Below are positions 1-64,000 of a stretch of DNA of 64,000 nt, in pieces. The position numbers were made by a program, and so were the translations under genes. Every line of letters starts with the position of its first letter. Within the stretch, counting starts at the first letter, position 1. Source of the DNA: Bilabrum cf. latius (lineage: Eukaryota); NCBI GenBank assembly GCA_965178125.1, contig OZ237736.1, positions 744,001 to 808,000 on the forward strand, in the 5' to 3' direction. Under the pieces are notes generated by a model. The model did no database searches, was not told the DNA's origin, and saw only the letters and a list, made by a program, of their open reading frames with translations.

Positions 1-1728
1 CTCGGCGTCCCCTCCCCCGCCGCTCGCAGTGTCGCTGCCAGACCTGTCGGGGGACCCATCCCGGCTTGAGTCTGACGACAAGCGGTGTCTCCTACCGCCA
101 GACCTGCTGCTTCCTCTGCGCATACCACGAGGCGAACGATTTGGGGAGCCTTCTGAGCTTTGCACTCTAGGGGCTGGGTCGTGCTTTCGCCACGCACCGC
201 GAGGCTGGCTGGGCTTTGAGCTCCCGCGGTGCGATGAATGCACGCCATCGCCTGGTACCCCTCGAGGCGACGTAGAGGATGATCTTTCTGCAGATGCGTG
301 GCCCTGTGCCCCCTCTGCACCTCCACCTTGGCCCTCACCGAATAGGGTAAGCGTGGTAGTTGGCGCCAGCACCATGTCGGCCTAGTGAGCGGAGGTGGGC
401 CTGGATCCCCCATGCACTCCATCATCACCGATACCGCCGCCCATGACCTCCTCCTCCTGCTGATCATCATTTGCATCATCATCATCGTCCTTGCCCTCGC
501 CTGACCCAGCCGCCACACCTGACGGAGCCACCCGGCGCTTCTGCCTGACGGGCGTTGCTTTGCCTCCCCTCCCTGAAGGCGGAACACCCAGTTTCCTACC
601 TCCATGGCCCCCCACATCATCGCCGCCAGTGCCCGCGCCCGCGCCCATGCCCTTGCCCGCGGCAGTGCCAGGGCCCATGGCAGCCGACCGCGCTGCTCCC
701 TTGATGGCGGCCCGGCGAGCCGCCGCCTCCAGCGCCTCTGCAGGCAGCTCGAGACCCAGCTCCGCCGCCCACGCGGCCACAAAGGGCTTGCTGAGCACGG
801 TCATCACGGAAGGCCTCCTCCTCGAGTCCCTGGTCAGCAGCTCGTCCACAAGGCCCCGCAGCTGGGGCGAATACTGCGTCCTCGAGATCGGTGGGTACGT
901 CCCTTGCAGGATCTTGAGGATGAGCGCCCCTTGATTGCGAGCGTCGAAAGGGTGTCGCAGCGTGAGTAGCTCGTATAGGATGCAGCCCAGTGCCCAGCAG
1001 TCCGACTTTTGGTTGTAGGGTTTCTCGGAGAGCAGCTCAGGGGATAGGTAGAATGGGCTGCCGGTGAGCGTCCGGCTGAACCGCGTCTGCGTGGACAGCA
1101 GCTTGGCGACGCCCAAGTCTCCCACTCGCACCCGAATGCTGCGTGCCACGGATCCGTCTGGGTCGTCAAGCAGGTCTGGCGGTCCGCTGGTGCCGCCACT
1201 AGATTTTGCTGCATCGGCTTCTAAAGAAGTGCCAGCGACTAAAAACACGTTGGCGGCCTTCAAATCTCGGTGCATAATTCTATGCGAATGAAGAAACGCC
1301 AAGCCGCAGCATATTTGGATGAATAGGGAGCGCACCATCGTCTCTGGCAAGAGCTATCCACGGCGGGCCTTCAGGGCGCGGTGTAGATCCCCATCGCACA
1401 GCTCCATCACGATGCAAAGAGCTTCATCGTCCACAAACGAGTCGAAATATTGCACCACGAACTCGGAATCCATCCTGGCAAGAATTTGTGCTTCCCTGGC
1501 TGCTTGAGCTTGCTCTTGGTCCGAGAGGTCGCTGATATCGACCTGCTTCATGGCATATAGCCGCCCAGTCTCAAGCCTCTCCACGCAGTGGACCGATCCA
1601 AATGAGCCAGAGCCTAACTTCTTAAGGAGCTTGAAATCTGATAGTTTGCTCATCTCTTGCGGTTGCGACTCTCCCCTTGCACCACCGGTTGCAGGCGATG
1701 TGCTAGCGGCGTCACCCGCTCCAGACAT
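1..1728 (-). CDS. NIMA-related (NEK) Ser/Thr kinase, 3' end runs off the window
   Basis: GSGSFG, YAMK, HRDLKAANVFL, GDLG, GSPFYLSPE, PYNQKSDCWALGC motifs. ORFs 1354-1815 and 382-1350 are in one frame joined by TAG at 1354 (RRG*LLPE). A second TAG is at 382 and the frame stays open to base 1. Start at 1728 is inferred. Confidence 0.92.
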
Positions 1729-1947
1729 GATGCCGAAGAGTCCAGTCCGGCGAATCAAGTGATAATGAACGCAGTCCACGTCATGATGGCGCGTAGGCCA
1801 CGCGGTATGCTTCATGTTTTCCCGTTCGAACGGCTTGCTTGAATTGGCACGCTACCACCGCCCAGGCTGGATGAAAGCGGTGGCTTGGCCGGGCCACACT
1901 CCGCTCCTGGTGGTCGGACAGCGCCAGCTTAGTGTCAATACATTACG

Positions 1948-2329
1948 ATGGCAGCATCAGGCGCAGGAGAAGCCACTAGTGAAGGCTCACCACAGCAATA
2001 GTTTAGCGCTCAGGTGGCTCTCTCATTTCAGTCAGAAGCTCACGCTGAAATGGCTAAGAACAGCATGGAAGTTGATGATGAGGTGCACCCAGAGAAAATT
2101 TAGCGAGACTACCATGTCGATGGGAGCACTCTTCGGGTGTAAGGCTTCAAAAGGCTACCGTACCGACGATTGCAGTTCTGGACAATGAACAATTTACTCC
2201 CAAACTTTAGCTTGGCTCAGGCACCGCAGCAATATCCAGGGGTCTGATGCTAAGTCGTTGCGAATTGGTGTTAGCACATGCTTGGACATGGCGGCCGTCG
2301 TGACGAGGACACTGCAAGAGTTCGCATGA
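1948..2329 (+). CDS. PCC1: Pcc1/LAGE3-family KEOPS complex subunit, 2 exons (intron 2139-2229)
   Basis: Manual translation: MAASGAGEATSEGSPQQ*FSAQVALSFQSEAHAEMAKNSMEVDDEVHPEKI*RDYHVDGSTLRV|NIQGSDAKSLRIGVSTCLDMAAVVTRTLQEFA-TGA. This fits the Pcc1 pattern and size. TAG at 1999 and 2101; GTAAGG...CGCAG intron. Absent from the ORF track. Confidence 0.8.
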
Positions 2330-2419
2330 TGGGACCGTTTCGCCCCGCCGGCGGCGGCGCTGTCAATGCCGAAAGCGAATCCCGCTGTCAGGGTCCTCTG
2401 TCTCGACAGCAGCAGCCGT

Positions 2420-4225
2420 TCATTTATTGATGCCGGGCGAGTTCGTCACCACCTCCCCGCCCTCCATGCGCCTATGGCTCCCGCTGGTGTTGCACAGCAG
2501 AAACCAGGCGACCATGCCTAGGCAGCAGAAGAGGGTGATACCAAATAGGGCCCCGAGAGCGATTGTGGAAGCCTCGAACGCATCGTTCGGCTGCTGGTCG
2601 AACTCGAGCTGGAACGCCGCCGAGTTTGCCTCCACGAACATGCTGCCCAGCGCCCAGCCCAGGTCCTCTGCAGCAGGGGCCACCCGCACCCTCCCCGGCT
2701 CATCGGAAGGCACCTTGAGGCCATACTTGAGGAACACGTAGGCGTACGTGGTTTGGAAGCAGTACTGCACCAGGAACTGGTCTGGCACGCGGGGGTGCTG
2801 CTGCTTGGCCTCGGCGAAGGTCAGAGCGCAGTACTGGGCGGCCTTGACGCCTAGCTGGTCGATGGTGGCCGTGTCGTTGTCGAGGCCATGGAAGCTCCAC
2901 AGGAACGAGTACTGCGAGAACGCCACGAAGGTTGTGTTGGGCCCGATGGGGGCCTGGTACGTGCCCCCTACCGCACAGGTGCTCCTGTTCCGGCTTGGGT
3001 AGGGAACACCGGCCGCCTGGATTGGCACCACGTCCAGCTGCACGCTTGCGCCGGGGCCGCTGCTGTATAGCGCGGCGTTCACGTCGTCGTTGTCCACGAC
3101 GTCGTCGTCCTGCGCGTCCATGCCGGCCCCTGCCTCCGCGATCGACTGCAGGAGGCTCAGATCAACGTCGTGGCTGTCGGATGCAACCACGCCGATAAAG
3201 TCCTCTTCCTCGCCTTCATTCTCTGGCATCAGGAGCGCGTCTGCGAGAGAATTCGACTGCCCCGGCCAAGCGATGGAGATGGAGGTGGGCTCCTTGGGCT
3301 CGGTGAGGCAGGGGGCGTCTAGCTGCATGAGAGCGAGCACTGCGGACTCGCATGCGGAGTAGTTGCTCGAACCCTGGAAGCGGGTGGGCAGGCCGGCCGT
3401 TACCGCCGCGGAGAAGTTGAGGCTGCTGCCTTGCAGGAAGCAGGGGTGCGAGATGTTGTCAGTCGGCGCGAGTCCCTGGCCCCCCCTCTGCTGGATTACC
3501 TCGGTCGCGCGGTAGAGCGCCTCGTTGATGCCGTAGTACAGGTAGCTGTGCGTGTACAAGGTCTCCTGGACCTGCTCGCCCAGCTCCAAGGCGAAGGCGT
3601 TCTGCAAAATGTTGGGATCGTCCGGCTTGAAGGTGATCTGCGCGCTTGCTCCACCGAGGTCCAGTGCCCCAACGGTCCCTTGCAAATTCTGTGGTCTCCC
3701 GGGGATCAGCTTGCCGTTCAAGTAGTTGGCAGATATCCAACCAAAAATTCCCTCTTCTTCGCCACTGATCACCCTTGCCTGCGACGGCGTCCTGTAGTCA
3801 AAGCCTGAGCCTGCCAGAATCTGACGAACCGTTGTCATGATGCTCTCCTGAACAGCGATGGGCTAGATGCGAAGACCAGCAGTAGCCTTCACAAAAATTG
3901 GGGTCTCTGCCCAGACCTCTGCTCCCCCTTGAGCTAGTTCGGTGACGTTGTTTTGGGCATAGTCAATAAGGGATTGCAGCGCGGTGATCCCCTCTGGCTT
4001 GTCGATCCCGGGCGACCGCCTCAGCGGCGACTCCAGTACTTCGATCGGGGTTGTTAGGGGAACTGGAAGGCTAGCAAAATCCCTCCTTGGCCAGCTGAAT
4101 ATGTGCAGTTTTGTGCTCGTGGACCCGGCATCCAAAACTACAGCAAAAGAGCGAATGCGGTCGCTATCTGAGGCAGAAACAAGGGCGACAGTCGCAGCAG
4201 CCAGTAGTAAGTGCGTAGCTTGCAT
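2420..4225 (-). CDS. GDA1/CD39-family NTPDase (apyrase) with signal peptide and C-terminal TM helix
   Basis: Apyrase conserved regions DAGSTST, ATAGLR, GEEEGIFGWISANY, DLGGASAQ, WALG. One in-frame TAG at 3863 joins the two ORFs. Ends TGA. Confidence 0.92.
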
Positions 4226-4455
4226 GGTGATAGCCAACCAAAGGCCTTGGGGCTTGTGGATCCGATGAAAATAGATGCGTGACGTTGTCTACCCAGCTGA
4301 TGCCGGAAGTGCACCCAACTTTCGAAGCCCTGCGTTCCGTGGTGGTGGTAGCACTGTGCTGCAGCAACTGGCCAACAAGCACGCACAGGACGTCTTCACA
4401 AGCATCTAAGCATGCACTGCCATCACCGAGGAGGCGAGGGCAAGCACTCAAGCGG

Positions 4456-7194
4456 TCAGTTAGACTCGATGTGAAGCACCACGAAAGACAGCGGGGGCAG
4501 GCTAAGAGCCTCGCCAGCCGTGAGCAGCACCTCCACGGGGCTGACGTAGTCCGGCACACCGGGTGAATTGTCCGCCAGCCCGTCCGGCAAGCCTCCCGCA
4601 AGGGCAACCGGCCCTGCGAGCAACTGCCCGTGGCCTCCAGCCGCGCCCCCTCCCTTGATCTGCAGGCTCAGCTTCACGGGCTGGGTCGGGGACCAGTTGA
4701 CGGCTTTCAACACCACGTCACTGCCATCCATGTTCCCCACAGCCACGGCGTCGAAGCCGGTCGCGTTGCCCGCCTCCAACTCCAGCCCGATCAGCTTGGG
4801 CCGCTTGGTCTCGTGCAGCATCCGGATGACGTGTCCAGGAGGCTGCAGGAATGAAGAGTTGGGGAAGGTGAACACGGCACCCTGGGGGAAAGCCTGCTCT
4901 GCATCCATGCCCTGCCATGCCTGAATGGCATCCGCAAAGCCTTGGACCGGTGCGAAGTCCCCGTGCCTTGCGTACATCATCGAGTAGGCCGCGTGCCCGA
5001 TCCCTCGCGCGAGGCCGTGGTCGTTCCCGTTCTCCTCAAAGCAAACCCACCTCATCTTGGACCCGAGCGACTCGACCAGGGACTGAAACGTCACCATGTT
5101 GGCCTCTCTGTCGGCTGCACCCGCCTCGCCGTCTTCGATGTGCCAGTCCCAGTACATGCGGTCGCCCTGCGGCAGGAAGAGCTATATGAACTCGCGCAGG
5201 ATAGGCTGGTTCAGCTCGTTGCCCTGGAGGTTGTGGCCGATTGCGTACCGAAACAGGGGCGCCCCGATCGCCTTTGACCTCGCATCCATGGCCTGCGTGA
5301 TGTTTCCGCACGTGTACAGCAGCGTGTGGTCCAGTCCCTGCTCGTTCCCGCACTCGATCCACGACACGTTGTAGGGCTCGGGATGCCCGTCCTGGATCCT
5401 CTGCTTGCCCCACTTGGTGCTGGCATCACCCCAGGCGTACTCCACGAAGTCGCCCATGTCTTCGGGCTTTTCCAGGTTGTTGATGGTGATGACCGGCTCG
5501 CACCCAACGAAGTCGCAGAGGTCGATGATCTCGAACATCGCGAAGGCGCGTGACTGGGTGAGGCCCTTCTGCTTGTACCAGAGCCCCTGGTACGGCTGCC
5601 TCTGGTCCCGAGGTCCCCTGAAGTCCTTCCAGCGGTACGTGTCCCGGTTGTCCATCGACCCGCCATTCCTGAACACGTCAATGCCCTGCACCTTGAACTG
5701 CTCCGCGACGTCCAGCCTCGCAGGCAGCCCCATGGAGCCAGAGCGAGGGGACTACACAACGCCCCACGCCCCCGGCTGCAGCCAGGTCAAGTCCACGTCA
5801 ATGGAAGCGCCAGGAGTGCGTGAGAACACAGTGAAGCGACCAAAGCACGTGCTATAGCCGTCCGGGTACGATCCGTCTCCCACCATGCTGCCGCAATCGG
5901 TGGGCGATGCCGCAGTGAGCGTGAAGGGCAGCTTGTGCCACTGCCCGTCCGCAGGCACAGTCAAGGTGACTTCGTCCAGAATCTTGCTGGCAGCTGTCCT
6001 TGCTTCGCTCCAGTCCTCCAGCGCGACTGATACCTGCACCGAGCCGGAGGCCATGGCTCTCTCGGCTGCCTCTCCTGACAGGCCCTCCGCATTCACCCGA
6101 AGGTAAGAATAGCCCTCGTATGGCATTGCACCCCGGAATGACATGCCGTGCTGGCAGTTGAGGCCGTAATTGGCGAGGCCGACTCGAGTGTCTCCCCCGG
6201 ACTGACCGCCGCGTGGCCCCGGTCCTGATCCACCGGTGGATGCGTCGTACGTAAATCGCTGATACTGCGCCCCTTGGAAGGCGTCGTCGCTGCTGGCGAC
6301 CAGCTTGAAGGAGCCGGCGGCGCCGCCATCCAGTACACCTGTCCACATCTCAGAGACCCCCGCTGTGATGCTGGAGTCGTTGGTGCGGCCCCCTTGGCAA
6401 CCGATAAACCCCTGCTGCGCCACTCCGCTGCCTCTGCCGACAGGGACGTCCGACTGGCCGTTCTCCACCTCTTCGAAAGATTCGCCGAAAACCATTTGGG
6501 CACCCAAACCGAACCCGTAGATTTCATGGTTCAGGAACTCGATTCCGACAGACAGCTTGTTGGGAAGATTGAACGAGCTGACATTCTTTGGGTCGATCGT
6601 TGCTGTCGCCGGCACGGCTGGAGCGAGAGGAATTTCGGACTGAAAATGCCAGCGCTGTTGAATGCTCGGTACGGTATCAGTGATTGATGCAACGATTGCG
6701 TTGCCTTCTCCTGCCGAGGTAGAGTACTCGCCCGAGCACTAGCCGCTGAGAGTCGAGTTCAAGGTTAGTACAAACCCTACGTAGCCAGGGGCTTCTGTGG
6801 CTAGCACGGAGCTATTGTCGCCCACAGACGAAAGATTCCACGTCGAGCGCTGCCGAAAAGAGGTAGAGCCATCGTTTTTTTGCAGAAGCAGTCGCTCCGG
6901 GGCCGCCCCTGAGTCGGATCCTGCGTTCACCGCGAAAAAGTAGTCATCATTTCCGTATTCAGCGTGTAAACGGATAGCCCCGTCACTACCCTGCACGACC
7001 TTGAATGAACTGTCTGGAATATCGGTGCCTGAGTGGCAGCCAAGCTTTGTTCCGAACGCCTAAAAATTACAATGGCGCAAGAACACTGCTTCGCTTGTGT
7101 CGGGGGAAGACGACGACCTAAGGTGCTGCCATTCGCCCATTAGAGCGCTAGCAGTACCAAGTTGGATTGTTGCTGCAGCCAGCAAGAGCTCCAT
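4456..7194 (-). CDS. Secreted GH51-like alpha-L-arabinofuranosidase with N-terminal AbfB/CBM42-like region
   Basis: Five collinear ORFs joined by TAG at 7060, 6739, 5752 and 5182. Motifs FLRHCNF*, AQMVFGESFEE, YRWK..RGP, DFVEYAWG...WG..R..DGHPEPY, IECGNE. Hydrophobic N-terminus; ends TGA. Confidence 0.82.
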
Positions 7195-7404
7195 GCGTGC
7201 GCGCATCCTTGAGGCAGGCTGGATTGCGAATGTGACGCGCGGCGCAGTTGGGGAGGTCTGGCAAAATACCAGAACTGCAACTCGGTGAATGTTGGCTTCG
7301 ATACCAATAGCTGATTGTAGAGGGACTCCGCGCATGTTGTGAACAAATTTTCGTGGTTACCGAAGGCCCAAGCTGCCCGCTGATCCCCGCCAGTCTGCTC
7401 CATC

Positions 7405-8685
7405 TCACACCCCCATCATGAGGTCGATGAACTCCAAGTAGTTCACCTCATCGTCCAGCTCGGAGCCCCCATCCTCACCTTCTCCGCCGGACAACAGCTC
7501 ATCGCTTGCCTCCCCAGATCGAGACCCTCCGCCAGTTCCATCACCGCTGCCGTCAATTCCCACCATCCCGACCGCATCTGCCCCACCTTCAGGCAGACCA
7601 TACCCGTACCCGAGCTCTGCATCGGGACCATCGTCTATCCCTGACAAGCCTCCGACTGACCCTTCCCCTTCGCCCTCATCCTCCTCGGCGGCCACTCCCG
7701 CACGGCCTCCAAGCATCATGGACCCAGACTCAGCCCCTGCCCCAGCCCCTGCCCCAGCCCCTGCCCCAGCCCCTGCCCCAGAGGTTGACTCCGCACGCAG
7801 GCCTGAACCGGCACCTGCAGCCTTGCCTCGTACCAGCCCTGTGGGGCCAAAAGTGTCGGTGCTCCGCGCTGCAGCACCTGCACCTGCACCTGCACCTGCA
7901 CCTGCACCTGCACCTGCAGTGGCCGCGCCTTTCACCCCTGATGCCGCGGCCGCAGGCAGTTTCGGCGGTGCCCGGGAGGCCCTGCCGGACTTCGAGGAGG
8001 ACACCGCCACAGATGCAGCACCGCTTGCTATGGCTCGCTCAATGGCATCTGCGCGCAGCTTGCGTATTCGCACCTCGGCGATGCTCCTGCCCGTGGCGAC
8101 AGCGAGCATCTCATCGATTACCACGTGTGGCTGCTGGGCCAGCCGCATGGCTCGCCGGAACTCTCGAGCCGCAACTCTACCGTCCCCCTCCTCATCGAAT
8201 AGCTGCGATACATTTAAATAAATGAGCTTCATCTAGCGTGATCATCCACCTGTCGAATGCCTACTCATCAGGCAGCCGCACCTCAAATCTCTCACGCGAA
8301 AAGCAGCAATAAGATCCGCCGCGGTGTGCTGGTGCTACGATCGAAGTGCCACGATCGAGCACGCCTCTTCAAAATCCAGCAACCGGTTACCATCAGCATC
8401 AGCCATGCTGATCAGGGCTTCCAACTCGTCTCGAGACGGTGAATCGCCTAACGCCTCCAAGAAGGGTCGAAGCTCCTTTGCTGTCAGCAAGTTTGGAACT
8501 GTCTGGGCGTGTCGCATGAATTCGTTGTGCAAGCTAGCGACCTGCTCAGGTTCAAGCGCATCAAGTAGCGCTTGAAACCTACTGACGAGCGCCTGCGCTG
8601 TCACCGAACGCTGAGCTTTCTTCGCCTGCAATGCTCGCCTAAACTTCTGTTTCTGGATAACCTGCCTGCCAGCAGCAAACTACAT
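7405..8685 (-). CDS. Calmodulin/centrin-like EF-hand protein with a long Gly/Ala insertion, 2 exons (intron 8203-8295)
   Basis: Starts ATG-TAG-TTT (M*FAAGRQVIQKQK). EF motifs DADGNRLLDFEE, AFRLFDEEGDGRV and terminal EVNYLEFIDLM. TAG at 8680 and 8335; GTGAG...GCAG intron. Confidence 0.8.
7733..7918. repeat. Two coding microsatellites: (GCCCCTGCCCCA)x4 at 7733-7780 and (GCACCT)x7.5 at 7874-7918, encoding Gly-Ala runs
   Basis: Directly visible tandem repeats. Confidence 0.95.
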
Positions 8686-8810
8686 GTTTCAAATACGCTA
8701 CTTTCGGGAAACTGGACGAGAAATGCACAACGGAATATGGGAATCCGGAGCCACCGTGGTGACCTTGATGAAGTCGTCGCACATACGGCAACTGGTCGCC
8801 ACAACAAAAT

Positions 8811-9122
8811 ATGAGACGGAGTTTAGCATCCAGAGCTGCTGGAATAGCTCGAAAAGCAGCGCCTGAGACTGAAGGACGGTGGGTTGCTCGGCTAGTTGCA
8901 AGAGCAGTGGGTGTTGGGTTCGTAGTCGGCGCCTGCACGGAGGCCTTCATGGTATTCACAGGGTTCTACAAGGTAGCCACGCGAAAAGAGGCGGAGAGAT
9001 GGGAGCAGCGACAAGAAGAAGCCGAGAGTATGCGGAAGTGGAAGCCGCAGTCATGGAAATAGCTTGCGCCAGGGAAGCAGTCGAGCAGCACGTCTGAATC
9101 CACGGGTGAGGGCAGGAGATAA
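8811..9122 (+). CDS. Small single-pass membrane protein, SMIM4/UQCC5-like
   Basis: GFVVGACTEAFMVFTGFYKVATRKEAERWEQR resembles the SMIM4 pattern. TAG at 9060 reads on to TAA at 9120. Confidence 0.65.
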
Positions 9123-9230
9123 CACTAGCGGAGCTTTCGTTCGTTCGAATGACAACAAACAAAACAGTATTTACAATAACAACAGACCAATCCGCAAGGC
9201 TACACCCCGCTTGCGCAAGCAAGGCCGTAA

Positions 9231-12200
9231 TCAGAATTTGGCATCCCAGCCGCTGCCGTCCTCCGCATACGGCTCCCACGAGTCGTCCTCATCATACTCG
9301 TCGAAGTGCCTTGTGTCCAGTTTGCCCGCCACCTGGGGCACCCACGGCGCAGCGATTCTCTTGTTGCGGAGCGCCACCCAGTCCACCGAGGAGAAGAAGG
9401 CGTGCCTCTGCACGTCGAGGCCACCACCGCGCAAGCAGCCGAGCCTGCGGTGGGGATCTCTAGTGAGCAGCTTCCTGACGATGTCCTTGCTGGCGTCGCT
9501 CCCGAAACCGGGGGGAAAGTCCACGTTGCCCCGGATGATGTTCCTGCAGATGGCCACCTGGTCCCCGTCGTCCCCGTCGTTGAAGGGGGAGTATCCCGCG
9601 AGCATCTCGTAGAGGAGGACGCCCATGGCCCACCAGTCCACCCCGCTCGAGTGACCCTCGCTCAGCACCAGCTCCGGAGCCAGGTACTCGGGTGTCCCAC
9701 ACATGGTGTGCGTGCGCCTGCGCGTCACCTTGGCAAACCCGAAGTCGCACACCTTGAGGTAGCCCTGCGTGTCGATCAGCATGTTCTCCGGCTTGATGTC
9801 CCGGTACAGGATGTGCTTCCGGTGCAGGTGGTCGAGCACGTCGGTCACGCAGGCGCAGTAGAACCGCGCCTCCGCCTCATTCAGCCTGCCATCTCTCTCC
9901 ACGTCCTGCATCCTGGAGAAGAGCTCGCCTCCCTGGACCAGCTCCAGCAGCATGTACAGGCAGTTCCTGTCGCGGTACGTGTCGTACAGCCGGATGGCGA
10001 AGGGGTGCCTCAGTGCCATCAGCACCTTCTTCTCGGACATTATGTTGCGCTCCTGCCGCAGCTCCACGATCCTGCTCTTGTGAAGGATCTTGAGCGCAAA
10101 CGCGCGCCCGCTGGCCTCGTGGTGCACCAGCCTGACCCGCCCGAAGCTGCCCGTGCCCAGCGTGGCGCACTGCTTCAGCTCAGCCAGAGGTATGCCCACC
10201 CTCTGCCAGGACCTGCCGGCCGACTCCCTCTCCCTGCCTGGCCTGGTGGACGACGCGTGCGCCACTGGGCCGTTGCTCACCGTGCCGGTGCCTGCGGAAC
10301 CGCTATGCATGCTCCCGGCGATTCCCGCGTTTGTCTGCTCTAATGCGGTCTTGAACGCTCCAGAGAGGCCCGGTTTTTCCGTTACAGACCTGCGGATGGG
10401 GGCACCGCCACCGCCACCGCCACCGCCACCTCCACCTCCACCTCCACCTCCACCTCCACCTCCACCTGAACCTCTAGTGGGCCCCCGGCCGGCACCAGAA
10501 GCTGGGCCCTCCGCCACGGCCTAAGAAGCTGATGTGCCCGCATCCGACCCACCACTCGCATTCGGCTCTGGTAGCGTTGTTTGGTGCGCCACAGTCGTGT
10601 GCGTCAGTACAGAGGCGGCATCTCCCATGGCCTACATGGAGGCGCTCTTGTGCTGCTGCCCTTTCGACCCATCCGCCGCCAGTCGAGCCTCCAGCTGCTC
10701 GCCGTTCAGGTCCGACGTTGGTCCGCGGTCCGTGCCTCCTGTGATCGTGCTGTCTGCATCCACCGGCTCTGCTCCGATGACGCCGTCCACATCGTCGATC
10801 TCTCGCTCGTAGTCCCTCGTCTGGTTGGGCGACCGGGTTGAGCCGAAGGTGGACCTCTGCACGAAGAAAGACGGTGGGCGGGACGAGGCGACGGCTTGCC
10901 CGCCACTAGCAGGCCCAGTCCCGCCGCCCGTCTGCTGTAATCCATCCCGACCGTCAGCCATGCTGCCGAACGAGCCGTTCCTAGACAACCCGGGAGCTGG
11001 CTCGCCCTCCCCACCGGAGTTGGCCGCGTCTGGGTGGTGGCGGCCACGACCGCTGCTCGTCTCATCATCGCCCGTCCCCTTGCTGGACGCGCCTGCCCCT
11101 TCGCTGCCCTTGGTGGCCATGCCCGTGCGATCTGTCGACACGGCCGCTGTGCCGGAGTCGCCACCAGTCGGTGCAGAGTAGGCGACGCTCGAGCCGCTCG
11201 CCGCTGCGTCTGCGGCACTGGAAGACTGCCCCAGCATGCCCTTTTTCTCGATCTACTTGAACTGAAGGAGGGAATCTTTCCCTGCCAGCAGCTTCTCGAA
11301 TGATTCCTTGTCCAGCACGAAGCACTGCAATGGCGTTACCGCTACCACAGAGCAGCCGGGCGGGTCGCCAGACTGGAGCTCCACCTCGCCAAACCACCTG
11401 CCGGCATCCATGCAAAACATGGGAGCGTTACCTTCCGGCAGGTACGGAGCGTACTGCTTGTAGAGGGACAGAAGGGGGCTGTCTGCGTGCCCCTTTGTGT
11501 CCTATGGGATCGGCTGCCCCGGCAGCGCCTCCGTTCCGTGCGCCTCCACAGCAAGGCGGCTGGCCACGTCCGCGTCGTGGTGGCAGACGAGTGCGGTCCC
11601 TTCCTTGATGATGAAAAAATGCGTCAGCTCGACGTCTTGCTGCGCGACCATCTGGCCGGGCTCGAAGGAGACCAGGGTGAGCGAGCCGAAGAGCTTCTGC
11701 CGGTCGTCCGTGGGCAGCTGGGACAGGATCGGTACGCAGAGCAGCAGCCTCATCCCCATGTTGTGTTCCAGCAGCTCCCTGAGATGCCCCAGGATGTTCT
11801 CGAAGTCCTCCCTGCTCAGCGCGACCAGAACGCTGTCCTCCTCGGCGAAGACATCTGCAGCCCTCGGCTCCGAGGTCAACAGGGCCCGCTCTCCCACGTA
11901 GTCTCCCGCGGTCAACCGGTTGTTGTTCTGCTTGCCACCGATGTTCTTGCACACCACGCTGCCCTCTTCAATGATGTAAAAGACTTCCCCTGGCGTGCCT
12001 TTCTTAATGATGTGGGCCCCTGCCTGGTACCTGTGCACCGTGGCAGCATGCGCGATGGCGTCGATCTGGTCGTCCTCGAGCTCCTCCAAGATGCCGCGCC
12101 GGAGCGTGCGCTTGAGGCGCTGGTGCTCCTCGTGCCGAGCATTCGCAACGACTCCCCGGAACGTTTCTCGATCGATGAAGAAGAGGATTCCATCGGTGGC

Positions 12201-13029
12201 CGCGGACACTGTGGCAGCGCGGGGGCTGTTGTAGATGAGCGCCAGCTCACCAAAGCTGGCATTGCCACTTTCGCGGCTAAATTGGGCTACTGTAGTACCA
12301 TTTACATCAATATCGTACTGCGGGGTGCATGGGGTGGTATAAAAGTGAGCTGCCCTTGCACAAAAGGCTAGCATTGCGTCTGGCACACGATGCTGCTACC
12401 CACCCTTGGGAAGAAAAAGGGTTGCTCACCTTGCCGCTGTCAATGACGTAAAAGTTGTCGCCTTCTTCACCCTGACGAATGATTACATCACCAGCTGAAA
12501 CTTGGCGCGCCTGCATGGCCTGCATGATCTCCGAGAGGGAGTTTTCGGAGAGACTTGCAGTTAAAGCATTCTGCTACAACGCTTCCAAGATTGCCTATTG
12601 CTACCGAGAGCTCTTTGGCACCCTTTTCCGGACGTAAGCAGCACCAACTACAACGCTCGCTGATGGCAAAATCTGCTGGCCTTTACGCTTCGCTCGGAGC
12701 GAAGCAGCAACCATGCCCTCATTCACATCGCCTCGCGAGCGTTTCGATTTTGCAGGGCCCTCTGCCGCGGCCTCAGATCCTGTTGAATGTTCAGTGGCAG
12801 AATCTGCTTGCTTGTCGGGCACTTCATACTTATGCTGCGGTTTCGATGTTACTTGCGTTTCGTTGCGGTCCACATTGCCGATCGTCCGGCTACCAGCCGT
12901 TCGGTTGTTGCCGGGGTCCGAGGTGGCATTTTTCGGCGCATCAGTTGTGACCTAACCACGACGGGAGGGGTTATGATTGCTATTTAATTTAGATGAGTCT
13001 GGAACGGGAGCAGAGGCCCCGCAACCCAT
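9231..13029 (-). CDS. Cyclic-nucleotide-regulated AGC kinase (PKG-like architecture: 3 cNMP domains plus PKA-like kinase), 2 exons (intron 12318-12429)
   Basis: MGCGAS N-terminus. cNMP motifs IIRQGEEGDNFYVI, FGELALIYNSPRAAT, GERALL..EPRAAD. Kinase motifs GTGSFGRV, YRDIKPEN, DFGFAK, CGTPEYLAPE, ending WDAKF-TGA. Eight in-frame TAGs: 12952, 12601, 12595, 12574, 11502, 11253, 10632, 10521. Confidence 0.92.
10404..10466. repeat. Poly-Gly (21 codons) microsatellite in the kinase linker
   Basis: (ACCGCC)n followed by (ACCTCC)n on the + strand. Confidence 0.95.
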
Positions 13030-13153
13030 CGTGATGTAGGCGCAAGTGTCAGCGGGTGAATCAAGCTGAACGCTAAAGCGGAACTAGCCGGCGTCCTTGC
13101 GCGGCGCCGTCTCGTCTATCTCGATCCGTTGCAGACAGTCAACAGCAGGAGGT

Positions 13154-14283
13154 ATGGCAGGAGCCGCCGGAAGCTCGCCAGAACCAGTTTGGCAAGATCG
13201 AGAAATTCGATTCGATTCGGCATGGAAGTGAGTATGGAACTCTTTCGCTCGATTGACTGCAAAGTATGGCAAGGTTGCACCACTTGTAGCAGTGTCTTCT
13301 GCATCCAAACCGTTTGCAGGCATATGCGATTGCGCAAGGGCGAAGTATTGATTGATAGTATCAACTCAGTCGAAGACACGAAAGGTAATAACGGAGAGCG
13401 CGGGGCGCTACAGGTGACGAACTTGCGGATTACTTGGTTCAGTCACAAGAGTTTCAACACCAATCTATCAATAGGGTATTCATGTATCCAAACGATTAGC
13501 ATTCGTACTGCTGAGTCGACGCTGAGGGGGAGAACCCAGGCCCTGTTCTTGATGACCAAGTTCAACGGGGCTAGGTACGAATTCGTGTTTACAAGCCTAG
13601 TAAAGTCGTCGCCGAGGTTATTTACTACGGTACAAACGGTGTTTAGGGCCTTTGAAACGTCTAAGCTATATCGAGATTTGAAGCTACGGGGGGCAGCCGT
13701 CCGAGACGGGCGGCTGAACCAGTTGCCAGACGAAGAAGTCGTTCGTAAGGTGGACGGCGTTTGGAACCTGTCCAGCGACCAAGGCAATCTGGGCGTGTTT
13801 TACATGACCAACGTCCGAATCGTGTGGCACGCGAAGTTGGCGGAGAATTTCAACGTGAGCATACCCTACATGCAGATCAAGCAGCTGGTGCTGCGCGACA
13901 GCAAGTTCGGCCCTGCCCTCGTCATCGAGACGACCAAGCGGTCGGGCGGGTACGTCCTGGGATTCCGCATCGACCCTGTGGAGCAGCTCGAGGCCGTGGC
14001 AAAGGAAGTGGACGCGCTCCACCAGGTCTACGCTGAGACGCCGAACTTCGGAGTCAAGTTCACCGTCGAGGACTCCAAGCCGCCTCCCAGCGAGCTCAAG
14101 GCAGCCACGGTGGAGGACGACGTCGAAGTGGTTGACGAGGACGGGGGCGGGGACGTGCTGGCGGCGTACTACGCGGATGGAGGGTCTGCAGGGGATAGGC
14201 CCCCGGTGTTTGATCGGAGGCTTGGGTTGGCCGTGGAGGCCCTGCCTGCCGGGTTCTCCACCGAGAAGCTCTGGAAGGTGTGA
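13154..14283 (+). CDS. BBS5: Bardet-Biedl syndrome 5 protein (BBSome), 2 exons (intron 13228-13319)
   Basis: WQDREIRFD in exon 1; VEDTKGNNGERG.L.VTNLR, SKLYRDLKLRGA, GVWNLSSDQGNLG, SKFGPALVIET, GGYVLGFRIDP. No internal TAG; ends TGA. Confidence 0.96.
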
Positions 14284-14475
14284 GTGATTGGGATCGGTAG
14301 ACTTGTGCGTATACAGCATGCTTCTGATAATCTTTCAGCACAAAGGCGCCGGAAATTTAATTCCAATGTTAGTTATTCAAACGGATAGACAAAGACTCAA
14401 CGTCCACCTGAGCACGGTAGGCTACACCCGTGAGAGCTGCTGCTGCCACTGACCGCAGCCATCGCCCGTTTACCA

Positions 14476-15837
14476 TCACAGCTCATCACCATGACCAGAA
14501 ACAACCTACTTTTTCTTCTTTTGTTGCTGCCTGGACGAGTCTCCCGCGGGTGGCTGCCACGCATCCGATGGGGGTCTCACCCTTCGCGTGCCGGACTCGG
14601 TCACGAAATCCTCGGGGTCGAATCCTGCTAGAGAAGGCGGCAGCAGCACGTGCGCCACCGACTCGCCCTTGAGGTGCTTGAGGCCTGGTGCCACGGGCGT
14701 CGTCGTTTGCATGAGGGTGGAGTGCACTGCCGGGTCACTGCCCCACACATGCGAGCGCCACGACACGACCGCGGCAGCCCCCCAGGCCCTGGCGTGGAAC
14801 TGGGCCGCTCTGCGTGCACTAGCGCGGGCCAACGAGTCGCTTCCGCTGAGGTATACGAGCAAGACTCCCTCCACCCCACTCCAGGCATCGCTCCGGGCAT
14901 CCACGCCGGGGACAGCCTCACTATCTCCTTGCAATGACTCGGACGGCGGCAGCAGCGCGGCTCGTATGGCGTAGAGCGCGAGGTCTGGCATGGGTCCCAT
15001 CAAGCTCACCTGCTCCATGGCCCCCTGCGCCACGACCCGGCGCCTGGCTGCATCCAGGGTGCGCTTGCCGCCAACCTGGTCAGTAGGAACAAAGAACACC
15101 GCGCCTCCGGTGGCAAGCAGGGCAGGCGCGCGCACTGCATGCGCGGTGGACTTCACGTGGTCCACCTCCCTGAGGACGTGCTCTTCCCAGCGGGCCTTGG
15201 CAGCGCCTGCTCCTAGCCGGAGCACAGGGACCGGAGTGCCGTCAGTCGGGCACCATAGCAGGCCATGGTGAGCTGCCGAGTCGGGCAGGTGTGCAGCATT
15301 GGCCCGTCCTTCGCTGCTGGCCCCAGCCACGCCGCACGCTGGAAGTTGCAGGGCGCGGGCCTCGGTGGGACTGAGAGGGGCCAATCGATGCTCGTGCCCA
15401 CCGATCGACACGACACTCAAGTCGTCAAGCGCACGAAGGCCGGCATCGGAAGCTGCAAGTGGTCGATCCAGGAACGCAACAGTCACCATGGCTTCCGAAG
15501 CTTCCTTCATTGCTACTTGTTCCGATGCCGCAGGGAACTCCCAGTGCTAGATCCTCCTCAACTTGCCCGTTGGCTCCCCTCCCATGCTGGACATCAGTTG
15601 CAACCCGAACATGACCGATGCTAGAGTAGCTGCGAGAATGACCATGGCAGCCAGCGCCATCCGTACAGGCAGCGGCACGCAGCCAAGGCAGGCATCGCAT
15701 CGAGCCACCCTGATGCCCCCGTACCACCAGGGCTCCTACGCTGCGGTATCCACTGGCGTTGTTCTCCGGCTAGGTCTTGAGCCTTCCTCAGCCGCAGATG
15801 GTCTGCGCAGCCCTTTCGAGTCCATGTGCGACGACAT
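14476..15837 (-). CDS. Hypothetical type II membrane protein ending in HGDEL
   Basis: Single frame with TAG at 15736, 15547 and 14506. TM segment MALAAMVILAATLASVMFGL; C-terminus KKKK*VVSGHGDEL-TGA. Start codon uncertain (15837 or 15825). Confidence 0.7.
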
Positions 15838-15902
15838 TCGAGTATGCGAGAGCTGAACAGGCGCACTGCTATGACTTGCTTGCAACCAGAGTCACAAAAG
15901 GA

Positions 15903-17873
15903 TCAGTGCCCTCGGTGGTGTGACCTAGACCTGGCCTTGCTGCTACCCCCGTGGATGGATGAGTGCAGCTTCTTCACGAACTCCTTGCTCCCGGTGGAGC
16001 CGATGGACGTCCGCGCGCGAGAGCTCTGCTCCTGCTCCTGCTGCCAGAATCCTGCGTGCTTGCTGTGGTCTTCGTCCCCGCTCGAGTCGTCCGAGTGTGC
16101 AGCGTGCGATGCCTCGCGGGAGTGGGCGAGCGGAGTGCTGCTGTCGGGGGCGCGATCCAGCCCTTCGGACACGCTGCTGCGGCCGTTCGAGATCGACGGG
16201 GTGGGGCGATGCCGTTCGCCGCGCTTGCTAGGAGAATGCCCGTGCTCGTGCCCGTGGCCGTGGCCGCTTGCGATGCCGCCTGACGCCTTGCGGGTGCCTA
16301 GTCTCTTTGCTGTTCGAAGGTCCGGGTGATCCTACGCGATATAGGCGCCTGTTGAGCTCTGTCTGCGCTGCTTTGGGTGCGTGCTGTGGTGATCGCGTGT
16401 CGACTGCTCCTGCTCGACGCGAGGAGTAGCCGGGAATGACGACAGAGACGAGAACCCTGCAGAGACTTGTCTCCTGTGCGAGCTGATGCCAGCTTCAATG
16501 GGACCGCCACCACCGAGCGGACTCAATGGAGTGAGTGCACCGCCGTTGCTATTTCCCGATCCGATCCCTGATTCGATCGATTCTGCTGTGTCTCTGCGTG
16601 CCTGCTCGAGCAACCCGAGGTCGATGGACGCCAAGGAGTCGCGGCCCGAGCCGCGCTAGTGGTCGCCAGGGGCAGAGTCCGTCGGAATCAGGCGAGGAGA
16701 CCCGCGAGGACTACCAGTCAGAAGCGCACCAGCTCCTCGGGGTGACCCAGGTGACCCAGCGTGGAGCAGGTGCAGGTGCTGCTGCTGGCTAGTGGGTAAC
16801 CCCCCCGGCTGGGGAGAGAGCGGGCCCCTGCCTGCCGGTAGGCTCTAGAGTGACTGTCCAGAGGACAGGCGCCTTCGGCTATCGGTGTTACCGATTGACT
16901 TGTGCTTGGCAGCCCCCGACCTCCGGGAACGGTGTGACGAGTGTTCGGAGAGAGGTAACCCGGTGGAGCTGCGTCCCCCCGGTAGTGTGCCGGCCGATGG
17001 GCAATCTCTTGAGCGGCTCTCGCCTCCTGCCTAAAGTGCTCGCTGCTCTGCTCTAATCACCTGCCTGGGCGAGGGGTCGCTTGATCCTGCCGCTGCGATT
17101 CGGAGGCGGATGTCTTCGTCTCCCCCTTCCTGTCCTTCTAGGAACGGTCTCTTGGCAGCGGCGGATGCTACGTTGCCCTGGAGACCCCTTCTGAGTTCTT
17201 CTTCTTCCTCGTCCTCCAGATCCTCTTCGATTCCTCCTTCTTCTTCCTCTGAAACGACTTCGAGGCCGTTGCGCTGCTCGCCCTCCGTGTCTCCGTCAGC
17301 CTCGTCAAGGAGTGCTAGGCCAGATGACGCGGATTTCTTTATGCCCTATGACAAGTAGTCGTTGATAACGAAGTTGGCGAATCGCAAAGTCCAAGCCGTG
17401 CTCTCAGACAACCAAGGAACCAGGGGAGTGGCCCGGTACGACTTGCCAAGCTTAAGGAGCCAACCAGAATAGCCTCGAAGCGCTGGTGGCAAGATCTGTT
17501 GCGGAACGCGGTCTGATAGAGACAGTGCTGATCGCCCAGATGCTAGCGATCCTCCTGATTTCTAACTCGCTGTGTCTGAATGCCGCCGCCGAATTCGGTA
17601 CTCCCGAACTCTTTGGCGAAAGTCAGCCGCTTCTCGTTCCTCTCGCCTACAAAACTGCCGGTATGCAAGGAAAGAACTTCCGGCAACGGCAACCCAAAAG
17701 TCAATTACAAGCTATCTAAACCCAGGAAAGCAATACACAGCAGGTGCTACGCAGATTACCAGAAGCACTCCTAGTTTGAACAAAAAGACTACAACGCTAG
17801 CACCAGCTGTAACAATCCAGATAAAAGGGTAGAATATGTATCCTAAGATTGCCCAAGCGACTTCTAGCACCAT
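15903..17873 (-). CDS. Hypothetical protein, hydrophobic N-terminus plus long low-complexity tail
   Basis: Frame of about 1.97 kb without TAA/TGA, containing ~7 TAGs (e.g. 17712, 17346, 16656, 16332). Starts MVLEVAWAILGYIFYPFIWIV; ends TGA. Confidence 0.68.
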
Positions 17874-17979
17874 CGAAGTGAGACTTGTCCGTGAATTCCA
17901 GATTCTAGTCAAATATGAACGCAACAAACAAGACGAAGGTTCGTCCCATTCGGTCTCGCCAAACCAGCATTTCAGAGTA

Positions 17980-20895
17980 ATGGCTGCGTCTGTGGGCCTT
18001 GCTTGCCTGCTTCATGCTGTCTATGCTCACACTTCATCGTTAGATGGCAGTGACTGGGTTGCTACCGGCGTTTCGAGCGACTGGAAGTCTCCCGTGGTCT
18101 TGCCTGCCACCGTTCCCGGCGAGATTCTTTCGGACCTACAGCGTGCAAACTTGATTGGTGACCCGTACTACGAATTGAATTTCTTGAATGCGAGCTTATG
18201 GGATCCTAGCGTAGCGTCGTGGTCGTTCTAGAAAGACTTTTTGAGTCCTGTGGATCGGTCAGGTTCATATCTCCTCGTCTTTGATGGGGTAAAGATGGGG
18301 GCAGTCGTAGAGCTCAACGACCAGTACCTCGGAAATACATCGGACTAGTTCTTACGGTACACGTGGGACGTGACCGACCACCTTGCGCCTAACGGTGGTG
18401 CGAACAAACTACGGTTGACTTTTGGTAGTGGCATCGACGAGCAGGGGCGCTTCATGCCGTGCACCGGCGGCTGGGATTGGGCCCCCATAAGCAACACAGA
18501 GATCACCAGCAAGGCCACTGGAACCGCCCGGACGTTTTCTTTGGGTATCTGGAAGAGCGTGTGGATCTAGGGCATCTCTCCCAACGACGTGTCGATCGAG
18601 CACCTCGTTCCCTCACAACGGTACCTCGGACAGTACCCAACGGCGCCGCTGGAAGATGGGAAGCACGCCGGTTTCGTTGTTCGCGTGGCTTTGCATGGAT
18701 GGGTCGGCAAAGGGGGTGCAGGTGGCCACTTCAGAGTCAGGGGTGACTGGGGGCCCACCGTCACAACCAAGAGGCTGGTGCTGCAGCAGGGGAGGTTTGA
18801 CACATCTGTTACCATGCAGGCGCCTGCGAGTGAAGTAAAGCTGTGGTGGCCTAACGGCGTGGGAGACCAGTACCTCTACAACATCACGGCGGAATGGGTG
18901 CCCGACTACACTGGCAGTGAACCACTTGGCGGATCCGATGTGCCGAGGTATGCGGCATCTGCAGCGGAGGGCGACTCTCTCACACGGCAGATTGGCTTCC
19001 GGGTTGCAGCACTCGTCACAGTCAACGACACGGATCCCGAGGTGGTCCGCGTCAATGGAACTGCCGACGGTTCCGGCACGTTTGGCATGTTTTTTCGAGT
19101 CAACGGAGCGCCCCTGTTCGCCCGTGGTGCCAACCTTGTGCCGATGGAGGAGATGGAGGGCAGGATGCATGACACTGCGGTGCGGCAGCTGGTCGACAGC
19201 TCGGCGGACGCTGGCATGAATATGATCCGCGTGTGGGGCGGAGGCATCTATCCATCGGATGCATTCTATGAGCAGTGCGACTACCGCGGCATCCTCCTGT
19301 ACCACGACCTCATGTTTGCCGGCGCTGGCCATTCAGCCATCAACGTGTCCCACACGACCCTCGTGGCTGAAGTGCAGCACCAGGTCAGGCGACTGGCGTC
19401 GCACCCGTCTATTTTGCTGTACGACGGCGCGAACGAAGTCATCGTGAACCGCACGGGACCCACTACCGTGTACGCTGACGTTGTGCTGGCCACCGTCGCT
19501 CGCGAAGACCCCTCGAGAATCCTGTGGCCTGCCTCCCCCGCCGCTGGGTGGCTGTCTGGAGTGAACCGCCTGTATGGAGCTCCCGCGGAAAACCAATCGG
19601 CACCTTTAGTGGCTCTTGTGGGCAAGCACGCGCACATCTGGGACGCGGGCAACGAGAGGCACGGGCCGTACGAGGCAGGCTACTCGACATTTGGCGCGGT
19701 ATGCAACGACCCCTGGTCGCAGGCGCTGCACTACGACCCGCAGATGCCGATGAAATCCTTGTATCCAGTCAATACGGGGGTGCAGGAGAAGTCAATCTTC
19801 ACCTCTGAGTTTGGAGTGGCTGTCATGAGCTCGTTCGAGTCGATGGCGCCGACTCTCAGTCCCAGCCACTGGTCGCTTCACGGCGGAGACGCGCCGCCTG
19901 ACAAATGCGGCGATGCGATCGTGGAGCGGCAGTGCAACGGCACGAACCCCATGGCTCAGCGCAACTGGGTCTGCGACAACATGATTTGGTCGGTCTTTGG
20001 CCCAGCACGCATCAACTCAACTGGAGGCGAGCGGAACTTCCAGGCACAGCTATACCAGTGCCTGGTGGCCCAGGCGTTGACCTTGAAGCAAAGAATAGAG
20101 GCCATGCGGGTTACCAACACGCTTGGCATGCTTGTGTGGCAGCTGAACGACATCTGGCCGACGGGTTCATGGGGAAGCCTCGAGTACGGGACTGCTTCGA
20201 ATCTCACGGTTGGCCAAGTCGTTGGCGGGCGTTGGAAGCCGGTGCACCACCTGTACGACGCTTCGCTGATGCGCGACGTGTTTGCGTCTTGCGGGATCCT
20301 TCATAACGGCACCAACGCGTGCTTCGTGCGGTCAGACCGTGCCGGTGTTGCGTTCCATGGGTCGGTCACTTTCACAACTGTCGATCTCGCAACCGGCGAG
20401 CAGCAGCCCTGGCTCGTGAGGAAGCAGATGTAGATGCCTCCCGGACCTGCGAGCATGGAATGGCTCCCCGCACCAGGCGGCCTGCTTCCCAACGGCAACA
20501 CGACCGCGCTCATAGCTGAAGTGTTGAATGAGGACGGCACAACGGTGGAATCCAACCACGTTGTATCGCTGGCACCGCCGTCAACCATGCAGCTCTCGCA
20601 CGACGTGAGCGTGCAAGCAGTTGTAGGCGCCGCTCCGGGACGAAGCGGTAGAATTCCCGTCACTGTTTCTGCGTTGGGCAAGGGTGTCGCTGCTTTCGTG
20701 ACGCTAACAACTGCAGCGCAAGGCCGCTTCTCCCGCAACACATTTCTGCTGCGGCCCCAGGCCCCCATGGAATTAGACTTCATTCCTTTCGGGGACGCTG
20801 CAGAGGCACACAGGCAACTGAATGCCTCGCTCCGAGTCGAGCATGCCGCCATGTACATGTCAAAGATGCTGGATGTAAGCGGGTCTAGATGGTGA
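17980..20895 (+). CDS. Secreted GH2 beta-mannosidase-like glycosidase
   Basis: PATVPGEILSDL, LVFDGVKM, GWDWAP, GIWKSV, LWWPNG.G.QYLY, F.RGANLVP, NMIRVWGGG, RLASHPSI, SEFG, WQLNDIWP. TAGs at 18229, 18346, 18568, 20431; ends TGA. Confidence 0.92.
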
Positions 20896-21121
20896 TGTGC
20901 TGTACTTTCGTCAGCCTATCCAATGGATCGTGAAGTGGTGCGGCAACGTGATCAGGATCTGCGTGCATGCAGCCTTTTGAGTGGGATCAATACGAAGGCA
21001 AGAACGATATTCCACATTGTCAGAGATAATCCAAATAGCTGACTGGTACAAAACTATGTCCATTCCACCTTCCTGTCGACTCCCGGGGCCGGATCACCCC
21101 CCGCAACACGCCAACTCTAAC

Positions 21122-24100
21122 TCAACCTTTTCGCTAGAACATGCCCTGGAAGAACCCGCCTATTCCGCCAGTACTCTAGCTTTCACCTTGGGGTCCAGAC
21201 GAGGCGTTCGCGGCTTCCTTTGCTCTATCCGCGCCTGGATCCGATTCGTCGGCTGCACGCCCTGACTAACCCTGCCCCTCGAGCGTGCCTGCGGGTGCCT
21301 CGCCACCAGCAACAGCGGCTGTAGCACGAGCAAGGTCACTAGACCTCGACTTCGCCATGGGATCAGAGTAAGTAGGCTCCAGCTCACGCCCAGCAGCGAG
21401 CATTTGCACCCGAATGGGACCGCTGTCACTCCTCTACGACCACCGTACCCGGCCTGACAGCCAGGCGGCAGCCTTGGGATCTTCACCGGGTCCTGCACCG
21501 GCTGCGCTACCGGCTCCTGAGGCCGGACCCTTGCTGCCGCTCGGGGCAGCACCCCTGCCCCCAGCAGGCGCAGCTGAGGCGTCAGCCCCTAGCTTGCTCG
21601 CCGCTATTCCAACCCGAGCACCGCCTGCCATCGAGGCTGCCTGGCTCGTCCTCCTGGCCAGCAGGTACTCGAGATTCCCTGAGAGCATCACCCGGGTGGT
21701 CTCACCCACGGACGGCGACATGTACTTGTTCCTCAGCTGCTCGAGGTACTCCTGGCTCTGCAGCCTCGCACGCAAGCGCGTGATCAAATCGCGTCTATCT
21801 TGCTAATGGACCGCGCAAAGAGACAGCATGTCCCTCTGGTTGACGCCCTTGCCGTCATCCTTTGCCTCTCGGATGAGCTGGAATGGGAACGGTGTGGGGA
21901 GGTCTGCCTGGTCCAGGGTTACGCATTTCACCTCCCACCGCTGGGCTGCGCCTTCCTACTCCTCACGCCTCTTAATCTACTCCTCAAGCCTCTCGGCTGC
22001 ACCACGAGCCGCCTCTACGTCATCTGCGGACCCGTCTGCTATCTGCAACTACAGCTTCTCCAATTGACGCTTCTTCCTCTTGATGATGGCCGCGACATCG
22101 GAGTTGCGCCCGATCTGAACCTAAGCCTCATAGTTCGCACCCATGAGATCCTTCAGCTGCCGTCCTGCTTCTTCGTAGGCGCGTTTCGACACCTGCTTCT
22201 GGGCCGAGCCGCCCGGTGCTTGCTTGAAAGCCCGCCGGAGCCTCTTCCGCTGCGTCTGCAACCCGAAAATGCGAGCCGGGTCTCGGTACCACACCAGCAC
22301 ATTCCCGACGAGCCTGACATAGTACGACTGGAAGGACCTCGCGGCGCTGCCTCTCCTCGCCATGTACAGCTCCCCTTCAAAATCGCTCTCCCGGACTGCT
22401 GCCAGCTTCTTCACGGATGTTTGCATGCGCTCGAAGCACCACAGATCGAACCAATCGATGGAACGCGGCACCTCGCCGGTTCGCTTGAGCCTCCGAATGG
22501 CGCTGTCCGAGGTGCGTCGCTCGGGCGCGACACGGTCGTGCAGAAGGGCCAAAAAGGGCATGTTCACATTTGCAAAGTGGTTGAGAATACCCTCCATATC
22601 AGTTGGCTGCTCTGCCACGAACAACTCGCGGTCGAACGCAGCCCTGAGGTTGGCCCGCAGGTCGTCCAGCCTTAGAATGCCAGCGCTGGGTTTAGGTCTG
22701 CCAACCGACCCGTCCGAGTCACGGGCAGCAAGCGGCGTTGTAATGGCTTCCTGAAGGGGTTCCTCTCTAATATATAGACGGAATGACCTCAGGAGCGTCA
22801 CCATGGTCGAGCCTGCGATCACGCGGAGCAGCTGGACGTCGGGTCTCCAGCCTCGAGGTGCACTGGGTGCCTCATCGGCATCAGTCAGCAGCAGCCTGCC
22901 CTCCTGCGGAAGAGAAGCAATGGCCTTGCAGGTGACGCTGCAGCCTTTCGGCAGCTCGAGCCTTCTATGTACACCGCCAGCATCACCGCCTGCAACAGCT
23001 GCATCCGATCCCATGCCACCGCGTACTGGGCTTGTTGCCGGTCCGACAGGGCCACCACCCGAATGCTTGTCGTCATCGTCCCAGCCTCCAGCTGCAGGCA
23101 CGGGAATGAAGGTGCTGTCTAGAGATTGACTCAAGCTGTCCTCATCGTCCTCACCGATAGATGCGGTCGACTCGTGGTCTCGATAATGGCCAGCTGAAAT
23201 TCGTACTGCACTCGAGCCTGGCGTGTCGCTATGGCCCTCCGCATCCGGATTTCGATCACACGAACGAAACCTCCACCACGATGGCCGCACAGCAGCCAGC
23301 AGTCGCCTCACGCACCTGCGTACCACCGTCCCGTTGTCCCCACCGCACATGTCATCATCCCAGCGCAAACCTCTGGCATCGTCATCGCCATACGTCTCCT
23401 CGTCATCTTGGTCACTCGAAGTGCCCCGGACCTCGTCAGGGTACACGAGCACTTGCCTCGCCAGACGCATGGTGCGGGCCTCGTGTCCAGCAGCAGGCAC
23501 CGAACCTACAGCGGGAGCACCTGCCGCAGCCGTTCTCGCTTCGGATGAGCCAGTAGCGGCAGCGTGGGCCTCCTCAGAAGCGGTAGAGTCGGCAGCGGAA
23601 TCAACATTTGTGGGGGCGTGCACCTCCAGGGACTGCTAGAACCGAAGTCGGAGCAGCCTGTCCCTCCAGCCCTTCCACGGGGCATCCACGCCAACCAGGT
23701 GAGCGCTGTTGCTGCGCACAGGAAACAGGCGGGCGCGGTCATTGTCTCCAACTATAGACGCTGTGCTGCGTGGCATGGCGTCGTACGCCTTGGCTGCTGC
23801 ACGCACTGCAGCCCACGTGGCTGCTTCCTCCTCATCTGCGAAGGCAATCCCGACCGCGAGTGCCCTCTCTGACTCTTGCGGGCCCGTGGGGCCAAGTGAT
23901 CTCTGCACGCCGTCCAGCTTTGGGGCCGCGTTCAAGATCACCTCTTCGTCCACCTCGCCCTGGATGATCGAGGCAGTGGCCGCCCCAACACCGGCCAGCT
24001 GCATCCTTTCAAAGGCAGTGGTCGGCTTATACAGCATGTCAGAGCCGTGGCCGGTCGCCTTGAGCCCGCCATGTCGGATAGGTGACATACCCTCCTCGTC

Positions 24101-27028
24101 CACCTCGCCCGCTGTGCTCCCGACACCGCCGGCATCGCCCGCCACCCGGCTGTGCACCTGCCTGCTCAGCTCTTGCGCAGACTTTGACAGCAGCCGGAGC
24201 GGTTGCCCCGAAAGCGAGGTATCGATCTTGACGCGAGCGCACGGCAACGCCTTGGCTAGGAATCCGCGCGGAGCAGATGCAGCTGCTTCGGTTGGAGCGG
24301 CTGCGCTGGCGTCCTCCGACTTGCTCTCCCCGGTTCCAGCACCGTCCATAGCCCCTCGCAAGGCATCCACGTCCTCCCTGCAAACGTGCACGCCTACAAC
24401 AGGCGCCCCTGCCTTGCCCCTGCCTGCTGTGCCCAGGTTGATGTCGGCCTCGGTGAGCGCTTCGCTCCTGTGGGCCCTGTCCTAGCAGACGAACTGCACT
24501 TCATTCGAGGTGTCTCGCACGAGGCCATTCCGCTCCGCCCCTGTGGTGGAAGCAGGGAGGTCTGGCTGAGATACGACGTGTTCGAACGTGTCGAGGTTGT
24601 GCGCAGTGGCACCGCCGTGCAGAGCCAGTGCTCGGTAGAGCCGCATCGTCAGGCGAGCCGGCAGCATGGCGTCCTCTGTGTCGGGATTGGATACCCAGTC
24701 GTGGTCCAGATCCACGACTGTCTGCCCCGAGCTCATGCCCAACTCCTCTGCCAGTCGATGCAGGGCCCCTCTGCTGGGTAGCGCAGCTCGGCCCGCCTCG
24801 CCCACGCCTTCAGCCCCTTCCGCATCCGAGCTGTCGGCCTCTGCTGAATCAGAGTCTTCCTCCACAACGGCAGGCGGCAGCAGCCTCCTCTGTCCGTCCC
24901 GGTCCGACTCAAGAGCCGACGGGTCGGCCAGCCCTTGCACCACCAGGGCCTTCAGACCAGTCCACGTGGCCGCCCGGCGGAGCGCCTTGCGCCTCCTTCG
25001 CCTGTCTCGGGAGAGCACCACGTCGCTGAGAGGGATGCCGCTGGTGCTGGGCACCTCATCAACGGATAAGGGCCACATGCTGCGAAGCGCACGGAATGCA
25101 GCCGCCTCTGCTCCATCAGAAGCACCGCCACGCCCCTGGGAAGCAGAGCCGGTTAGCTTCAGCATCCGACTGAGCGTGCCGGTCCACCTCTCCCAGCGGT
25201 GTCGAGCAGAGGGCAGCATGTTCCTTGGGTCTCCTAGTGGCGGAGGCGGCCCTGGAGGCGCAAAGACCTTGCCGTCGACGGACGTGGCTCGAGCCAGCAT
25301 GGCGGGATGCATGCCAACAATAAGCTGGCCTACCTTGGCTATGACATTGATGAAGCCTTGGACGGGAGGCAGAGTAGGGACAGACGTGCCTGCCCACTCG
25401 AGGGGCTGGCACAGACTCATGGCCGCTAGTGCGACATCGATGAAGACTGTCAGGTCCCGGCCCACCAGAAGAACAACTTTCTCCTACAGGATGGCATTGA
25501 GCAGCCGCAGGATGTTCCGGGGGGAGAGCCGAGACAGAAGCGGCTCCCAGTTGACGTCGACGAGGGGGAGCGCTGCAGTGCGCGCAACGACCGAGCCTGC
25601 GCGGGCGTCTTCGTCGGTCGGATACGCCAGAGTAACCCGACCCACCTGTGCCTTGCTGCTGTGCTGGCCAGTCGGTGTGAGACCCTCACTGCTCCCTGCC
25701 GATGCATGGCCGGGCGATCCTGCACCTGCTGCCTAGGACCCTGCTGCTGCTGCTGCTTCTTCTTTCTACGGTGACGATGCCGCGGAACGCGACAAAGACA
25801 CGCTGCCATCCGCACCGCTTTCGCCCCTCGCGCGCGCCCCTCGGAGTAGAGACACGTCGTGCAGCCTCGCGAGATCGAGGTCGTACCCAGCGTACGGAGA
25901 TCCGGGCGCGGGTTCGAACCCCGGTGCGGGGTTGCCCACCGTGTAGGCAGCCGCGGCACCCCTAGCATCTGCAGCGGCATCATCGCCAGGGGAGTCGCGC
26001 ATGAGGACTTCTTTGACAGCAGCAGCACCGTTATCAAGGAGTGGCCCCAGAGCTGCCCACCGGCTCAGGTGGATGGTTCGCGCGCGGCCACCGCCCGCCT
26101 TGCTCACCGTCGTAAACACGCACGACTCCACCGGCACCATCAGGCGCTCTGCACGCTCCTAGTCGCGCTTCCCGAAGCCTGATGGGAGCCTGGGTGGGGT
26201 GAGGATGGCGCGCATGGCCACTGTGACGTCTGCGAAGATGGCTCCAGCGAGGGCGGGGCAGACGATCGGGACCCACCGACCAGCTGCCTTTGCCGAGATC
26301 GCCACCCGCTGTCTCCTCGCGACCGCGGCTGCCATAACAGCGCGTGCAAATTCAAGCAATGGAACGTTTATTACAACGCAAGCCGACACGGGCTCAAAGG
26401 CGGGGGTGCTCATCAGGAACTTCACCTGAGCATCGTCTTGCTGGATCTCCTGCGCCACTTCCTGAACAGCGTATCCGTTCCCGAGCTGTTTTGCCCCACT
26501 CTCTACTGCCATAGGCAAAAATCCGGCCTGCATGCGCAGGATTTGCCTCCGTGCGCGCTTCTCGATGCGTCTCCATTCCGTCACACACAGCCCAAACAGA
26601 GGGGTCCCATCGCCCGAGGTATGCGCGAATGCGTGATACGCGACATCGCCCGGGGGTACAGCAGGTTCTTGAGATACGTGTGCTCCAGACGGGAATGGAA
26701 AGCCAACGCTACCTACGGAGGCCGCCTGTACCCAGTATTCATCGGATCGCTCCGCTTCGGTAGGCGTCGTCGCAGACGGGACAGGATAGGCTTGCAGAAG
26801 CACCGCGTCAGTTCCTCTGCAAACAAGTGGAAGTTCTGCGAGACGTGTGATGATTTATCTTTGAACGGGCTACCTTGGCAATGTTTGGGTACCCGACACT
26901 CTACGCTGTTTGGGCACCCGATGGCATCACGGTGGCTAGTGAGCAAACTTACCAGATCCCGATCCAGTACGTAGCTTTTTTATGCCATAAAGAGCGGCAA
27001 ATGCAACACCAGATCGCTTCAGATCCAT
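21122..27028 (-). CDS. DENN-domain (Rab GEF-like) protein with C-terminal split PH domain
   Basis: uDENN-like AFAHTSGDGTPLFGLCV; DENN-like LLSRLSPRNILRLLNAIL*EKVVL...PLEWAGTSVPTLP; PH-like FEGELY...YVRLVGNVLVWY. Fifteen in-frame TAGs; ends GMF*RKG-TGA. First exon (27028-26953) and its acceptor near 26815 are tentative. Confidence 0.78.
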
Positions 27029-27317
27029 ACCAGTTGAAATGTTCTTGGTGCAGCCAAGACTGATTTACAAGATGAAACTGCACGGAACTTTGATGACTCG
27101 GGCGGCGCCGAGCCCCGGCGGACGTGTGCCCTTTCAAAGGGGCTTTAGGACCGGTGCACGCTAGTGCCGTGACAAAACCTTCATATTCATCGTCCGGCCT
27201 AGACCAGGGTGGCAGAGAGCCCCAGTTCTACTCTTCGAAGTTGCGCTCCGCCGGCTGCGATGATTTGCTCTCATTCTCAATTTCAATATGAACGACGGAC
27301 ACAAATAGAGCTCAGGT

Positions 27318-29078
27318 ATGGAGGCATCTGGCAGAGCGGTTGTTCGCACAATAACATGTTTTTGCGGCTTACAAGGCGCTGATGGCGACGAAGATCTCAT
27401 CCGCTCGGCCTCGCGCGTTGCACTCGCAGTCGGTGCAAAGCTAGCTAGAGATGGTTTTATAGTTCAAACTTGCAGAGTGGCCACGAATCCATGGGAGCAG
27501 TACACAGGTGCCAGATCAGTCATTCCATAGATCACAGCGCTAAGCGCTTTCGTGCAGGATGAAGCGCAGAGGGCAAGCTGGCCACATGATTCGGACAGAC
27601 CCCCCTTGCTATTCTCAATTGGCCCAGCCACGTCTGCAGCCGGGGTAGAGCAGCTGTAGGATATACTTGTACAATGCCCTGAAGTAACATCATCTGCCGC
27701 TATTCCGACTGAGCCCGCGTCGCTGTCCCCAGACCCCGGTACGGCCATGTGGCCACTACCGTCCAGCAAGCATGCCACTGCTGCAGCGGCGCTTGTGAAA
27801 AAGCTAGCGGGCGTACGTGACGGTAGCTTGAACTTCAACTTTGCAGCTTCTTTCAATGTTCCTCAATGGGTTCCATTCTTTCCCGTGGCGAAGCATGGGA
27901 GCGCCGACGGTAAATTAGCAATTGGTGTTGGGCTTCAGCTGGTCGGCGTCCTAGCCAACAGTGCAAAGTGCCATGCAGAAGCGCTTAAGGCTTCTGGCAT
28001 TGCAGGGGAAACGGACAGCGTGCTTCTGGGTCCACAGGAAGCGTCAATCGCTACCCTTAACAAGATCCGAGCAGATCTTGGTGCAGCTGTGCTCGAGGTG
28101 CAGCGCACTGTGCTGCGGGAACTTGCAGCATGCACACCAGCCGCAGCAGACGCAGCTGTTCTGGAGAGCGACGCGGCACCGCGGGGCGGTGGAGCTGGCG
28201 CTGAGGGCGAGCACGAAGCAAGTGCTTCGGAGCGCACGATTGCGAAGGAGATGCCAGCGCCAGGACCACCGCTACCTGTACAGGCGGGGCCGGGGCCGGC
28301 TGCGTTGCCACGAACGAGTTCTACGAGGGAGGAGGAAGGGGCAGACGAGCAGGCTGCTAGTGGTGAGGGAAAGGTCGGCGCGAGCGCGCCAGTGGTGTCC
28401 AGTGTCCCCTGCCAATACGTCGGCGTGGACACGTCCTTGGCCCCCGCGCCTGATGCTCCGAGCATCGGTAGCATCTTCGAGTCGCTGGGGGTACCTAGCG
28501 TGTTTGGTGCGGGGAGCGTGGCTGCTTCTAGCATCATCACGTGGATGCTCCGAAGCCTGCCTCCCGAGATCAAAACCACGGGGTACTGCGGGCTCATGTT
28601 GCCACCCTTGGAAGACTCTTCCTTGGCGGCCTGGACAGAGGGGCCAGGTGCAGGGCATGCAGGTGCAGGTGCAGGCGCAGGTGCAGGTGCAGGTGCAGGT
28701 GCAGGTGCAGGTGCAGGTGCAGGTGCAGGTGCAGGTGCAGGTGCAGGTGCAGGTGCAGAGGATGAGAAGACAAGCGCACGGGTGGCTGCTTCGTCTGCGG
28801 GAATGCTCGCTCAAAGGACCCCCCCACAGCTGCATTCGCTGCTGCTGTGCTCGTCCGTCTGCGGTATCGGGCTGGACACAGTTCCAGTCCCAGGGACGGC
28901 AACTGAGGAATCAATCGCGCGTCTGTTGATGGATGTCGGCGCACTCAGCTCCCGGCTAGGTGGGAAACCTCTTTCGTGCAGGCTCTTCCCAGTCCCGGGG
29001 ACGTCGAAGGCCGGGGACGCCGCGGCGTTTCCCGGCAATCCCTACCTGTGTGATGGGTCCACCCTTCCGCTCACATGA
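27318..29078 (+). CDS. DUF711/UPF0210-family protein
   Basis: VRTIT, VQTCRVATNP, FNFAASFN..PFFP, GYCGLMLPPLED, SSVCGIGLDTVPVPG, KPLSCRLFPVPG, NPYL. TAGs at 27528 and 27657; ends TGA. Confidence 0.82.
28659..28757 (+). repeat. (GCAGGT)x16.5 coding microsatellite (Ala-Gly run)
   Basis: Directly visible, with one GCAGGC variant. Confidence 0.97.
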
Positions 29079-29395
29079 ACAGACAGCATAATGCGAATGC
29101 ACGGTGGGATGCATTGTTGGAAGTCAAACTGCTCCATAGGCTTACGGAGCCAACGTCAGCATCGAGCCAGACTCGCGAGAAAAGGTGCACGCTACAACTT
29201 CCTAGCATGCGCATAAACTCGAAACGGCATATTGGTAGCCTGTACACCGCGGCATTTTGGCGTGCATACTGTGGAATCATAACTTACTGATTAAAGAGAG
29301 TGAATTCGAGGCACATTACTACATTTAGCCTCTGGAGCACCGGTTTCGGCGGTCTACGGTGCAATTCAGAGCTGCCCGTCGTCTAATTCAGGGAC

Positions 29396-31985
29396 ATGTC
29401 TGCCTCTGATTCGACACGTTCGGGTCGTAGTTTGTAGGTTGATGGACTAACAAGAGACTAGGCCCTCCATCTTGCTTACTAGTACGGGCTGAGGAAGCAG
29501 TACCCCGAGGTGAGTCGTTTCGGGGCTCGCAGAACACACGTCTGTCGACCTATCCAAGTCATTCAATGTCCTGCCAGTTGTCTGCCTTGCGGTATGCGGT
29601 ATTCAAACTTTCATGTCTACCGCTTGGGATTCCATTTGTTGCATCCTGTCGGCCAGTTGCGCCCGTGGTCCTTGCATCGCCCTTGCAGGCGCTGAAGGTT
29701 TTGAAGCGAACAATAAGAGCTGGCAACCAGAAATGCCCCAGATGTTGGGCAGATCTTGCTTTTGCATGGGTTGCTGCAAAAGGTGATGCATAGATGGCGT
29801 ACGAGGCGGTCAAGAGGGCGATGACTGTGCAGCCGGGCGCCGAGTACAGGCCTCCAAGCGTTGTGACGTCTGAGGATGCCTCCGTTTGGCCGCCAGCAGA
29901 TAAAGCCAGGGGAAAGGTGAGAAATGCATGACAATTTTCAAGTATGCCTACTTTAGTATCCAACTGCTGTCTGGCTCCCTCCAAATGGCTGTCCAGTCAC
30001 ATAATTCGCCTTTCTACGCTTTGTCGGTCGCTTCTGTCGTTCGTTGCAGCATCACGGAAGGTCAGATCCGCTCATTTGGTTCGTAATGGCAAAAACGTAC
30101 ATTATATCGGAGGATCCAGCCGAAAGGGTGGAAAAATCGCTGCTGTAGAGTCTGCGATGTTCCAAGCAGTTCAGGCGCGCAGAAGTTCTGCACCTCCTCG
30201 CGGGGCAATATCGCAAGCAAGGAAAGCTGGTGAAATGCGTGAAGGTGAGATAAGTATTCGTACTCCAACGACATTGTTTGCATGCAGGCACAATTAAAGA
30301 GATTTGACTGATTTGACATTCTGTGCAAGCTGGACTCGGGCAACTGTGATTTCCCGGTACCACCACGTTACGCGCCTCAAACGTGCCGTGATTATCGCCA
30401 TTATCATTTTGGTTGCGCAGACAATAGATTTGATCGCTCATGAAGGCGTGCCGCCTCCGAACATGAGCGTGTCAGACGTGTTCTTCGAGCTGGGCAGCCA
30501 GCTAATTGACATGTCTATGCACGAGCACGCGACTGATGCCCTGCGAAAAGCAACAGAACTGGATTCATCTCATGCTCAGGCTTCGAAGCTCATGGCCTGG
30601 TTGCTCCTCTAGCGGGCTGAGTCCTTGCAATCGGAGGCCGGAAAGGCCGCCACCCGGGCGATCGAAGCAGGTGAGCTGGGTTGGACGTTTGCGGCACCGC
30701 ACATGCGCTGCATGAGGTCTCGCGCAGACGCCCATGTTGGTTTTTGACTTCTTATCTCTTTTGTCGCAGATGAGGCGGATTCTGGTGCCCAATATCTCTT
30801 GGGGCGGGTGGCAAGTGCTCAGAACAATCCGAGCAAGTCCTTCCAGGCCTACAAGGCAGCTATGTGAGTGTCTCAACGGTGGGTTGCCGTTTATCCATGC
30901 CCCAATACACGTTTTGGTTGCGTTGCCTTATACATGATCCTTACCGCAGAGAGCTCGACGCGGCAAATTGGAAAGCCTGGGCGTCGCTCGGAGTGCTGTA
31001 CCACCGGCTGAACCTGACACTGCAGGCCCTGGAGGTGTACCGCACGGCCATCAAGTTCAACAGCAAGCGCGTTGAAATCTGGGTTAACCTTGCTTCAGCG
31101 TAGCACGCACTCGGTCGGTACGATGAGGCGCTGGCCACGCTCAAGAAGGCGATGGCACAGTTTCCAACCGCGCACGCGAAGATCACCAAGGCTGCCGACG
31201 CCATCCGAAGCCTTGGCCGGACAACCCCCCCAGACCGTCGACACCTTGATGTGCCGTTGCCTCCTGGCGTGGAACCCGTAGCGTCGATAGCACCGGGCTC
31301 CAGGAGCGGGAAAGCGGGCAGGCAGGCACGGGGTGGCACGGGCACCGGCCCGGGGGGTGCTGGACAAGTTGCACTTGCCTGGGGTTCGAGCCAAGCACCG
31401 TCTGCTGCCCTTGAGATGTCGGGTGGGGACCGTCCAAAGGGCAGTGGGCCATCATTGCCCGGTTCAGGCCAGGCAGGGGGAATCATTTCCCTGCGGTCTG
31501 ACGGCATCAGCGGACGAGGGCGGAGTGCTGCTGGTTCCACGGCGGGCGGGGCACCGATGGAATCAGGCGAAATCGCAGCGGATACTCCCCGGACCAGCAC
31601 CGTGGGAATTGACGAAGAACCTCTCGAGTCGAGCGTGCGTGACTCGATGATGTCGGTGCATGAGCGGAGCAGCTGCAGCACTGCGAGCAACGTGGGCTAC
31701 GGCTCGATCGCCAGCATGCACTCCACACGGGGAAGGGAGGGCAAGGCGAGCTGGCCGGAAGGCACTGCCTACAACGATGGGGAGGGTTGGACAGTGCAGG
31801 CACCCGCGGGCGTGCCCGGCGCTGGCGCTGGCGCACGGTCAGAGTCAGCTACATCTGCGCCTGCGCCTGGTGGAGGAATCATCCGCGGCAAGGGGAAGGG
31901 CGGCGCGGGCGCGGCGAGCAGCTCCCAAGCCCAAGCAAAGATGCTCGACACTGAGAGCATGGAGTCGTCAGAGTCGTCCAGTTGA
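29396..31985 (+). CDS. Cyc8/Ssn6-like TPR protein, 6 exons (introns 29510-29688, 29917-30049, 30245-30420, 30671-30769, 30864-30949)
   Basis: All five GTGAG...GCAG introns keep phase. TPR motifs DPLIWFVMAKTY, DVFFELGSQL, AQYLLGRV, AWASLGVLYHRLN..QALEVYRTAIKFN...EIWVNLA resemble Cyc8/UTX TPRs. Seven TAGs; ends TGA. Confidence 0.8.
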
Positions 31986-32184
31986 GTCGGAATTATTGAG
32001 TCATGGCGGGCTTGTCTCGGGCTGAGGCTGATCCTTTGGATCGCGATTCGCGACACTGTTCGGACGAACCGGGCCACGCATGAGCGAGGGTCTCTGTTGC
32101 CCATTTGCGTGGATTGTAGGCGCATACAAGGTACAATATCTTTTCTGTGGCCTTGCTCACGGCGTTTTTCGTAGCTTTGCAAGG

Positions 32185-32596
32185 ACGCCAAACCCTATTC
32201 GGCGATAGGATGAGAGACTTTAGTGTGAGCAACGAATCTGATAAATACAAGTACCAGGAGAGCGATTATGATGCCAAAGTACACGCGCATCCCAGTCTAT
32301 TTATCAATCAAACGTGCAAAGACCGGACAACTTGGAAGATGTGCATGGGCTCGACCCTTTGACCGGTCTGACCAGGGCCGGGAAGAGCACATGCACCAAC
32401 CTGCCAAGGAGCAGGGGGTAAGGAGAGCGAATTTACACAATCTCCGCCCGTCTCCTGAGCACCGAGAGGGTGTACGCGTCACATATAAGCAATCTGGATC
32501 GGTCGCACCCACAGGTTGCGACCGCCAGTAGACTCCTGCGAGATATGCCAGCGCTCCCAATCTGAAGTCAACACCGAACCCTATTCGGTGGTAGGA
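32185..32596. repeat. Two copies (32185-32210 and 32571-32596) of a 26-bp palindromic motif
   Basis: ACGCCAAACCCTATTCGGCGATAGGA versus ACACCGAACCCTATTCGGTGGTAGGA, 22/26 identical. Confidence 0.85.
32341..32546. ncRNA. Candidate structured non-coding RNA, family not recognised
   Basis: Clustered stems: GTGCATG/CATGCAC (32341-32396) with inner GCTC/GAGC and CGACCCT/AGGGCCG; CCTGC/GCAGG (32400-32415); CTGG..CGGTCGCA/TGCGACCG-CCAG (32494-32528). No convincing protein. Confidence 0.35.
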
Positions 32597-32660
32597 CTAA
32601 CACATATTCCTAGAATCCTCCTCACATGCAATCCCGGACCCATAGGAAGCTGAAGGCAGC

Positions 32661-35600
32661 TTACTTCCCGTCTCCATCAACCTTCGCATCGCCCTCCTGC
32701 GGCTTGATCGTATCCCCCAGCTCTGCCTTGCTGGTCTTGCGTAAGGAAGTGAGCAGCCTGCTGCTTGCCCTGCGCCCACCCTTTCCCCCTGACCCCTGCG
32801 GCGCGAACGATCGCCTTGCTCCCCCGCCTAAGGCGTGCAGTGGATTTCCGGCCATAACTCCAGAGCTGCCCCTTGCCCCTCCCAGGCTGGCAGCAATGGA
32901 CGCGCGGCGATCAGCGACGCTGAGACTGGCTGCAGCAGCCCCCCCGGCGCTGCCGTCCGAACGAGCGAGGTCCCGCTTCAGCGACTCGATCTGCTCCTTC
33001 ATCTCGCCAAACCGGCCGGCAAAGTCCTCCAGCTGGGGCCGTAGGCGGTTCCAAGTCTCACCATCCATGGTTTTAAGGCCCGTGATTTCCTTGATCTGGC
33101 CCACAAGCGCCTGGCCTCCTGCCTCCGAGTTGCGACCCTGTTGGGAGGAAAAGGCAGGGTTGCTCTGATGCTGCATGCCACTTGTATCGATCTCTACCTC
33201 CTCTACTACGCCAGGTGCACCAGGAGCAGATGAGCCGCCCATCTTGCTCTTTTTCTTGGCCGCCTTCTGGATTAGGGCAGCCTTGCGGTCCTGAGCGTCA
33301 GTGACTAGCACGTAGACCTCGGTGAAGAGCACTGTGAAGTAGTACACCATGGACACGATGATGACTAGCATCAGCAGGATGGTCAGAGCGTCCCGCTGGC
33401 CCTCGGCGCCCTCCTGGTCCAGCCTACCCGACTCGAGCATGATGCCGCCCAGCGTCACCATGATAGCGCAGAACAGCAGAAGCGTCTCAACTGTGTTCCA
33501 GTTCATCAACGAGTTGCCAAGCACCCCAATGCTCGTGCCCAGCCCGCCAATGGCAGTCTGCTTTGCCTGTCCGCCACCGGCGGAAGCGCTCAGCATAGTG
33601 GTACCGAACCTTCGTTTGTCCCTCTTGTCGAGGGAGGTGATCACCTCCTGGATCTTGAACCACAGCTCGCCGTGCACGTCTCGCGAGGTCACGGCCCGGC
33701 CGGCAGAGTCACGGATCACAGAGCCGGCGGCGCTCGAACTGGCCGCCCCGGCCTGGCCGCTCCTCGTCTTGGCGGCCTGCTCGATGTCCTTGACCGCCAA
33801 ACGGTTGGGGGTGCGCGCGTCCTTTGCGCTAGAGTCCAGTGCGCTCTGGGCCCAGCTAGTGATAACCTCGGCGTAGTCGGCTGGTGGCATGTACGGGTTG
33901 AAGCGCACCTGGGCCGTGTAGCACAGGAACAGCACCATGTTCACGGCAGCCATCTGGAAGGACGCGTTGGTGTTGAAGAACAGCGAGCAAAAGGCAATGA
34001 GGGCCTTGCGCGCCAGAATCGTCACGATCCACCAGTAGTACTCGGGCTTGAAGTAATAGTATAGACGCTGGAAGCGCTGCCTGAACTGGCACGCATCCTG
34101 CACCTCCTTGGGCCAGTCGATGTTGATGTCGTTGCCCTTGCCGATCGACCTCATCAGCTGGTCCAGCAGCATGGTCTTGCGGCTCGTAACCAGCATGAAG
34201 CCCACCCACGCGGGGAAACCGATCGTGTACACGCCCAGCGCGATGATGGCAAAAGGAAGGAGGGTCAGCTGCACGCCGCCCTTCTTGCCGCACGGCTCAA
34301 ACACGGCCTGCATGTATAGCTGGCCGTCAGGTGGACTGGTGGGGATGCAGTTGAACACGTCCAGGATAGACCGCGTGGTGACAAGGTAGAGGAAGAGCGA
34401 CAGCACGATGGCACCTGCCACGAGGGGCGCCAGCTCATCTTTCTTCTTGTTCTTGGGCTGCTTGCAGCGGCCGCTCTTGGCACACACGTAGATCATGCCC
34501 AACACGTACATGAGCACTACCATGATCATGGCGGCCACGGGCAGCAAAATGATAAAGAACCACTTGGTCATGTACTGCAATTCTGGGATTGAGCATTCCG
34601 GGGCCGTGATCTCAAGGTTGAGGTTGAAGGCGGACAGGATGTGGAACATGTCCTTGAGCAACTAGGGCCACTGTACGCGGGCATTGGCGAAGATGGCCAG
34701 CACCTGAAAGTAGTCCACGCCGATGGCAATCAGCGCAATGTTGATCTTGGACTGGTTCAGCCAGAATCCGAAGCCGCACGCCCCGACGGCCACCACGGCA
34801 AATGCAATGACGAGGATCCAAGGGTTGTCGGGGCACTTGGCGCACTCACCCGCACGCCGGTAGAAGCCATCTGCGCAGCTGCTGCACCTGTACATGGGCG
34901 CCTTACTAGCGTATCCCACGGCGCAGAAGTTGTCGCCCACGCAGGCCCACTGCGGCTCGCAGGCCACCACACACACATCTCTGGTTGGCACCTGCCTCCT
35001 CGCGGGGCACTCAGCGTCGGTCCTGTTGCCGCTCAGGCTGTCGGACGAGTTGAGGTTGTAGAAGCCCTACTGGGGGCGAGGAGGGGTGCTCTTGCGTATG
35101 TCAGTGTCGTAGCCCTGGCAGTCGGCGCCCTCGGGGCATGGCAGACAGTGCTCCCCCTCGAGGCCGAACTGCCCAGGAGCGCACACAAAGTGCACGCCGC
35201 TGACACCCGCGCGTGCCTGGAGCTGCCCCTACTGTCCTGCGATGTTGAGTGTCACGTTCTTGTACCCCACGGTCAGTGCCTCGATCTCGCACTCGACCTA
35301 CGTGGAGGCAGGATCCTCGTTCGGATCGTCAGTGACTGCCTGCCGGCCACGGGACGTCTCCAAGCAGGTGACGCCTCCGATGCGGGCCTCTACGACCCGC
35401 TCAGCCTCGCTCCAGTTCTGCCTGATGGCAAGGTTCGGGTTACCAAAGTTCCTGCCGAAGAGGTAGACCATCTTGGTAGGACCCTGCAGCGCCTCCCGTT
35501 GCTGCATCGTGGTGGCTTCGTCGCGCAGAGCGACCAGGGCGTCTCCCCATGCCATTCCTCCCGAGTTGATGTACTCGGATAGAGGCTTGTTGGACTCCTG

Positions 35601-38600
35601 CAGCAGCTGCATGCCGGTAGCTCTGCTGGCCATCATTCGCTGCTCCACAGCCAGGAGAGCCCCCCTGTACTGCTCCAGCTCGCCCTCTGACTCGAGATAC
35701 ACCCTCGTGGGATCCGTTCGGTCGATGGTAGGCTCGTCGTAACCAAACACCCCTCGAGCCTCTGCCCGTTGAATCCCCGAGAAGCCCACTGCGCCGGATG
35801 AAACCCGTTCTTCGGCCACGGCGGCGTCGATGACTTCCACTGCCACGTCCCTCGATGCTCCGATGCCCGACGGCAAGCGGAAGGTCACAAAATCATGGTC
35901 TCTGTCCACAAGCTCGTACTGGCACCCGCTGGTGCGACCCGTCTGGGGACGGATGCCCCCAATGCTCGTGGCATCAGTGATGCAAGACATGTAGAACTCG
36001 AGCACCAGGTAGGACGTGGGAAGGGAGGCTGCCTGGGACAGGGGGACGGGGCTCACTAGGAGACCGTTGGCGAGCTCAAGAGCCTGCCCGCGCGCCGTGG
36101 TGTTGCGCTGCTTGGGCCCAAAGTTTGCGCCATGCAGAGTGACTTCATATCCGCCCACCGTGGGGCCATTACTGGGAACAACGGACCGGGTACTACGGAT
36201 CGTGGGAGGCGCGTACAGCAGCCGGGGCTGCTCAGGCTCTGTGGCCGGCGTGAGCATCTTCCCTCCGACAGAGACCTGGATGTCCTTCTGGCCCGCACCC
36301 TCAGGCAGCTCGAACGTGATGCGATCGTGCGTGTGCGCAATCACAGCGGCCTCAGGCACCTCCCCCTCTCCGGGGAAGCTCTCCATGCCATCGCAATTCA
36401 GCTCAAGGGTTGGGTTTCGGGTTGTGTGAGCGAGGAAGACGCACAGTTGAGGGTTACCCACGGCGCCCCTGCGGCCCAGATTCGCCCCAAACACGCTCAG
36501 GTAAGAAACAGCCGGGTGATCGGGACTCATGGTACGAGGCCTCGCGCCCCTCGTGGGAGCACCTTCGATCTGCAGGCCGGCGGGACCAAGCGCACCGCCC
36601 TCGGTGGATGCGTACTACACCGCGGGGCCGATGTGTTCCCTAAGGGTGGCATTGGGGACCTGCGTCGCAATGTCGGGGTCTGCCCACACGGCTGAGGACT
36701 GGAGAAGGCCCGTGGGGTCCGCTTCCTCCGCCGACGTCTCTGGCTCCGAAGCGCCCAGTGCCATCTGGAAGGCTGGAGAGAAGCCGTGGAGCGCCACTCC
36801 GGTCACCACGGGGAAATCGTACGTTACCATTGCATCTGCTTCGCCCATGAGACCCGCGGTCGTAACACGAACGGCCACGTTGGAACCTGCGCCCTCTGGC
36901 AGCGTGCACTCGATCGTCTCATGCGTCCTGCGGTCCGCCCCCTCGCACTCGACCCACTCCACATCCCTACCGAAGGCCTCGACCGCCCCTGGGTCGTTGC
37001 TCGGCAGGGCAAACTCCACCTTGATGAAGCCGGAAATAGCGTCTGCCTGCGCCTGCCGCAAGGGTGGAGTCTCTCCAAAGTTCATGCCTGTGACCAGCAT
37101 CGTCACTCCGCCCGCAGTGGGCACCGAGTCGGTCTGCTGCGCAGGCCCCACGGTGGTGATGCTGGGCCTGATGTGGGAGTAATGGAGCTGCGACCGCATC
37201 ACGTCGGCCAGGCGTACGGCGGATGAACCATCCCCGGGACGCCTGGGGATGATGCCGTTTGCCCCGTCCGTGACGCCGGCGGCCTCCACGTCTTCGAGGT
37301 CCTCGGCCAGCAGCATGGACTGCCCGCCCGCCTCGACGTCCAGCACGAAGCCTGTCGACGTGTCATTGTACTGCAAGCCGTCTCCTTCTCCCGCCGGGAT
37401 AGGGAAGATGAAGCACTCGTGGAGTGACGGCGCCTGCCCACCGGCAGTGGCAGCGGGGCAAGGGCGTCTGTTGGCGCTTACGGCGTTGGGAGGATGCCCA
37501 TAGTCTAGCACACCATCCGTGCACGTTGCTACAGAGCCGTCTCCAAGCCGCACCAGGGGACACCGTGTGAGGTCTTGGCCCCTGATTCGCATCCACCCGC
37601 CGCGTGTGGGCACCCGTACATCCTTAGCGTCATCCGCCACCCAATGCCTCTGCCAGTGGGACTCCACTGGGCTGGCGTCGGTGGGCTGGTCACCGGAAGA
37701 TCCACTGGGCGGCATCCACACGTCCACAGCGGCCACATAGGGCTTCGCGTAGGCAAACATCTCATCACCGCTGGAGAGGGACCCGGACCGATCCACAAAG
37801 ATTCGGATGTCGTCCATGGGCGCAGGGGAGGCAGGAGATTCGGGAACCAGGAAGGACACGTCGTACACGGGAGTCGTGCCGGCCTGGTTGGCGGCGGCGT
37901 CGATCACGTCGATTACATGGGTCTATATGTCCGCCCCTGTGGCGGTGTCCTGCAGCCATATGCTGTCACGGAGTGACCACACGCGACATGCCACAGCCGA
38001 CGTGGCGCTGGGCCCAGCCAGCACCCGCATCTGCTTGGAAGTCTCGAGGCCGCCCACCCGGATGGTGATGCCGTTGCCCTCCGATGGTGACCCGTCCTCG
38101 GCCTTCTGGCCCTGTGTGGGCAGTCCGGTGGTCGCTCCCTGCAGTGCCGCGATCTGGGGGGCGAGCAGCTGCCAAGTCTGCGAGTTGGCCCGCTGCACGA
38201 GCTCGTCTGCCTGCACGTCCAATGCACTCGTCATATCCTCGTCCAGCAGGGTGGCAGGCATGCGGGCGGTCACCTGCACCTGCACCTCGCCCGTCTGCTC
38301 GTCTGTGTAGGCGAGGATGCGGTTGTGCGTATGTGAGCGCACCGTCAGGGGATACCTGAGCAGCGGCAGCATGGACACGTCGGCTCGCAGTACGCCTCGC
38401 GCATCGCCCTCTTGCCTGAAGGCCCGGGGGTCCGAGAACCCGGTTCCGATAATGAGCACCTGCAGCACGCTGTTGTCGTCACACGAGAAGGGATCACCGG
38501 CACTGAACGAGCAATTCTGCTCCTCTGACGTGTCTGCGTTGACCACGTAGCCAGGTTGCGTCCAGGCGGGGCGGGTCACCACTAGCCGCTCGATTACCGG

Positions 38601-41600
38601 AGCAGCATAGGAGAAGATGGTTCCAGGGTCCATTAGTCGCGATAGTGACCCATCGTACGGTGCAGAGGTAGAGGAGTCTTCGCTGACAGGTGCAAGACCC
38701 ACTCGTACTGGGATCGCAAATCCACCGCCATGCTCAGGCAGTGTGAATGAGATGGTCTGCGAGATACCGTCCTGGTTCAGCACCATGCCGGTGGGCTAGC
38801 GCACCTGTCCTCCAAACACAACGACTGGTCTCGAGAGGCGGTCCCTCAGGGGCACATTCCTCGTGGTAAGCTTGACAATCTGAGGAGAATTGATCGGTGA
38901 ATGGGTATCCACTGTGGACACAGTATCCATACTGATCACCTCGGGCGTTGCGAAGTCGAACGTTGCGTCGGCTGTTGCAGGGGGATCGCCACTGCTGGAC
39001 TGCCCTGCCACGGTGGTCCTGAAGTAAGCATTCTCGGCCCAGCCCGGCTCGGTCTCGATCTCAATCAGGGTGTGGGACACATGATTCACGGACACGGGCG
39101 TGTACTCTGTACCCGTGGGGCCATACGTGATGCTCTGCAGACCTGGAGACTCCTCGCCCGTGTCTTCGTCAAACAGCACCAGGTCTGGAGATCCGAATCC
39201 TGTACCGTGAATTTCGAAGGTTTCACCTCCGTCCACGTCGGCATCGTCCACACGGTCACCTGCGACACCACCAGGCCGCACGATTGCGATGATCTCAGGA
39301 ACCTCGTAGTTGGTCGTGGGGCTGCGGCTGGGCTGTGAGTCCACCACAACCGTCCATGCTAGCGCACTGCCTGCACCCTCGGCCGTTTTGCACTCAATCG
39401 TCACATGCGCCTCCACCAGCACGCAATCTAGAGCCTGGAATACTGTCATGCCAGCACCGGCAACAGATAGCTCATACGTGGCGTTCAAAGGAGTCTGAAG
39501 ACCGCTGGTCTGTGGCATGGGCCCAAAATTGTTGCCCTTCAGCACCACCACCTGTCCGCCTGGAGTCAGAGCATTTGCAGCGCCCTCCCCCTCGAATGAG
39601 GCCAGCACTGGCTGCGCGTAGGCATGCGTCGTTTGCACCGCCGCAGCGACCGTGGCCTGGGTTGCAATTGCCACGTCAAACTCAAGCCCCCTGCCCGTGC
39701 CCGGCAGGGTGCTGCACTCAATCTCCGTGTCCGCCCTTGAGACACGGCACGTGGCCGTAGCATCGTACCGAAGGTTTCCGGCCGCTGCAGGCCCGTAGAT
39801 TACGGAGGAAACGCTGCCCAAGTTGCTTAGTTCGATTGGACCAAAGCCAGTGCCAACCAGTGTGAAAGACTGCCCACCACGCGTGTCTGACCCGTCGGCT
39901 CCGCGGACACTCGTCAGTACTGGCGGGGCAAACGACACGAAGGCTACCGTATTGTTCTGGCATACAACACTTCTGTCGAGCTCATCGATCCCCAGCGACC
40001 CATCATCCACCTGCTGGGCGAAGCAAGTATCCTCGACCTGTGACTGCCCATTCACCACAGCCGAGGCCACTAGTCCCCTACCCACACCGGCCGGCATGGT
40101 GCAGTGGAGCAGCTTGTGGGCCATGGCACCAGTTTCCGGCTTGGTGCACTGGGTCATCTCATACTCGTATCCCGCAAGTTCTAGGCCCATAGAGCTGACT
40201 GGGCTGTCAGGGCTGTAGCTGAGCTTGACGCGGACTGGCTCCGTGGCGGGCCCGAAGTTTACACCCCTGACCACCACGATCTCCCCTCCGGTGGTGCGAA
40301 GGTTTGTGATGTCTAGCGAGGACGTGATACCCTCCAGCCCGGTGATCTGGGGAATCGCGTACGTGAACGTGCTTACATCCATGATACTAGCGTCACCCGC
40401 ACCGCCACTTGCGGCATCTGTGCCCGAGGACCGAGACCGGATGGTCAGATCGTCCTCCCCATTGATTGACAGCATCCACTGCAGGTCGCTGCCAGAGCCC
40501 TCGGATGTCACGCAGCGTACCGTATCATGACTAGTCTCCCCTGCTTGCAGCAGGGTATCGTCCACTCGGCAAGGAAGCTAGCCGCCCCGACCGTCGCTGT
40601 AAAACACGGTCTGCACACCAGTGGGTCCCAAATTCTCGCCCTTCAGGACTACCTGTGTGCCTCCCTCGGTAGCTAGAGACATTGCACTGTCGCTCACTTC
40701 TGTCACAGTGGGGGTTTTGTAGCTCAGCTGGAGCCTTGATGTCAGAAGTGCACCTTGCCCCTGTGCGTTCACGTGCACGTCAAAGCCCAAGCCAAAACCC
40801 TCCGAGGTCGTGCACGTGATCTCCGTGGCTTCGACGGTCACAGAGCACCCAGTCATGTCCACGCGTTGTTCTCCCCCGGCTGGGTTAACACGAGTCATCC
40901 ACGCTTCGACAGGCGTGACCTGGCCCGGCGATCCGAGACCGGTGCCAGTAAAGACGCACGACTGCCCTCCGGCCGTCTGAATGCCCTCTGCGTCTGTGCC
41001 GCAAGCCACCTCTCGGATGATTGGAATGTTTGAGTCGTTGGCCTGAATGGCAAAACGAACATCCTAAGTGTCGATGGCACCGTACCTGTCTCTGACCTCG
41101 ACCTCAACAATGTACTCGGCCCGCACCAGCATGCCCTGAGTGGCTGCATCCAGGGACAGGTAGGGGGAGTAGTCGGAGGTAATAGACCAGTCGGGGCTGG
41201 GCACGGCAATGACAGAGACATTTCCCTGTCTCGCATCGATCGCAATAAGGTCGACGTTACCCTCCTGCAGCACCTGGTTCGCTGAAGTCTGAGGGCTCCC
41301 ATCGCTTCTCCGCTGTCGCACTACGGTGCCCCTGAGCGGGTCGGTGCCCTGCGCTCCCTTGCTGGTGAACCGATACATCAAGTCGCTCAGGAACTCTTCG
41401 CTGTCCTGGTCGGCTGCCTAAACACTGGGAGTCATGCGAGCCCCGATCTGAGCGTCGCGAAGCGCCACCACCTCGTCGATCACAATGACCTGGGCCTATG
41501 GCAGGCCGCTTTCAGCGTTCCCTGCAGCCAGCTCGGGGGCATCGTTTGTATCGTTCAGGCGAAGAGTGATGAAGCTCGATGCGGTATTTCCCACGATGTC

Positions 41601-44600
41601 CTCCACCCGCACGATGGTCAAGTAGCCACCCGATGCGGGGGAGGTCTCGTAGTCAACGGGGTGACCGCTGCCGGACGGCCTGGCTGGGGCCGAGAAATTT
41701 AGGGAAAGCTACCCCGTAGTCTCGTCCAGCAGAACCATGCCGTCCGTGCTGTCAAACTCGACGCTAAAGGTCAGGGTATCATCCTCCGGGTCCTCTGCCA
41801 GGGTAGACAGAGCTACACCGACGGTGGTCCCGACGGCGCAGTTCTCCTCGACCGTGAAGGTCTGTGCAGCAAGCACGGGCGGCTCATTCACGTCCAGCAC
41901 CGTCACCGTGACGTTGACCTCGGTAAAGGCGCTGTACCCGTTAATGCCGATCTTAACTGTCAGGTTGAAGTACTGCTTGGTTTCATAGTCCAGCTGCGTC
42001 TGGTCGTTCACCCGGATCAATCCGTCGCACAGCCCGATCTTGAAGGCCTCTCCGTCGTCCCCTGCCACAATGGAGAACTCCATCTGCTCGTCGGCCTCGA
42101 GCGACGCAGACACGGGCTCGCCCACTGCCGTATTCCTCGCAGAATTCTCGTGAACCTCACGAGCTTGGTTCTTTGCCACTGGAGGGCGGATGCCGCAGCC
42201 GGGGGCACCATCCGGTTGGTTTAGGGTGCCATCAGCCTTGCAGGAGGACACATCGGCACCAGATGCCGTGAATCCCTGCCTGCACTTGAAGGCGCACGTG
42301 TCTTGGTAGTACATGTCCCTGCACCCGCTGACCGTGGGTCCCCCTCCCACGAGACAAGGCGTCTCCAGCTTCAGGTTGTCGAACTCGGCCGGGCCCTCCG
42401 CCCATAGCCCAACGTCACCAGAGGTCAGAGTGGGATCTCTAGCCGTCATGATCCGGCCGCCATCCAGCCAGACCTCAATGTCGGCCCCGTCCAGCATCAC
42501 CTTGAGCTCGTGCCGCTCAGTCGGCTTGGACGAGTCCAGCTTGCGAATGCCTACGCCTGATGATGCTAGCATGGCGTCGGATCCAACCTCACCAGACCTC
42601 TTGACGATCTTGTGCACACCAGAGGCAAAACCGATCGACGCGATAAAGTACACGCTACCACTGGCGGCACGGAAGATCAGGCCGGCGTCTCTTTCCCCGC
42701 TCAGCTCAATGCTAACCGAGTGGGCCACGTCAAGCGTCCTCGGGTCGGGGTCTCGCAGCAACACGGCCACGCCTTGGCCCTCGACGAGACACGTGTCGTC
42801 CACTGGAGGCGGCATTGATATCATCCTGCCATCAACTACCTGCCAGTAGTCTTCGAGCGGAAAATCGTCCGGATCCGCGGAAATGAACCTCTTCTGGGCT
42901 AGAGAGGAGTCTTCGAAATCTTCCGCTGCGACAGCTTGCGTGCAAGATTCTGCGCCTGCGGGGGCTGGAATTGCTGGGCACTGCGCGGCGCACTCAAGTT
43001 CCTCGGTGCTCCACTGCCCATTGATGCAAGTGGCCTCCGTTTCTCCAGAGATGGACGTGTACCCCGCCAAGCACGACAGCTTGCACTCGTCGCCTTGCAA
43101 GGCCCCTGTACACGTCCCAATCTGAACCGTGTTGGGCGGCGCACGGTCCTCGCACTTGATGTCACTGTACACGAGCACCTCGCACAGCTCAAGGAAAGTA
43201 GTCCTGGGCTCCGACACGACCAGTACGTACCGTCCGGTTGCATCGCACTTGAGGTCGTTAATGATGCCGCGATCCGATGTGATGAATCCCCTGCACTTGG
43301 TGTTGCGTTCCCAGTTGGAGGCATCGTCTCCCACATACACCTCGGCACCTCGGATCCGATCAGGCCACCCAGTACGAGTGTATACTCGGATCGTGTCCAC
43401 AAGGTACCTCTGCTGGAGATCGATACGCATCCGAGGCCGGTAGGACTATGCGCTGTGGTAGCAATTCGGGCCCATCCCTCCGTTGTTGTGCACTCCATCC
43501 ACCGCTCTATTTGAACCCAAGCCGTCGTACACCCCGCCCCAGTAGTCAGTCGGCTTGCCCCGCGCCACGTTGATGAGCCGGGACAGGTCTGGCGTGATCG
43601 AAGGCCTTACCTTGTTGCTCAAGGCAGACCACTGGCCTCGCCCTGCCTATGTGACGGCAGCTGCCTGGAATGAGTAGGTTGCATCAGTAGTCAGCTACGT
43701 GACCTGTGCACGCAGTTTGCCGGTTGGTGTTCCAGTGGGACGCAGCGTCGCCAGCTTTGCCATTCGAGAAGCACCGCTGTTGGCGCAGCCGTCCGTCGTG
43801 ACCTTGATGTCGTCGATGAAGTACGTCTTGGTCGTCGTGTCCCACGACTTTCCGTGCAGTGCAAGCTTGCCCTGGCTCACATCTCCCCCTCTGTTGAGGT
43901 CCGCAAGCTTGAGGGACCCCAGGGTCAGCCAGTCGGGGTCCAGCCTTCCCTTGTGAAAGAATGAAATGGTGTTTGTAGCGACATTGTAAGCCATCTTGAG
44001 CCATTGAAGCTGTGCGTTTGTCCCCATCCCGAGGTTTTTAGCGAATAGACCCGATCCGCTCCTGCTGGCTTGCACCCTATAGTTGTTTCCGTCTTGTCGG
44101 TAGAAAAGGATGTCAACTCTAAAGCGGTTGTAGTCCTGCTTACGTGCATCGCCCTCCTGCAGCGTGATGCCGACGCCACCACGGATGGGCTGCGGCGAGT
44201 CCACCCATGCCTTCATCTGCACCTCCCAGTTGGCACCTGCGTGCAGCTTTTCGCCAGTCCCTGTCTGCTCGATCGACTTTGGCCACGGAATAAAGATCTT
44301 GGAACAGTCGTTGGCATCGTTCCAGCAGTCCTGTCTGGAGCCAAGCACCCATTTCAGGTATCCCTTGCTGCCCGACTTGTCTGCCCCCTGTTCGAACGCA
44401 ATGGTGTGGCTGGGGCGTGCTCGAAAGGACCACCCCCCGGGCAGACTAGTCATGCCGCCGCCAAAGTCGGTGCCACCGAAGGAGGATGGCGCGGCGCGAA
44501 TGGCGTAGTGGGTAGCCTCATCGTACGTGCCAAGGTCGTCTTCTGCGACGGGGGTCCACGTGATAGTGGCCGTCCTGCCGCTGATGGTTGCTGTCACGTC

Positions 44601-47098
44601 TGTGGGAGCGATGGCGGTTTGCGCCTGGCACACGGGGACGTATCCTGAGTAGTAGCCTGTGATCTCGCACGTCACTGGCAATCCACCTACTGGGTTTGTC
44701 ACCGTGTAGCCGTTGCTGCAGCTGTAGTAGCATGAACCGCGGAAGCAGTTGCTCGTAGAGACACCAGTGGTAGTGAGATCGTCGCATCCTGGGAGCTGGA
44801 TTACGTATGAGCCCTCAACCGCAGCGGTTAGCGATGAAATGCCAGAGCGTCCTCCTAGGAGGACAAGAGCTCCGTTCCCGGCCGGTGCGAGCGAAGCCCA
44901 AGCCCTGCCGGCTGGCGAGCTGCCGATCACTCGGAGTGCAGAGCTAAACTGGTAGCTCAGCAGGTCAAGCGCATGCAGGTCATCCAGCGCCTCCCCGTCT
45001 GCCCCTATCCCGCCGTAGATCCAGGCCATGCCGCGGTGTTGCGTGGCTGCGTGCCCGAACCTTGGGCTGGGCAGGTTGCGGACAGGCATCCCAAAGACCT
45101 TGGCTTCGCAGATGGCAAGCGTGTGGCCCACCCTTGGCTGCACGATCCAGACGTAACGACCAGTCTTGGTGCACATGATGGTGTCAACGTTGCCAAGGGG
45201 GCTGGGCACGTTGCCCTCGCACTCGGTGTTGAGGTCAAACTTGTCGGGGTTGTCACCTACCCATAGCTCGATATCGGTGGATCGACTCCTGCAGCAGCCA
45301 TCACTACGGTCCCACAGCTGGATCCTGGTCAGATCGTACGAGGCCCCCAGGTCAATTCTTATGTAGTGATGAGTGCCTGTGTGAGTACCGGAATGGATGC
45401 ATGAACTCCCACGCCACTCCTGGTCCGTGTTCCCGTCGTTAATTCTCGTTGCCACGCCGCCGTAGCCTTGCTCAGTGGCTTCAACACCCTTGCCCTGCGC
45501 CAGCTCCTTCTCGTCGGTGCTCAGTGTCTTCCACTTCCAAGGCTCGGGGCCCATGACCATGAGCTCGCAGCCGTCCAGTCGCTTGCCTGTTCCAGACAAA
45601 AAGGCGTGAACGTACCTGCCGACTGCTCCATCGCACGGGATGGTCGCAGGCACTGGGAGCCTTCCGTTGTATGGCGACTCGCACTCGGTGAAGGAGGGAG
45701 TTCCCTGACCGTCAAGGGGATCTGTTCGGTGGTTGTTAACGGTAATACGAAGCCCGTTGGCGCTGTCGCGTTGCGCAGTCTCCGTCCGTGGGTAGAAGCG
45801 GACCTCTTTGACGGTGCGGGGCCCGCCAAGATCTACCGAGGCGCCCGAGTTCGCCGCGGAGGCGCTCTGGACCATGCACTGCCCATTACCCGCCACAGTG
45901 TTCAAGAGGCCATCCACCAGGTTGGAGGTGTGGAAATTAGCATTGCCGTTCCGTGGTTTTGGGGCATACACGGGCCTGTTGAGCGCGAGGTTCACCAGCG
46001 AGCCCTCGTCCTCGAACCCAACGGAGCTGAGTGCCCACAGGTGGTTCGTCGCATCCTTGGCGTCGTCTCCCGTGCGGCCACCGAACATGACCGCGACGCG
46101 ACCCGTGGGATCAGCGGTCAGCGTGTGGTCGTACCTCCCCGTGGGTGCGCCGCCCTGAGCCGCTGCCGGTGCCTCCCACTTCACGGCACCTGTCGTGGGC
46201 AGCTGCATCACGGCCGTAGTTGCATGCACGACATCGGTACCTCCGCGGCCTCCGTGCACCACGAGACACTCCTCGCCAGCGGCCTCGCAGTCGCGCAGAA
46301 CCACTGCCGCTGCAAACCGTCGCGGCGTCGTCAGCGCAGTCGGTGCCAGCTTGGTCCACACTTTCGTGCCTGCGAGGGGTTGCAATGGAAAGGGTCTTTC
46401 GGTGCTTTATACGTTAATTTGAAAGAGGCGCACATGATTTCGCTGCGCTCTTGCGGTCGGATGGATCGCCGCAACACGTGACAGTAGTGCCGCACCACGT
46501 GACGGTCGGATGGATCGCCGCAACACGTGGTGGGTGAAACTAGAATATCTTTCCTTACCCAAATCGAATTTAAACGTTCCTCGCTGAGACTATCCTGTGC
46601 TTCCCATTCCCCCGTAAGCGTACACCACATCCTTGGAGGCGGCGTAGGCCGGGCCCTCGCTTACGGGAGCAGTGCCTGAGGTCGTGGGGAGTGAGGCCGC
46701 CCCATCTGCGAATTGGGGCGAATTTAAGAGAGGTTGCGCGAGAGCGTTCGGTCCAATGAACGAAAGGCAAAAATAACGCACACTTGACGAGTGCGATCTA
46801 CTTGTACTGGAGCAGGGACGGCATGGAACCGTCATACGTGTATTGGCAGGAGTCGGGCGGGTGTCGTTGTAAGTGCAACTGATGCCTCACCGGCGTCCAC
46901 AGCCACAAAATCCTTTCCTCCCGATGCCACCTTGCCTCCGAGGAAGAATGCAGTGTCATCTGACGCGGCTGCCCCTGCACCACTCCGCAATTTGGGCGTT
47001 GAACCCGCTGCTGAAAGCTCGACGAAGCGGATGTCAGCAGCTGCGGCACTGTGGCTCCCTACGAGAGCAGCCACAGCGGCTGCAAGCAAGGAGATCAT
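32661..47098 (-). CDS. Giant (~4,690 aa) multidomain surface/membrane protein, 3 exons (introns 46706-46890, 46370-46558)
   Basis: Signal peptide; Kelch-like repeats; F5/8C-fucolectin-like domains (NLALNRP, IRIDLG, LAICEAKV); sushi-like; FN3; cadherin repeats (LDYETK, DVNEPP); many IPT/TIG repeats (G.NFGP); Cys-rich region; multi-TM C-terminus. Sixteen in-frame TAGs; ends TAA. Confidence 0.85.
46454..46529. repeat. Intronic 27-bp perfect direct repeat (46454-46480 and 46503-46529)
   Basis: CGGTCGGATGGATCGCCGCAACACGTG twice, with a partial copy CCGCACCACGTG between them. Confidence 0.9.
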
Positions 47099-47713
47099 GA
47101 CCAATTAAACTTCAACTTTGCTTCAAGCAAGATTGCACTTGCAGCAGCGCGGGTAAATGTGCCTGAGAAGGTATTGACGGAGCCGAGAGCGACGAGAGCT
47201 GAGCTTGAAAATTATCGTTTTTTAAGACAGTAACGTGCGATTTCAAAGAGGCGAGTCTCCCGTATCCTGGCGAGTGCAGCCTGAGATCTGGGCGAGCCCC
47301 CCGCCCCCAGCGCCGAGCGCAGAGCCCCACGCTCAGTATTGCCAGATACAGTGCGACTAGGGCCGCATTAAGCAAATGATCTGAACTCTCCCACCCGCCC
47401 CGGGGCACTGCGTCAGTTTTGGCACCTGGAGCACGCGACCCCGAACCTCCTTGGCCGACACTTGGGTACAAGATCGGTCATGTTGTTGTACTGTTCAGCA
47501 AGCCAGTGGTATACGGCGCAAAATGCAAGTGCTTTGCCTCGCACATGCTTGCGCTGGGCCACGATTGACAGCCTGGTCGCCGCTGTCACAGTGCCAATCA
47601 GCCGCTGCAGGCGACAAGCCCTCGCGAGGAGTTCTCTAGGCGATTGGCACGCAGCTCGGCTCAGTGGATCGTGGTCGCGTGCAAGGCACAGTACTATGTC
47701 AGTTGCACTTTGG

Positions 47714-50344
47714 TCATGTCATCTTGCACAGCCTTGCAAGCTCAAGGACGCCGACCCCGCGCTGGCCGACCCCGCGCTGGCCGACCCCGCCGGTTCCCCT
47801 CAGTCCGGCTGCTGCACACCTGCGGCACGCAGCGACTGCCTTCTCTTTGCTTGCCATCACGCTCTAGTGTTCCGCGCCTTTCAACCTGCCCCCGTTTGCT
47901 AGTCTGCTGGCCTGCAGTGCTATTTTGATCAGCTCACCCGCCACGAGCCGGCCGTGGACTGCGCCATCCGCGCACAGCCCAAGCACTCGGCACCCGGCTT
48001 CCAACGCACGATGCAACCTTGAGCCCGGCTCCGACTGGCACGAGGACGTAACCCGCAGCACAGCAATATGCGCTGCTGCTCGCCTGGCTTCTTCTAATGA
48101 CAGTGGCGCCGGCCGGCTCCCTGTGGTAAGCGATTCGTGCGCCTTGCACAGCCTTTCGAGAGCAGCTTCGATCCCCGTGCTGACCCTCTGCATCACCACA
48201 AGTATCTACTTTCCTTGCGGACCATTAAGCATTGCAGCGAGGGCGCCGCCAGCCGTCTCAGCCACCTAGCCGACCGTGCAGGCCACGTCTCCGCTGCGCA
48301 GCATACCTGCTGCTGCACCCGCTGTTGGAGCGCCTGCGATGCCAGCGTCTGCCGGCCTCTGGGTACTCAGCGCTTCCAAAGCACATGCATACGGTCTAAG
48401 CACGGAGATAAACACACTGGATAGACTTTCTACTGCACTGGAGTGCAGTTTTGTCGTGTCAATCGGCTATTTGTCGCTCGGATTCAGCCCGATTGACAGC
48501 CAGACAAGCACGTGAATCGCACCGACCGCTGCATGCGAAGTGGACACCCATGCAGTCGAGGATGAATCATCGCCAGCAATTGCCACCGCAAGCATCCTTT
48601 CCATGTGTTTCAGGGCGGCATCCTTGGCTGGCAGGCCAACGATCCTAATCAGGGAGCAGACCGTCCTGGACGCTCGCATTAGCACGGCAGGGTCTGTCGA
48701 CTGCATGCAGACATCGGCTGCTAGCAGCAGCACCAAAGAAGCATCAGCGTCACTCAGCAATCGTGATACCCGGATGATAGCCTCGTTGGATGCTGTTCTG
48801 GCGAGGGCGCTATCATGGAGGGACAACGACAGTAGCTCGTGAAGACACCAAGCAGCCTACTCGTTGGAAGCCGTCGAGAGGAGGAACTCGGAGAGTGCGC
48901 CGAGAGCAGCACCGCACGTTTCTCCTGTCTCGTGGAGTGATATCTGCTCGATAAGTCTTGCGGATGCGGCCTTGTTCGAGAAAATTGAGGCGATATGGGC
49001 ACTGCCGACACACCGCAGGAGTACTGCCAAGCCCCCGAAGCAATGCATCGACGTCGGCATGTTCGGACTCTTGAGCAGCTGCTCCGGCTGCAGGCTGCGC
49101 CGAATGGACCACATGCCTCCAAGTACAAGGAGGGCCCGGTTGTGCTCCTCATTAGGCCTGACCGTACCATGTGCTGCGCTGCCGCTGCTGCTCGGGGCTG
49201 GCGGTGCTCGCGAGCCAGAGGTGCCGCGCGAATGCTCATGGATCCACTGTCCCATCGTGGCCAATTCATACCAAACGGATGTTCCGGCTACAGGCAGCGA
49301 TGCTGCTGCGGCCTCAGCTGAGGAGGGCGATCCTGTCCCATCCAGTAGCGTGCTAGACTTGCTGGCAGTGGCACTCTTGTGTCGTACCGCAGCTGCGCGG
49401 CTCCACGCGAACAGAGACGCAAGCAGCAGCGGTGTGACCGTGGATCGATTCAAATTTGCAGCAGCGAGGTGATTTCCTACAACGAAGAGTGTTCGTGGCG
49501 CTTCCACGCCCTGGCTCCCTGCGCTAGAGGACGAGGCACTTCCTGCAGGCGAAGGGGCTGGGCTTGGCGCCGCGCCTGCAGGACCCGAGGCACCGCTCGG
49601 TTCCTGGGCCAACATCTCCAGGAGGCCCGATGCAGCGACCACGAGAGCCAGGGCGCGACAGAAGCCTCTCGACCGCAACTGGTCCTGCGAGTGCCCATGT
49701 TTGGAAATCGCTTTGGCGGTGTGGGCTAGTGCGAACCTGAGAAGCTTCACTGCCTCCGCGCCCGTGAAGGAACTGCTAATGGGGGTCCTGGCACCCACAG
49801 CGGACACTATCGAGCAGCATGCATGAAAAACCTACTCAAGTTGAATGCTGCTACTGCTTCCTAGCGAAGGTGACCCTGGTGTCTGCAGGGAGCTCCCGGT
49901 CGCGGCAGAGCAGGCGGTGGTGGCCTCGCCCAGCAGTGTTCCAATCACGCTGACGAATGCACCACACGCACGGAATCCTTCATCGCCACAGGAGATGTAT
50001 GAACTCAAAAGTGTTGTGATGACGTTCACCATAGGAAGCGAACCGATCCAGAATACCGGGTGAGAAAGCCGCAACACAAGCCGCTGTACCAATCCCCCCT
50101 TGTTTGCAGATGTACCTTCTTGGGCAATTCGTTGCAGACACCGAGCCGCATTTTTGGTATTGTTCGTATCATTTGAGATCATTGCTTGACTTGAGAGCCA
50201 GTGGAAGGCTGGCTTTCCGGTAGTTGTCGCCGCAGCAACTGCTCGTTCAAATGCGAGCAGCTAGGTTGAGCTCCCATCGGCAGAGTCGCTTACTGCGTCT
50301 AGCAGCGAGATCACTTGTGCGGTACTAAGTTTCTCCAAATTCAT
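47714..50344 (-). CDS. Hypothetical Leu/Ala-rich, probably helical-repeat protein
   Basis: Four collinear ORFs plus flanks in one frame with ~7 TAGs (e.g. 50261, 49832, 48857, 48467, 47864). First TGA at 47714; 3' end uncertain. Confidence 0.68.
47750..47790. repeat. 15-bp tandem repeat GCCGACCCCGCGCTG x2.7
   Basis: Directly visible. Confidence 0.85.
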
Positions 50345-50494
50345 ACTCAACCAGAACGATCAGGGCGCACCATGTTGTACAAATGGAGGCCCAGGCGATA
50401 CGAGAGCAATCATAGTGGCACGTTACAATCGAGTGTTGCACAAACGCTATCGAAGGCCATCTACAGCCCGTGCACGACCAATTTAGCTACTGTA

Positions 50495-51014
50495 ATGCTC
50501 TATACATTCTATGTTTTCAATCGTCGCGGGCGCTGCTTGTTCTATTACCACTGGAATAGGCCCAGGTACACCCTTTCCGACTTGCCGGGCGAGGACCAAA
50601 AGCTAATGTTTGGAGCACTTTTAGCCTTGAAAGACCTTGCAAAGAGTCTTTCGACATAGCCGTAAGATTGGGGTGCATATACTGTTGATTGAGCCATTGA
50701 TGGCAGTCAAATACTCCCACGCCATTGGTGTTTTCCAGGATCGCAGGGATAAGGAGGATGGCGTATCAGAGTTCACGGCGGACTACTACACGTTGCATCA
50801 CCTGGAAACTAGGACTGGGTTGCACTTTGTCATAACATCAGACGGATCGCACGACACAATGCGCAGGCTACTGCTCGCTGTGTATGCGCAGGCCTTCACG
50901 CCATTCTGCACCAGGAACCCGTGCTACAAACCAGGCAATCCAATTGTCAATGCGGCATTCAACAGCAAATTGCTGCAGCTAGCAGACTTGGCTATTGGTG
51001 TTCGACCTCGCTGA
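50495..51014 (+). CDS. TRAPPC1: TRAPP complex subunit 1 (Bet5), 2 exons (intron 50662-50746)
   Basis: MLYTFYVFNRRGRCLFYYHW...EDQKLMFG.L..LK, YTLHHLETRTGLHFV, ..RNP, IVNAAF. TAG at 50657 just before the GTAAG donor. Confidence 0.88.
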
Positions 51015-51776
51015 ACGTACCACGGGGGCCAGAAGCTGGAGACAGGGCAACCGTTGGTAAACTTGTCAGGGGTTTCACGACCGTTGCCTCCCCAAGGGAA
51101 GTATGGTGCATTCTATGGCTCAACGATTGGCACGGTAGTACTGCTGATACAAGAGGTAGGCTGCATGTTGAGTAGGGATCAAGAAGTTGGACGCGCCGCC
51201 GGCTCCCGGCGGCTCTGATGGCAGCGACCCTGCCTCCCCGCATGCCAAACACAACGGGAATTAGGTAGTATCCAGTCTACCATAGTTTTGCTGCCATATT
51301 GCTAAACGCGTCGCCACGATAGCTGGGTGCCACGGAGTCTAGGCGTCTGCTGGGCAGTGCTGGCAACACAACGTGGGCTGGGTGGCCGGTTGCATGTCAT
51401 GCGCTGGGAACACGCGGCGAATGAAACGACCAGGCGGTAGTAGAATGATATGGTGGCAAGCGTACGGCAAGTTCGGTGTGTACATCCAGCAATGATTGGG
51501 AGGACTGCCGCAGCGTATCAAGGCACGGCATGCCCCTTCCCTCAGCGAGAAGCGTCGCGAGGTATGTCGTCCCTACTAGGGGTCTGCAAGTCATGCAAAA
51601 GCCCTTAGGTACGTAGCTGCGGGTTGATGAGCCGGATTGGTCACAGTTTTTGCGGGGTAGGGTTCGGATCCACTCGGAGCCAGAGCACATCTGGCGATCG
51701 GATTGTGTGCTGCAACCAGCATTAAAGCCGGTTACTTGTTGATGCAGATCAAACAAAGCTGAACAATAGTTAAACT

Positions 51777-54700
51777 ATGCACCGTGCTCACGAATCGTGG
51801 AGACACTGGTCGAAGTGGAAAGACGCAGAGATTCGTACAAGCCACCTTTTGAATCGTCCGAATGACAACCCACTATGTTGGTTGTAGCTTGCAGGCCAGC
51901 CCATAGTTGGATAGTTGGAACGCATTCCAGGTGGTGGCTCTGGCGTCAGTGTCATCGGGGAAAGTTGCATGGGATCTGCATGCCCAGTGCAGTTCGATTT
52001 GGATTTACCTCACACTGACAGCCCGTCAATGAGAATATGGGAAACGCTTAAGCCAGTTTTACCAGCCGTTTCAAGCACGGGTAGGGTTGCTTTTGAGCGC
52101 TCTGGTCACCTGGTTACCTTGGACTTGCGCAAAGCGTCCAAGGCGGACCTTGCTCCGGACGCAGGGCCAGCTGCCCGATCCCGGCAGCTACAGACAGTTT
52201 CGTCCATTAAGCTCAAGTAGCCTCTGTAGCAGTATAATGTGGCTCAAGCAAGCGTCTCCTCTTTTGCAGCTTGGTCAAGGGACGAAATGGTTTGGGTTTC
52301 CCATTATGGCGTGTTGCAGTTGGTCGATTGCCGCGCCGGCAAGCCGCAAATGGTAGTTGGGGCAATGGGCGACTCCTTCATTGCCAGAGCATGTGGCATG
52401 GCTTGTTTGTCAGGCGGACATGCCGGCAGTGGGGGCCCTTGGGATCCGATTGTCATGGCAGCAGCCCACGTCAAGAGCGAGCAAGATGCCGCTCGCCCGC
52501 AAGGACAGCACCAGCCTGAAGGGCAGGCACAGGAAGCTGAAGATGTCCAGGCCGGTACCATGCGGCTATTTGACATTCGGGGCAAGGGGGCGTCCTACAC
52601 GCAGATCCTGCCGCCGCCGCTGCCCCGCGAGTTCCGCAGCGCCTACGGCAAAGCTTGTGCTGGAGTCTCGAACCGCGGAGGACTTGGCACTCCAAGTGCG
52701 GCCTCGAGCAGCTCTAGTATTGCAACCGGTCCGATGGCTGCAACCACCGGCAGCGCGTAGGACGAGAGCAGGGCCGAGCAACTCCTCACCAGCCTGCAGG
52801 CGCACAGCCAGCTTTCCTCTCACCTGAGCTACCAGCTCACAGGGTGCGACACGGGTGCCGCGATTGGGCTCGCGTATCCTCGAAGATCGTGCGTTGTCAC
52901 GGCAAGCGAGCTCAGGACCGCGATACAGCATGCCTCTGTGATCCCTGTCGGAAAGGCGTTTGAGGACGACGACGTGGCGGTGCAGTTGGTGGGCGATCCA
53001 GTGCCTTGTGACCCTTTCGGTGCGATGCAGGGAAAGCGTTTCCCATCTAACGACCATGACTCCGGGTCAAACACACCGGCTACCCTGTCGGTAGGTGGGA
53101 TAGCTCGTTCCGGTACCAGCGATAGCGCCAGCCGGCAGGTTTCAGTGCCTTCTTTACCCGCTAGCTCACCCTGTGCGGGCGAGGCTGAGGGCGATTCGGC
53201 GACGATCGACAAGCGCGGAATCTCTTGCTAGAGCGATAGTGAGAGTGATAGCGACGGCATAGACGAAGAAGACAGCCTCCTCCGCGTGCCCATGCTGGTG
53301 CGAGCCACTCGGTCACAGGGTCGTCATATGTCGCTGCTCAACCCCGAGCTCTCTCACGACGGGCGTATTCTTGCCCTGTGCGCGGATGGAGTGGGCGTGC
53401 TTGTGGTAGACAGCGGCACGATGAGAGTGCTGGCAGAGTATTCACCCGCGCTGGAGGGGACGAGCCGTGCGGCAAGCAAACCTCTACGGTCAGAGGTACC
53501 TCGGCTGTCCTAGTTGGCAGACTACCAACACCGCACTGGCTTGGCAGTGATGCGGTCGGGGCTGTTGCCGCGGGACGCAGACGGGGCACAGGCACTGTGG
53601 AGCCTGCAGAAAACGTCTTCAAGAGTAGTTTTCCCACCGAGAGGGCTTGCGCGAGCGTGCCCTGCCGACGTGCTCGGGGCACTGGTGTATCGCAACTGCG
53701 CAATGGTGCTGCGGTGGCAGCCGCGTCTGGCACCAATGTTGAAGCAGCTGAGAGCAACACCGCATGCTATCACCAGTACGAAGCGAACAACAAGCGGCGC
53801 AGCTGCTCCACTACGAGCACCTAGAGCAGATTCAAGGCATAGCAAATTATTGGGGCTAAAACGAACGAGAGAGTGCATCGGCAGCAGCAGGGCCAAACCA
53901 ACTCGAATCGGCCGTGTGTCCAGCTCTGGCGAGGGGCGCCACGTGCACCTCCTGCCCTCCCCGGAAAAGCACGAGGCTGAATACACGTCTGCAGAGTTGG
54001 TCGGGCTGCAGAACACGGGGTGGAACTAGGACCCGCAGGACCTCACCCCGTTCGACTGCTCGTACCACAGGGGAGCATGCGACTAGATGGTGTACGTGTG
54101 CATCACTTGCATGCACAACAAGCAGGCGGCTCTGGTCGACCCAGTTGCGGAGACTGGGGATGACCTCCAGGCGCGCGTTGGCAGGGAGGTGTGGGTCGCA
54201 GACCCAGTCTACACCGATACGGCGAGGCAGGCCATCCAGACTGCATGGAGGCGAAGTGACGGCTCCTGCAGAATGATGAGCCCGGCTGCTTCGCGTCGCA
54301 TACGAACGGCCGTACAGCTGGACTGCTTGCTGGCCAGCGGATCAATCGTCCCGGGTGCCTCTCACGTAGCGCCAGCTTCTGACAGCGGACTTCGGGCCAG
54401 CCGCTCTCGTGACATAGGCCCCTGTGAACGCTCCATACGAATGGTGGAGAACGATGTGCAAATTCAGCGCGAGTGTACCGAATTGGGCGACCCTGGAGCG
54501 TTCGTGAAGCGCATTGCAAGCATGCCTGAAGAGAGCAGCGGGACCTTGAAGGCAGGCATCGTTCCGTTTGGCGTGTGCATCTCGTGCGCCATGAATTGCC
54601 ACGCGCGGAAAGGTCACGAAATCATCGAATGCCAGGCCTCCATGTTCCCGACAGAGCTCGGCGTAGTGAAAATGTTCCGTTGCGATTGCGGTACTGCACG

Positions 54701-56120
54701 TTCGGGCTGCTCCTGCTTGATTAAAGACCCTGACAGCGGCCACATCGGGTCTTTCAACGAGGAAAACAACTCACTGTACAACTAGAACTTCTTTCTGCAG
54801 TGGTGCTACTGCGGCCAGCCCATGCGCGATGGAGTGGGCATGGTGCAGTGCGCGAGGTGCTCTGACTGGTTCCACGACTCGTGCCTCATGCAGGGCGCGG
54901 GTGGATCGGGCAAGCGCCGTGAGAGTGGTAGCGAGGCAGGGGCACCGGTTGCAGCCTCTGACACGACCGGCAGCAGCCCCATCAGCAGCAGTAGCAGTAG
55001 CAGCTCTCATGGCGTGTATCGCGGACCAGCCCAAGCCTAGCATAGCATGTCTATCAGGTTGCCCGGTGGAGCAGCACGCCCCACATCTCTCGCTGCGGCA
55101 CTCCAGCAAGAAGGCAGGTACGCCGACATGGTAGACCGGCTAGACTTTGTGTGCAACGACTGCCTGCATGCAAAGCTCTCGGTGCCTGGGGCGAGTGCCC
55201 TGGGTCTCTGCATGGGATCTCGACGGTCCTCCGGCCGCTACGGAGGTGGAGCAGACAGCCGGGGTCAACGACCCGCTGCCTCTGCAACAGGTGGAGCAGA
55301 CAGCCGGGGTCAACGACCCGCTGCTTCTGCAACAGGTGGAGCAGACAGCCGGGGTCAACGACCCGCTGCCTCTGCAACAGGTGGAGCAGACAGCCGGGGT
55401 CAACGACCCGCTGCCTCTGCAACAGGTGGAGCAGACAGCCGGGGTCAACGACCCGCTGCCTCTGCAACGCCTGCTCCTCCCGACGACGGCGGCGACTGCA
55501 TCAGGGTTTTTTGTGACGACGGCTCGGGTGTTCACTTTATTGTGTTCCCCGGCGGAGTGCTGACGTCCACGAAGGGCCAGCTGGAGAACCTGATTGGTTC
55601 GAGCACCGAAGCAAGCGCTTCAGCCGGGCAGGGGAGTGCCCAAGCGGCTGCAGGCTTCTTGTAGGCTGCCAGGGACTTGCTGGGAGCATTGGGCGATCCA
55701 CAGCGATCGTTCCGCGGGCATGATTCCATTCGAGACGGGCAGATGGCGGTGTGGAGTCGAGAGTGCAGCGCGCTGCTAGCAGACGGCACGTCAGCTGGGA
55801 TGAGCGCGAGGGGGCACGCTGGGCACTTGGCGGGAAGCGAGGCCGAGGGCGGTGATGATGAAGATGACAACGATGATGATCCCAGCGATTCCCTCTTGCG
55901 GTAGCTCCAGAGCCGCTTACTTGGCAGCCTTGAAGGAGGCGAGGCAAGTGGGGCAGATGGCGACGGCGACGGGTCTGGGCTCGGATCGGCTGTCGGTGAT
56001 GCGGGCCATGGCTCGGGCGCTGGGCCACCTAGTGGTGGCGAGGGGATTGTTGCATTAGCTGGGATCATTGATGGGGTGATTCGAGACCTGGATGAGGGCG
56101 ATGGTGACGGGTCTGGGTGA
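51777..56120 (+). CDS. 1,447-aa protein with unrecognised N-terminal half and UBR7-like UBR-box plus PHD-like finger
   Basis: Continuous frame with 13 TAGs and no TAA/TGA. CSYHRGACD*MVYVCITC, GVCISCAMNCH..HE, FRCDCG, YN*NF..WCYC..P, MVQCARCSDWFHDSC, FVCNDC. Confidence 0.78.
55245..55469 (+). repeat. 45-bp minisatellite x5 encoding GGADSRGQRPAASAT
   Basis: Units at 55245, 55290, 55335, 55380, 55425; nearly identical; no spacers. Confidence 0.97.
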
Positions 56121-56245
56121 TTCGCTTCAGTTTATGCCTCACGAACAGAGTATCGATCGGGGTCGTTCGAAGACGTTTCGGAGAAATCGTTAGTTGCGCC
56201 AGAAGAGAATTAAGTGCATCAATTGATTCGGGAATTTGTGTTGCA

Positions 56246-56922
56246 ATGGCATCTGCAGACCGCAGGGAAGACGTGGAGAAGTCGGAGCCCGCACCGGCAG
56301 AGCCTGGACAGCTTGACGAAACTGATGAACGGTTTCTTGACACGCTTGGTATCCGGCCGATCGAGAACACCCCGATCGAAGACGTGGGCTACGACTACTA
56401 TTGGGATGGCCAGGGCGAAGACCAGGAAGCGGGGGTAGGGCGAGTGGTGTACGACAACTCGCGATGGGCAGGAATCAAGGTTGTGCAAGGCCTGGAATTT
56501 GTCGGGCAAATTGCCGCCCACGTGCTAGGGCTTGATCAGTCCTAGTATTAGCACGTCGTAGACTCGGCTCGAAGGGAACGGGTGAGCAGTTTCCTTGCTC
56601 GGAGACGCGGCGCCTTGTTTGTTCGTCCGGTTGCACCACTCCTTTCCACCCCGATTCACTCGCTTTCGTCCGATCGCAGGATGAAATAGCGAGAAGAATA
56701 CTAATTGAAAAGCAAAGGGAAATGCTGTTGCGTGACCGTGAAGCAGCTATTCGAATGTCTAGGGAGCAAGCAAGGAAGCAGGTAGCAGAATCCAAGGAGT
56801 CCTCTAGTCCGGCAGACGATGCGGAATCCAAGGGCGAACCCGACCTAGAGAGCGGTATTGGGAAAATGGATCCACAGTCAAGTGGCGGTGCCGCGGCAGC
56901 TGCTGGAGGTGGAACGAGCTGA
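56246..56922 (+). CDS. FAM177-like small protein, 2 exons (intron 56582-56679)
   Basis: LEFVGQIAAHVLGLDQS*Y*HVVD resembles the FAM177 core (GE..A..FGI...KYQY..D). GTGAG...GCAG intron in phase; ends TGA. Confidence 0.65.
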
Positions 56923-57042
56923 GGGCCAGCCAGCTGATTTCGTGTGCTGCTAGCTAGCTCGGGCGCGCATCGCACACCGGCCGTATTGTTGCCCGTCTGT
57001 CGTAACGATAGCTGTATCGTAGCAATTATTTCTTTTAATCGA

Positions 57043-58266
57043 TCACGTTGCATGCCAGTTCGCAAGGACCTGCGCCAGCGCGCTCGCAGCCAGCAGCACC
57101 CATGCAGCTGCAGCCAATCCCCTTGTCGCGGTGCGTGGCGCAGCCCCCCGCTGCAGGTGCAGCACCTGCACCCCCTGCAGCATGGCGCCGTCCATGCCCG
57201 ACTCGCACGGTAGATCCCCGCCCTACATCCTCGATTTAGTCTCCCAGCCATCAGGGAGGACGCTCCCTGCTGCGGGCTGGCATGGGCTTGAGACGCCCCT
57301 CTCCCCCAGCCTGTAGACTGCCATCGCTGCCGTGTCGCCAGAGCGAGACAACTTCCACACGGCACAAGACACACGCTATTCGTCTTCATCCAGAAGCACC
57401 AGGACCTCATCTTGCACCGAAGCGCCCAGGAACAGCGCCCTGTCTGGCATGTGGTCAGGCGCGCTAGCACGATCTCCGTTCTGGCCCGCCAGTGAGGTGC
57501 GTCTGAGCACTTGAAATCGGGTGCCTTCAAAGTAAATCTAGGCTCCTCTACCCATTGGATATTCTATGGAGCTGTTTAAGCAAGTAGGTCTTGCAAGCAC
57601 GACGGTGCCACCCGGTGCATCTGAGTCGCTGGCCGGTATGGAGTAGCTCGATAGTATGCTACTGGCTGTCCAAAGGCCTTCCAGGGACGGCAGCACAGCA
57701 TCAGGCTACGCAAGCACAAGCTGCATAAAATCAGAATATACCAGGTTCTACTGTGTGTATAACCCTTCGCAGTACGAGCGATGGCGCATCAAAGCAGAAT
57801 ACGATTCTGCCTGGTCCTTTGGAACGCCAGCTTGCGCCGCTCTGCCGTGAAGTTCGACAAAAGTGAGCAGCCCCGAGTCAGCGTCAAGCTCTACGAAGGC
57901 AAAAAAGGTTTCCGCGTTGTCTTCTCGCCATTTTAATATGGAATTCTCAAAAGTTAAGACCCGTCCGTGTCTGGATGGCGTGCCTCTGCGGAATAACCTC
58001 GCACTGCCACTGATGAATCCCGACGTAGCAATCGCTGAAATGGTGACGTTCTTTGGAGATAGCTTTATGGAGACATTCGGGATGAGAATATCAGCGCCTG
58101 AGGCTACACAGGCGATCGAGGAGTCTCTAGTAACGTCGGCGTAGCCGGCCCCCGTCTGCATCGAGCCTACCCACACGCCCTACATCGGCCTGGGAACGTC
58201 AATGCTACGACTAATGATGAGGTTGATCAGTATGAGCAGCATCAGCATAGCATTTGGTGCCTTCAT
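57043..58266 (-). CDS. Hypothetical secreted protein with hydrophobic C-terminus (TM or GPI signal)
   Basis: MKAPNAMLMLLILINLIIS signal-like start; ~6 TAGs; ends GLAAAAWVLLAASALAQVLANWHAT-TGA. Confidence 0.68.
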
Positions 58267-58448
58267 GGAGTGCCTACTCAACATGTGCTCGCACCTATAT
58301 CAGATTTCGACCCAATTAACACGTTACGAAAATCCAGACATTTGAAAATGCCAAGCGTAAACTGGCCAATCAGAGTATTTTGATTGATAGCACGCGGCTT
58401 GAATCGTGTTCAGAATTCGATAAATTATTCTGACGAAGGGTCTGACTC

Positions 58449-61400
58449 ATGTCGGAACTCGATCGGGCTTCCCAGGGTGAAAGCAGCCCACCAAGAACGG
58501 CTACACGGCAACTGGAGGACTTTTTGTAGAACGAAGAAGACAGCGGCGTAGATGATATCGGTATTGACAATGATAGTATTGAAGGGAGCGACATGTAGAG
58601 CGAGCCGGAGGGTGAAGGCACCTAGGGTGGGCATGTAGACCGCCTCCAAGAGTTGCTCGAGGATACCCAAGCTTTTGGCGGCAGCAGGTAGCAAGTGCCC
58701 GAGTCGACCGCATTTGGCGCTGGTGGAATCAATATATCTGCTGCGACTAGTGCGTCGGAGCTAGACCGGTCTGGAGCTCGTGAGAACGAAGAAACTCCGT
58801 CGCCGGGTCACACGAGCGGGCTTCGGCGCGGCCACGATTCCTGGATCTCACCAGACGGCCACGGAGGTATCAGCATCGGTCGCAGGCTTGAAACTCCCCC
58901 ATCAGACGCAAAGAAGGCAGGCCAGGCTGCCCTGGCAGCAAGCACCGCCGAACCGTAGCAATCGGCGGCTGCAAATCCACCTTCGCCACCTGCAGGGGAG
59001 GTTCGGGACTTTGGCGAATTGAAGGGAAATTCTCCGATGGAAACCAGCGACCAAGCTCCCCCGGCAGCCAGCGATCGGGCCGATTCCCATGCCTTGAAGA
59101 ACGACGGAGCGACGATCGGCGGGAGTGGTCATGAGCTGGAGGGGCTGCTCTCGACGCTCGAGCACACGGCCAGGGGGCTGGATGGCGAGGGCGGCGGGCA
59201 GGGTGAGTGGGGTGACGGCCTCGCCGAAGGGCAGGAGGAATCATCGTCAGATAGCACGGGTGGAAGAACTGGCCGCACCGGCAGTCGTGACTAGTAGCCC
59301 GTCTCGCAACCGATCGGCGAGTCCGCCGCAGCTGTGAGCCTATCTGCTGTCACCCACGACACGGCAGGCTCGGGCAATGCAGCGGGGACACGCCATGCCG
59401 GTGCCGGTGCCGGTGCCGGTGCCGGTGCCGGTGCCGGTGCACCTGTCCCCTCGTCCTCTCCCTCCCACAGGCGGCTGCGGGTCTCAAGGTCTGTGTGGCT
59501 GCAGGCCCAGCAAGTGGCCAGCTCGGTGGGGGTGACGGTCCTGAGGGGAGTGAGGCCAGGCACGCCCACTTCGGCGGGTACGCCTGCCGACGTCGTGTCT
59601 GTGCCGGAATCGGCGGTACTCAACGCATTCCAGCGTCTCTCCACGGAGATTTAGGAAGCTCGCCGACGAGCCGCCGCTGCTCGGATCGCGGGCGACAGCG
59701 AAGGAGCCAGCGGGGGGACACCGAGAAGGCACCGGCTGTCCCAGTCCATGCGATCCACGCCGGGCACTCGAGGCAGCAGGAGCGAGAGAGAGGCTGCGAG
59801 CGAGCTGGCTGCTCTGCGGCGGCGACTCGACGAGGCGCACGATAAGCTGAACGCGCAGGTCTCGAAGAGAAAGGCACTGGAGCGGGAGCTCAAGATCAAG
59901 GACGCGGCGGCAGGCAAGACGAAGAAAGCCGCCGAGTAGTCCACCTCACGGGCTAATGCCAGGGTCCGCGCCATCTAGCAGCAGATGCAGGCGGCAAAGG
60001 AGGAGTCGCAGCGCATGGTAGACAGGGCAGTGCGCCTGGCCAAGGAGGCCAACTCGAAGGCCAGCAAGGCGGCCGCCAGCACCGCACAAGAAACGGATCG
60101 CGCGGATCGGGCGGAGGCCGCGCTGGCCCATCTGCGCCAGTCGGCTCGTCGGAGCGGTGCCGCTGGGGCAGCATCGTCAGGATCAGACGCCGATGGCCAT
60201 CGGTCGTCGGAAGCAGCAGGAGAAGCAGGTTCCGCTGACGGGCCTGTCACGCCAACCCGTGCCGGCGGCAGCGGAAGCGGCCCGCCCGGCATGTCTGGCT
60301 CGCCGTCGAGCCGCACACCGCCGGGGCACTCCCCCCTGCGCCCGGCAGGCCCGTCTGCAGGCGGCCTTGCTCCGGCCCAGCAGCACGGTGAGCTGATTGC
60401 AGCGGAGCGTCGGCTGCGCGAGACGATGGATCTGCTCAAGGACGCTGAGAGAAGGGCAGCGATGGCGGAAGGCGAGCTCAAGGAGGTGCGCACTGACATG
60501 GAAGACCTCAGGAAGCAGCACAGGAACGAGACCAGAGAGCTGCAGAGGCAGCTGCAGCAGTCCAAGGAGAAGAAGGAAGTGGCCAGGCTCCGTGGCCTGC
60601 TGGCTGCTGCGGAGAGGGGCGAGGAAGAGGCAAAGCAGAGGCTGGCGAGGGAACAGAATACCGCTCGTGATGATGCCGCGGACCTCAGGGAACAGCTCAG
60701 AGCCGCCATGAAGGAGCTGCGCGAGCTGAGAGAAAAGCGAGTAGCTATGGACGGCGGTGCCACAGGCGCCGAGCCGTCGCCTGCGGGCAAGGGTGCTGGT
60801 GACGAGCCCTTGTAGGCACCAGTCGCAATGCAAGACGGCGCCATGCTGCCCCCTTCCGACGCCCAGGTGCTCCGTCGCCGCGCCGAGGATGCCGAGGGCC
60901 GGGCGCTCGCCGCGCAGCGAGACAGGGATGATCTCAGGGAACAGGCACTCAAGGATGCCGAGGCCCTGCGGCAGCGGATCCAGGACCTCGAGCGGGCCGG
61001 GCGGCTGCTGCACAAGGAGCAGGACACGTCTCACGCCAGGGAACGGCGGCTTAGGGAGCTGACCGCCGAGCTGGTGCAAGCCAAGTCCCAGGCGAACGAG
61101 ACGGAGCACCGCATGCAGCTGCAGGTAGACGACCTCAAGAAGCGCCTCAGGGAGGCGCAGGCAGAGGGCGCCAGGCAGGGTCCTCGCAGCGCTGCCTCCG
61201 CCGAGTATGTTGCGGAGCTCAGGCTCCAGGCCAAGGACGCCGATCGGCGAGCGGGACAGGAGGCCCGGAGGGCGGAGGCAGCGGCGTCCGAGCTGCGCGA
61301 GGCGAAGGACAGGGCGCGCACACAGGTCGCTGAGCTGCAGGAGAGGCTCAAGTCCGCGCAGAGGAAGGCGCGGCAGATGCAGCATGAGGCGGAAGGGGCC

Positions 61401-63395
61401 AGCAAGAAGCTGGAGCAGGAGGTGCAGCGGCAGGTCAGGCAGAAGGAGAGGGAGGTGCGCGTGTTCCGAGAGGTCAGCGGCAGGGCACTGAACGCGACGA
61501 GACCGCAGGACCAGGAGCTCCTCGCCGTGGTGCGCGTGCTTGAGGGAAGGGCCAGCGGGCTGGAGCGGGAGGTGGGGGGTCTCCGGGAGCAGCGCGATGT
61601 GATCGCCAAGGCCCTCAGCAAGGCGTGCGCGGGTCTTCGCGGCGCCGGGCAGGACGCGCTCGCGGTGGAGGTGCAGATGGCAGTCAGGCGAGCTCAGTTT
61701 GCCGCTGCGGGAGGCTCGCGCCATTCAGCGGGGGATGCTGGCAAGGGCGGGGCAAAGGGCGGGGCAATCGGCGGCTCCACCGGCGGCTGGGACGTGCAGG
61801 ACGTGCGAATCGACGCGGTGCGCGAGCGGCTGGCGGCGGAGCAGGAGGGCATGCGGGACCGCGAGGAGGCGCACGAGGCAGCCAGGGAACACGCCACGGA
61901 GCTGGCCGCCTCGCTGGCCGAGGAGGTTAAGCGTCTGGAAACAGAGCTGGCGGAGGTGAAGGGCGAGAGAGATGCACTCCGAGTTGACCTTGGCGCGCGG
62001 CCCTCTGTCCGTCAGTGGAGGGACTCGAGGCGGCAGGTGGAGGAGCTCGAGAGGAGGGTCGAGGCAGCCATGGACCTGGGCGTGACCGTGGAGCAGCTGG
62101 ATGTGAGGTCCAGGGACCTCACTGCAGAAGAGAAGGCGAGGAGGAGGCAGACGCCGACCGCGGTCCTGGCCCGGTCGGACCGCCTGGCGCACAGGCTCGG
62201 CCTGCAGGTGATCGACGCGCTGCCGAGGGACGTGTGCACGGGAATCCTGAGGGAGATCTGCGTGGCGCTGGAACTGTCGGACCCTTACGCGGCTGCCGCG
62301 GGCGTCCGCACCTTGGCGCGTGTGGTGCATGGCCTGCCTCCAGTGGAGGCGTTTCTCTCTGATGCGGTCGAAACCATCTGCGAGGCCACATACGGGCTGC
62401 CTCAGTTTGATGGGGACAGGGCCAGGGGGGCCGAAGCGGGCGCACAGGGCGGCAGCGGGGCAAGTGTCCCGCCGATGCTGCGGGGAGAAGCGCTGGCTGC
62501 GGTCCTGCGGCGCCTGCAGTACATGTGTGACGAGTGCAATCGGTGCGGGGAGCTGCTGCAGCTGCGGCGGCAAGTGGAGCGGGAGCTAGGCGCGAGGGAC
62601 AGAGCTGCCGTGGAGCGGCTCAGTGATATGGACAGGGCCAGAGATGGAGGTGTGGCGAGTGATGGTGTGACGAGTGCGGATGGGTTCACCGATGCTGGGA
62701 TCGTCAAGGCTGTGCGGGGGCTAGTCAGGCTAGAATCAGCTGCGAGCCAACACGGCGCTGTGTACGAAGCGGCAGAGGCGGCGCAGCGGGGCGACCGGAG
62801 CGTGCTGAGCAGCATCGTGAGGCATTACCAGGACCTGTTTGAGGTGCCGAACCTGCAAGGAACGTTCGCCAGCATGTCTCAGCTTCGCTCTGCTGCTTCG
62901 GAGCACACGGCCCTCATGGCTTCACTCCGCGTGGAGCTGGGTCTCCGCGCGGGCGCTGGGGTGGGCCCTGGGTCCGTGGTGGCGGCTGTCCGGCAGCTGA
63001 AGAAAGAGGTCGCGAGAAGCTCTGCAGCGGATGCTGGCGCTGCTGCCGGGGCTCTGTATGCCCTGGCTGGGTCTAAGAGGGCCAGGGGCGCGAGTGGGGC
63101 CGCCAGTGTTCTCCGGGGGGAGGTGCCTGGTCGTGCGCAGGGCAAGGGCACGGGCCAGGGCCAGGAGGCCGGTGCGAAGGGTGGCGTGGTTCGGTCTTCC
63201 GTGGGGGGACTTTCGGCTGCCAGGGGTGAAGATGGAGTGAGAGATGTTTAGGAGGATCGGGTGATGGACGGTGCGGGTAAGGTCGAGCACGGGGCAGCAG
63301 TGTCATCTGATGAGGCTGCTCGTCTTGGCGAGGGTGCTGCGGGCGGTGTTGTTGTGAGCACGGTGCGGGATGCAGCATCTGCTGTTACTGGGTAA
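58449..63395 (+). CDS. 1,648-aa coiled-coil protein with CEP70-like C-terminus
   Basis: One frame with 12 TAGs, including tandem TAG-TAG at 59292. Long heptad-like regions; IVRHYQDLFEVPNLQGTFASMSQL resembles the CEP70 C-terminal motif. Ends TAA. Confidence 0.75.
59397..59438 (+). repeat. (GCCGGT)x7 coding microsatellite (Ala-Gly run)
   Basis: Directly visible. Confidence 0.95.
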
Positions 63396-63573
63396 TGTTG
63401 TGAGTCTGGAAATCTTTGATGTTCTCTGTACAAAATGCACCATGGCAAAAATGCGCGGCGCCTAGTAGTACCGGCGGCCAGCAGTAATGCCGTGCGGAGC
63501 CGGACCGAGTGCCAAGGCAACTAGGCCACTCGCTTGCTGCAGGCTCAATCAGGCCTGATACCTACTTGCAAGT

Positions 63574-64000
63574 ATGAGTTCATAGAAGCCCAAAGACTCT
63601 CGCGCAGGCGCGGGTGCATAGGTTGCGCAAAGTAGTCGATCCAAAAAGAAGGTTGCTTCGTTTCCCGCGGCGGCTTTTGACGAACTGGCAGAGCAGCTTG
63701 CTGCTGCAGGATTGATCCGGGCAGAAATAAGATCTCGATTTAAAACGTATCGGGATGCCACGCGCGGCTCGGATGTGGTAGCTTGGCTGCTGGGCCGATA
63801 TGGAGGCCCTGGCGGTCTGTTGCGATCAAGAGGAGCAGCATGCCGCCTCGTGCTAGAGTTGATCCGGCGATCCACGCTAATTCCAGTAGGGGGAAAGATT
63901 ATTGCTTCGGCATCGGCTATTGATAGCGAAGACACAATCATGCGCCTATCAGAGAAATTCGCTCATTTCAGGAAGCAATCCGACGTGTCTTCCATCGTCT
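63574..64000 (+). CDS. DEP-domain-containing protein, 5' part only
   Basis: MSS*KPKDSRAGAGA*VAQ...IRSRFKTYRDATRGSDVVAWLL...SRGAACRLVLELIRRSTLIPV fits the DEP pattern. Frame is open to the window end. Confidence 0.65.

What the first reader, a model, noticed from the sequence alone, without database searches (positions are those of the whole stretch)
1..64000. Non-canonical nuclear genetic code: TAG is a sense codon (most likely Gln) while TAA/TGA remain stops
Seen: about 117 in-frame TAGs (manual count) in 21 of 22 gene models on both strands. The flanking ORF pieces are always in frame, no internal TAA/TGA is needed, and recognisable C-termini (BBS5, kinase WDAKF, Pcc1, DUF711) end in TGA. 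Established: UAA and UAG are usually reassigned together; UAG-only reassignment is rare (UAG=Gln in the fornicate Iotanema and some phyllopharyngean ciliates, UAG=Leu in a rhizarian). Inference: this GC-rich flagellate does not resemble those lineages, so it may be an independent origin, needing a tRNA-Gln(CUA) and an eRF1 that ignores UAG.
Basis: partly seen in the sequence, partly recalled or inferred. Interest (0 to 1): 0.97.

Follow-up and report, generated by a model that had tools for sequence, protein, structure and literature searches.

The report
UAG read as glutamine in a protist
This GC-rich flagellate genome uses the stop codon TAG as an ordinary glutamine codon while TGA and TAA still end genes, a rare form of genetic-code change that here seems to sit in a lineage where it has not been described.

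Summary
In 19 ORF models I counted 113 in-frame TAG in 18,514 codons and no internal TAA or TGA. Freeing TAG alone lengthens the longest ORFs from 903 to 4,581 codons; freeing TAA alone does almost nothing. The genes are real eukaryotic genes.

TAG is neither an artefact nor edited. Three runs carry GT..AG-spliced contigs that match the DNA letter for letter. These contigs cover 38 of the 41 TAG sites in the 20 kb laid. A syntenic relative (L001) also has in-frame TAG.

The amino acid is glutamine.
- One TAG sits in a column that is Q in 113 of 120 homologs.
- Relatives 92-95% identical have Q at 3 of 3 covered TAG sites.
- Relatives' ORF fragments end just before window Gln codons.
- Likelihood and Pfam scores rank Q first.
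- One site favours Leu.

TAA is absent from 12,918 confident codons, against 17 expected if TAA were Gln too.

This is the NCBI table 15 pattern in a 60% GC genome that mainly stops at TGA. It resembles neither the described ciliates nor Iotanema. The tRNA, eRF1 and exact lineage could not be tested.

The parts
1..1815 (-). NEK-like protein kinase, 3' end runs off the window; 2 in-frame TAG
   Evidence: Pkinase E 1.9e-58; best PDB match NEK1; TAG positions
1843..2139 (+). Pcc1 exon (gene only partly modelled); the stop-to-stop frame holds 3 TAG
   Evidence: PF09341 Pcc1 E 1.1e-7; ORF listing
2420..4423 (-). GDA1/CD39 nucleoside phosphatase, ends TGA; 3 TAG. The TAG at aa 187 (3863-3865) is the one site where homologs favour Leu
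   Evidence: PF01150 E 2.5e-59; PDB alignments show L at that column; Pfam score L 173.6 against Q 169.3 bits
4456..7335 (-). Arabinofuranosidase-like glycosidase, ends TGA; 4 TAG (aa 92, 199, 528, 718)
   Evidence: PF22848. Relative P0291 (92% identical) has Q at aa 528; Q in 2 of 3 homologs at aa 92. Relatives' ORF fragments end just before window Q594, Q354 and Q550
9231..13323 (-). cGMP-dependent-type protein kinase (cNMP-binding domains plus kinase), ends TGA after ..WDAKF; 9 TAG; GT..AG intron at 12318-12429 joins the two ORFs in frame
   Evidence: Pfam; spliced joint 12317>12430 in runs X5 and X7 but not in DNA run X4; intron ends and TAG coordinates
13154..14283 (+). BBS5, ends TGA after ..LWKV; intron 13228-13319; no TAG
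   Evidence: PF07289 E 8e-134; joint 13227>13320 in X5, X6 and X7; the spliced reading restores the conserved N-terminal VWQDREIRFD
14476..15837 (-). Protein of unknown family (g9), ends TGA; 3 TAG, one of them at the same aligned position as a TAG in L001
   Evidence..LRRIXHWEFP.. against ..LRRIXYWEFP..
15903..17873 (-). Low-complexity protein of unknown family (g10), ends TGA; 7 TAG
17836..20895 (+). GH2 beta-mannosidase, ends TGA; 4 TAG at 18229, 18346, 18568 and 20431 (aa 132, 171, 245, 866)
   Evidence: Pfam; aa 171 column is Q in 113 of 120 homologs; P0121 and P0245 (95% identical) have Q at aa 245 and aa 866
21122..26533 (-). DENN-domain protein, ends TGA; 15 TAG; an upstream GT..AG intron at 26836-26952
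   Evidence: PF02141; joint 26835>26953 in X5 and X6
27288..29078 (+). DUF711 protein, ends TGA; 3 TAG
   Evidence: PF05167 E 1.4e-44; the L001 ortholog has TAG where the window has Q in ..GVGLQLVGVLA..
32661..46208 (-). Giant 4,515-aa surface-type protein (F5/8 type C, Kelch, cadherin, TIG/IPT, C-terminal membrane region), ends TAA; 15 TAG and no TAA or TGA in 4,581 stop-to-stop codons
47714..50344 (-). Protein of unknown family, ends TGA; 7 TAG
51777..56120 (+). Protein of unknown family with a 45-nt tandem repeat, ends TGA; 13 TAG
57043..58284 (-). Protein of unknown family, ends TGA; 6 TAG
58449..63395 (+). Coiled-coil-like protein of unknown family, ends TAA; 12 TAG

Best explanation
The window is nuclear DNA of a GC-rich, gene-dense, intron-poor flagellate. 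In it UAG has been reassigned from stop to glutamine, and UGA (mostly) and UAA still end translation. This is the pattern of NCBI translation table 15.

Shown here:
- TAG is frequent in frame in real, transcribed, spliced genes.
- It stays UAG in the RNA.
- It aligns with Gln in close and distant homologs.
- TAA and TGA never occur inside the coding frames.
- At least one syntenic relative has the same feature, and probably a wider clade does.

Inferred from established knowledge, not tested: UAG is read by a tRNA-Gln with anticodon CUA, one base away from the normal CUG. That anticodon pairs with UAG but not with UAA, which is why UAA can stay a stop. The release factor eRF1 would have lost or weakened its recognition of UAG.
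For: (1) ORF structure. Freeing TAG alone gives ORFs of 4581, 1910, 1649 and 1448 codons, against 903 at most under the standard code. Freeing TAA alone gives 964. There are 113 in-frame TAG in 19 models.

(2) Real genes. NEK, GDA1/CD39, PKG, BBS5, GH2, DENN, DUF711, Pcc1, sybindin and TPR all have Pfam matches.

(3) Not an artefact or editing.
- DNA run X4 and runs X5-X7 match the window with 0 other letters in the listed pieces.
- X5-X7 carry three canonical GT..AG joints that X4 lacks.
- 38 of the 41 model TAG sites in 9001-29000 lie in such pieces.
- The spliced BBS5 reading restores the conserved N-terminus.

(4) Gln.
- The GH2 aa 171 column is Q in 113 of 120 homologs.
- Relatives at 92-95% identity show Q at 3 of 3 covered TAG sites.
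- Of 6 database proteins whose C-terminus falls inside a window protein, 3 end just before a window Gln codon.
- For 35 window/L001 TAG partners, Q has the best log-likelihood: -106.6 against L -119.2. In conserved context it is Q -53.2 against E -55.6.
- Pfam bit sums over six domains are Q 719.8, K 716.5, L 715.9 and E 715.2.

(5) TAA and TGA are stops.
- 0 TAA and 0 TGA occur in 12,918 confident codons. 17.3 TAA would be expected if TAA were used like CAA (P about 3e-8).
- L001 has 0 against 14.0 expected.
- 13 of the 15 models checked end in TGA and 2 in TAA. GC3 drops after every stop except two where the drop is small.

(6) Shared with a relative. L001 is syntenic at 67-84% nucleotide identity and has 23 in-frame TAG in 2,693 codons.
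Against: - One well-conserved site (GDA1 aa 187, motif ATAGLRI-X-P) aligns with Leu in the PDB NTPDases shown, and scores 4.3 bits better as Leu.
- The overall Pfam margin for Q is small, at 3.3-4.6 bits.
- In the window/L001 comparison, L is as frequent a raw partner as Q (6 each of 35) before correcting for abundance.
- The model set was defined with TAA as a stop, so 'no in-frame TAA' is partly built in. Both TAA-ended genes have a TGA 8-13 codons downstream.
- Whether some genes truly end at TAG cannot be told. DENN and g9 have a TAG 4 and 10 codons before their TGA.
- The runs are Logan contigs whose RNA label is a guess (X5 is marked 'probably DNA'). Contigs also drop rare variants, so partial editing is not excluded.
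- No tRNA, eRF1 or peptide evidence.
Confidence: 0.9

Rival explanations
1. UAG is a sense codon but stands for leucine (as in the rhizarian exLh and some TARA phyllopharyngean ciliates) or for another residue such as Glu, Lys, Ser or Tyr.
For: GDA1 aa 187 aligns with Leu and scores 4.3 bits higher as Leu. DENN scores 0.7 bits higher as Leu. L is the raw partner of TAG 6 times in 35 window/L001 pairs. In conserved context E is only 2.4 log units behind Q.
Against: The GH2 aa 171 column is Q in 113 of 120 and never L. Relatives at 92-95% identity have Q at 3 of 3 sites, where the true residue should be kept about 9 times in 10. Q beats L by more than 12 log units. Pfam sums put Q first. Relatives' ORF ends fall on window Gln codons.
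Confidence: 0.03
2. Both UAA and UAG mean Gln (the common UAR=Gln code, table 6), and TAA is only rare because the genome is GC-rich. UGA would be the only stop.
For: TAA is the rarest of the three triplets (403 against 950 TAG on both strands). The two TAA-ended long genes have a TGA 8 and 13 codons downstream, so reading through TAA would change little.
Against: 0 TAA in 12,918 confident codons against 17.3 expected from the CAA:CAG ratio, and 0 against 14.0 in the less GC-rich L001. TAA occurs out of frame at 3.5 per 1000 within the same genes. Freeing TAA on top of TAG lengthens the top ORFs only slightly (4581 to 4754, 1910 to 1934). GC3 falls from 0.73 to 0.52-0.55 after the two TAA stops.
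Confidence: 0.03
3. UAG has two meanings: Gln inside genes and stop near some gene ends, depending on context as in Condylostoma or Blastocrithidia. It could also be read by very efficient near-cognate decoding with the ordinary tRNA-Gln(CUG), without a dedicated suppressor tRNA.
For: Nothing in the window excludes it. DENN and g9 have a TAG 4 and 10 codons before their TGA. No tRNA(CUA) was seen, though only 73 kb was scanned.
Against: No model needs TAG as its stop. Every homology-anchored C-terminus (BBS5, PKG, DUF711) ends at TGA. In Iotanema, all 81 candidate terminal UAGs were judged sense (passage read in PMC5304391), so a clean reassignment has precedent.
Confidence: 0.1
4. The TAGs are not translated: they come from assembly or sequencing errors, pseudogenes, unremoved introns, or UAG-to-CAG RNA editing.
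For: None found. The only caveat is that the laid runs are contigs, which hide rare variants.
Against: Four runs from three studies agree with the window letter for letter. The spliced contigs keep TAG at 38 of 41 sites, and the three introns found remove no model TAG codon. 17 of 19 models are affected while TGA and TAA are fully excluded. A relative diverged at about 70-77% nucleotide identity shows the same pattern.
Confidence: 0.01

Closest known systems
Iotanema spirale (Fornicata): UAG=Gln, UAA and UGA stops (Panek et al. 2017, PMC5304391; abstract and passages read)
   Same: The same code table: only UAG is reassigned, to Gln. UAA and UGA are kept as stops, with no sign of dual use.
   Different: UAA is the predominant stop in Iotanema; here TGA ends 13 of 15 checked genes. 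No metamonad appears among the named best hits for BBS5, GH2 or PKG. That the window's gene content points to an aerobic ciliated cell is my inference. An eRF1 T32G change was reported there; eRF1 could not be examined here.
Phyllopharyngean ciliates Hartmannula sinica and Trochilia petrani, and Protocruzia tuzeti: UAG=Gln (McGowan et al. 2024, PMC11687900; abstract and passages read)
   Same: UAG alone is reassigned to Gln, inferred from in-frame UAG at conserved Gln positions. The proposed mechanism is a CUA-anticodon suppressor tRNA that cannot read UAA.
   Different: In those ciliates GC is 27.4-53.6%, and UAA is the most used and UGA the least used stop. Here GC is about 60% and TGA dominates. 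The only named ciliate hit (Stentor PKG, 37% identity) lies outside the window's PKG clade. The window is at least 64 kb with about 20 genes, and the DNA run has contigs up to 212 kb.
Rhizarian exLh and TARA phyllopharyngean MAGs: UAG=Leu (PMC5304391, PMC11687900; passages read)
   Same: UAG alone is reassigned and UAA/UGA are kept. The rhizarian case is also a non-ciliate protist found by in-frame UAG.
   Different: The residue is Leu there. Here Q is favoured over L by more than 12 log-likelihood units and by all three close-relative sites. One site (GDA1 aa 187) looks Leu-like.
UAR=Gln codes (many ciliates, Hexamita, Streblomastix, ulvophytes, an aphelid; as listed in PMC11687900)
   Same: A stop codon becomes Gln, probably through a mutated tRNA-Gln.
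   Different: TAA is not a sense codon here: 0 observed against 17.3 expected.

Membership tests
Table-15-type nuclear code (UAG=Gln; UAA and UGA stop) | Frequent in-frame UAG inside conserved, expressed protein-coding genes | tested here: met
   113 TAG in 19 models. The genes have Pfam matches. 38 of 41 sites lie in spliced-run contigs identical to the DNA.
Table-15-type nuclear code (UAG=Gln; UAA and UGA stop) | UAG positions correspond to Gln in homologs | tested here: met
   Q in 113 of 120 at GH2 aa 171. Q at 3 of 3 sites in relatives 92-95% identical. Q ranks first in likelihood and in Pfam sums. One dissenting site, GDA1 aa 187, favours Leu.
Table-15-type nuclear code (UAG=Gln; UAA and UGA stop) | UAA is not a sense codon | tested here: met
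   0 in 12,918 codons against 17.3 expected; L001 0 against 14.0. Two long genes end at TAA. The test is partly circular because the models were built with TAA as a stop.
Table-15-type nuclear code (UAG=Gln; UAA and UGA stop) | UGA is not a sense codon | tested here: met
   0 in frame against 18.2 per 1000 out of frame in the same genes. 13 of 15 checked genes end in TGA, including the homology-anchored ends of BBS5 and PKG.
Table-15-type nuclear code (UAG=Gln; UAA and UGA stop) | UAG is no longer used to end translation | tested here: inconclusive
   No model needs a TAG stop. However, TAGs 4 and 10 codons before the TGA of DENN and g9 cannot be classified.
Table-15-type nuclear code (UAG=Gln; UAA and UGA stop) | A cognate tRNA-Gln with anticodon CUA | not testable with these tools
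   No tRNA gene in the window or in L001, no Rfam match, and no whole genome held.
Table-15-type nuclear code (UAG=Gln; UAA and UGA stop) | eRF1 N-domain changes that weaken UAG recognition | not testable with these tools
   eRF1 is not in the window.
Table-15-type nuclear code (UAG=Gln; UAA and UGA stop) | Gln found at UAG sites in peptides | not testable with these tools
   Needs proteomics.
UAR=Gln code (table 6) | In-frame UAA at Gln positions | tested here: not met
   No in-frame TAA in the window models or in L001.
UAG=Leu code (rhizarian exLh type) | UAG positions correspond to Leu | tested here: not met
   L log-likelihood is -119.2 against Q -106.6. No L in the GH2 aa 171 column. Close relatives show Q, not L. 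Only GDA1 aa 187 favours L.
Context-dependent codes with no dedicated stop (Condylostoma type) | All three stop codons occur in frame as sense codons | tested here: not met
   TGA and TAA are absent from the coding frames.

The most novel reading that the evidence does not exclude
This would be an independent origin of the rare UAG-only-to-Gln reassignment, in a lineage with no reported stop-codon change. Two single-gene trees lean to heterotrophic stramenopiles and one to acanthoecid choanoflagellate-like sequences. The change would be shared by a clade of at least two to three environmental taxa. It would have arisen in a GC-rich genome whose main stop is UGA, the opposite background to every described UAG=Gln lineage, where UAA is the main stop.
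Probability: 0.55. Interest if true: 0.82.

Novelty: new member of a known kind. Interest (0 to 1): 0.72.

Why it matters
UAA and UAG nearly always change meaning together, and cases where only UAG is reassigned are few. The ones named in the passages I read (PMC11687900) are:
- Iotanema;
- Protocruzia;
- a few phyllopharyngeans;
- a rhizarian;
- Scotinosphaera;
- one oligohymenophorean.

A further origin outside these groups adds a natural replicate for asking how eRF1 can drop UAG yet keep UAA and UGA. It is also a test of whether a CUA-anticodon tRNA is always the route.

The background is unusual. In the described UAG=Gln lineages UAA is the dominant stop. Here the genome is 60% GC and stops mainly at UGA. 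That bears on models that tie reassignment to a codon becoming rare.

There is also a practical point. Standard-code gene callers cut this organism's and its relatives' proteins into pieces. Database entries such as P0121, P0245, P0291 and P0296 look like such fragments. Environmental protein catalogues therefore under-represent and mis-model the clade.

DNA and spliced RNA-derived assemblies already exist in public runs. The tRNA, eRF1 and phylogenomic questions can therefore be answered directly.

Tried and rejected
- Whole genome: none is held for this window, so no tRNA(CUA), eRF1, 18S or genome-wide codon inference was possible.
- tRNA scans of the window and L001: none found. Rfam at gathering threshold: no match.
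- First metagenome scan, with the 4,515-aa protein: 55 pattern matches, none confirmed. The second scan, with P0001, gave one locus, L001.
- NEK and PKG TAG sites fall in variable columns and say nothing. DUF711 has no PDB relative, and its Pfam scores hardly separate residues.
- Tandem repeats: none shows TAG/CAG variation between units.
- Neighbour-residue enrichment around TAG: Q is 1.35-fold, but I and F are higher, so it is not informative.
That protein stays uncharacterised.
- Earlier findings of this scan: nothing by place, relatives, words or sequence.
- Organism names for the closest unnamed hits: none on record.
- Lineage placement from three single-gene trees conflicts, so I name no lineage.
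- Literature: five full-text searches found no report of a UAG reassignment in stramenopiles or choanoflagellates, or in a GC-rich flagellate.
- No listed holder run is on record as RNA. The RNA nature of X5-X7 rests only on their spliced joints.
- Parts of the laid stretch without RNA-contig cover (3 of 41 TAG sites) are not evidence either way.
- Joints 9959>11938, 15184>23824 and 19051>20136 have 20-31 letters on the short side and non-canonical ends. I take them as repeat or low-complexity artefacts.

Full report
**What is in the window**

The 64 kb are about 60% GC throughout. They are densely packed with eukaryotic genes on both strands. Those with family matches are:
- a NEK-like kinase;
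- Pcc1;
- a GDA1/CD39 nucleoside phosphatase;
- an arabinofuranosidase-like glycosidase;
- an EF-hand protein;
- a cGMP-dependent-type kinase with several cNMP-binding domains;
- BBS5;
- a GH2 beta-mannosidase;
- a DENN protein;
- DUF711;
- a TPR protein;
- a 4,515-aa multidomain surface-type protein;
- sybindin;
- a FAM177-like protein.

Several further long proteins have no family match. Introns are few and canonical. There is no tRNA or Rfam RNA in the window.

**Checking the observation**

Under the standard code the longest ORFs are 903, 811 and 666 codons. If TAG alone is read through they become 4581, 1910, 1649 and 1448. If TAA alone is read through they are 964, 811 and 679.

In 19 ATG-to-stop models I count 113 in-frame TAG in 18,514 codons. 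17 of the 19 models are affected, and none has an internal TAA or TGA. Two of these models are doubtful: 8561-9295-, and 30941-32689-, which lies opposite a TPR gene. Sixteen better models hold 103 TAG.

In 12 confident models (12,918 codons) TAG is about as frequent in frame (5.0 per 1000) as out of frame (6.8). TGA is 0 in frame against 18.2 out of frame, and TAA 0 against 3.5. So TAG behaves as a sense codon, and the other two as stops.

**Is it real, and is it in the RNA?**

The stretch is held by runs from several studies. I laid four of them on 9001-29000.
- Run X4 covers the stretch colinearly, introns included.
- Runs X5, X6 and X7 carry three joints that X4 lacks: 12317>12430, 13227>13320 and 26835>26953.
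- On the coding strand these joints have the ends GTGAGC..CAG, GTGAGT..CAG and GTAAGT..CAG.
- The first joins the two kinase ORFs in frame.
- The second restores the conserved BBS5 N-terminus VWQDREIRFD.

X5-X7 therefore contain cDNA-derived contigs, although the records do not say RNA and X5 is flagged 'probably DNA'.

All listed pieces have 0 differing letters. 38 of the 41 model TAG sites in the stretch lie in at least one X5-X7 piece, and no intron removes a model TAG. The caveat is that contigs hide rare variants.

**A relative with the same feature**

The BBS5 search found a 95% identical protein, P0001. Its contig L001 is 9,111 bp at 55% GC. It is syntenic with the window (kinase, BBS5, g9, g10, DUF711) at 67-84% nucleotide identity. 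Its orthologous frames hold 23 in-frame TAG in 2,693 codons, and no TAA or TGA. One TAG is at the same aligned position in both organisms (g9..LRRIXHWEFP..).

**Which amino acid?**

(a) GH2 homologs.
- At aa 171 the column is Q in 113 of 120 homologs.
- The other three GH2 sites are in variable columns.

(b) Close relatives.
- P0121 and P0245 (95% identical) have Q at GH2 aa 245 and aa 866.
- P0291 (92% identical) has Q at aa 528 of the arabinofuranosidase-like protein, with all ten flanking residues identical.
- That is 3 of 3 covered sites.
- At lower identity the partners are mixed: P0296 (56%) has Q and S; P0290 (48%) has A, Q, D and A; P0292 (78%) has N.

(c) ORF ends in the databases.
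- Database proteins were called with the standard code, so a relative's in-frame TAG should appear as an ORF end.
- Six proteins have a C-terminus that aligns inside a window protein. Three of them end just before a window Gln codon: P0291 at Q594, P0296 at Q354 and P0369 at Q550.
- The other three end before T, W and D.
- P0291 also starts right after Q280.
- Q makes up 3-5% of these proteins.

(d) Window against L001.
- Over 35 TAG partners, a substitution model built from the same alignments ranks Q first: -106.6, then M -107.7, D -114.8 and L -119.2.
- In conserved context (18 partners at 19 sites) Q is -53.2, E -55.6 and K -60.2.

(e) Pfam scores with TAG read as each candidate residue.

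| Domain | Q | L | E | K |
|---|---|---|---|---|
| Pkinase | 201.7 | 201.1 | 201.4 | 202.1 |
| GDA1_CD39 | 169.3 | 173.6 | 168.4 | 168.9 |
| Glyco_hydro_2_N2 | 92.2 | 87.5 | 90.0 | 90.5 |
| DENN | 51.6 | 52.3 | 50.7 | 50.9 |
| DUF711 | 153.0 | 151.6 | 153.1 | 152.5 |
| F5_F8_type_C_2 | 52.0 | 49.8 | 51.6 | 51.6 |
| Sum | 719.8 | 715.9 | 715.2 | 716.5 |

Against Gln: the GDA1 site (aa 187, in the conserved motif ATAGLRI-X-P) aligns with Leu in the NTPDase structures shown and favours Leu by 4.3 bits. I read this as one lineage-specific substitution among many sites. The close-relative evidence is direct and unanimous.

**TAA and TGA**

If TAA also meant Gln and followed the CAA:CAG ratio, 17.3 in-frame TAA would be expected in the 12 confident models, and 14.0 in L001. 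None is seen (P about 3e-8 and 8e-7).

The test is partly circular, because the models were built with TAA as a stop. However, the models are full length against their homologs, and the giant gene runs 4,581 codons without one.

Thirteen of the 15 checked genes end in TGA and two in TAA. After both TAA stops GC3 falls from 0.73 to 0.52-0.55, but a TGA follows within 8-13 codons, so those two ends alone prove little.

Whether TAG ever ends a gene is open. DENN and g9 have a TAG 4 and 10 codons before their TGA.

**Mechanism**

Shown: the decoding pattern.

Inferred from published work (passages read in PMC5304391 and PMC11687900):
- A tRNA-Gln whose anticodon changed from CUG to CUA reads UAG but not UAA, which allows the two codons to be uncoupled.
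- eRF1 must stop competing at UAG. Iotanema has T32G in the GTS motif, and the rhizarian has Ala at the L69 position.

Neither could be looked for here. A variant without a dedicated tRNA, using near-cognate reading by tRNA-Gln(CUG), is not excluded.

**Comparison with the known cases**

The code equals NCBI table 15. It is described for Iotanema spirale, Protocruzia tuzeti, Hartmannula sinica and Trochilia petrani. In Iotanema and in all the phyllopharyngeans studied, UAA is the main stop. Phyllopharyngean GC is 27-54%. Here GC is 60% and TGA is the main stop.

**Lineage**

- BBS5: named best hits are stramenopiles and assorted protists. The tree puts the window with an unnamed sequence next to oomycetes, with weak support and a long-branch warning.
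- PKG: the window and L001 sit in a well-supported unnamed clade whose sister is the stramenopile Cantina. The Cercozoa, dinoflagellate and ciliate sequences lie outside.
- GH2: the window nests with sequences that include acanthoecid choanoflagellates.

The lineage is therefore unresolved. It is probably a heterotrophic stramenopile, and nothing points to ciliates or fornicates.

**Literature**

Five full-text searches found no report of such a code in stramenopiles, in choanoflagellates or in a GC-rich flagellate. Subscription journals and supplements were not searched.

**Verdict**

The kind of code is known; the host lineage and genomic background appear new. Interest is high for genetic-code evolution. 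It is tempered because the variant itself is not new, and the tRNA, eRF1, peptides and phylogeny are untested.

Noticed in passing
window 32661-46208 (-): A single uninterrupted 4,515-codon gene for a surface-type protein. It has two F5/8 type C (NedA-like) domains, Kelch repeats, a cadherin domain, many TIG/IPT repeats, weak Sushi and fn3 matches, and a cysteine-rich stretch followed by a hydrophobic, apparently multi-pass C-terminal region. No relative was found in the JGI metagenome contig scan.
   Followed up: partly
window 17836-20895 (+): In a FastTree tree, the GH2 beta-mannosidase nests (support 99-100) in a clade holding the acanthoecid choanoflagellates Stephanoeca, Didymoeca and Savillea. 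The BBS5 and PKG trees lean to stramenopiles instead. This means either gene transfer or patchy retention of this enzyme, or the lineage is not what the other two genes suggest.
   Followed up: partly
window 7723-7918, 10403-10467, 28645-28758, 59396-59440: Perfect hexanucleotide repeats inside coding frames give long Gly-Ala or poly-Gly runs in at least four unrelated proteins. Contigs of the runs break at three low-complexity stretches, two of which match these repeats (10394-10478, 28651-28769).
   Followed up: no
window 24652-24977 (DENN gene): A second contig form with 11 base differences and a 172-base skip (24754>24927) is present in both DNA run X4 and run X5, at depth similar to the main form. 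It looks like a second allele or haplotype in a low-complexity part of the gene. None of the differences is at a TAG.
   Followed up: no
window 9231-13323 (-): The PKG-type kinase has a roughly 330-residue low-complexity insert (Gly/Ser/Ala-rich, with a poly-Gly run) between its cNMP-binding domains and the kinase domain. The two TAGs inside it have no alignable partner in other PKGs.
   Followed up: no
window 17836-17873: The chosen ATGs of the divergent genes g10 (-) and GH2 (+) overlap by 38 bases, so at least one start is probably further in. The RNA-derived contigs break between 17868 and 17974.
   Followed up: no
L001 4169-7766 and window 14476-17873: The fast-evolving proteins g9 and g10 (45% and 29% identity between the two organisms) keep their order and orientation next to BBS5. 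In L001, DUF711 follows directly after g10, whereas the window has GH2 and DENN in between.
   Followed up: partly
proteins P0121, P0245, P0291, P0296 (database entries): Public protein catalogues hold this clade's proteins as fragments that begin or end where the window has Gln codons. This fits standard-code gene calling that cuts them at in-frame TAG.
   Followed up: partly

Follow-up and report, generated by a model that had tools for sequence, protein, structure and literature searches.

Introduction

A nuclear code in which UAG alone is read as glutamine is rare and of a kind already described. In the fornicate Iotanema spirale, UAG encodes Gln and UAA is a stop (PMC5304391, PMC9161772); according to the accessible parts of these reports, the assignment was derived from conserved alignment columns and a likelihood comparison among 20 amino acids, UAA is the dominant stop, and a change in the GTS motif of eRF1 is reported. 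A table-15-type code is given for the ciliates Protocruzia tuzeti, Hartmannula sinica and Trochilia petrani, in which UAG encodes Gln, UAA and UGA are stops, and UAG is distributed along gene bodies in the manner of a synonymous Gln codon (PMC11687900, as far as its accessible text describes them). Far commoner is the reassignment of both UAG and UAA to Gln (UAR = Gln, table 6), which excerpts of two papers list for many ciliates, Ulvophyceae, Hexamita, Streblomastix and Amoeboaphelidium protococcarum (PMC11687900, PMC6299283). For UAG, the meaning Leu is given in the rhizarian exLh as well as ciliate MAGs, and Ser in Scotinosphaera (PMC5304391, PMC11687900, in the portions available). Codes that separate UAG from UAA are rare, and need discrimination between the two codons by both a tRNA and a release factor. 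A literature search covering the available portions of main texts found a UAG-only Gln code outside ciliates just for Iotanema.

We analysed a 64,000-nucleotide stretch of nuclear DNA (hereafter the window), which is about 60% GC, gene-dense and intron-poor. On the reading we favor, and which we consider very probable, UAG encodes Gln, UGA (mostly) and UAA are stops, and the source is a GC-rich, gene-dense, intron-poor ciliated eukaryote. A close counterpart is Iotanema, where, as on this reading of the window, UAG alone has passed to Gln and UAA terminates, the assignment resting in both on conserved columns and amino acid likelihoods; the dominant stop is UGA here, and the window, at its GC content, carries BBS5 and a cGMP-dependent protein kinase (PKG) with multiple cNMP domains. 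The three ciliates have in common with the window the spread of UAG along gene bodies, but in the accessible data UAA ends 93.5–100% of their aligned genes, whereas UGA ends 12 of 15 genes in the window; in our judgement this DNA, with 60% GC, a gene-dense 64-kb contig and a 13.5-kb gene, is not ciliate-like. The UAR = Gln codes likewise turn a nuclear stop codon into glutamine, but the window has TAA as sense in 0 of 17,209 codons, at odds with the published account of Amoeboaphelidium, where TAG and TAA both encode Gln, as far as its available text goes. Amoebophrya sp. ex Karlodinium has all three stops in frame, unlike the window. The UAG = Leu and UAG = Ser codes also uncouple UAG from UAA but differ in the amino acid, Leu and Ser being rejected here.

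Results and discussion

In-frame TAG codons throughout the window

The longest open reading frame in the window measures 903 aa with the standard code. It grows to 4581 aa once TAG is taken as a sense codon, as compared to 964 or 1081 aa if TAA or TGA is read as sense instead. Frame 0 of 16 ORFs (17,209 codons) contained 101 TAG, whereas TAA and TGA were both absent; the off-frames (+1 and +2) of the same ORFs held 134 and 112 TAG, 50 and 53 TAA, and 303 and 328 TGA. The zero for TAA and TGA in gene bodies follows in part from how the ORFs were drawn and applies to the window. TAG was present across almost all genes, at least nine of which have Pfam domains flanking TAGs on both sides, and as a share of Gln codons (about 13%) it is a minor one. 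The in-frame TAGs named in a preliminary description of this DNA were all located, at 54027, 54084 and 54783 in the plus-strand ORF 51777–56120 and at 18346, 56543 and 56549 (plus strand), with those at 41709 and 7060 appearing as CTA, as they belong to minus-strand genes; every peptide string quoted there was found as well.

Contigs from several runs were identical in sequence to the window. Spliced contigs from two runs (presumed to be RNA, none recorded as such) covered TAG-bearing genes with 0 differences, indicating that the TAGs are retained in apparent transcripts. In the PKG gene (9231..13323, minus strand; Pfam), which has four TAGs in its main exon, a 112-nt GT..AG intron (12318–12429) matches a spliced contig joint, 12317 to 12430; the best PDB matches, Plasmodium PKG at 382.8 bits and PKG1 of human at 374.8, score alike and carry no taxonomic signal. 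The BBS5 gene (13222..14283, plus strand; PF07289, E = 8e-134), which has no TAG, contains a 92-nt GT..AG intron (13228–13319) whose joint, 13227 to 13320, occurs in two runs. An ESM Atlas search upheld the identity of BBS5 and returned no taxon; the presence of this gene marks the source as a ciliated eukaryote.

These data bear on the alternative that the TAGs are true stops located in pseudogenes, at assembly errors or at sites of rare read-through. It has the standard code as the default expectation in its favor and nothing else; against it, TAG is the only one of the three codons in frame and hits almost all genes, the frames are open in five independent relatives with TAGs at partly different sites, and the same sequence recurs across runs. 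We consider it exceedingly improbable, and take the TAGs as sense codons in what follows.

A focal TAG on a nearly invariant glutamine

The UBR-box and PHD gene (51777..56120, plus strand) is an ORF of 1447 aa with 13 in-frame TAGs and a TGA end. The first half of its UBR-type zinc finger (CSYHRGACD-TAG-MVYVCITC; 54057..54110) aligns to the homologue consensus CTY..GYi.Q.VYaClTC and was found in 93 of the best 150 homologues. At the column of the focal TAG (residue 770; 54084..54086), these 93 aligned UBR-box homologues carry Q 86 times, R 4 times, and T, I and M once each, and the homologues P0126, P0127 and P0128 all have Q at this position. An insertion of about 146 residues (54111..54548) divides the UBR box, so that most homologues match as two flanking stretches; its start is common to P0127 (43% identical). 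The second half of the UBR box together with the PHD finger (54549..54893; query 191–305) is the best-matching stretch: E ≤ 1e-3 was reached by 341 proteins, the top one at 3.9e-18, and the consensus Cys/His positions are matched.

Two further TAGs in this region are less telling. In LYN-TAG-NFF (residue 1003; 54783..54785), the pattern YN[QHD]NF proposed in the preliminary description holds, but Q is not the consensus, the commonest residue being H (H 107, Q 27, D 6, and eight other residues once each; n = 148). The TAG at residue 751 (54027..54029) falls in a variable column with mixed residues, in which only 18 homologues align. The query that retrieved the homologues of the UBR module had Q in place of each TAG; they were then re-aligned with X, so the bias toward Q in these columns is small.

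The Pfam zf-UBR model (PF02207) had no match at E ≤ 10 on the UBR module or its second half, probably because the insertion splits the box, and therefore the label "UBR7-like zinc finger" rests on homologues bearing zf-UBR: a scan of the top 20 found the domain in 18 (17 above cutoff), 10 of which have PHD too. On the focal module itself, PHD was the one Pfam domain detected at E ≤ 10 (E = 1e-4 to 1.7e-3; 20.5–22.4 bits, under the Pfam cutoff of 24), and PHD fingers were the sole PDB matches of the module (E = 5.6e-5). A word-indexed search for homologues of the UBR module returned nothing at E ≤ 1e-3, and a metagenome scan with the focal protein found no relative. The module shares with UBR7-type proteins its Cys/His pattern and probably its order (zf-UBR then PHD), differing in the length of the protein and in the insertion within the UBR box; in the best match, P0126, it is fused to WD40-like repeats. 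Together, the alignments indicate that the focal module is homologous to UBR7-type proteins, with TAG 54084 falling on a nearly invariant Gln. Reading TAG as Gln would yield a full-length focal protein whose UBR box is split, an unusual feature.

TAG columns in other genes

A second conserved column comes from the GH2 beta-mannosidase-like gene (17980..20895, plus strand; Pfam Glyco_hydro_2_N2 and Ig_mannosidase), the start of which is placed at 17980 from a contig beginning at 17974. It has four TAGs (18229, 18346, 18568 and 20431) and 399 homologues, and the column at TAG 18346 reads Q 96, M 10, E 4, C 2 and A 1 (n = 113). A 95% identical relative, P0002, has Q at TAGs 18568 and 20431.

The remaining examples offered in the preliminary description alongside GH2 carry little or no weight. 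The cadherin TAG (41709–41711) lies in a surface-protein gene (32661..46208, minus strand) encoding 4515 aa with F5/8 type C, Kelch, Sushi, cadherin-like and TIG domains and transmembrane segments, with 15 TAGs and a TAA end; the Cadherin_4 model gives 36.1 bits for Q as against 35.3 for L, too close to discriminate. In the FAM177-like gene (56246..56704, plus strand; 152 aa), with three TAGs (56543, 56549 and codon 147) and a TAA end, the PF14774 score is 23.1 bits with Q and 24.2 with K, all under the cutoff of 25 and with no specificity. The AbfB region matched at E = 0.013, and its best stretch leaves TAG 7060 outside. In a NEK kinase compared with PDB entries, the position of the TAG varies, with V in NEK1 and R in NEK7, and is uninformative. 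The sole column against Q is TAG 3865 of the GDA1/CD39 nucleoside phosphatase gene (2420..4423, minus strand; Pfam; three TAGs), where the Pfam model favors L over Q by 4.3 bits.

Residues opposite TAG in relatives

Relatives 91–96% identical to the window's proteins (Logan proteins) span three TAG positions and carry Q at every one of them. For the surface protein, this is seen at TAG residue 2762 in the relative P0124, and the fragments P0122 and P0123 stop right before TAG residues 838 and 1500. Counted over the fragments of relatives called with the standard code, two end directly before a TAG and two begin at the first Met after one. Contigs of two runs, X8 and X9, represent a syntenic relative with about 9% DNA divergence (region 9000–28999); among the 40 differences listed out of 2128, none falls in a TAG codon.

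More distant relatives were found in JGI metagenomes. Four sequences, L001–L004, have long ORFs with 7, 4, 1 and 3 in-frame TAGs, so that TAG is needed as a sense codon there too; identity to the surface protein is 71% for L001 and 69% for L002. Opposite TAG, in the comparison of the window with these four, Q stands in 18 of 38 pairs, E in 1, and L, Y and W in 0. With one observation per TAG column, Q stands in 9 of 16 and another residue in 7, a rate close to that at which L001 keeps an ordinary Q of the window (38 of 61). At several TAG columns the relatives show A, S, K or P instead.

We compared the natural-log likelihoods of the amino acids over the 16 independent columns, and Q was ahead of every other by at least 15.8 units (K −15.8, S −16.2, E −19.8 relative to Q); L was at −100 over all 38 pairs. 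The Pfam score comparison proposed in the preliminary description gave sums of 379.0 bits for Q, 377.8 for K, 372.2 for S, 372.0 for R, 371.6 for E, 364.7 for Y, 361.5 for L and below 359.6 for W. It thus disfavors Leu, Tyr and Trp, which lie 14–19 bits under Q (L by 17.5), but is indecisive on its own between Q and K, which are 1.2 bits apart. A consensus mainly of Leu, Glu, Tyr or Trp at TAG columns was absent.

The alternative that TAG is a sense codon with a meaning other than Gln (Lys, Ser, Glu or Leu, for example) could draw on this narrow Lys gap, on the CD39 column and on the A, S, K or P residues found in relatives. The two conserved columns (86 of 93 and 96 of 113), the close relatives, the log-likelihoods and the low Pfam standing of Leu all speak against it, and we regard it as highly improbable. 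TAG = Gln is backed by the conserved columns, the close relatives, the likelihoods and the Pfam scores against Leu, Tyr and Trp; these four independent lines support the assignment at the level of sequence, on stronger evidence than the preliminary description had. The comparisons with relatives show that the code is common to them and the window's organism.

UGA and UAA as stops

Among 15 complete genes, TGA ends 12 and TAA ends 3; the orthologues in relatives end in TGA, TAA and TGA, and in L003 the terminal TAA is followed immediately by TGA. The code is UAG-only, with TAA having no sense use. As UAR = Gln is much more common than the UAG-only code in the available literature (PMC5304391; PMC11687900), we considered a table 6 code in which UGA is the sole stop and TAA is rare through high GC. 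Two of the three TAA-ended genes reach TGA after just 13 and 8 codons, and are indistinguishable in this respect. However, A-ending synonyms make up 18–28% of the Gln, Lys and Glu codons, and from the CAA:CAG ratio of 140:532 in the window genes about 25 in-frame TAA would be expected if TAA encoded Gln, as compared to 0 seen beside the 101 TAG. Reading TAA as sense brings non-homologous extensions only: the FAM177-like gene gains 270 codons, overlapping its opposite-strand neighbor, and three TAA lie within 185 codons in frame upstream of the focal gene. Together with the adjoining TAA and TGA of L003, these observations make a UAR = Gln code very unlikely, and we retain UAG-only Gln.

A context-dependent dual role, in which TAG encodes Gln within genes and terminates near some 3′ ends, would be compatible with the main explanation. 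TAG lies 4, 10 and 6 codons before the stop in the DENN-domain gene, a 453-aa ORF and the FAM177-like gene, respectively; three genes with a TAG inside the last 10 codons stand against about 0.9 expected for 15 genes, and this excess suggests that some TAGs could terminate. The excess is small (Poisson probability about 0.06, by our own estimate), no gene requires a TAG stop, and such a role was judged unlikely in the examined ciliates with a UAG-only Gln code in the accessible text of PMC11687900. We therefore consider a dual role unlikely, and somewhat less so than a UAR = Gln code.

Decoding and lineage

By analogy with known cases, UAG would be decoded by a tRNA-Gln with anticodon CUA unable to read UAA, and eRF1 may no longer recognize UAG. 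tRNA and Rfam scans found no tRNA gene in the window or in L001–L004, and eRF1 is absent among the genes of the window. Genome data exist for this lineage, unlike for Iotanema, and changes in tRNA(CUA) and eRF1 underlying the separation of UAG from UAA would be directly readable.

The lineage would have at least one sister (91–96% identical) and four more distant metagenome relatives with the same code. We suggest tentatively, and with more doubt than conviction, that it is a non-ciliate, GC-rich protist lineage in which a UAG-only reassignment has yet to be published, with an independent origin of the code and only the second non-ciliate case after Iotanema. An aphelid source was considered, as one of the runs with a close relative bears the label of an algae metagenome, but the use of both TAG and TAA for Gln described for Amoeboaphelidium does not fit the TAA data of the window. 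A culturable or sequenced organism with a UAG-only code and graded relatives would offer a view of how the uncoupling of UAG from UAA arose.

Standard gene callers cut almost all genes of the organism and its relatives at TAG, and the relatives' fragments in public protein sets do stop exactly at these codons. Table 15, rather than table 1 or 6, is needed to annotate this lineage.

Reading of TAG within genes

With TAG alone taken as sense, the longest frame in the window grew from 903 aa under the standard code to 4581 aa, compared with 964 aa when TAA, and 1081 aa when TGA, was taken as sense instead. In 16 ORFs (17,209 codons), frame 0 contained 101 TAG, 0 TAA and 0 TGA codons; the two off-frames of the same ORFs held 134 and 112 TAG, 50 and 53 TAA, and 303 and 328 TGA. 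The 15 complete genes ended in TGA (12) or TAA (3), and of 770 Gln-type codons counted in 15 ORFs, 98 were TAG, 532 CAG and 140 CAA. Every TAG named in the preliminary description was found, all in frame. In three genes, a TAG (21136; 14508; codon 147 of the FAM177-like gene, 56246-56704, +) lies 4–10 codons before the TGA or TAA stop, against ~0.9 such genes expected for 15; because of this excess some TAGs may also terminate near 3' ends as a context-dependent stop, or chance may account for it.

Conserved residues at TAG positions

We then investigated the module of the focal gene (51777-56120, +; 1447 aa) that had been described as a UBR7-like zinc finger. Pfam did not detect zf-UBR on the focal protein even at E ≤ 10, giving only a sub-threshold PHD finger; a PDB search with the module returned PHD fingers and nothing else, and a word-indexed homologue search with the UBR module gave zero matches at E ≤ 1e-3. 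An exhaustive HMMER search with the UBR module retrieved 341 proteins at E ≤ 1e-3 (best 3.9e-18), and zf-UBR was present in 18 of 20 scanned homologues (17 above cutoff; 10 of them with PHD too), these being 19 hand-picked from the 27 best-ranked, plus P0127. Since these homologues carry zf-UBR and some also PHD, the focal module would, judged from sequence, be a UBR7-type UBR box with PHD, the box being split by a ~146-residue insertion; the description thus holds through the homologues, but not by direct Pfam detection.

When the best 150 of the 341 homologues were re-aligned to the query with TAGs as X, the TAG 54084 column showed Q in 86 of 93 (R 4, T 1, I 1, M 1), and the three best inspected homologues all have Q there, placing this TAG on the conserved Gln of the UBR pattern, as proposed. 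At TAG 54783 the residues of the suggested YN[QHD]NF pattern all occur, but the commonest is H (107 of 148; Q 27, D 6), and TAG 54027 falls in a column without conservation. The C-terminal part of the same protein contains five copies of a 15-residue unit, GGADSRGQRPAASAT (window 55300-55530, +), a recent in-frame tandem repeat.

In the GH2 gene (17980-20895, +), with 120 of 399 homologues aligned, the TAG 18346 column likewise supported Gln (Q 96, M 10, E 4, C 2, A 1; n = 113); the remaining three TAGs lie in variable columns, with S/T, A/V or L/V commonest. In the proposed Pfam test, domain pieces were scored with TAG read as 8 of the 20 residues. Scores (bits, for Q, L and K) were 23.1, 16.7 and 24.2 for FAM177; 92.2, 87.5 and 90.5 for Glyco_hydro_2_N2; 51.2, 49.1 and 50.9 for F5_F8_type_C_2; 19.4, 12.9 and 19.1 for fn3; 23.8, 21.7 and 24.2 for TIG; and 169.3, 173.6 and 168.9 for GDA1_CD39. 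The six-family sums (Q 379.0, K 377.8, S 372.2, R 372.0, E 371.6, Y 364.7, L 361.5, W below 359.6) speak against Leu, Tyr and Trp, but do not separate Gln from Lys. At the CD39 TAG (3863-3865, −), which comes after the nucleoside phosphatase motif ATAGLRI, Pfam favours Leu over Gln by 4.3 bits; this is the sole conserved column disagreeing with Gln.

Relatives sharing the code

Protein fragments from Logan assemblies were 91–96% identical to window proteins. Fragment P0002 spans two GH2 TAGs, with Q at both, and P0124, which covers a single TAG of the giant 4515-aa protein (32661-46208, −), has Q there. Two further TAGs are each immediately preceded by the last residue of a fragment (P0122 and P0123), and P0002 and P0124 start with the first Met downstream of a TAG. 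This coincidence of fragment ends with window TAGs shows that the relative retains TAG there and that its proteins were cut by gene calling under the standard code. Runs X8 and X9 contain a syntenic relative at ~9% DNA divergence, and none of the 40 listed differences (of 2128) falls in a TAG codon. Run X5 (window 9000-28999) yielded window-identical contigs and lower-depth contigs with letters of this relative, suggesting that its source material contains a second, related genome or haplotype.

Four JGI metagenome contigs (L001-L004) encode orthologues of the giant protein's C-terminal region (L001 71% and L002 69% identity, over 979-1448 residues), their frames being open solely with TAG as sense (7, 4, 1 and 3 TAGs). 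Opposite TAG, the 38 pairs of the five-sequence alignment gave Q 18, A 4, S 3, K 2, P 2, G 2, N 2, D 2, T 1, R 1 and E 1, with zero L, Y or W. With each TAG column contributing a single observation (Q 9, S 2, A 2, K 1, G 1, P 1 over 16 columns) and substitution frequencies drawn from the same alignment, the lnL deficit relative to Q was 15.8 for K, 16.2 for S, 19.1 for A and 19.8 for E; for L it was 100 over all 38 pairs. Gln is thus the best reading by lnL, and its share of 9/16 columns approximates ordinary Q retention between window and L001 (38/61). Downstream of its giant-gene orthologue, L001 carries a second ORF (5019-6392, +; 458 aa, 6 in-frame TAGs), of which no counterpart was found in the window, so gene order differs at such distance.

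With the conserved Q columns, the Q of close relatives and an lnL lead of at least 15.8 all agreeing with the preliminary description, we consider it very probable that TAG encodes Gln in the window. tRNA scans of the window and L001-L004 found none, and eRF1 was not among the window genes.

TAA and known codes

The A-ending share of Gln, Lys and Glu codons is 18–28%; were TAA to share the meaning of TAG, ~25 would be expected, and gene bodies contain 0, a comparison partly dependent on ORF drawing and covering 64 kb. With TAA as sense, all of the sequence gained by frames lacks homology; examples are the upstream frame of the focal gene, with three TAA in 185 codons, and 270 codons added to the FAM177-like gene, which overlap its opposite-strand neighbour. 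TAA therefore probably does not share the meaning of TAG, and a UAG-only code is likely.

In the portions of the literature covered, UAG-only Gln is described for Iotanema spirale (PMC5304391, PMC9161772), the sole such case outside ciliates in the literature searched, and for Protocruzia tuzeti and two phyllopharyngean lineages (PMC11687900); the window's code is therefore of an already known kind. The same sources give UAG = Leu in a rhizarian and ciliate MAGs and UAG = Ser in Scotinosphaera (PMC11687900), UAR = Gln in Amoeboaphelidium, Hexamita, Streblomastix, Ulvophyceae and many ciliates (PMC11687900, PMC6299283), and all three stop codons in frame in Amoebophrya sp. ex Karlodinium (PMC12005148).

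Genome character

G+C is ~60% along the whole window, long reading frames are tightly packed on both strands, and intergenic spacers are very short (e.g. 65 nt between 15837 and 15903). Pfam assigned window frames with TAG as sense to a NEK-like kinase, a GDA1/CD39 phosphatase, an arabinofuranosidase-like protein, a cGMP-dependent kinase with several cNMP-binding domains, a GH2 beta-mannosidase, a DENN protein, a DUF711 protein, the focal protein and the giant protein (F5/8 type C, Kelch, Sushi, cadherin-like and TIG domains), and another frame to BBS5 (E = 8e-134). Contig joints in two runs revealed two GT..AG introns, of 112 nt in the PKG gene (12318-12429, −) and 92 nt near the BBS5 5' end (13228-13319, +); apart from these, window genes look intron-free. 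The eukaryotic domains, including BBS5, and the two introns therefore identify the window as nuclear DNA from a cilium-bearing eukaryote poor in introns. Database matches of the BBS5 and PKG proteins carried no taxonomic signal.

Low-complexity inserts are frequent among window proteins; a 23-glycine run occupies the PKG linker (window 9234-12374, −), and a long (AG)n dipeptide run breaks up the DUF711 domain (window 27288-29075, +). The longest ATG-started GH2 frame, which begins at 17836, runs over the start of a divergently oriented 656-aa membrane-protein gene (15903-17873); the true GH2 start is probably 17980, where the protein would begin like a signal peptide and close to which, at 17974, a contig begins.
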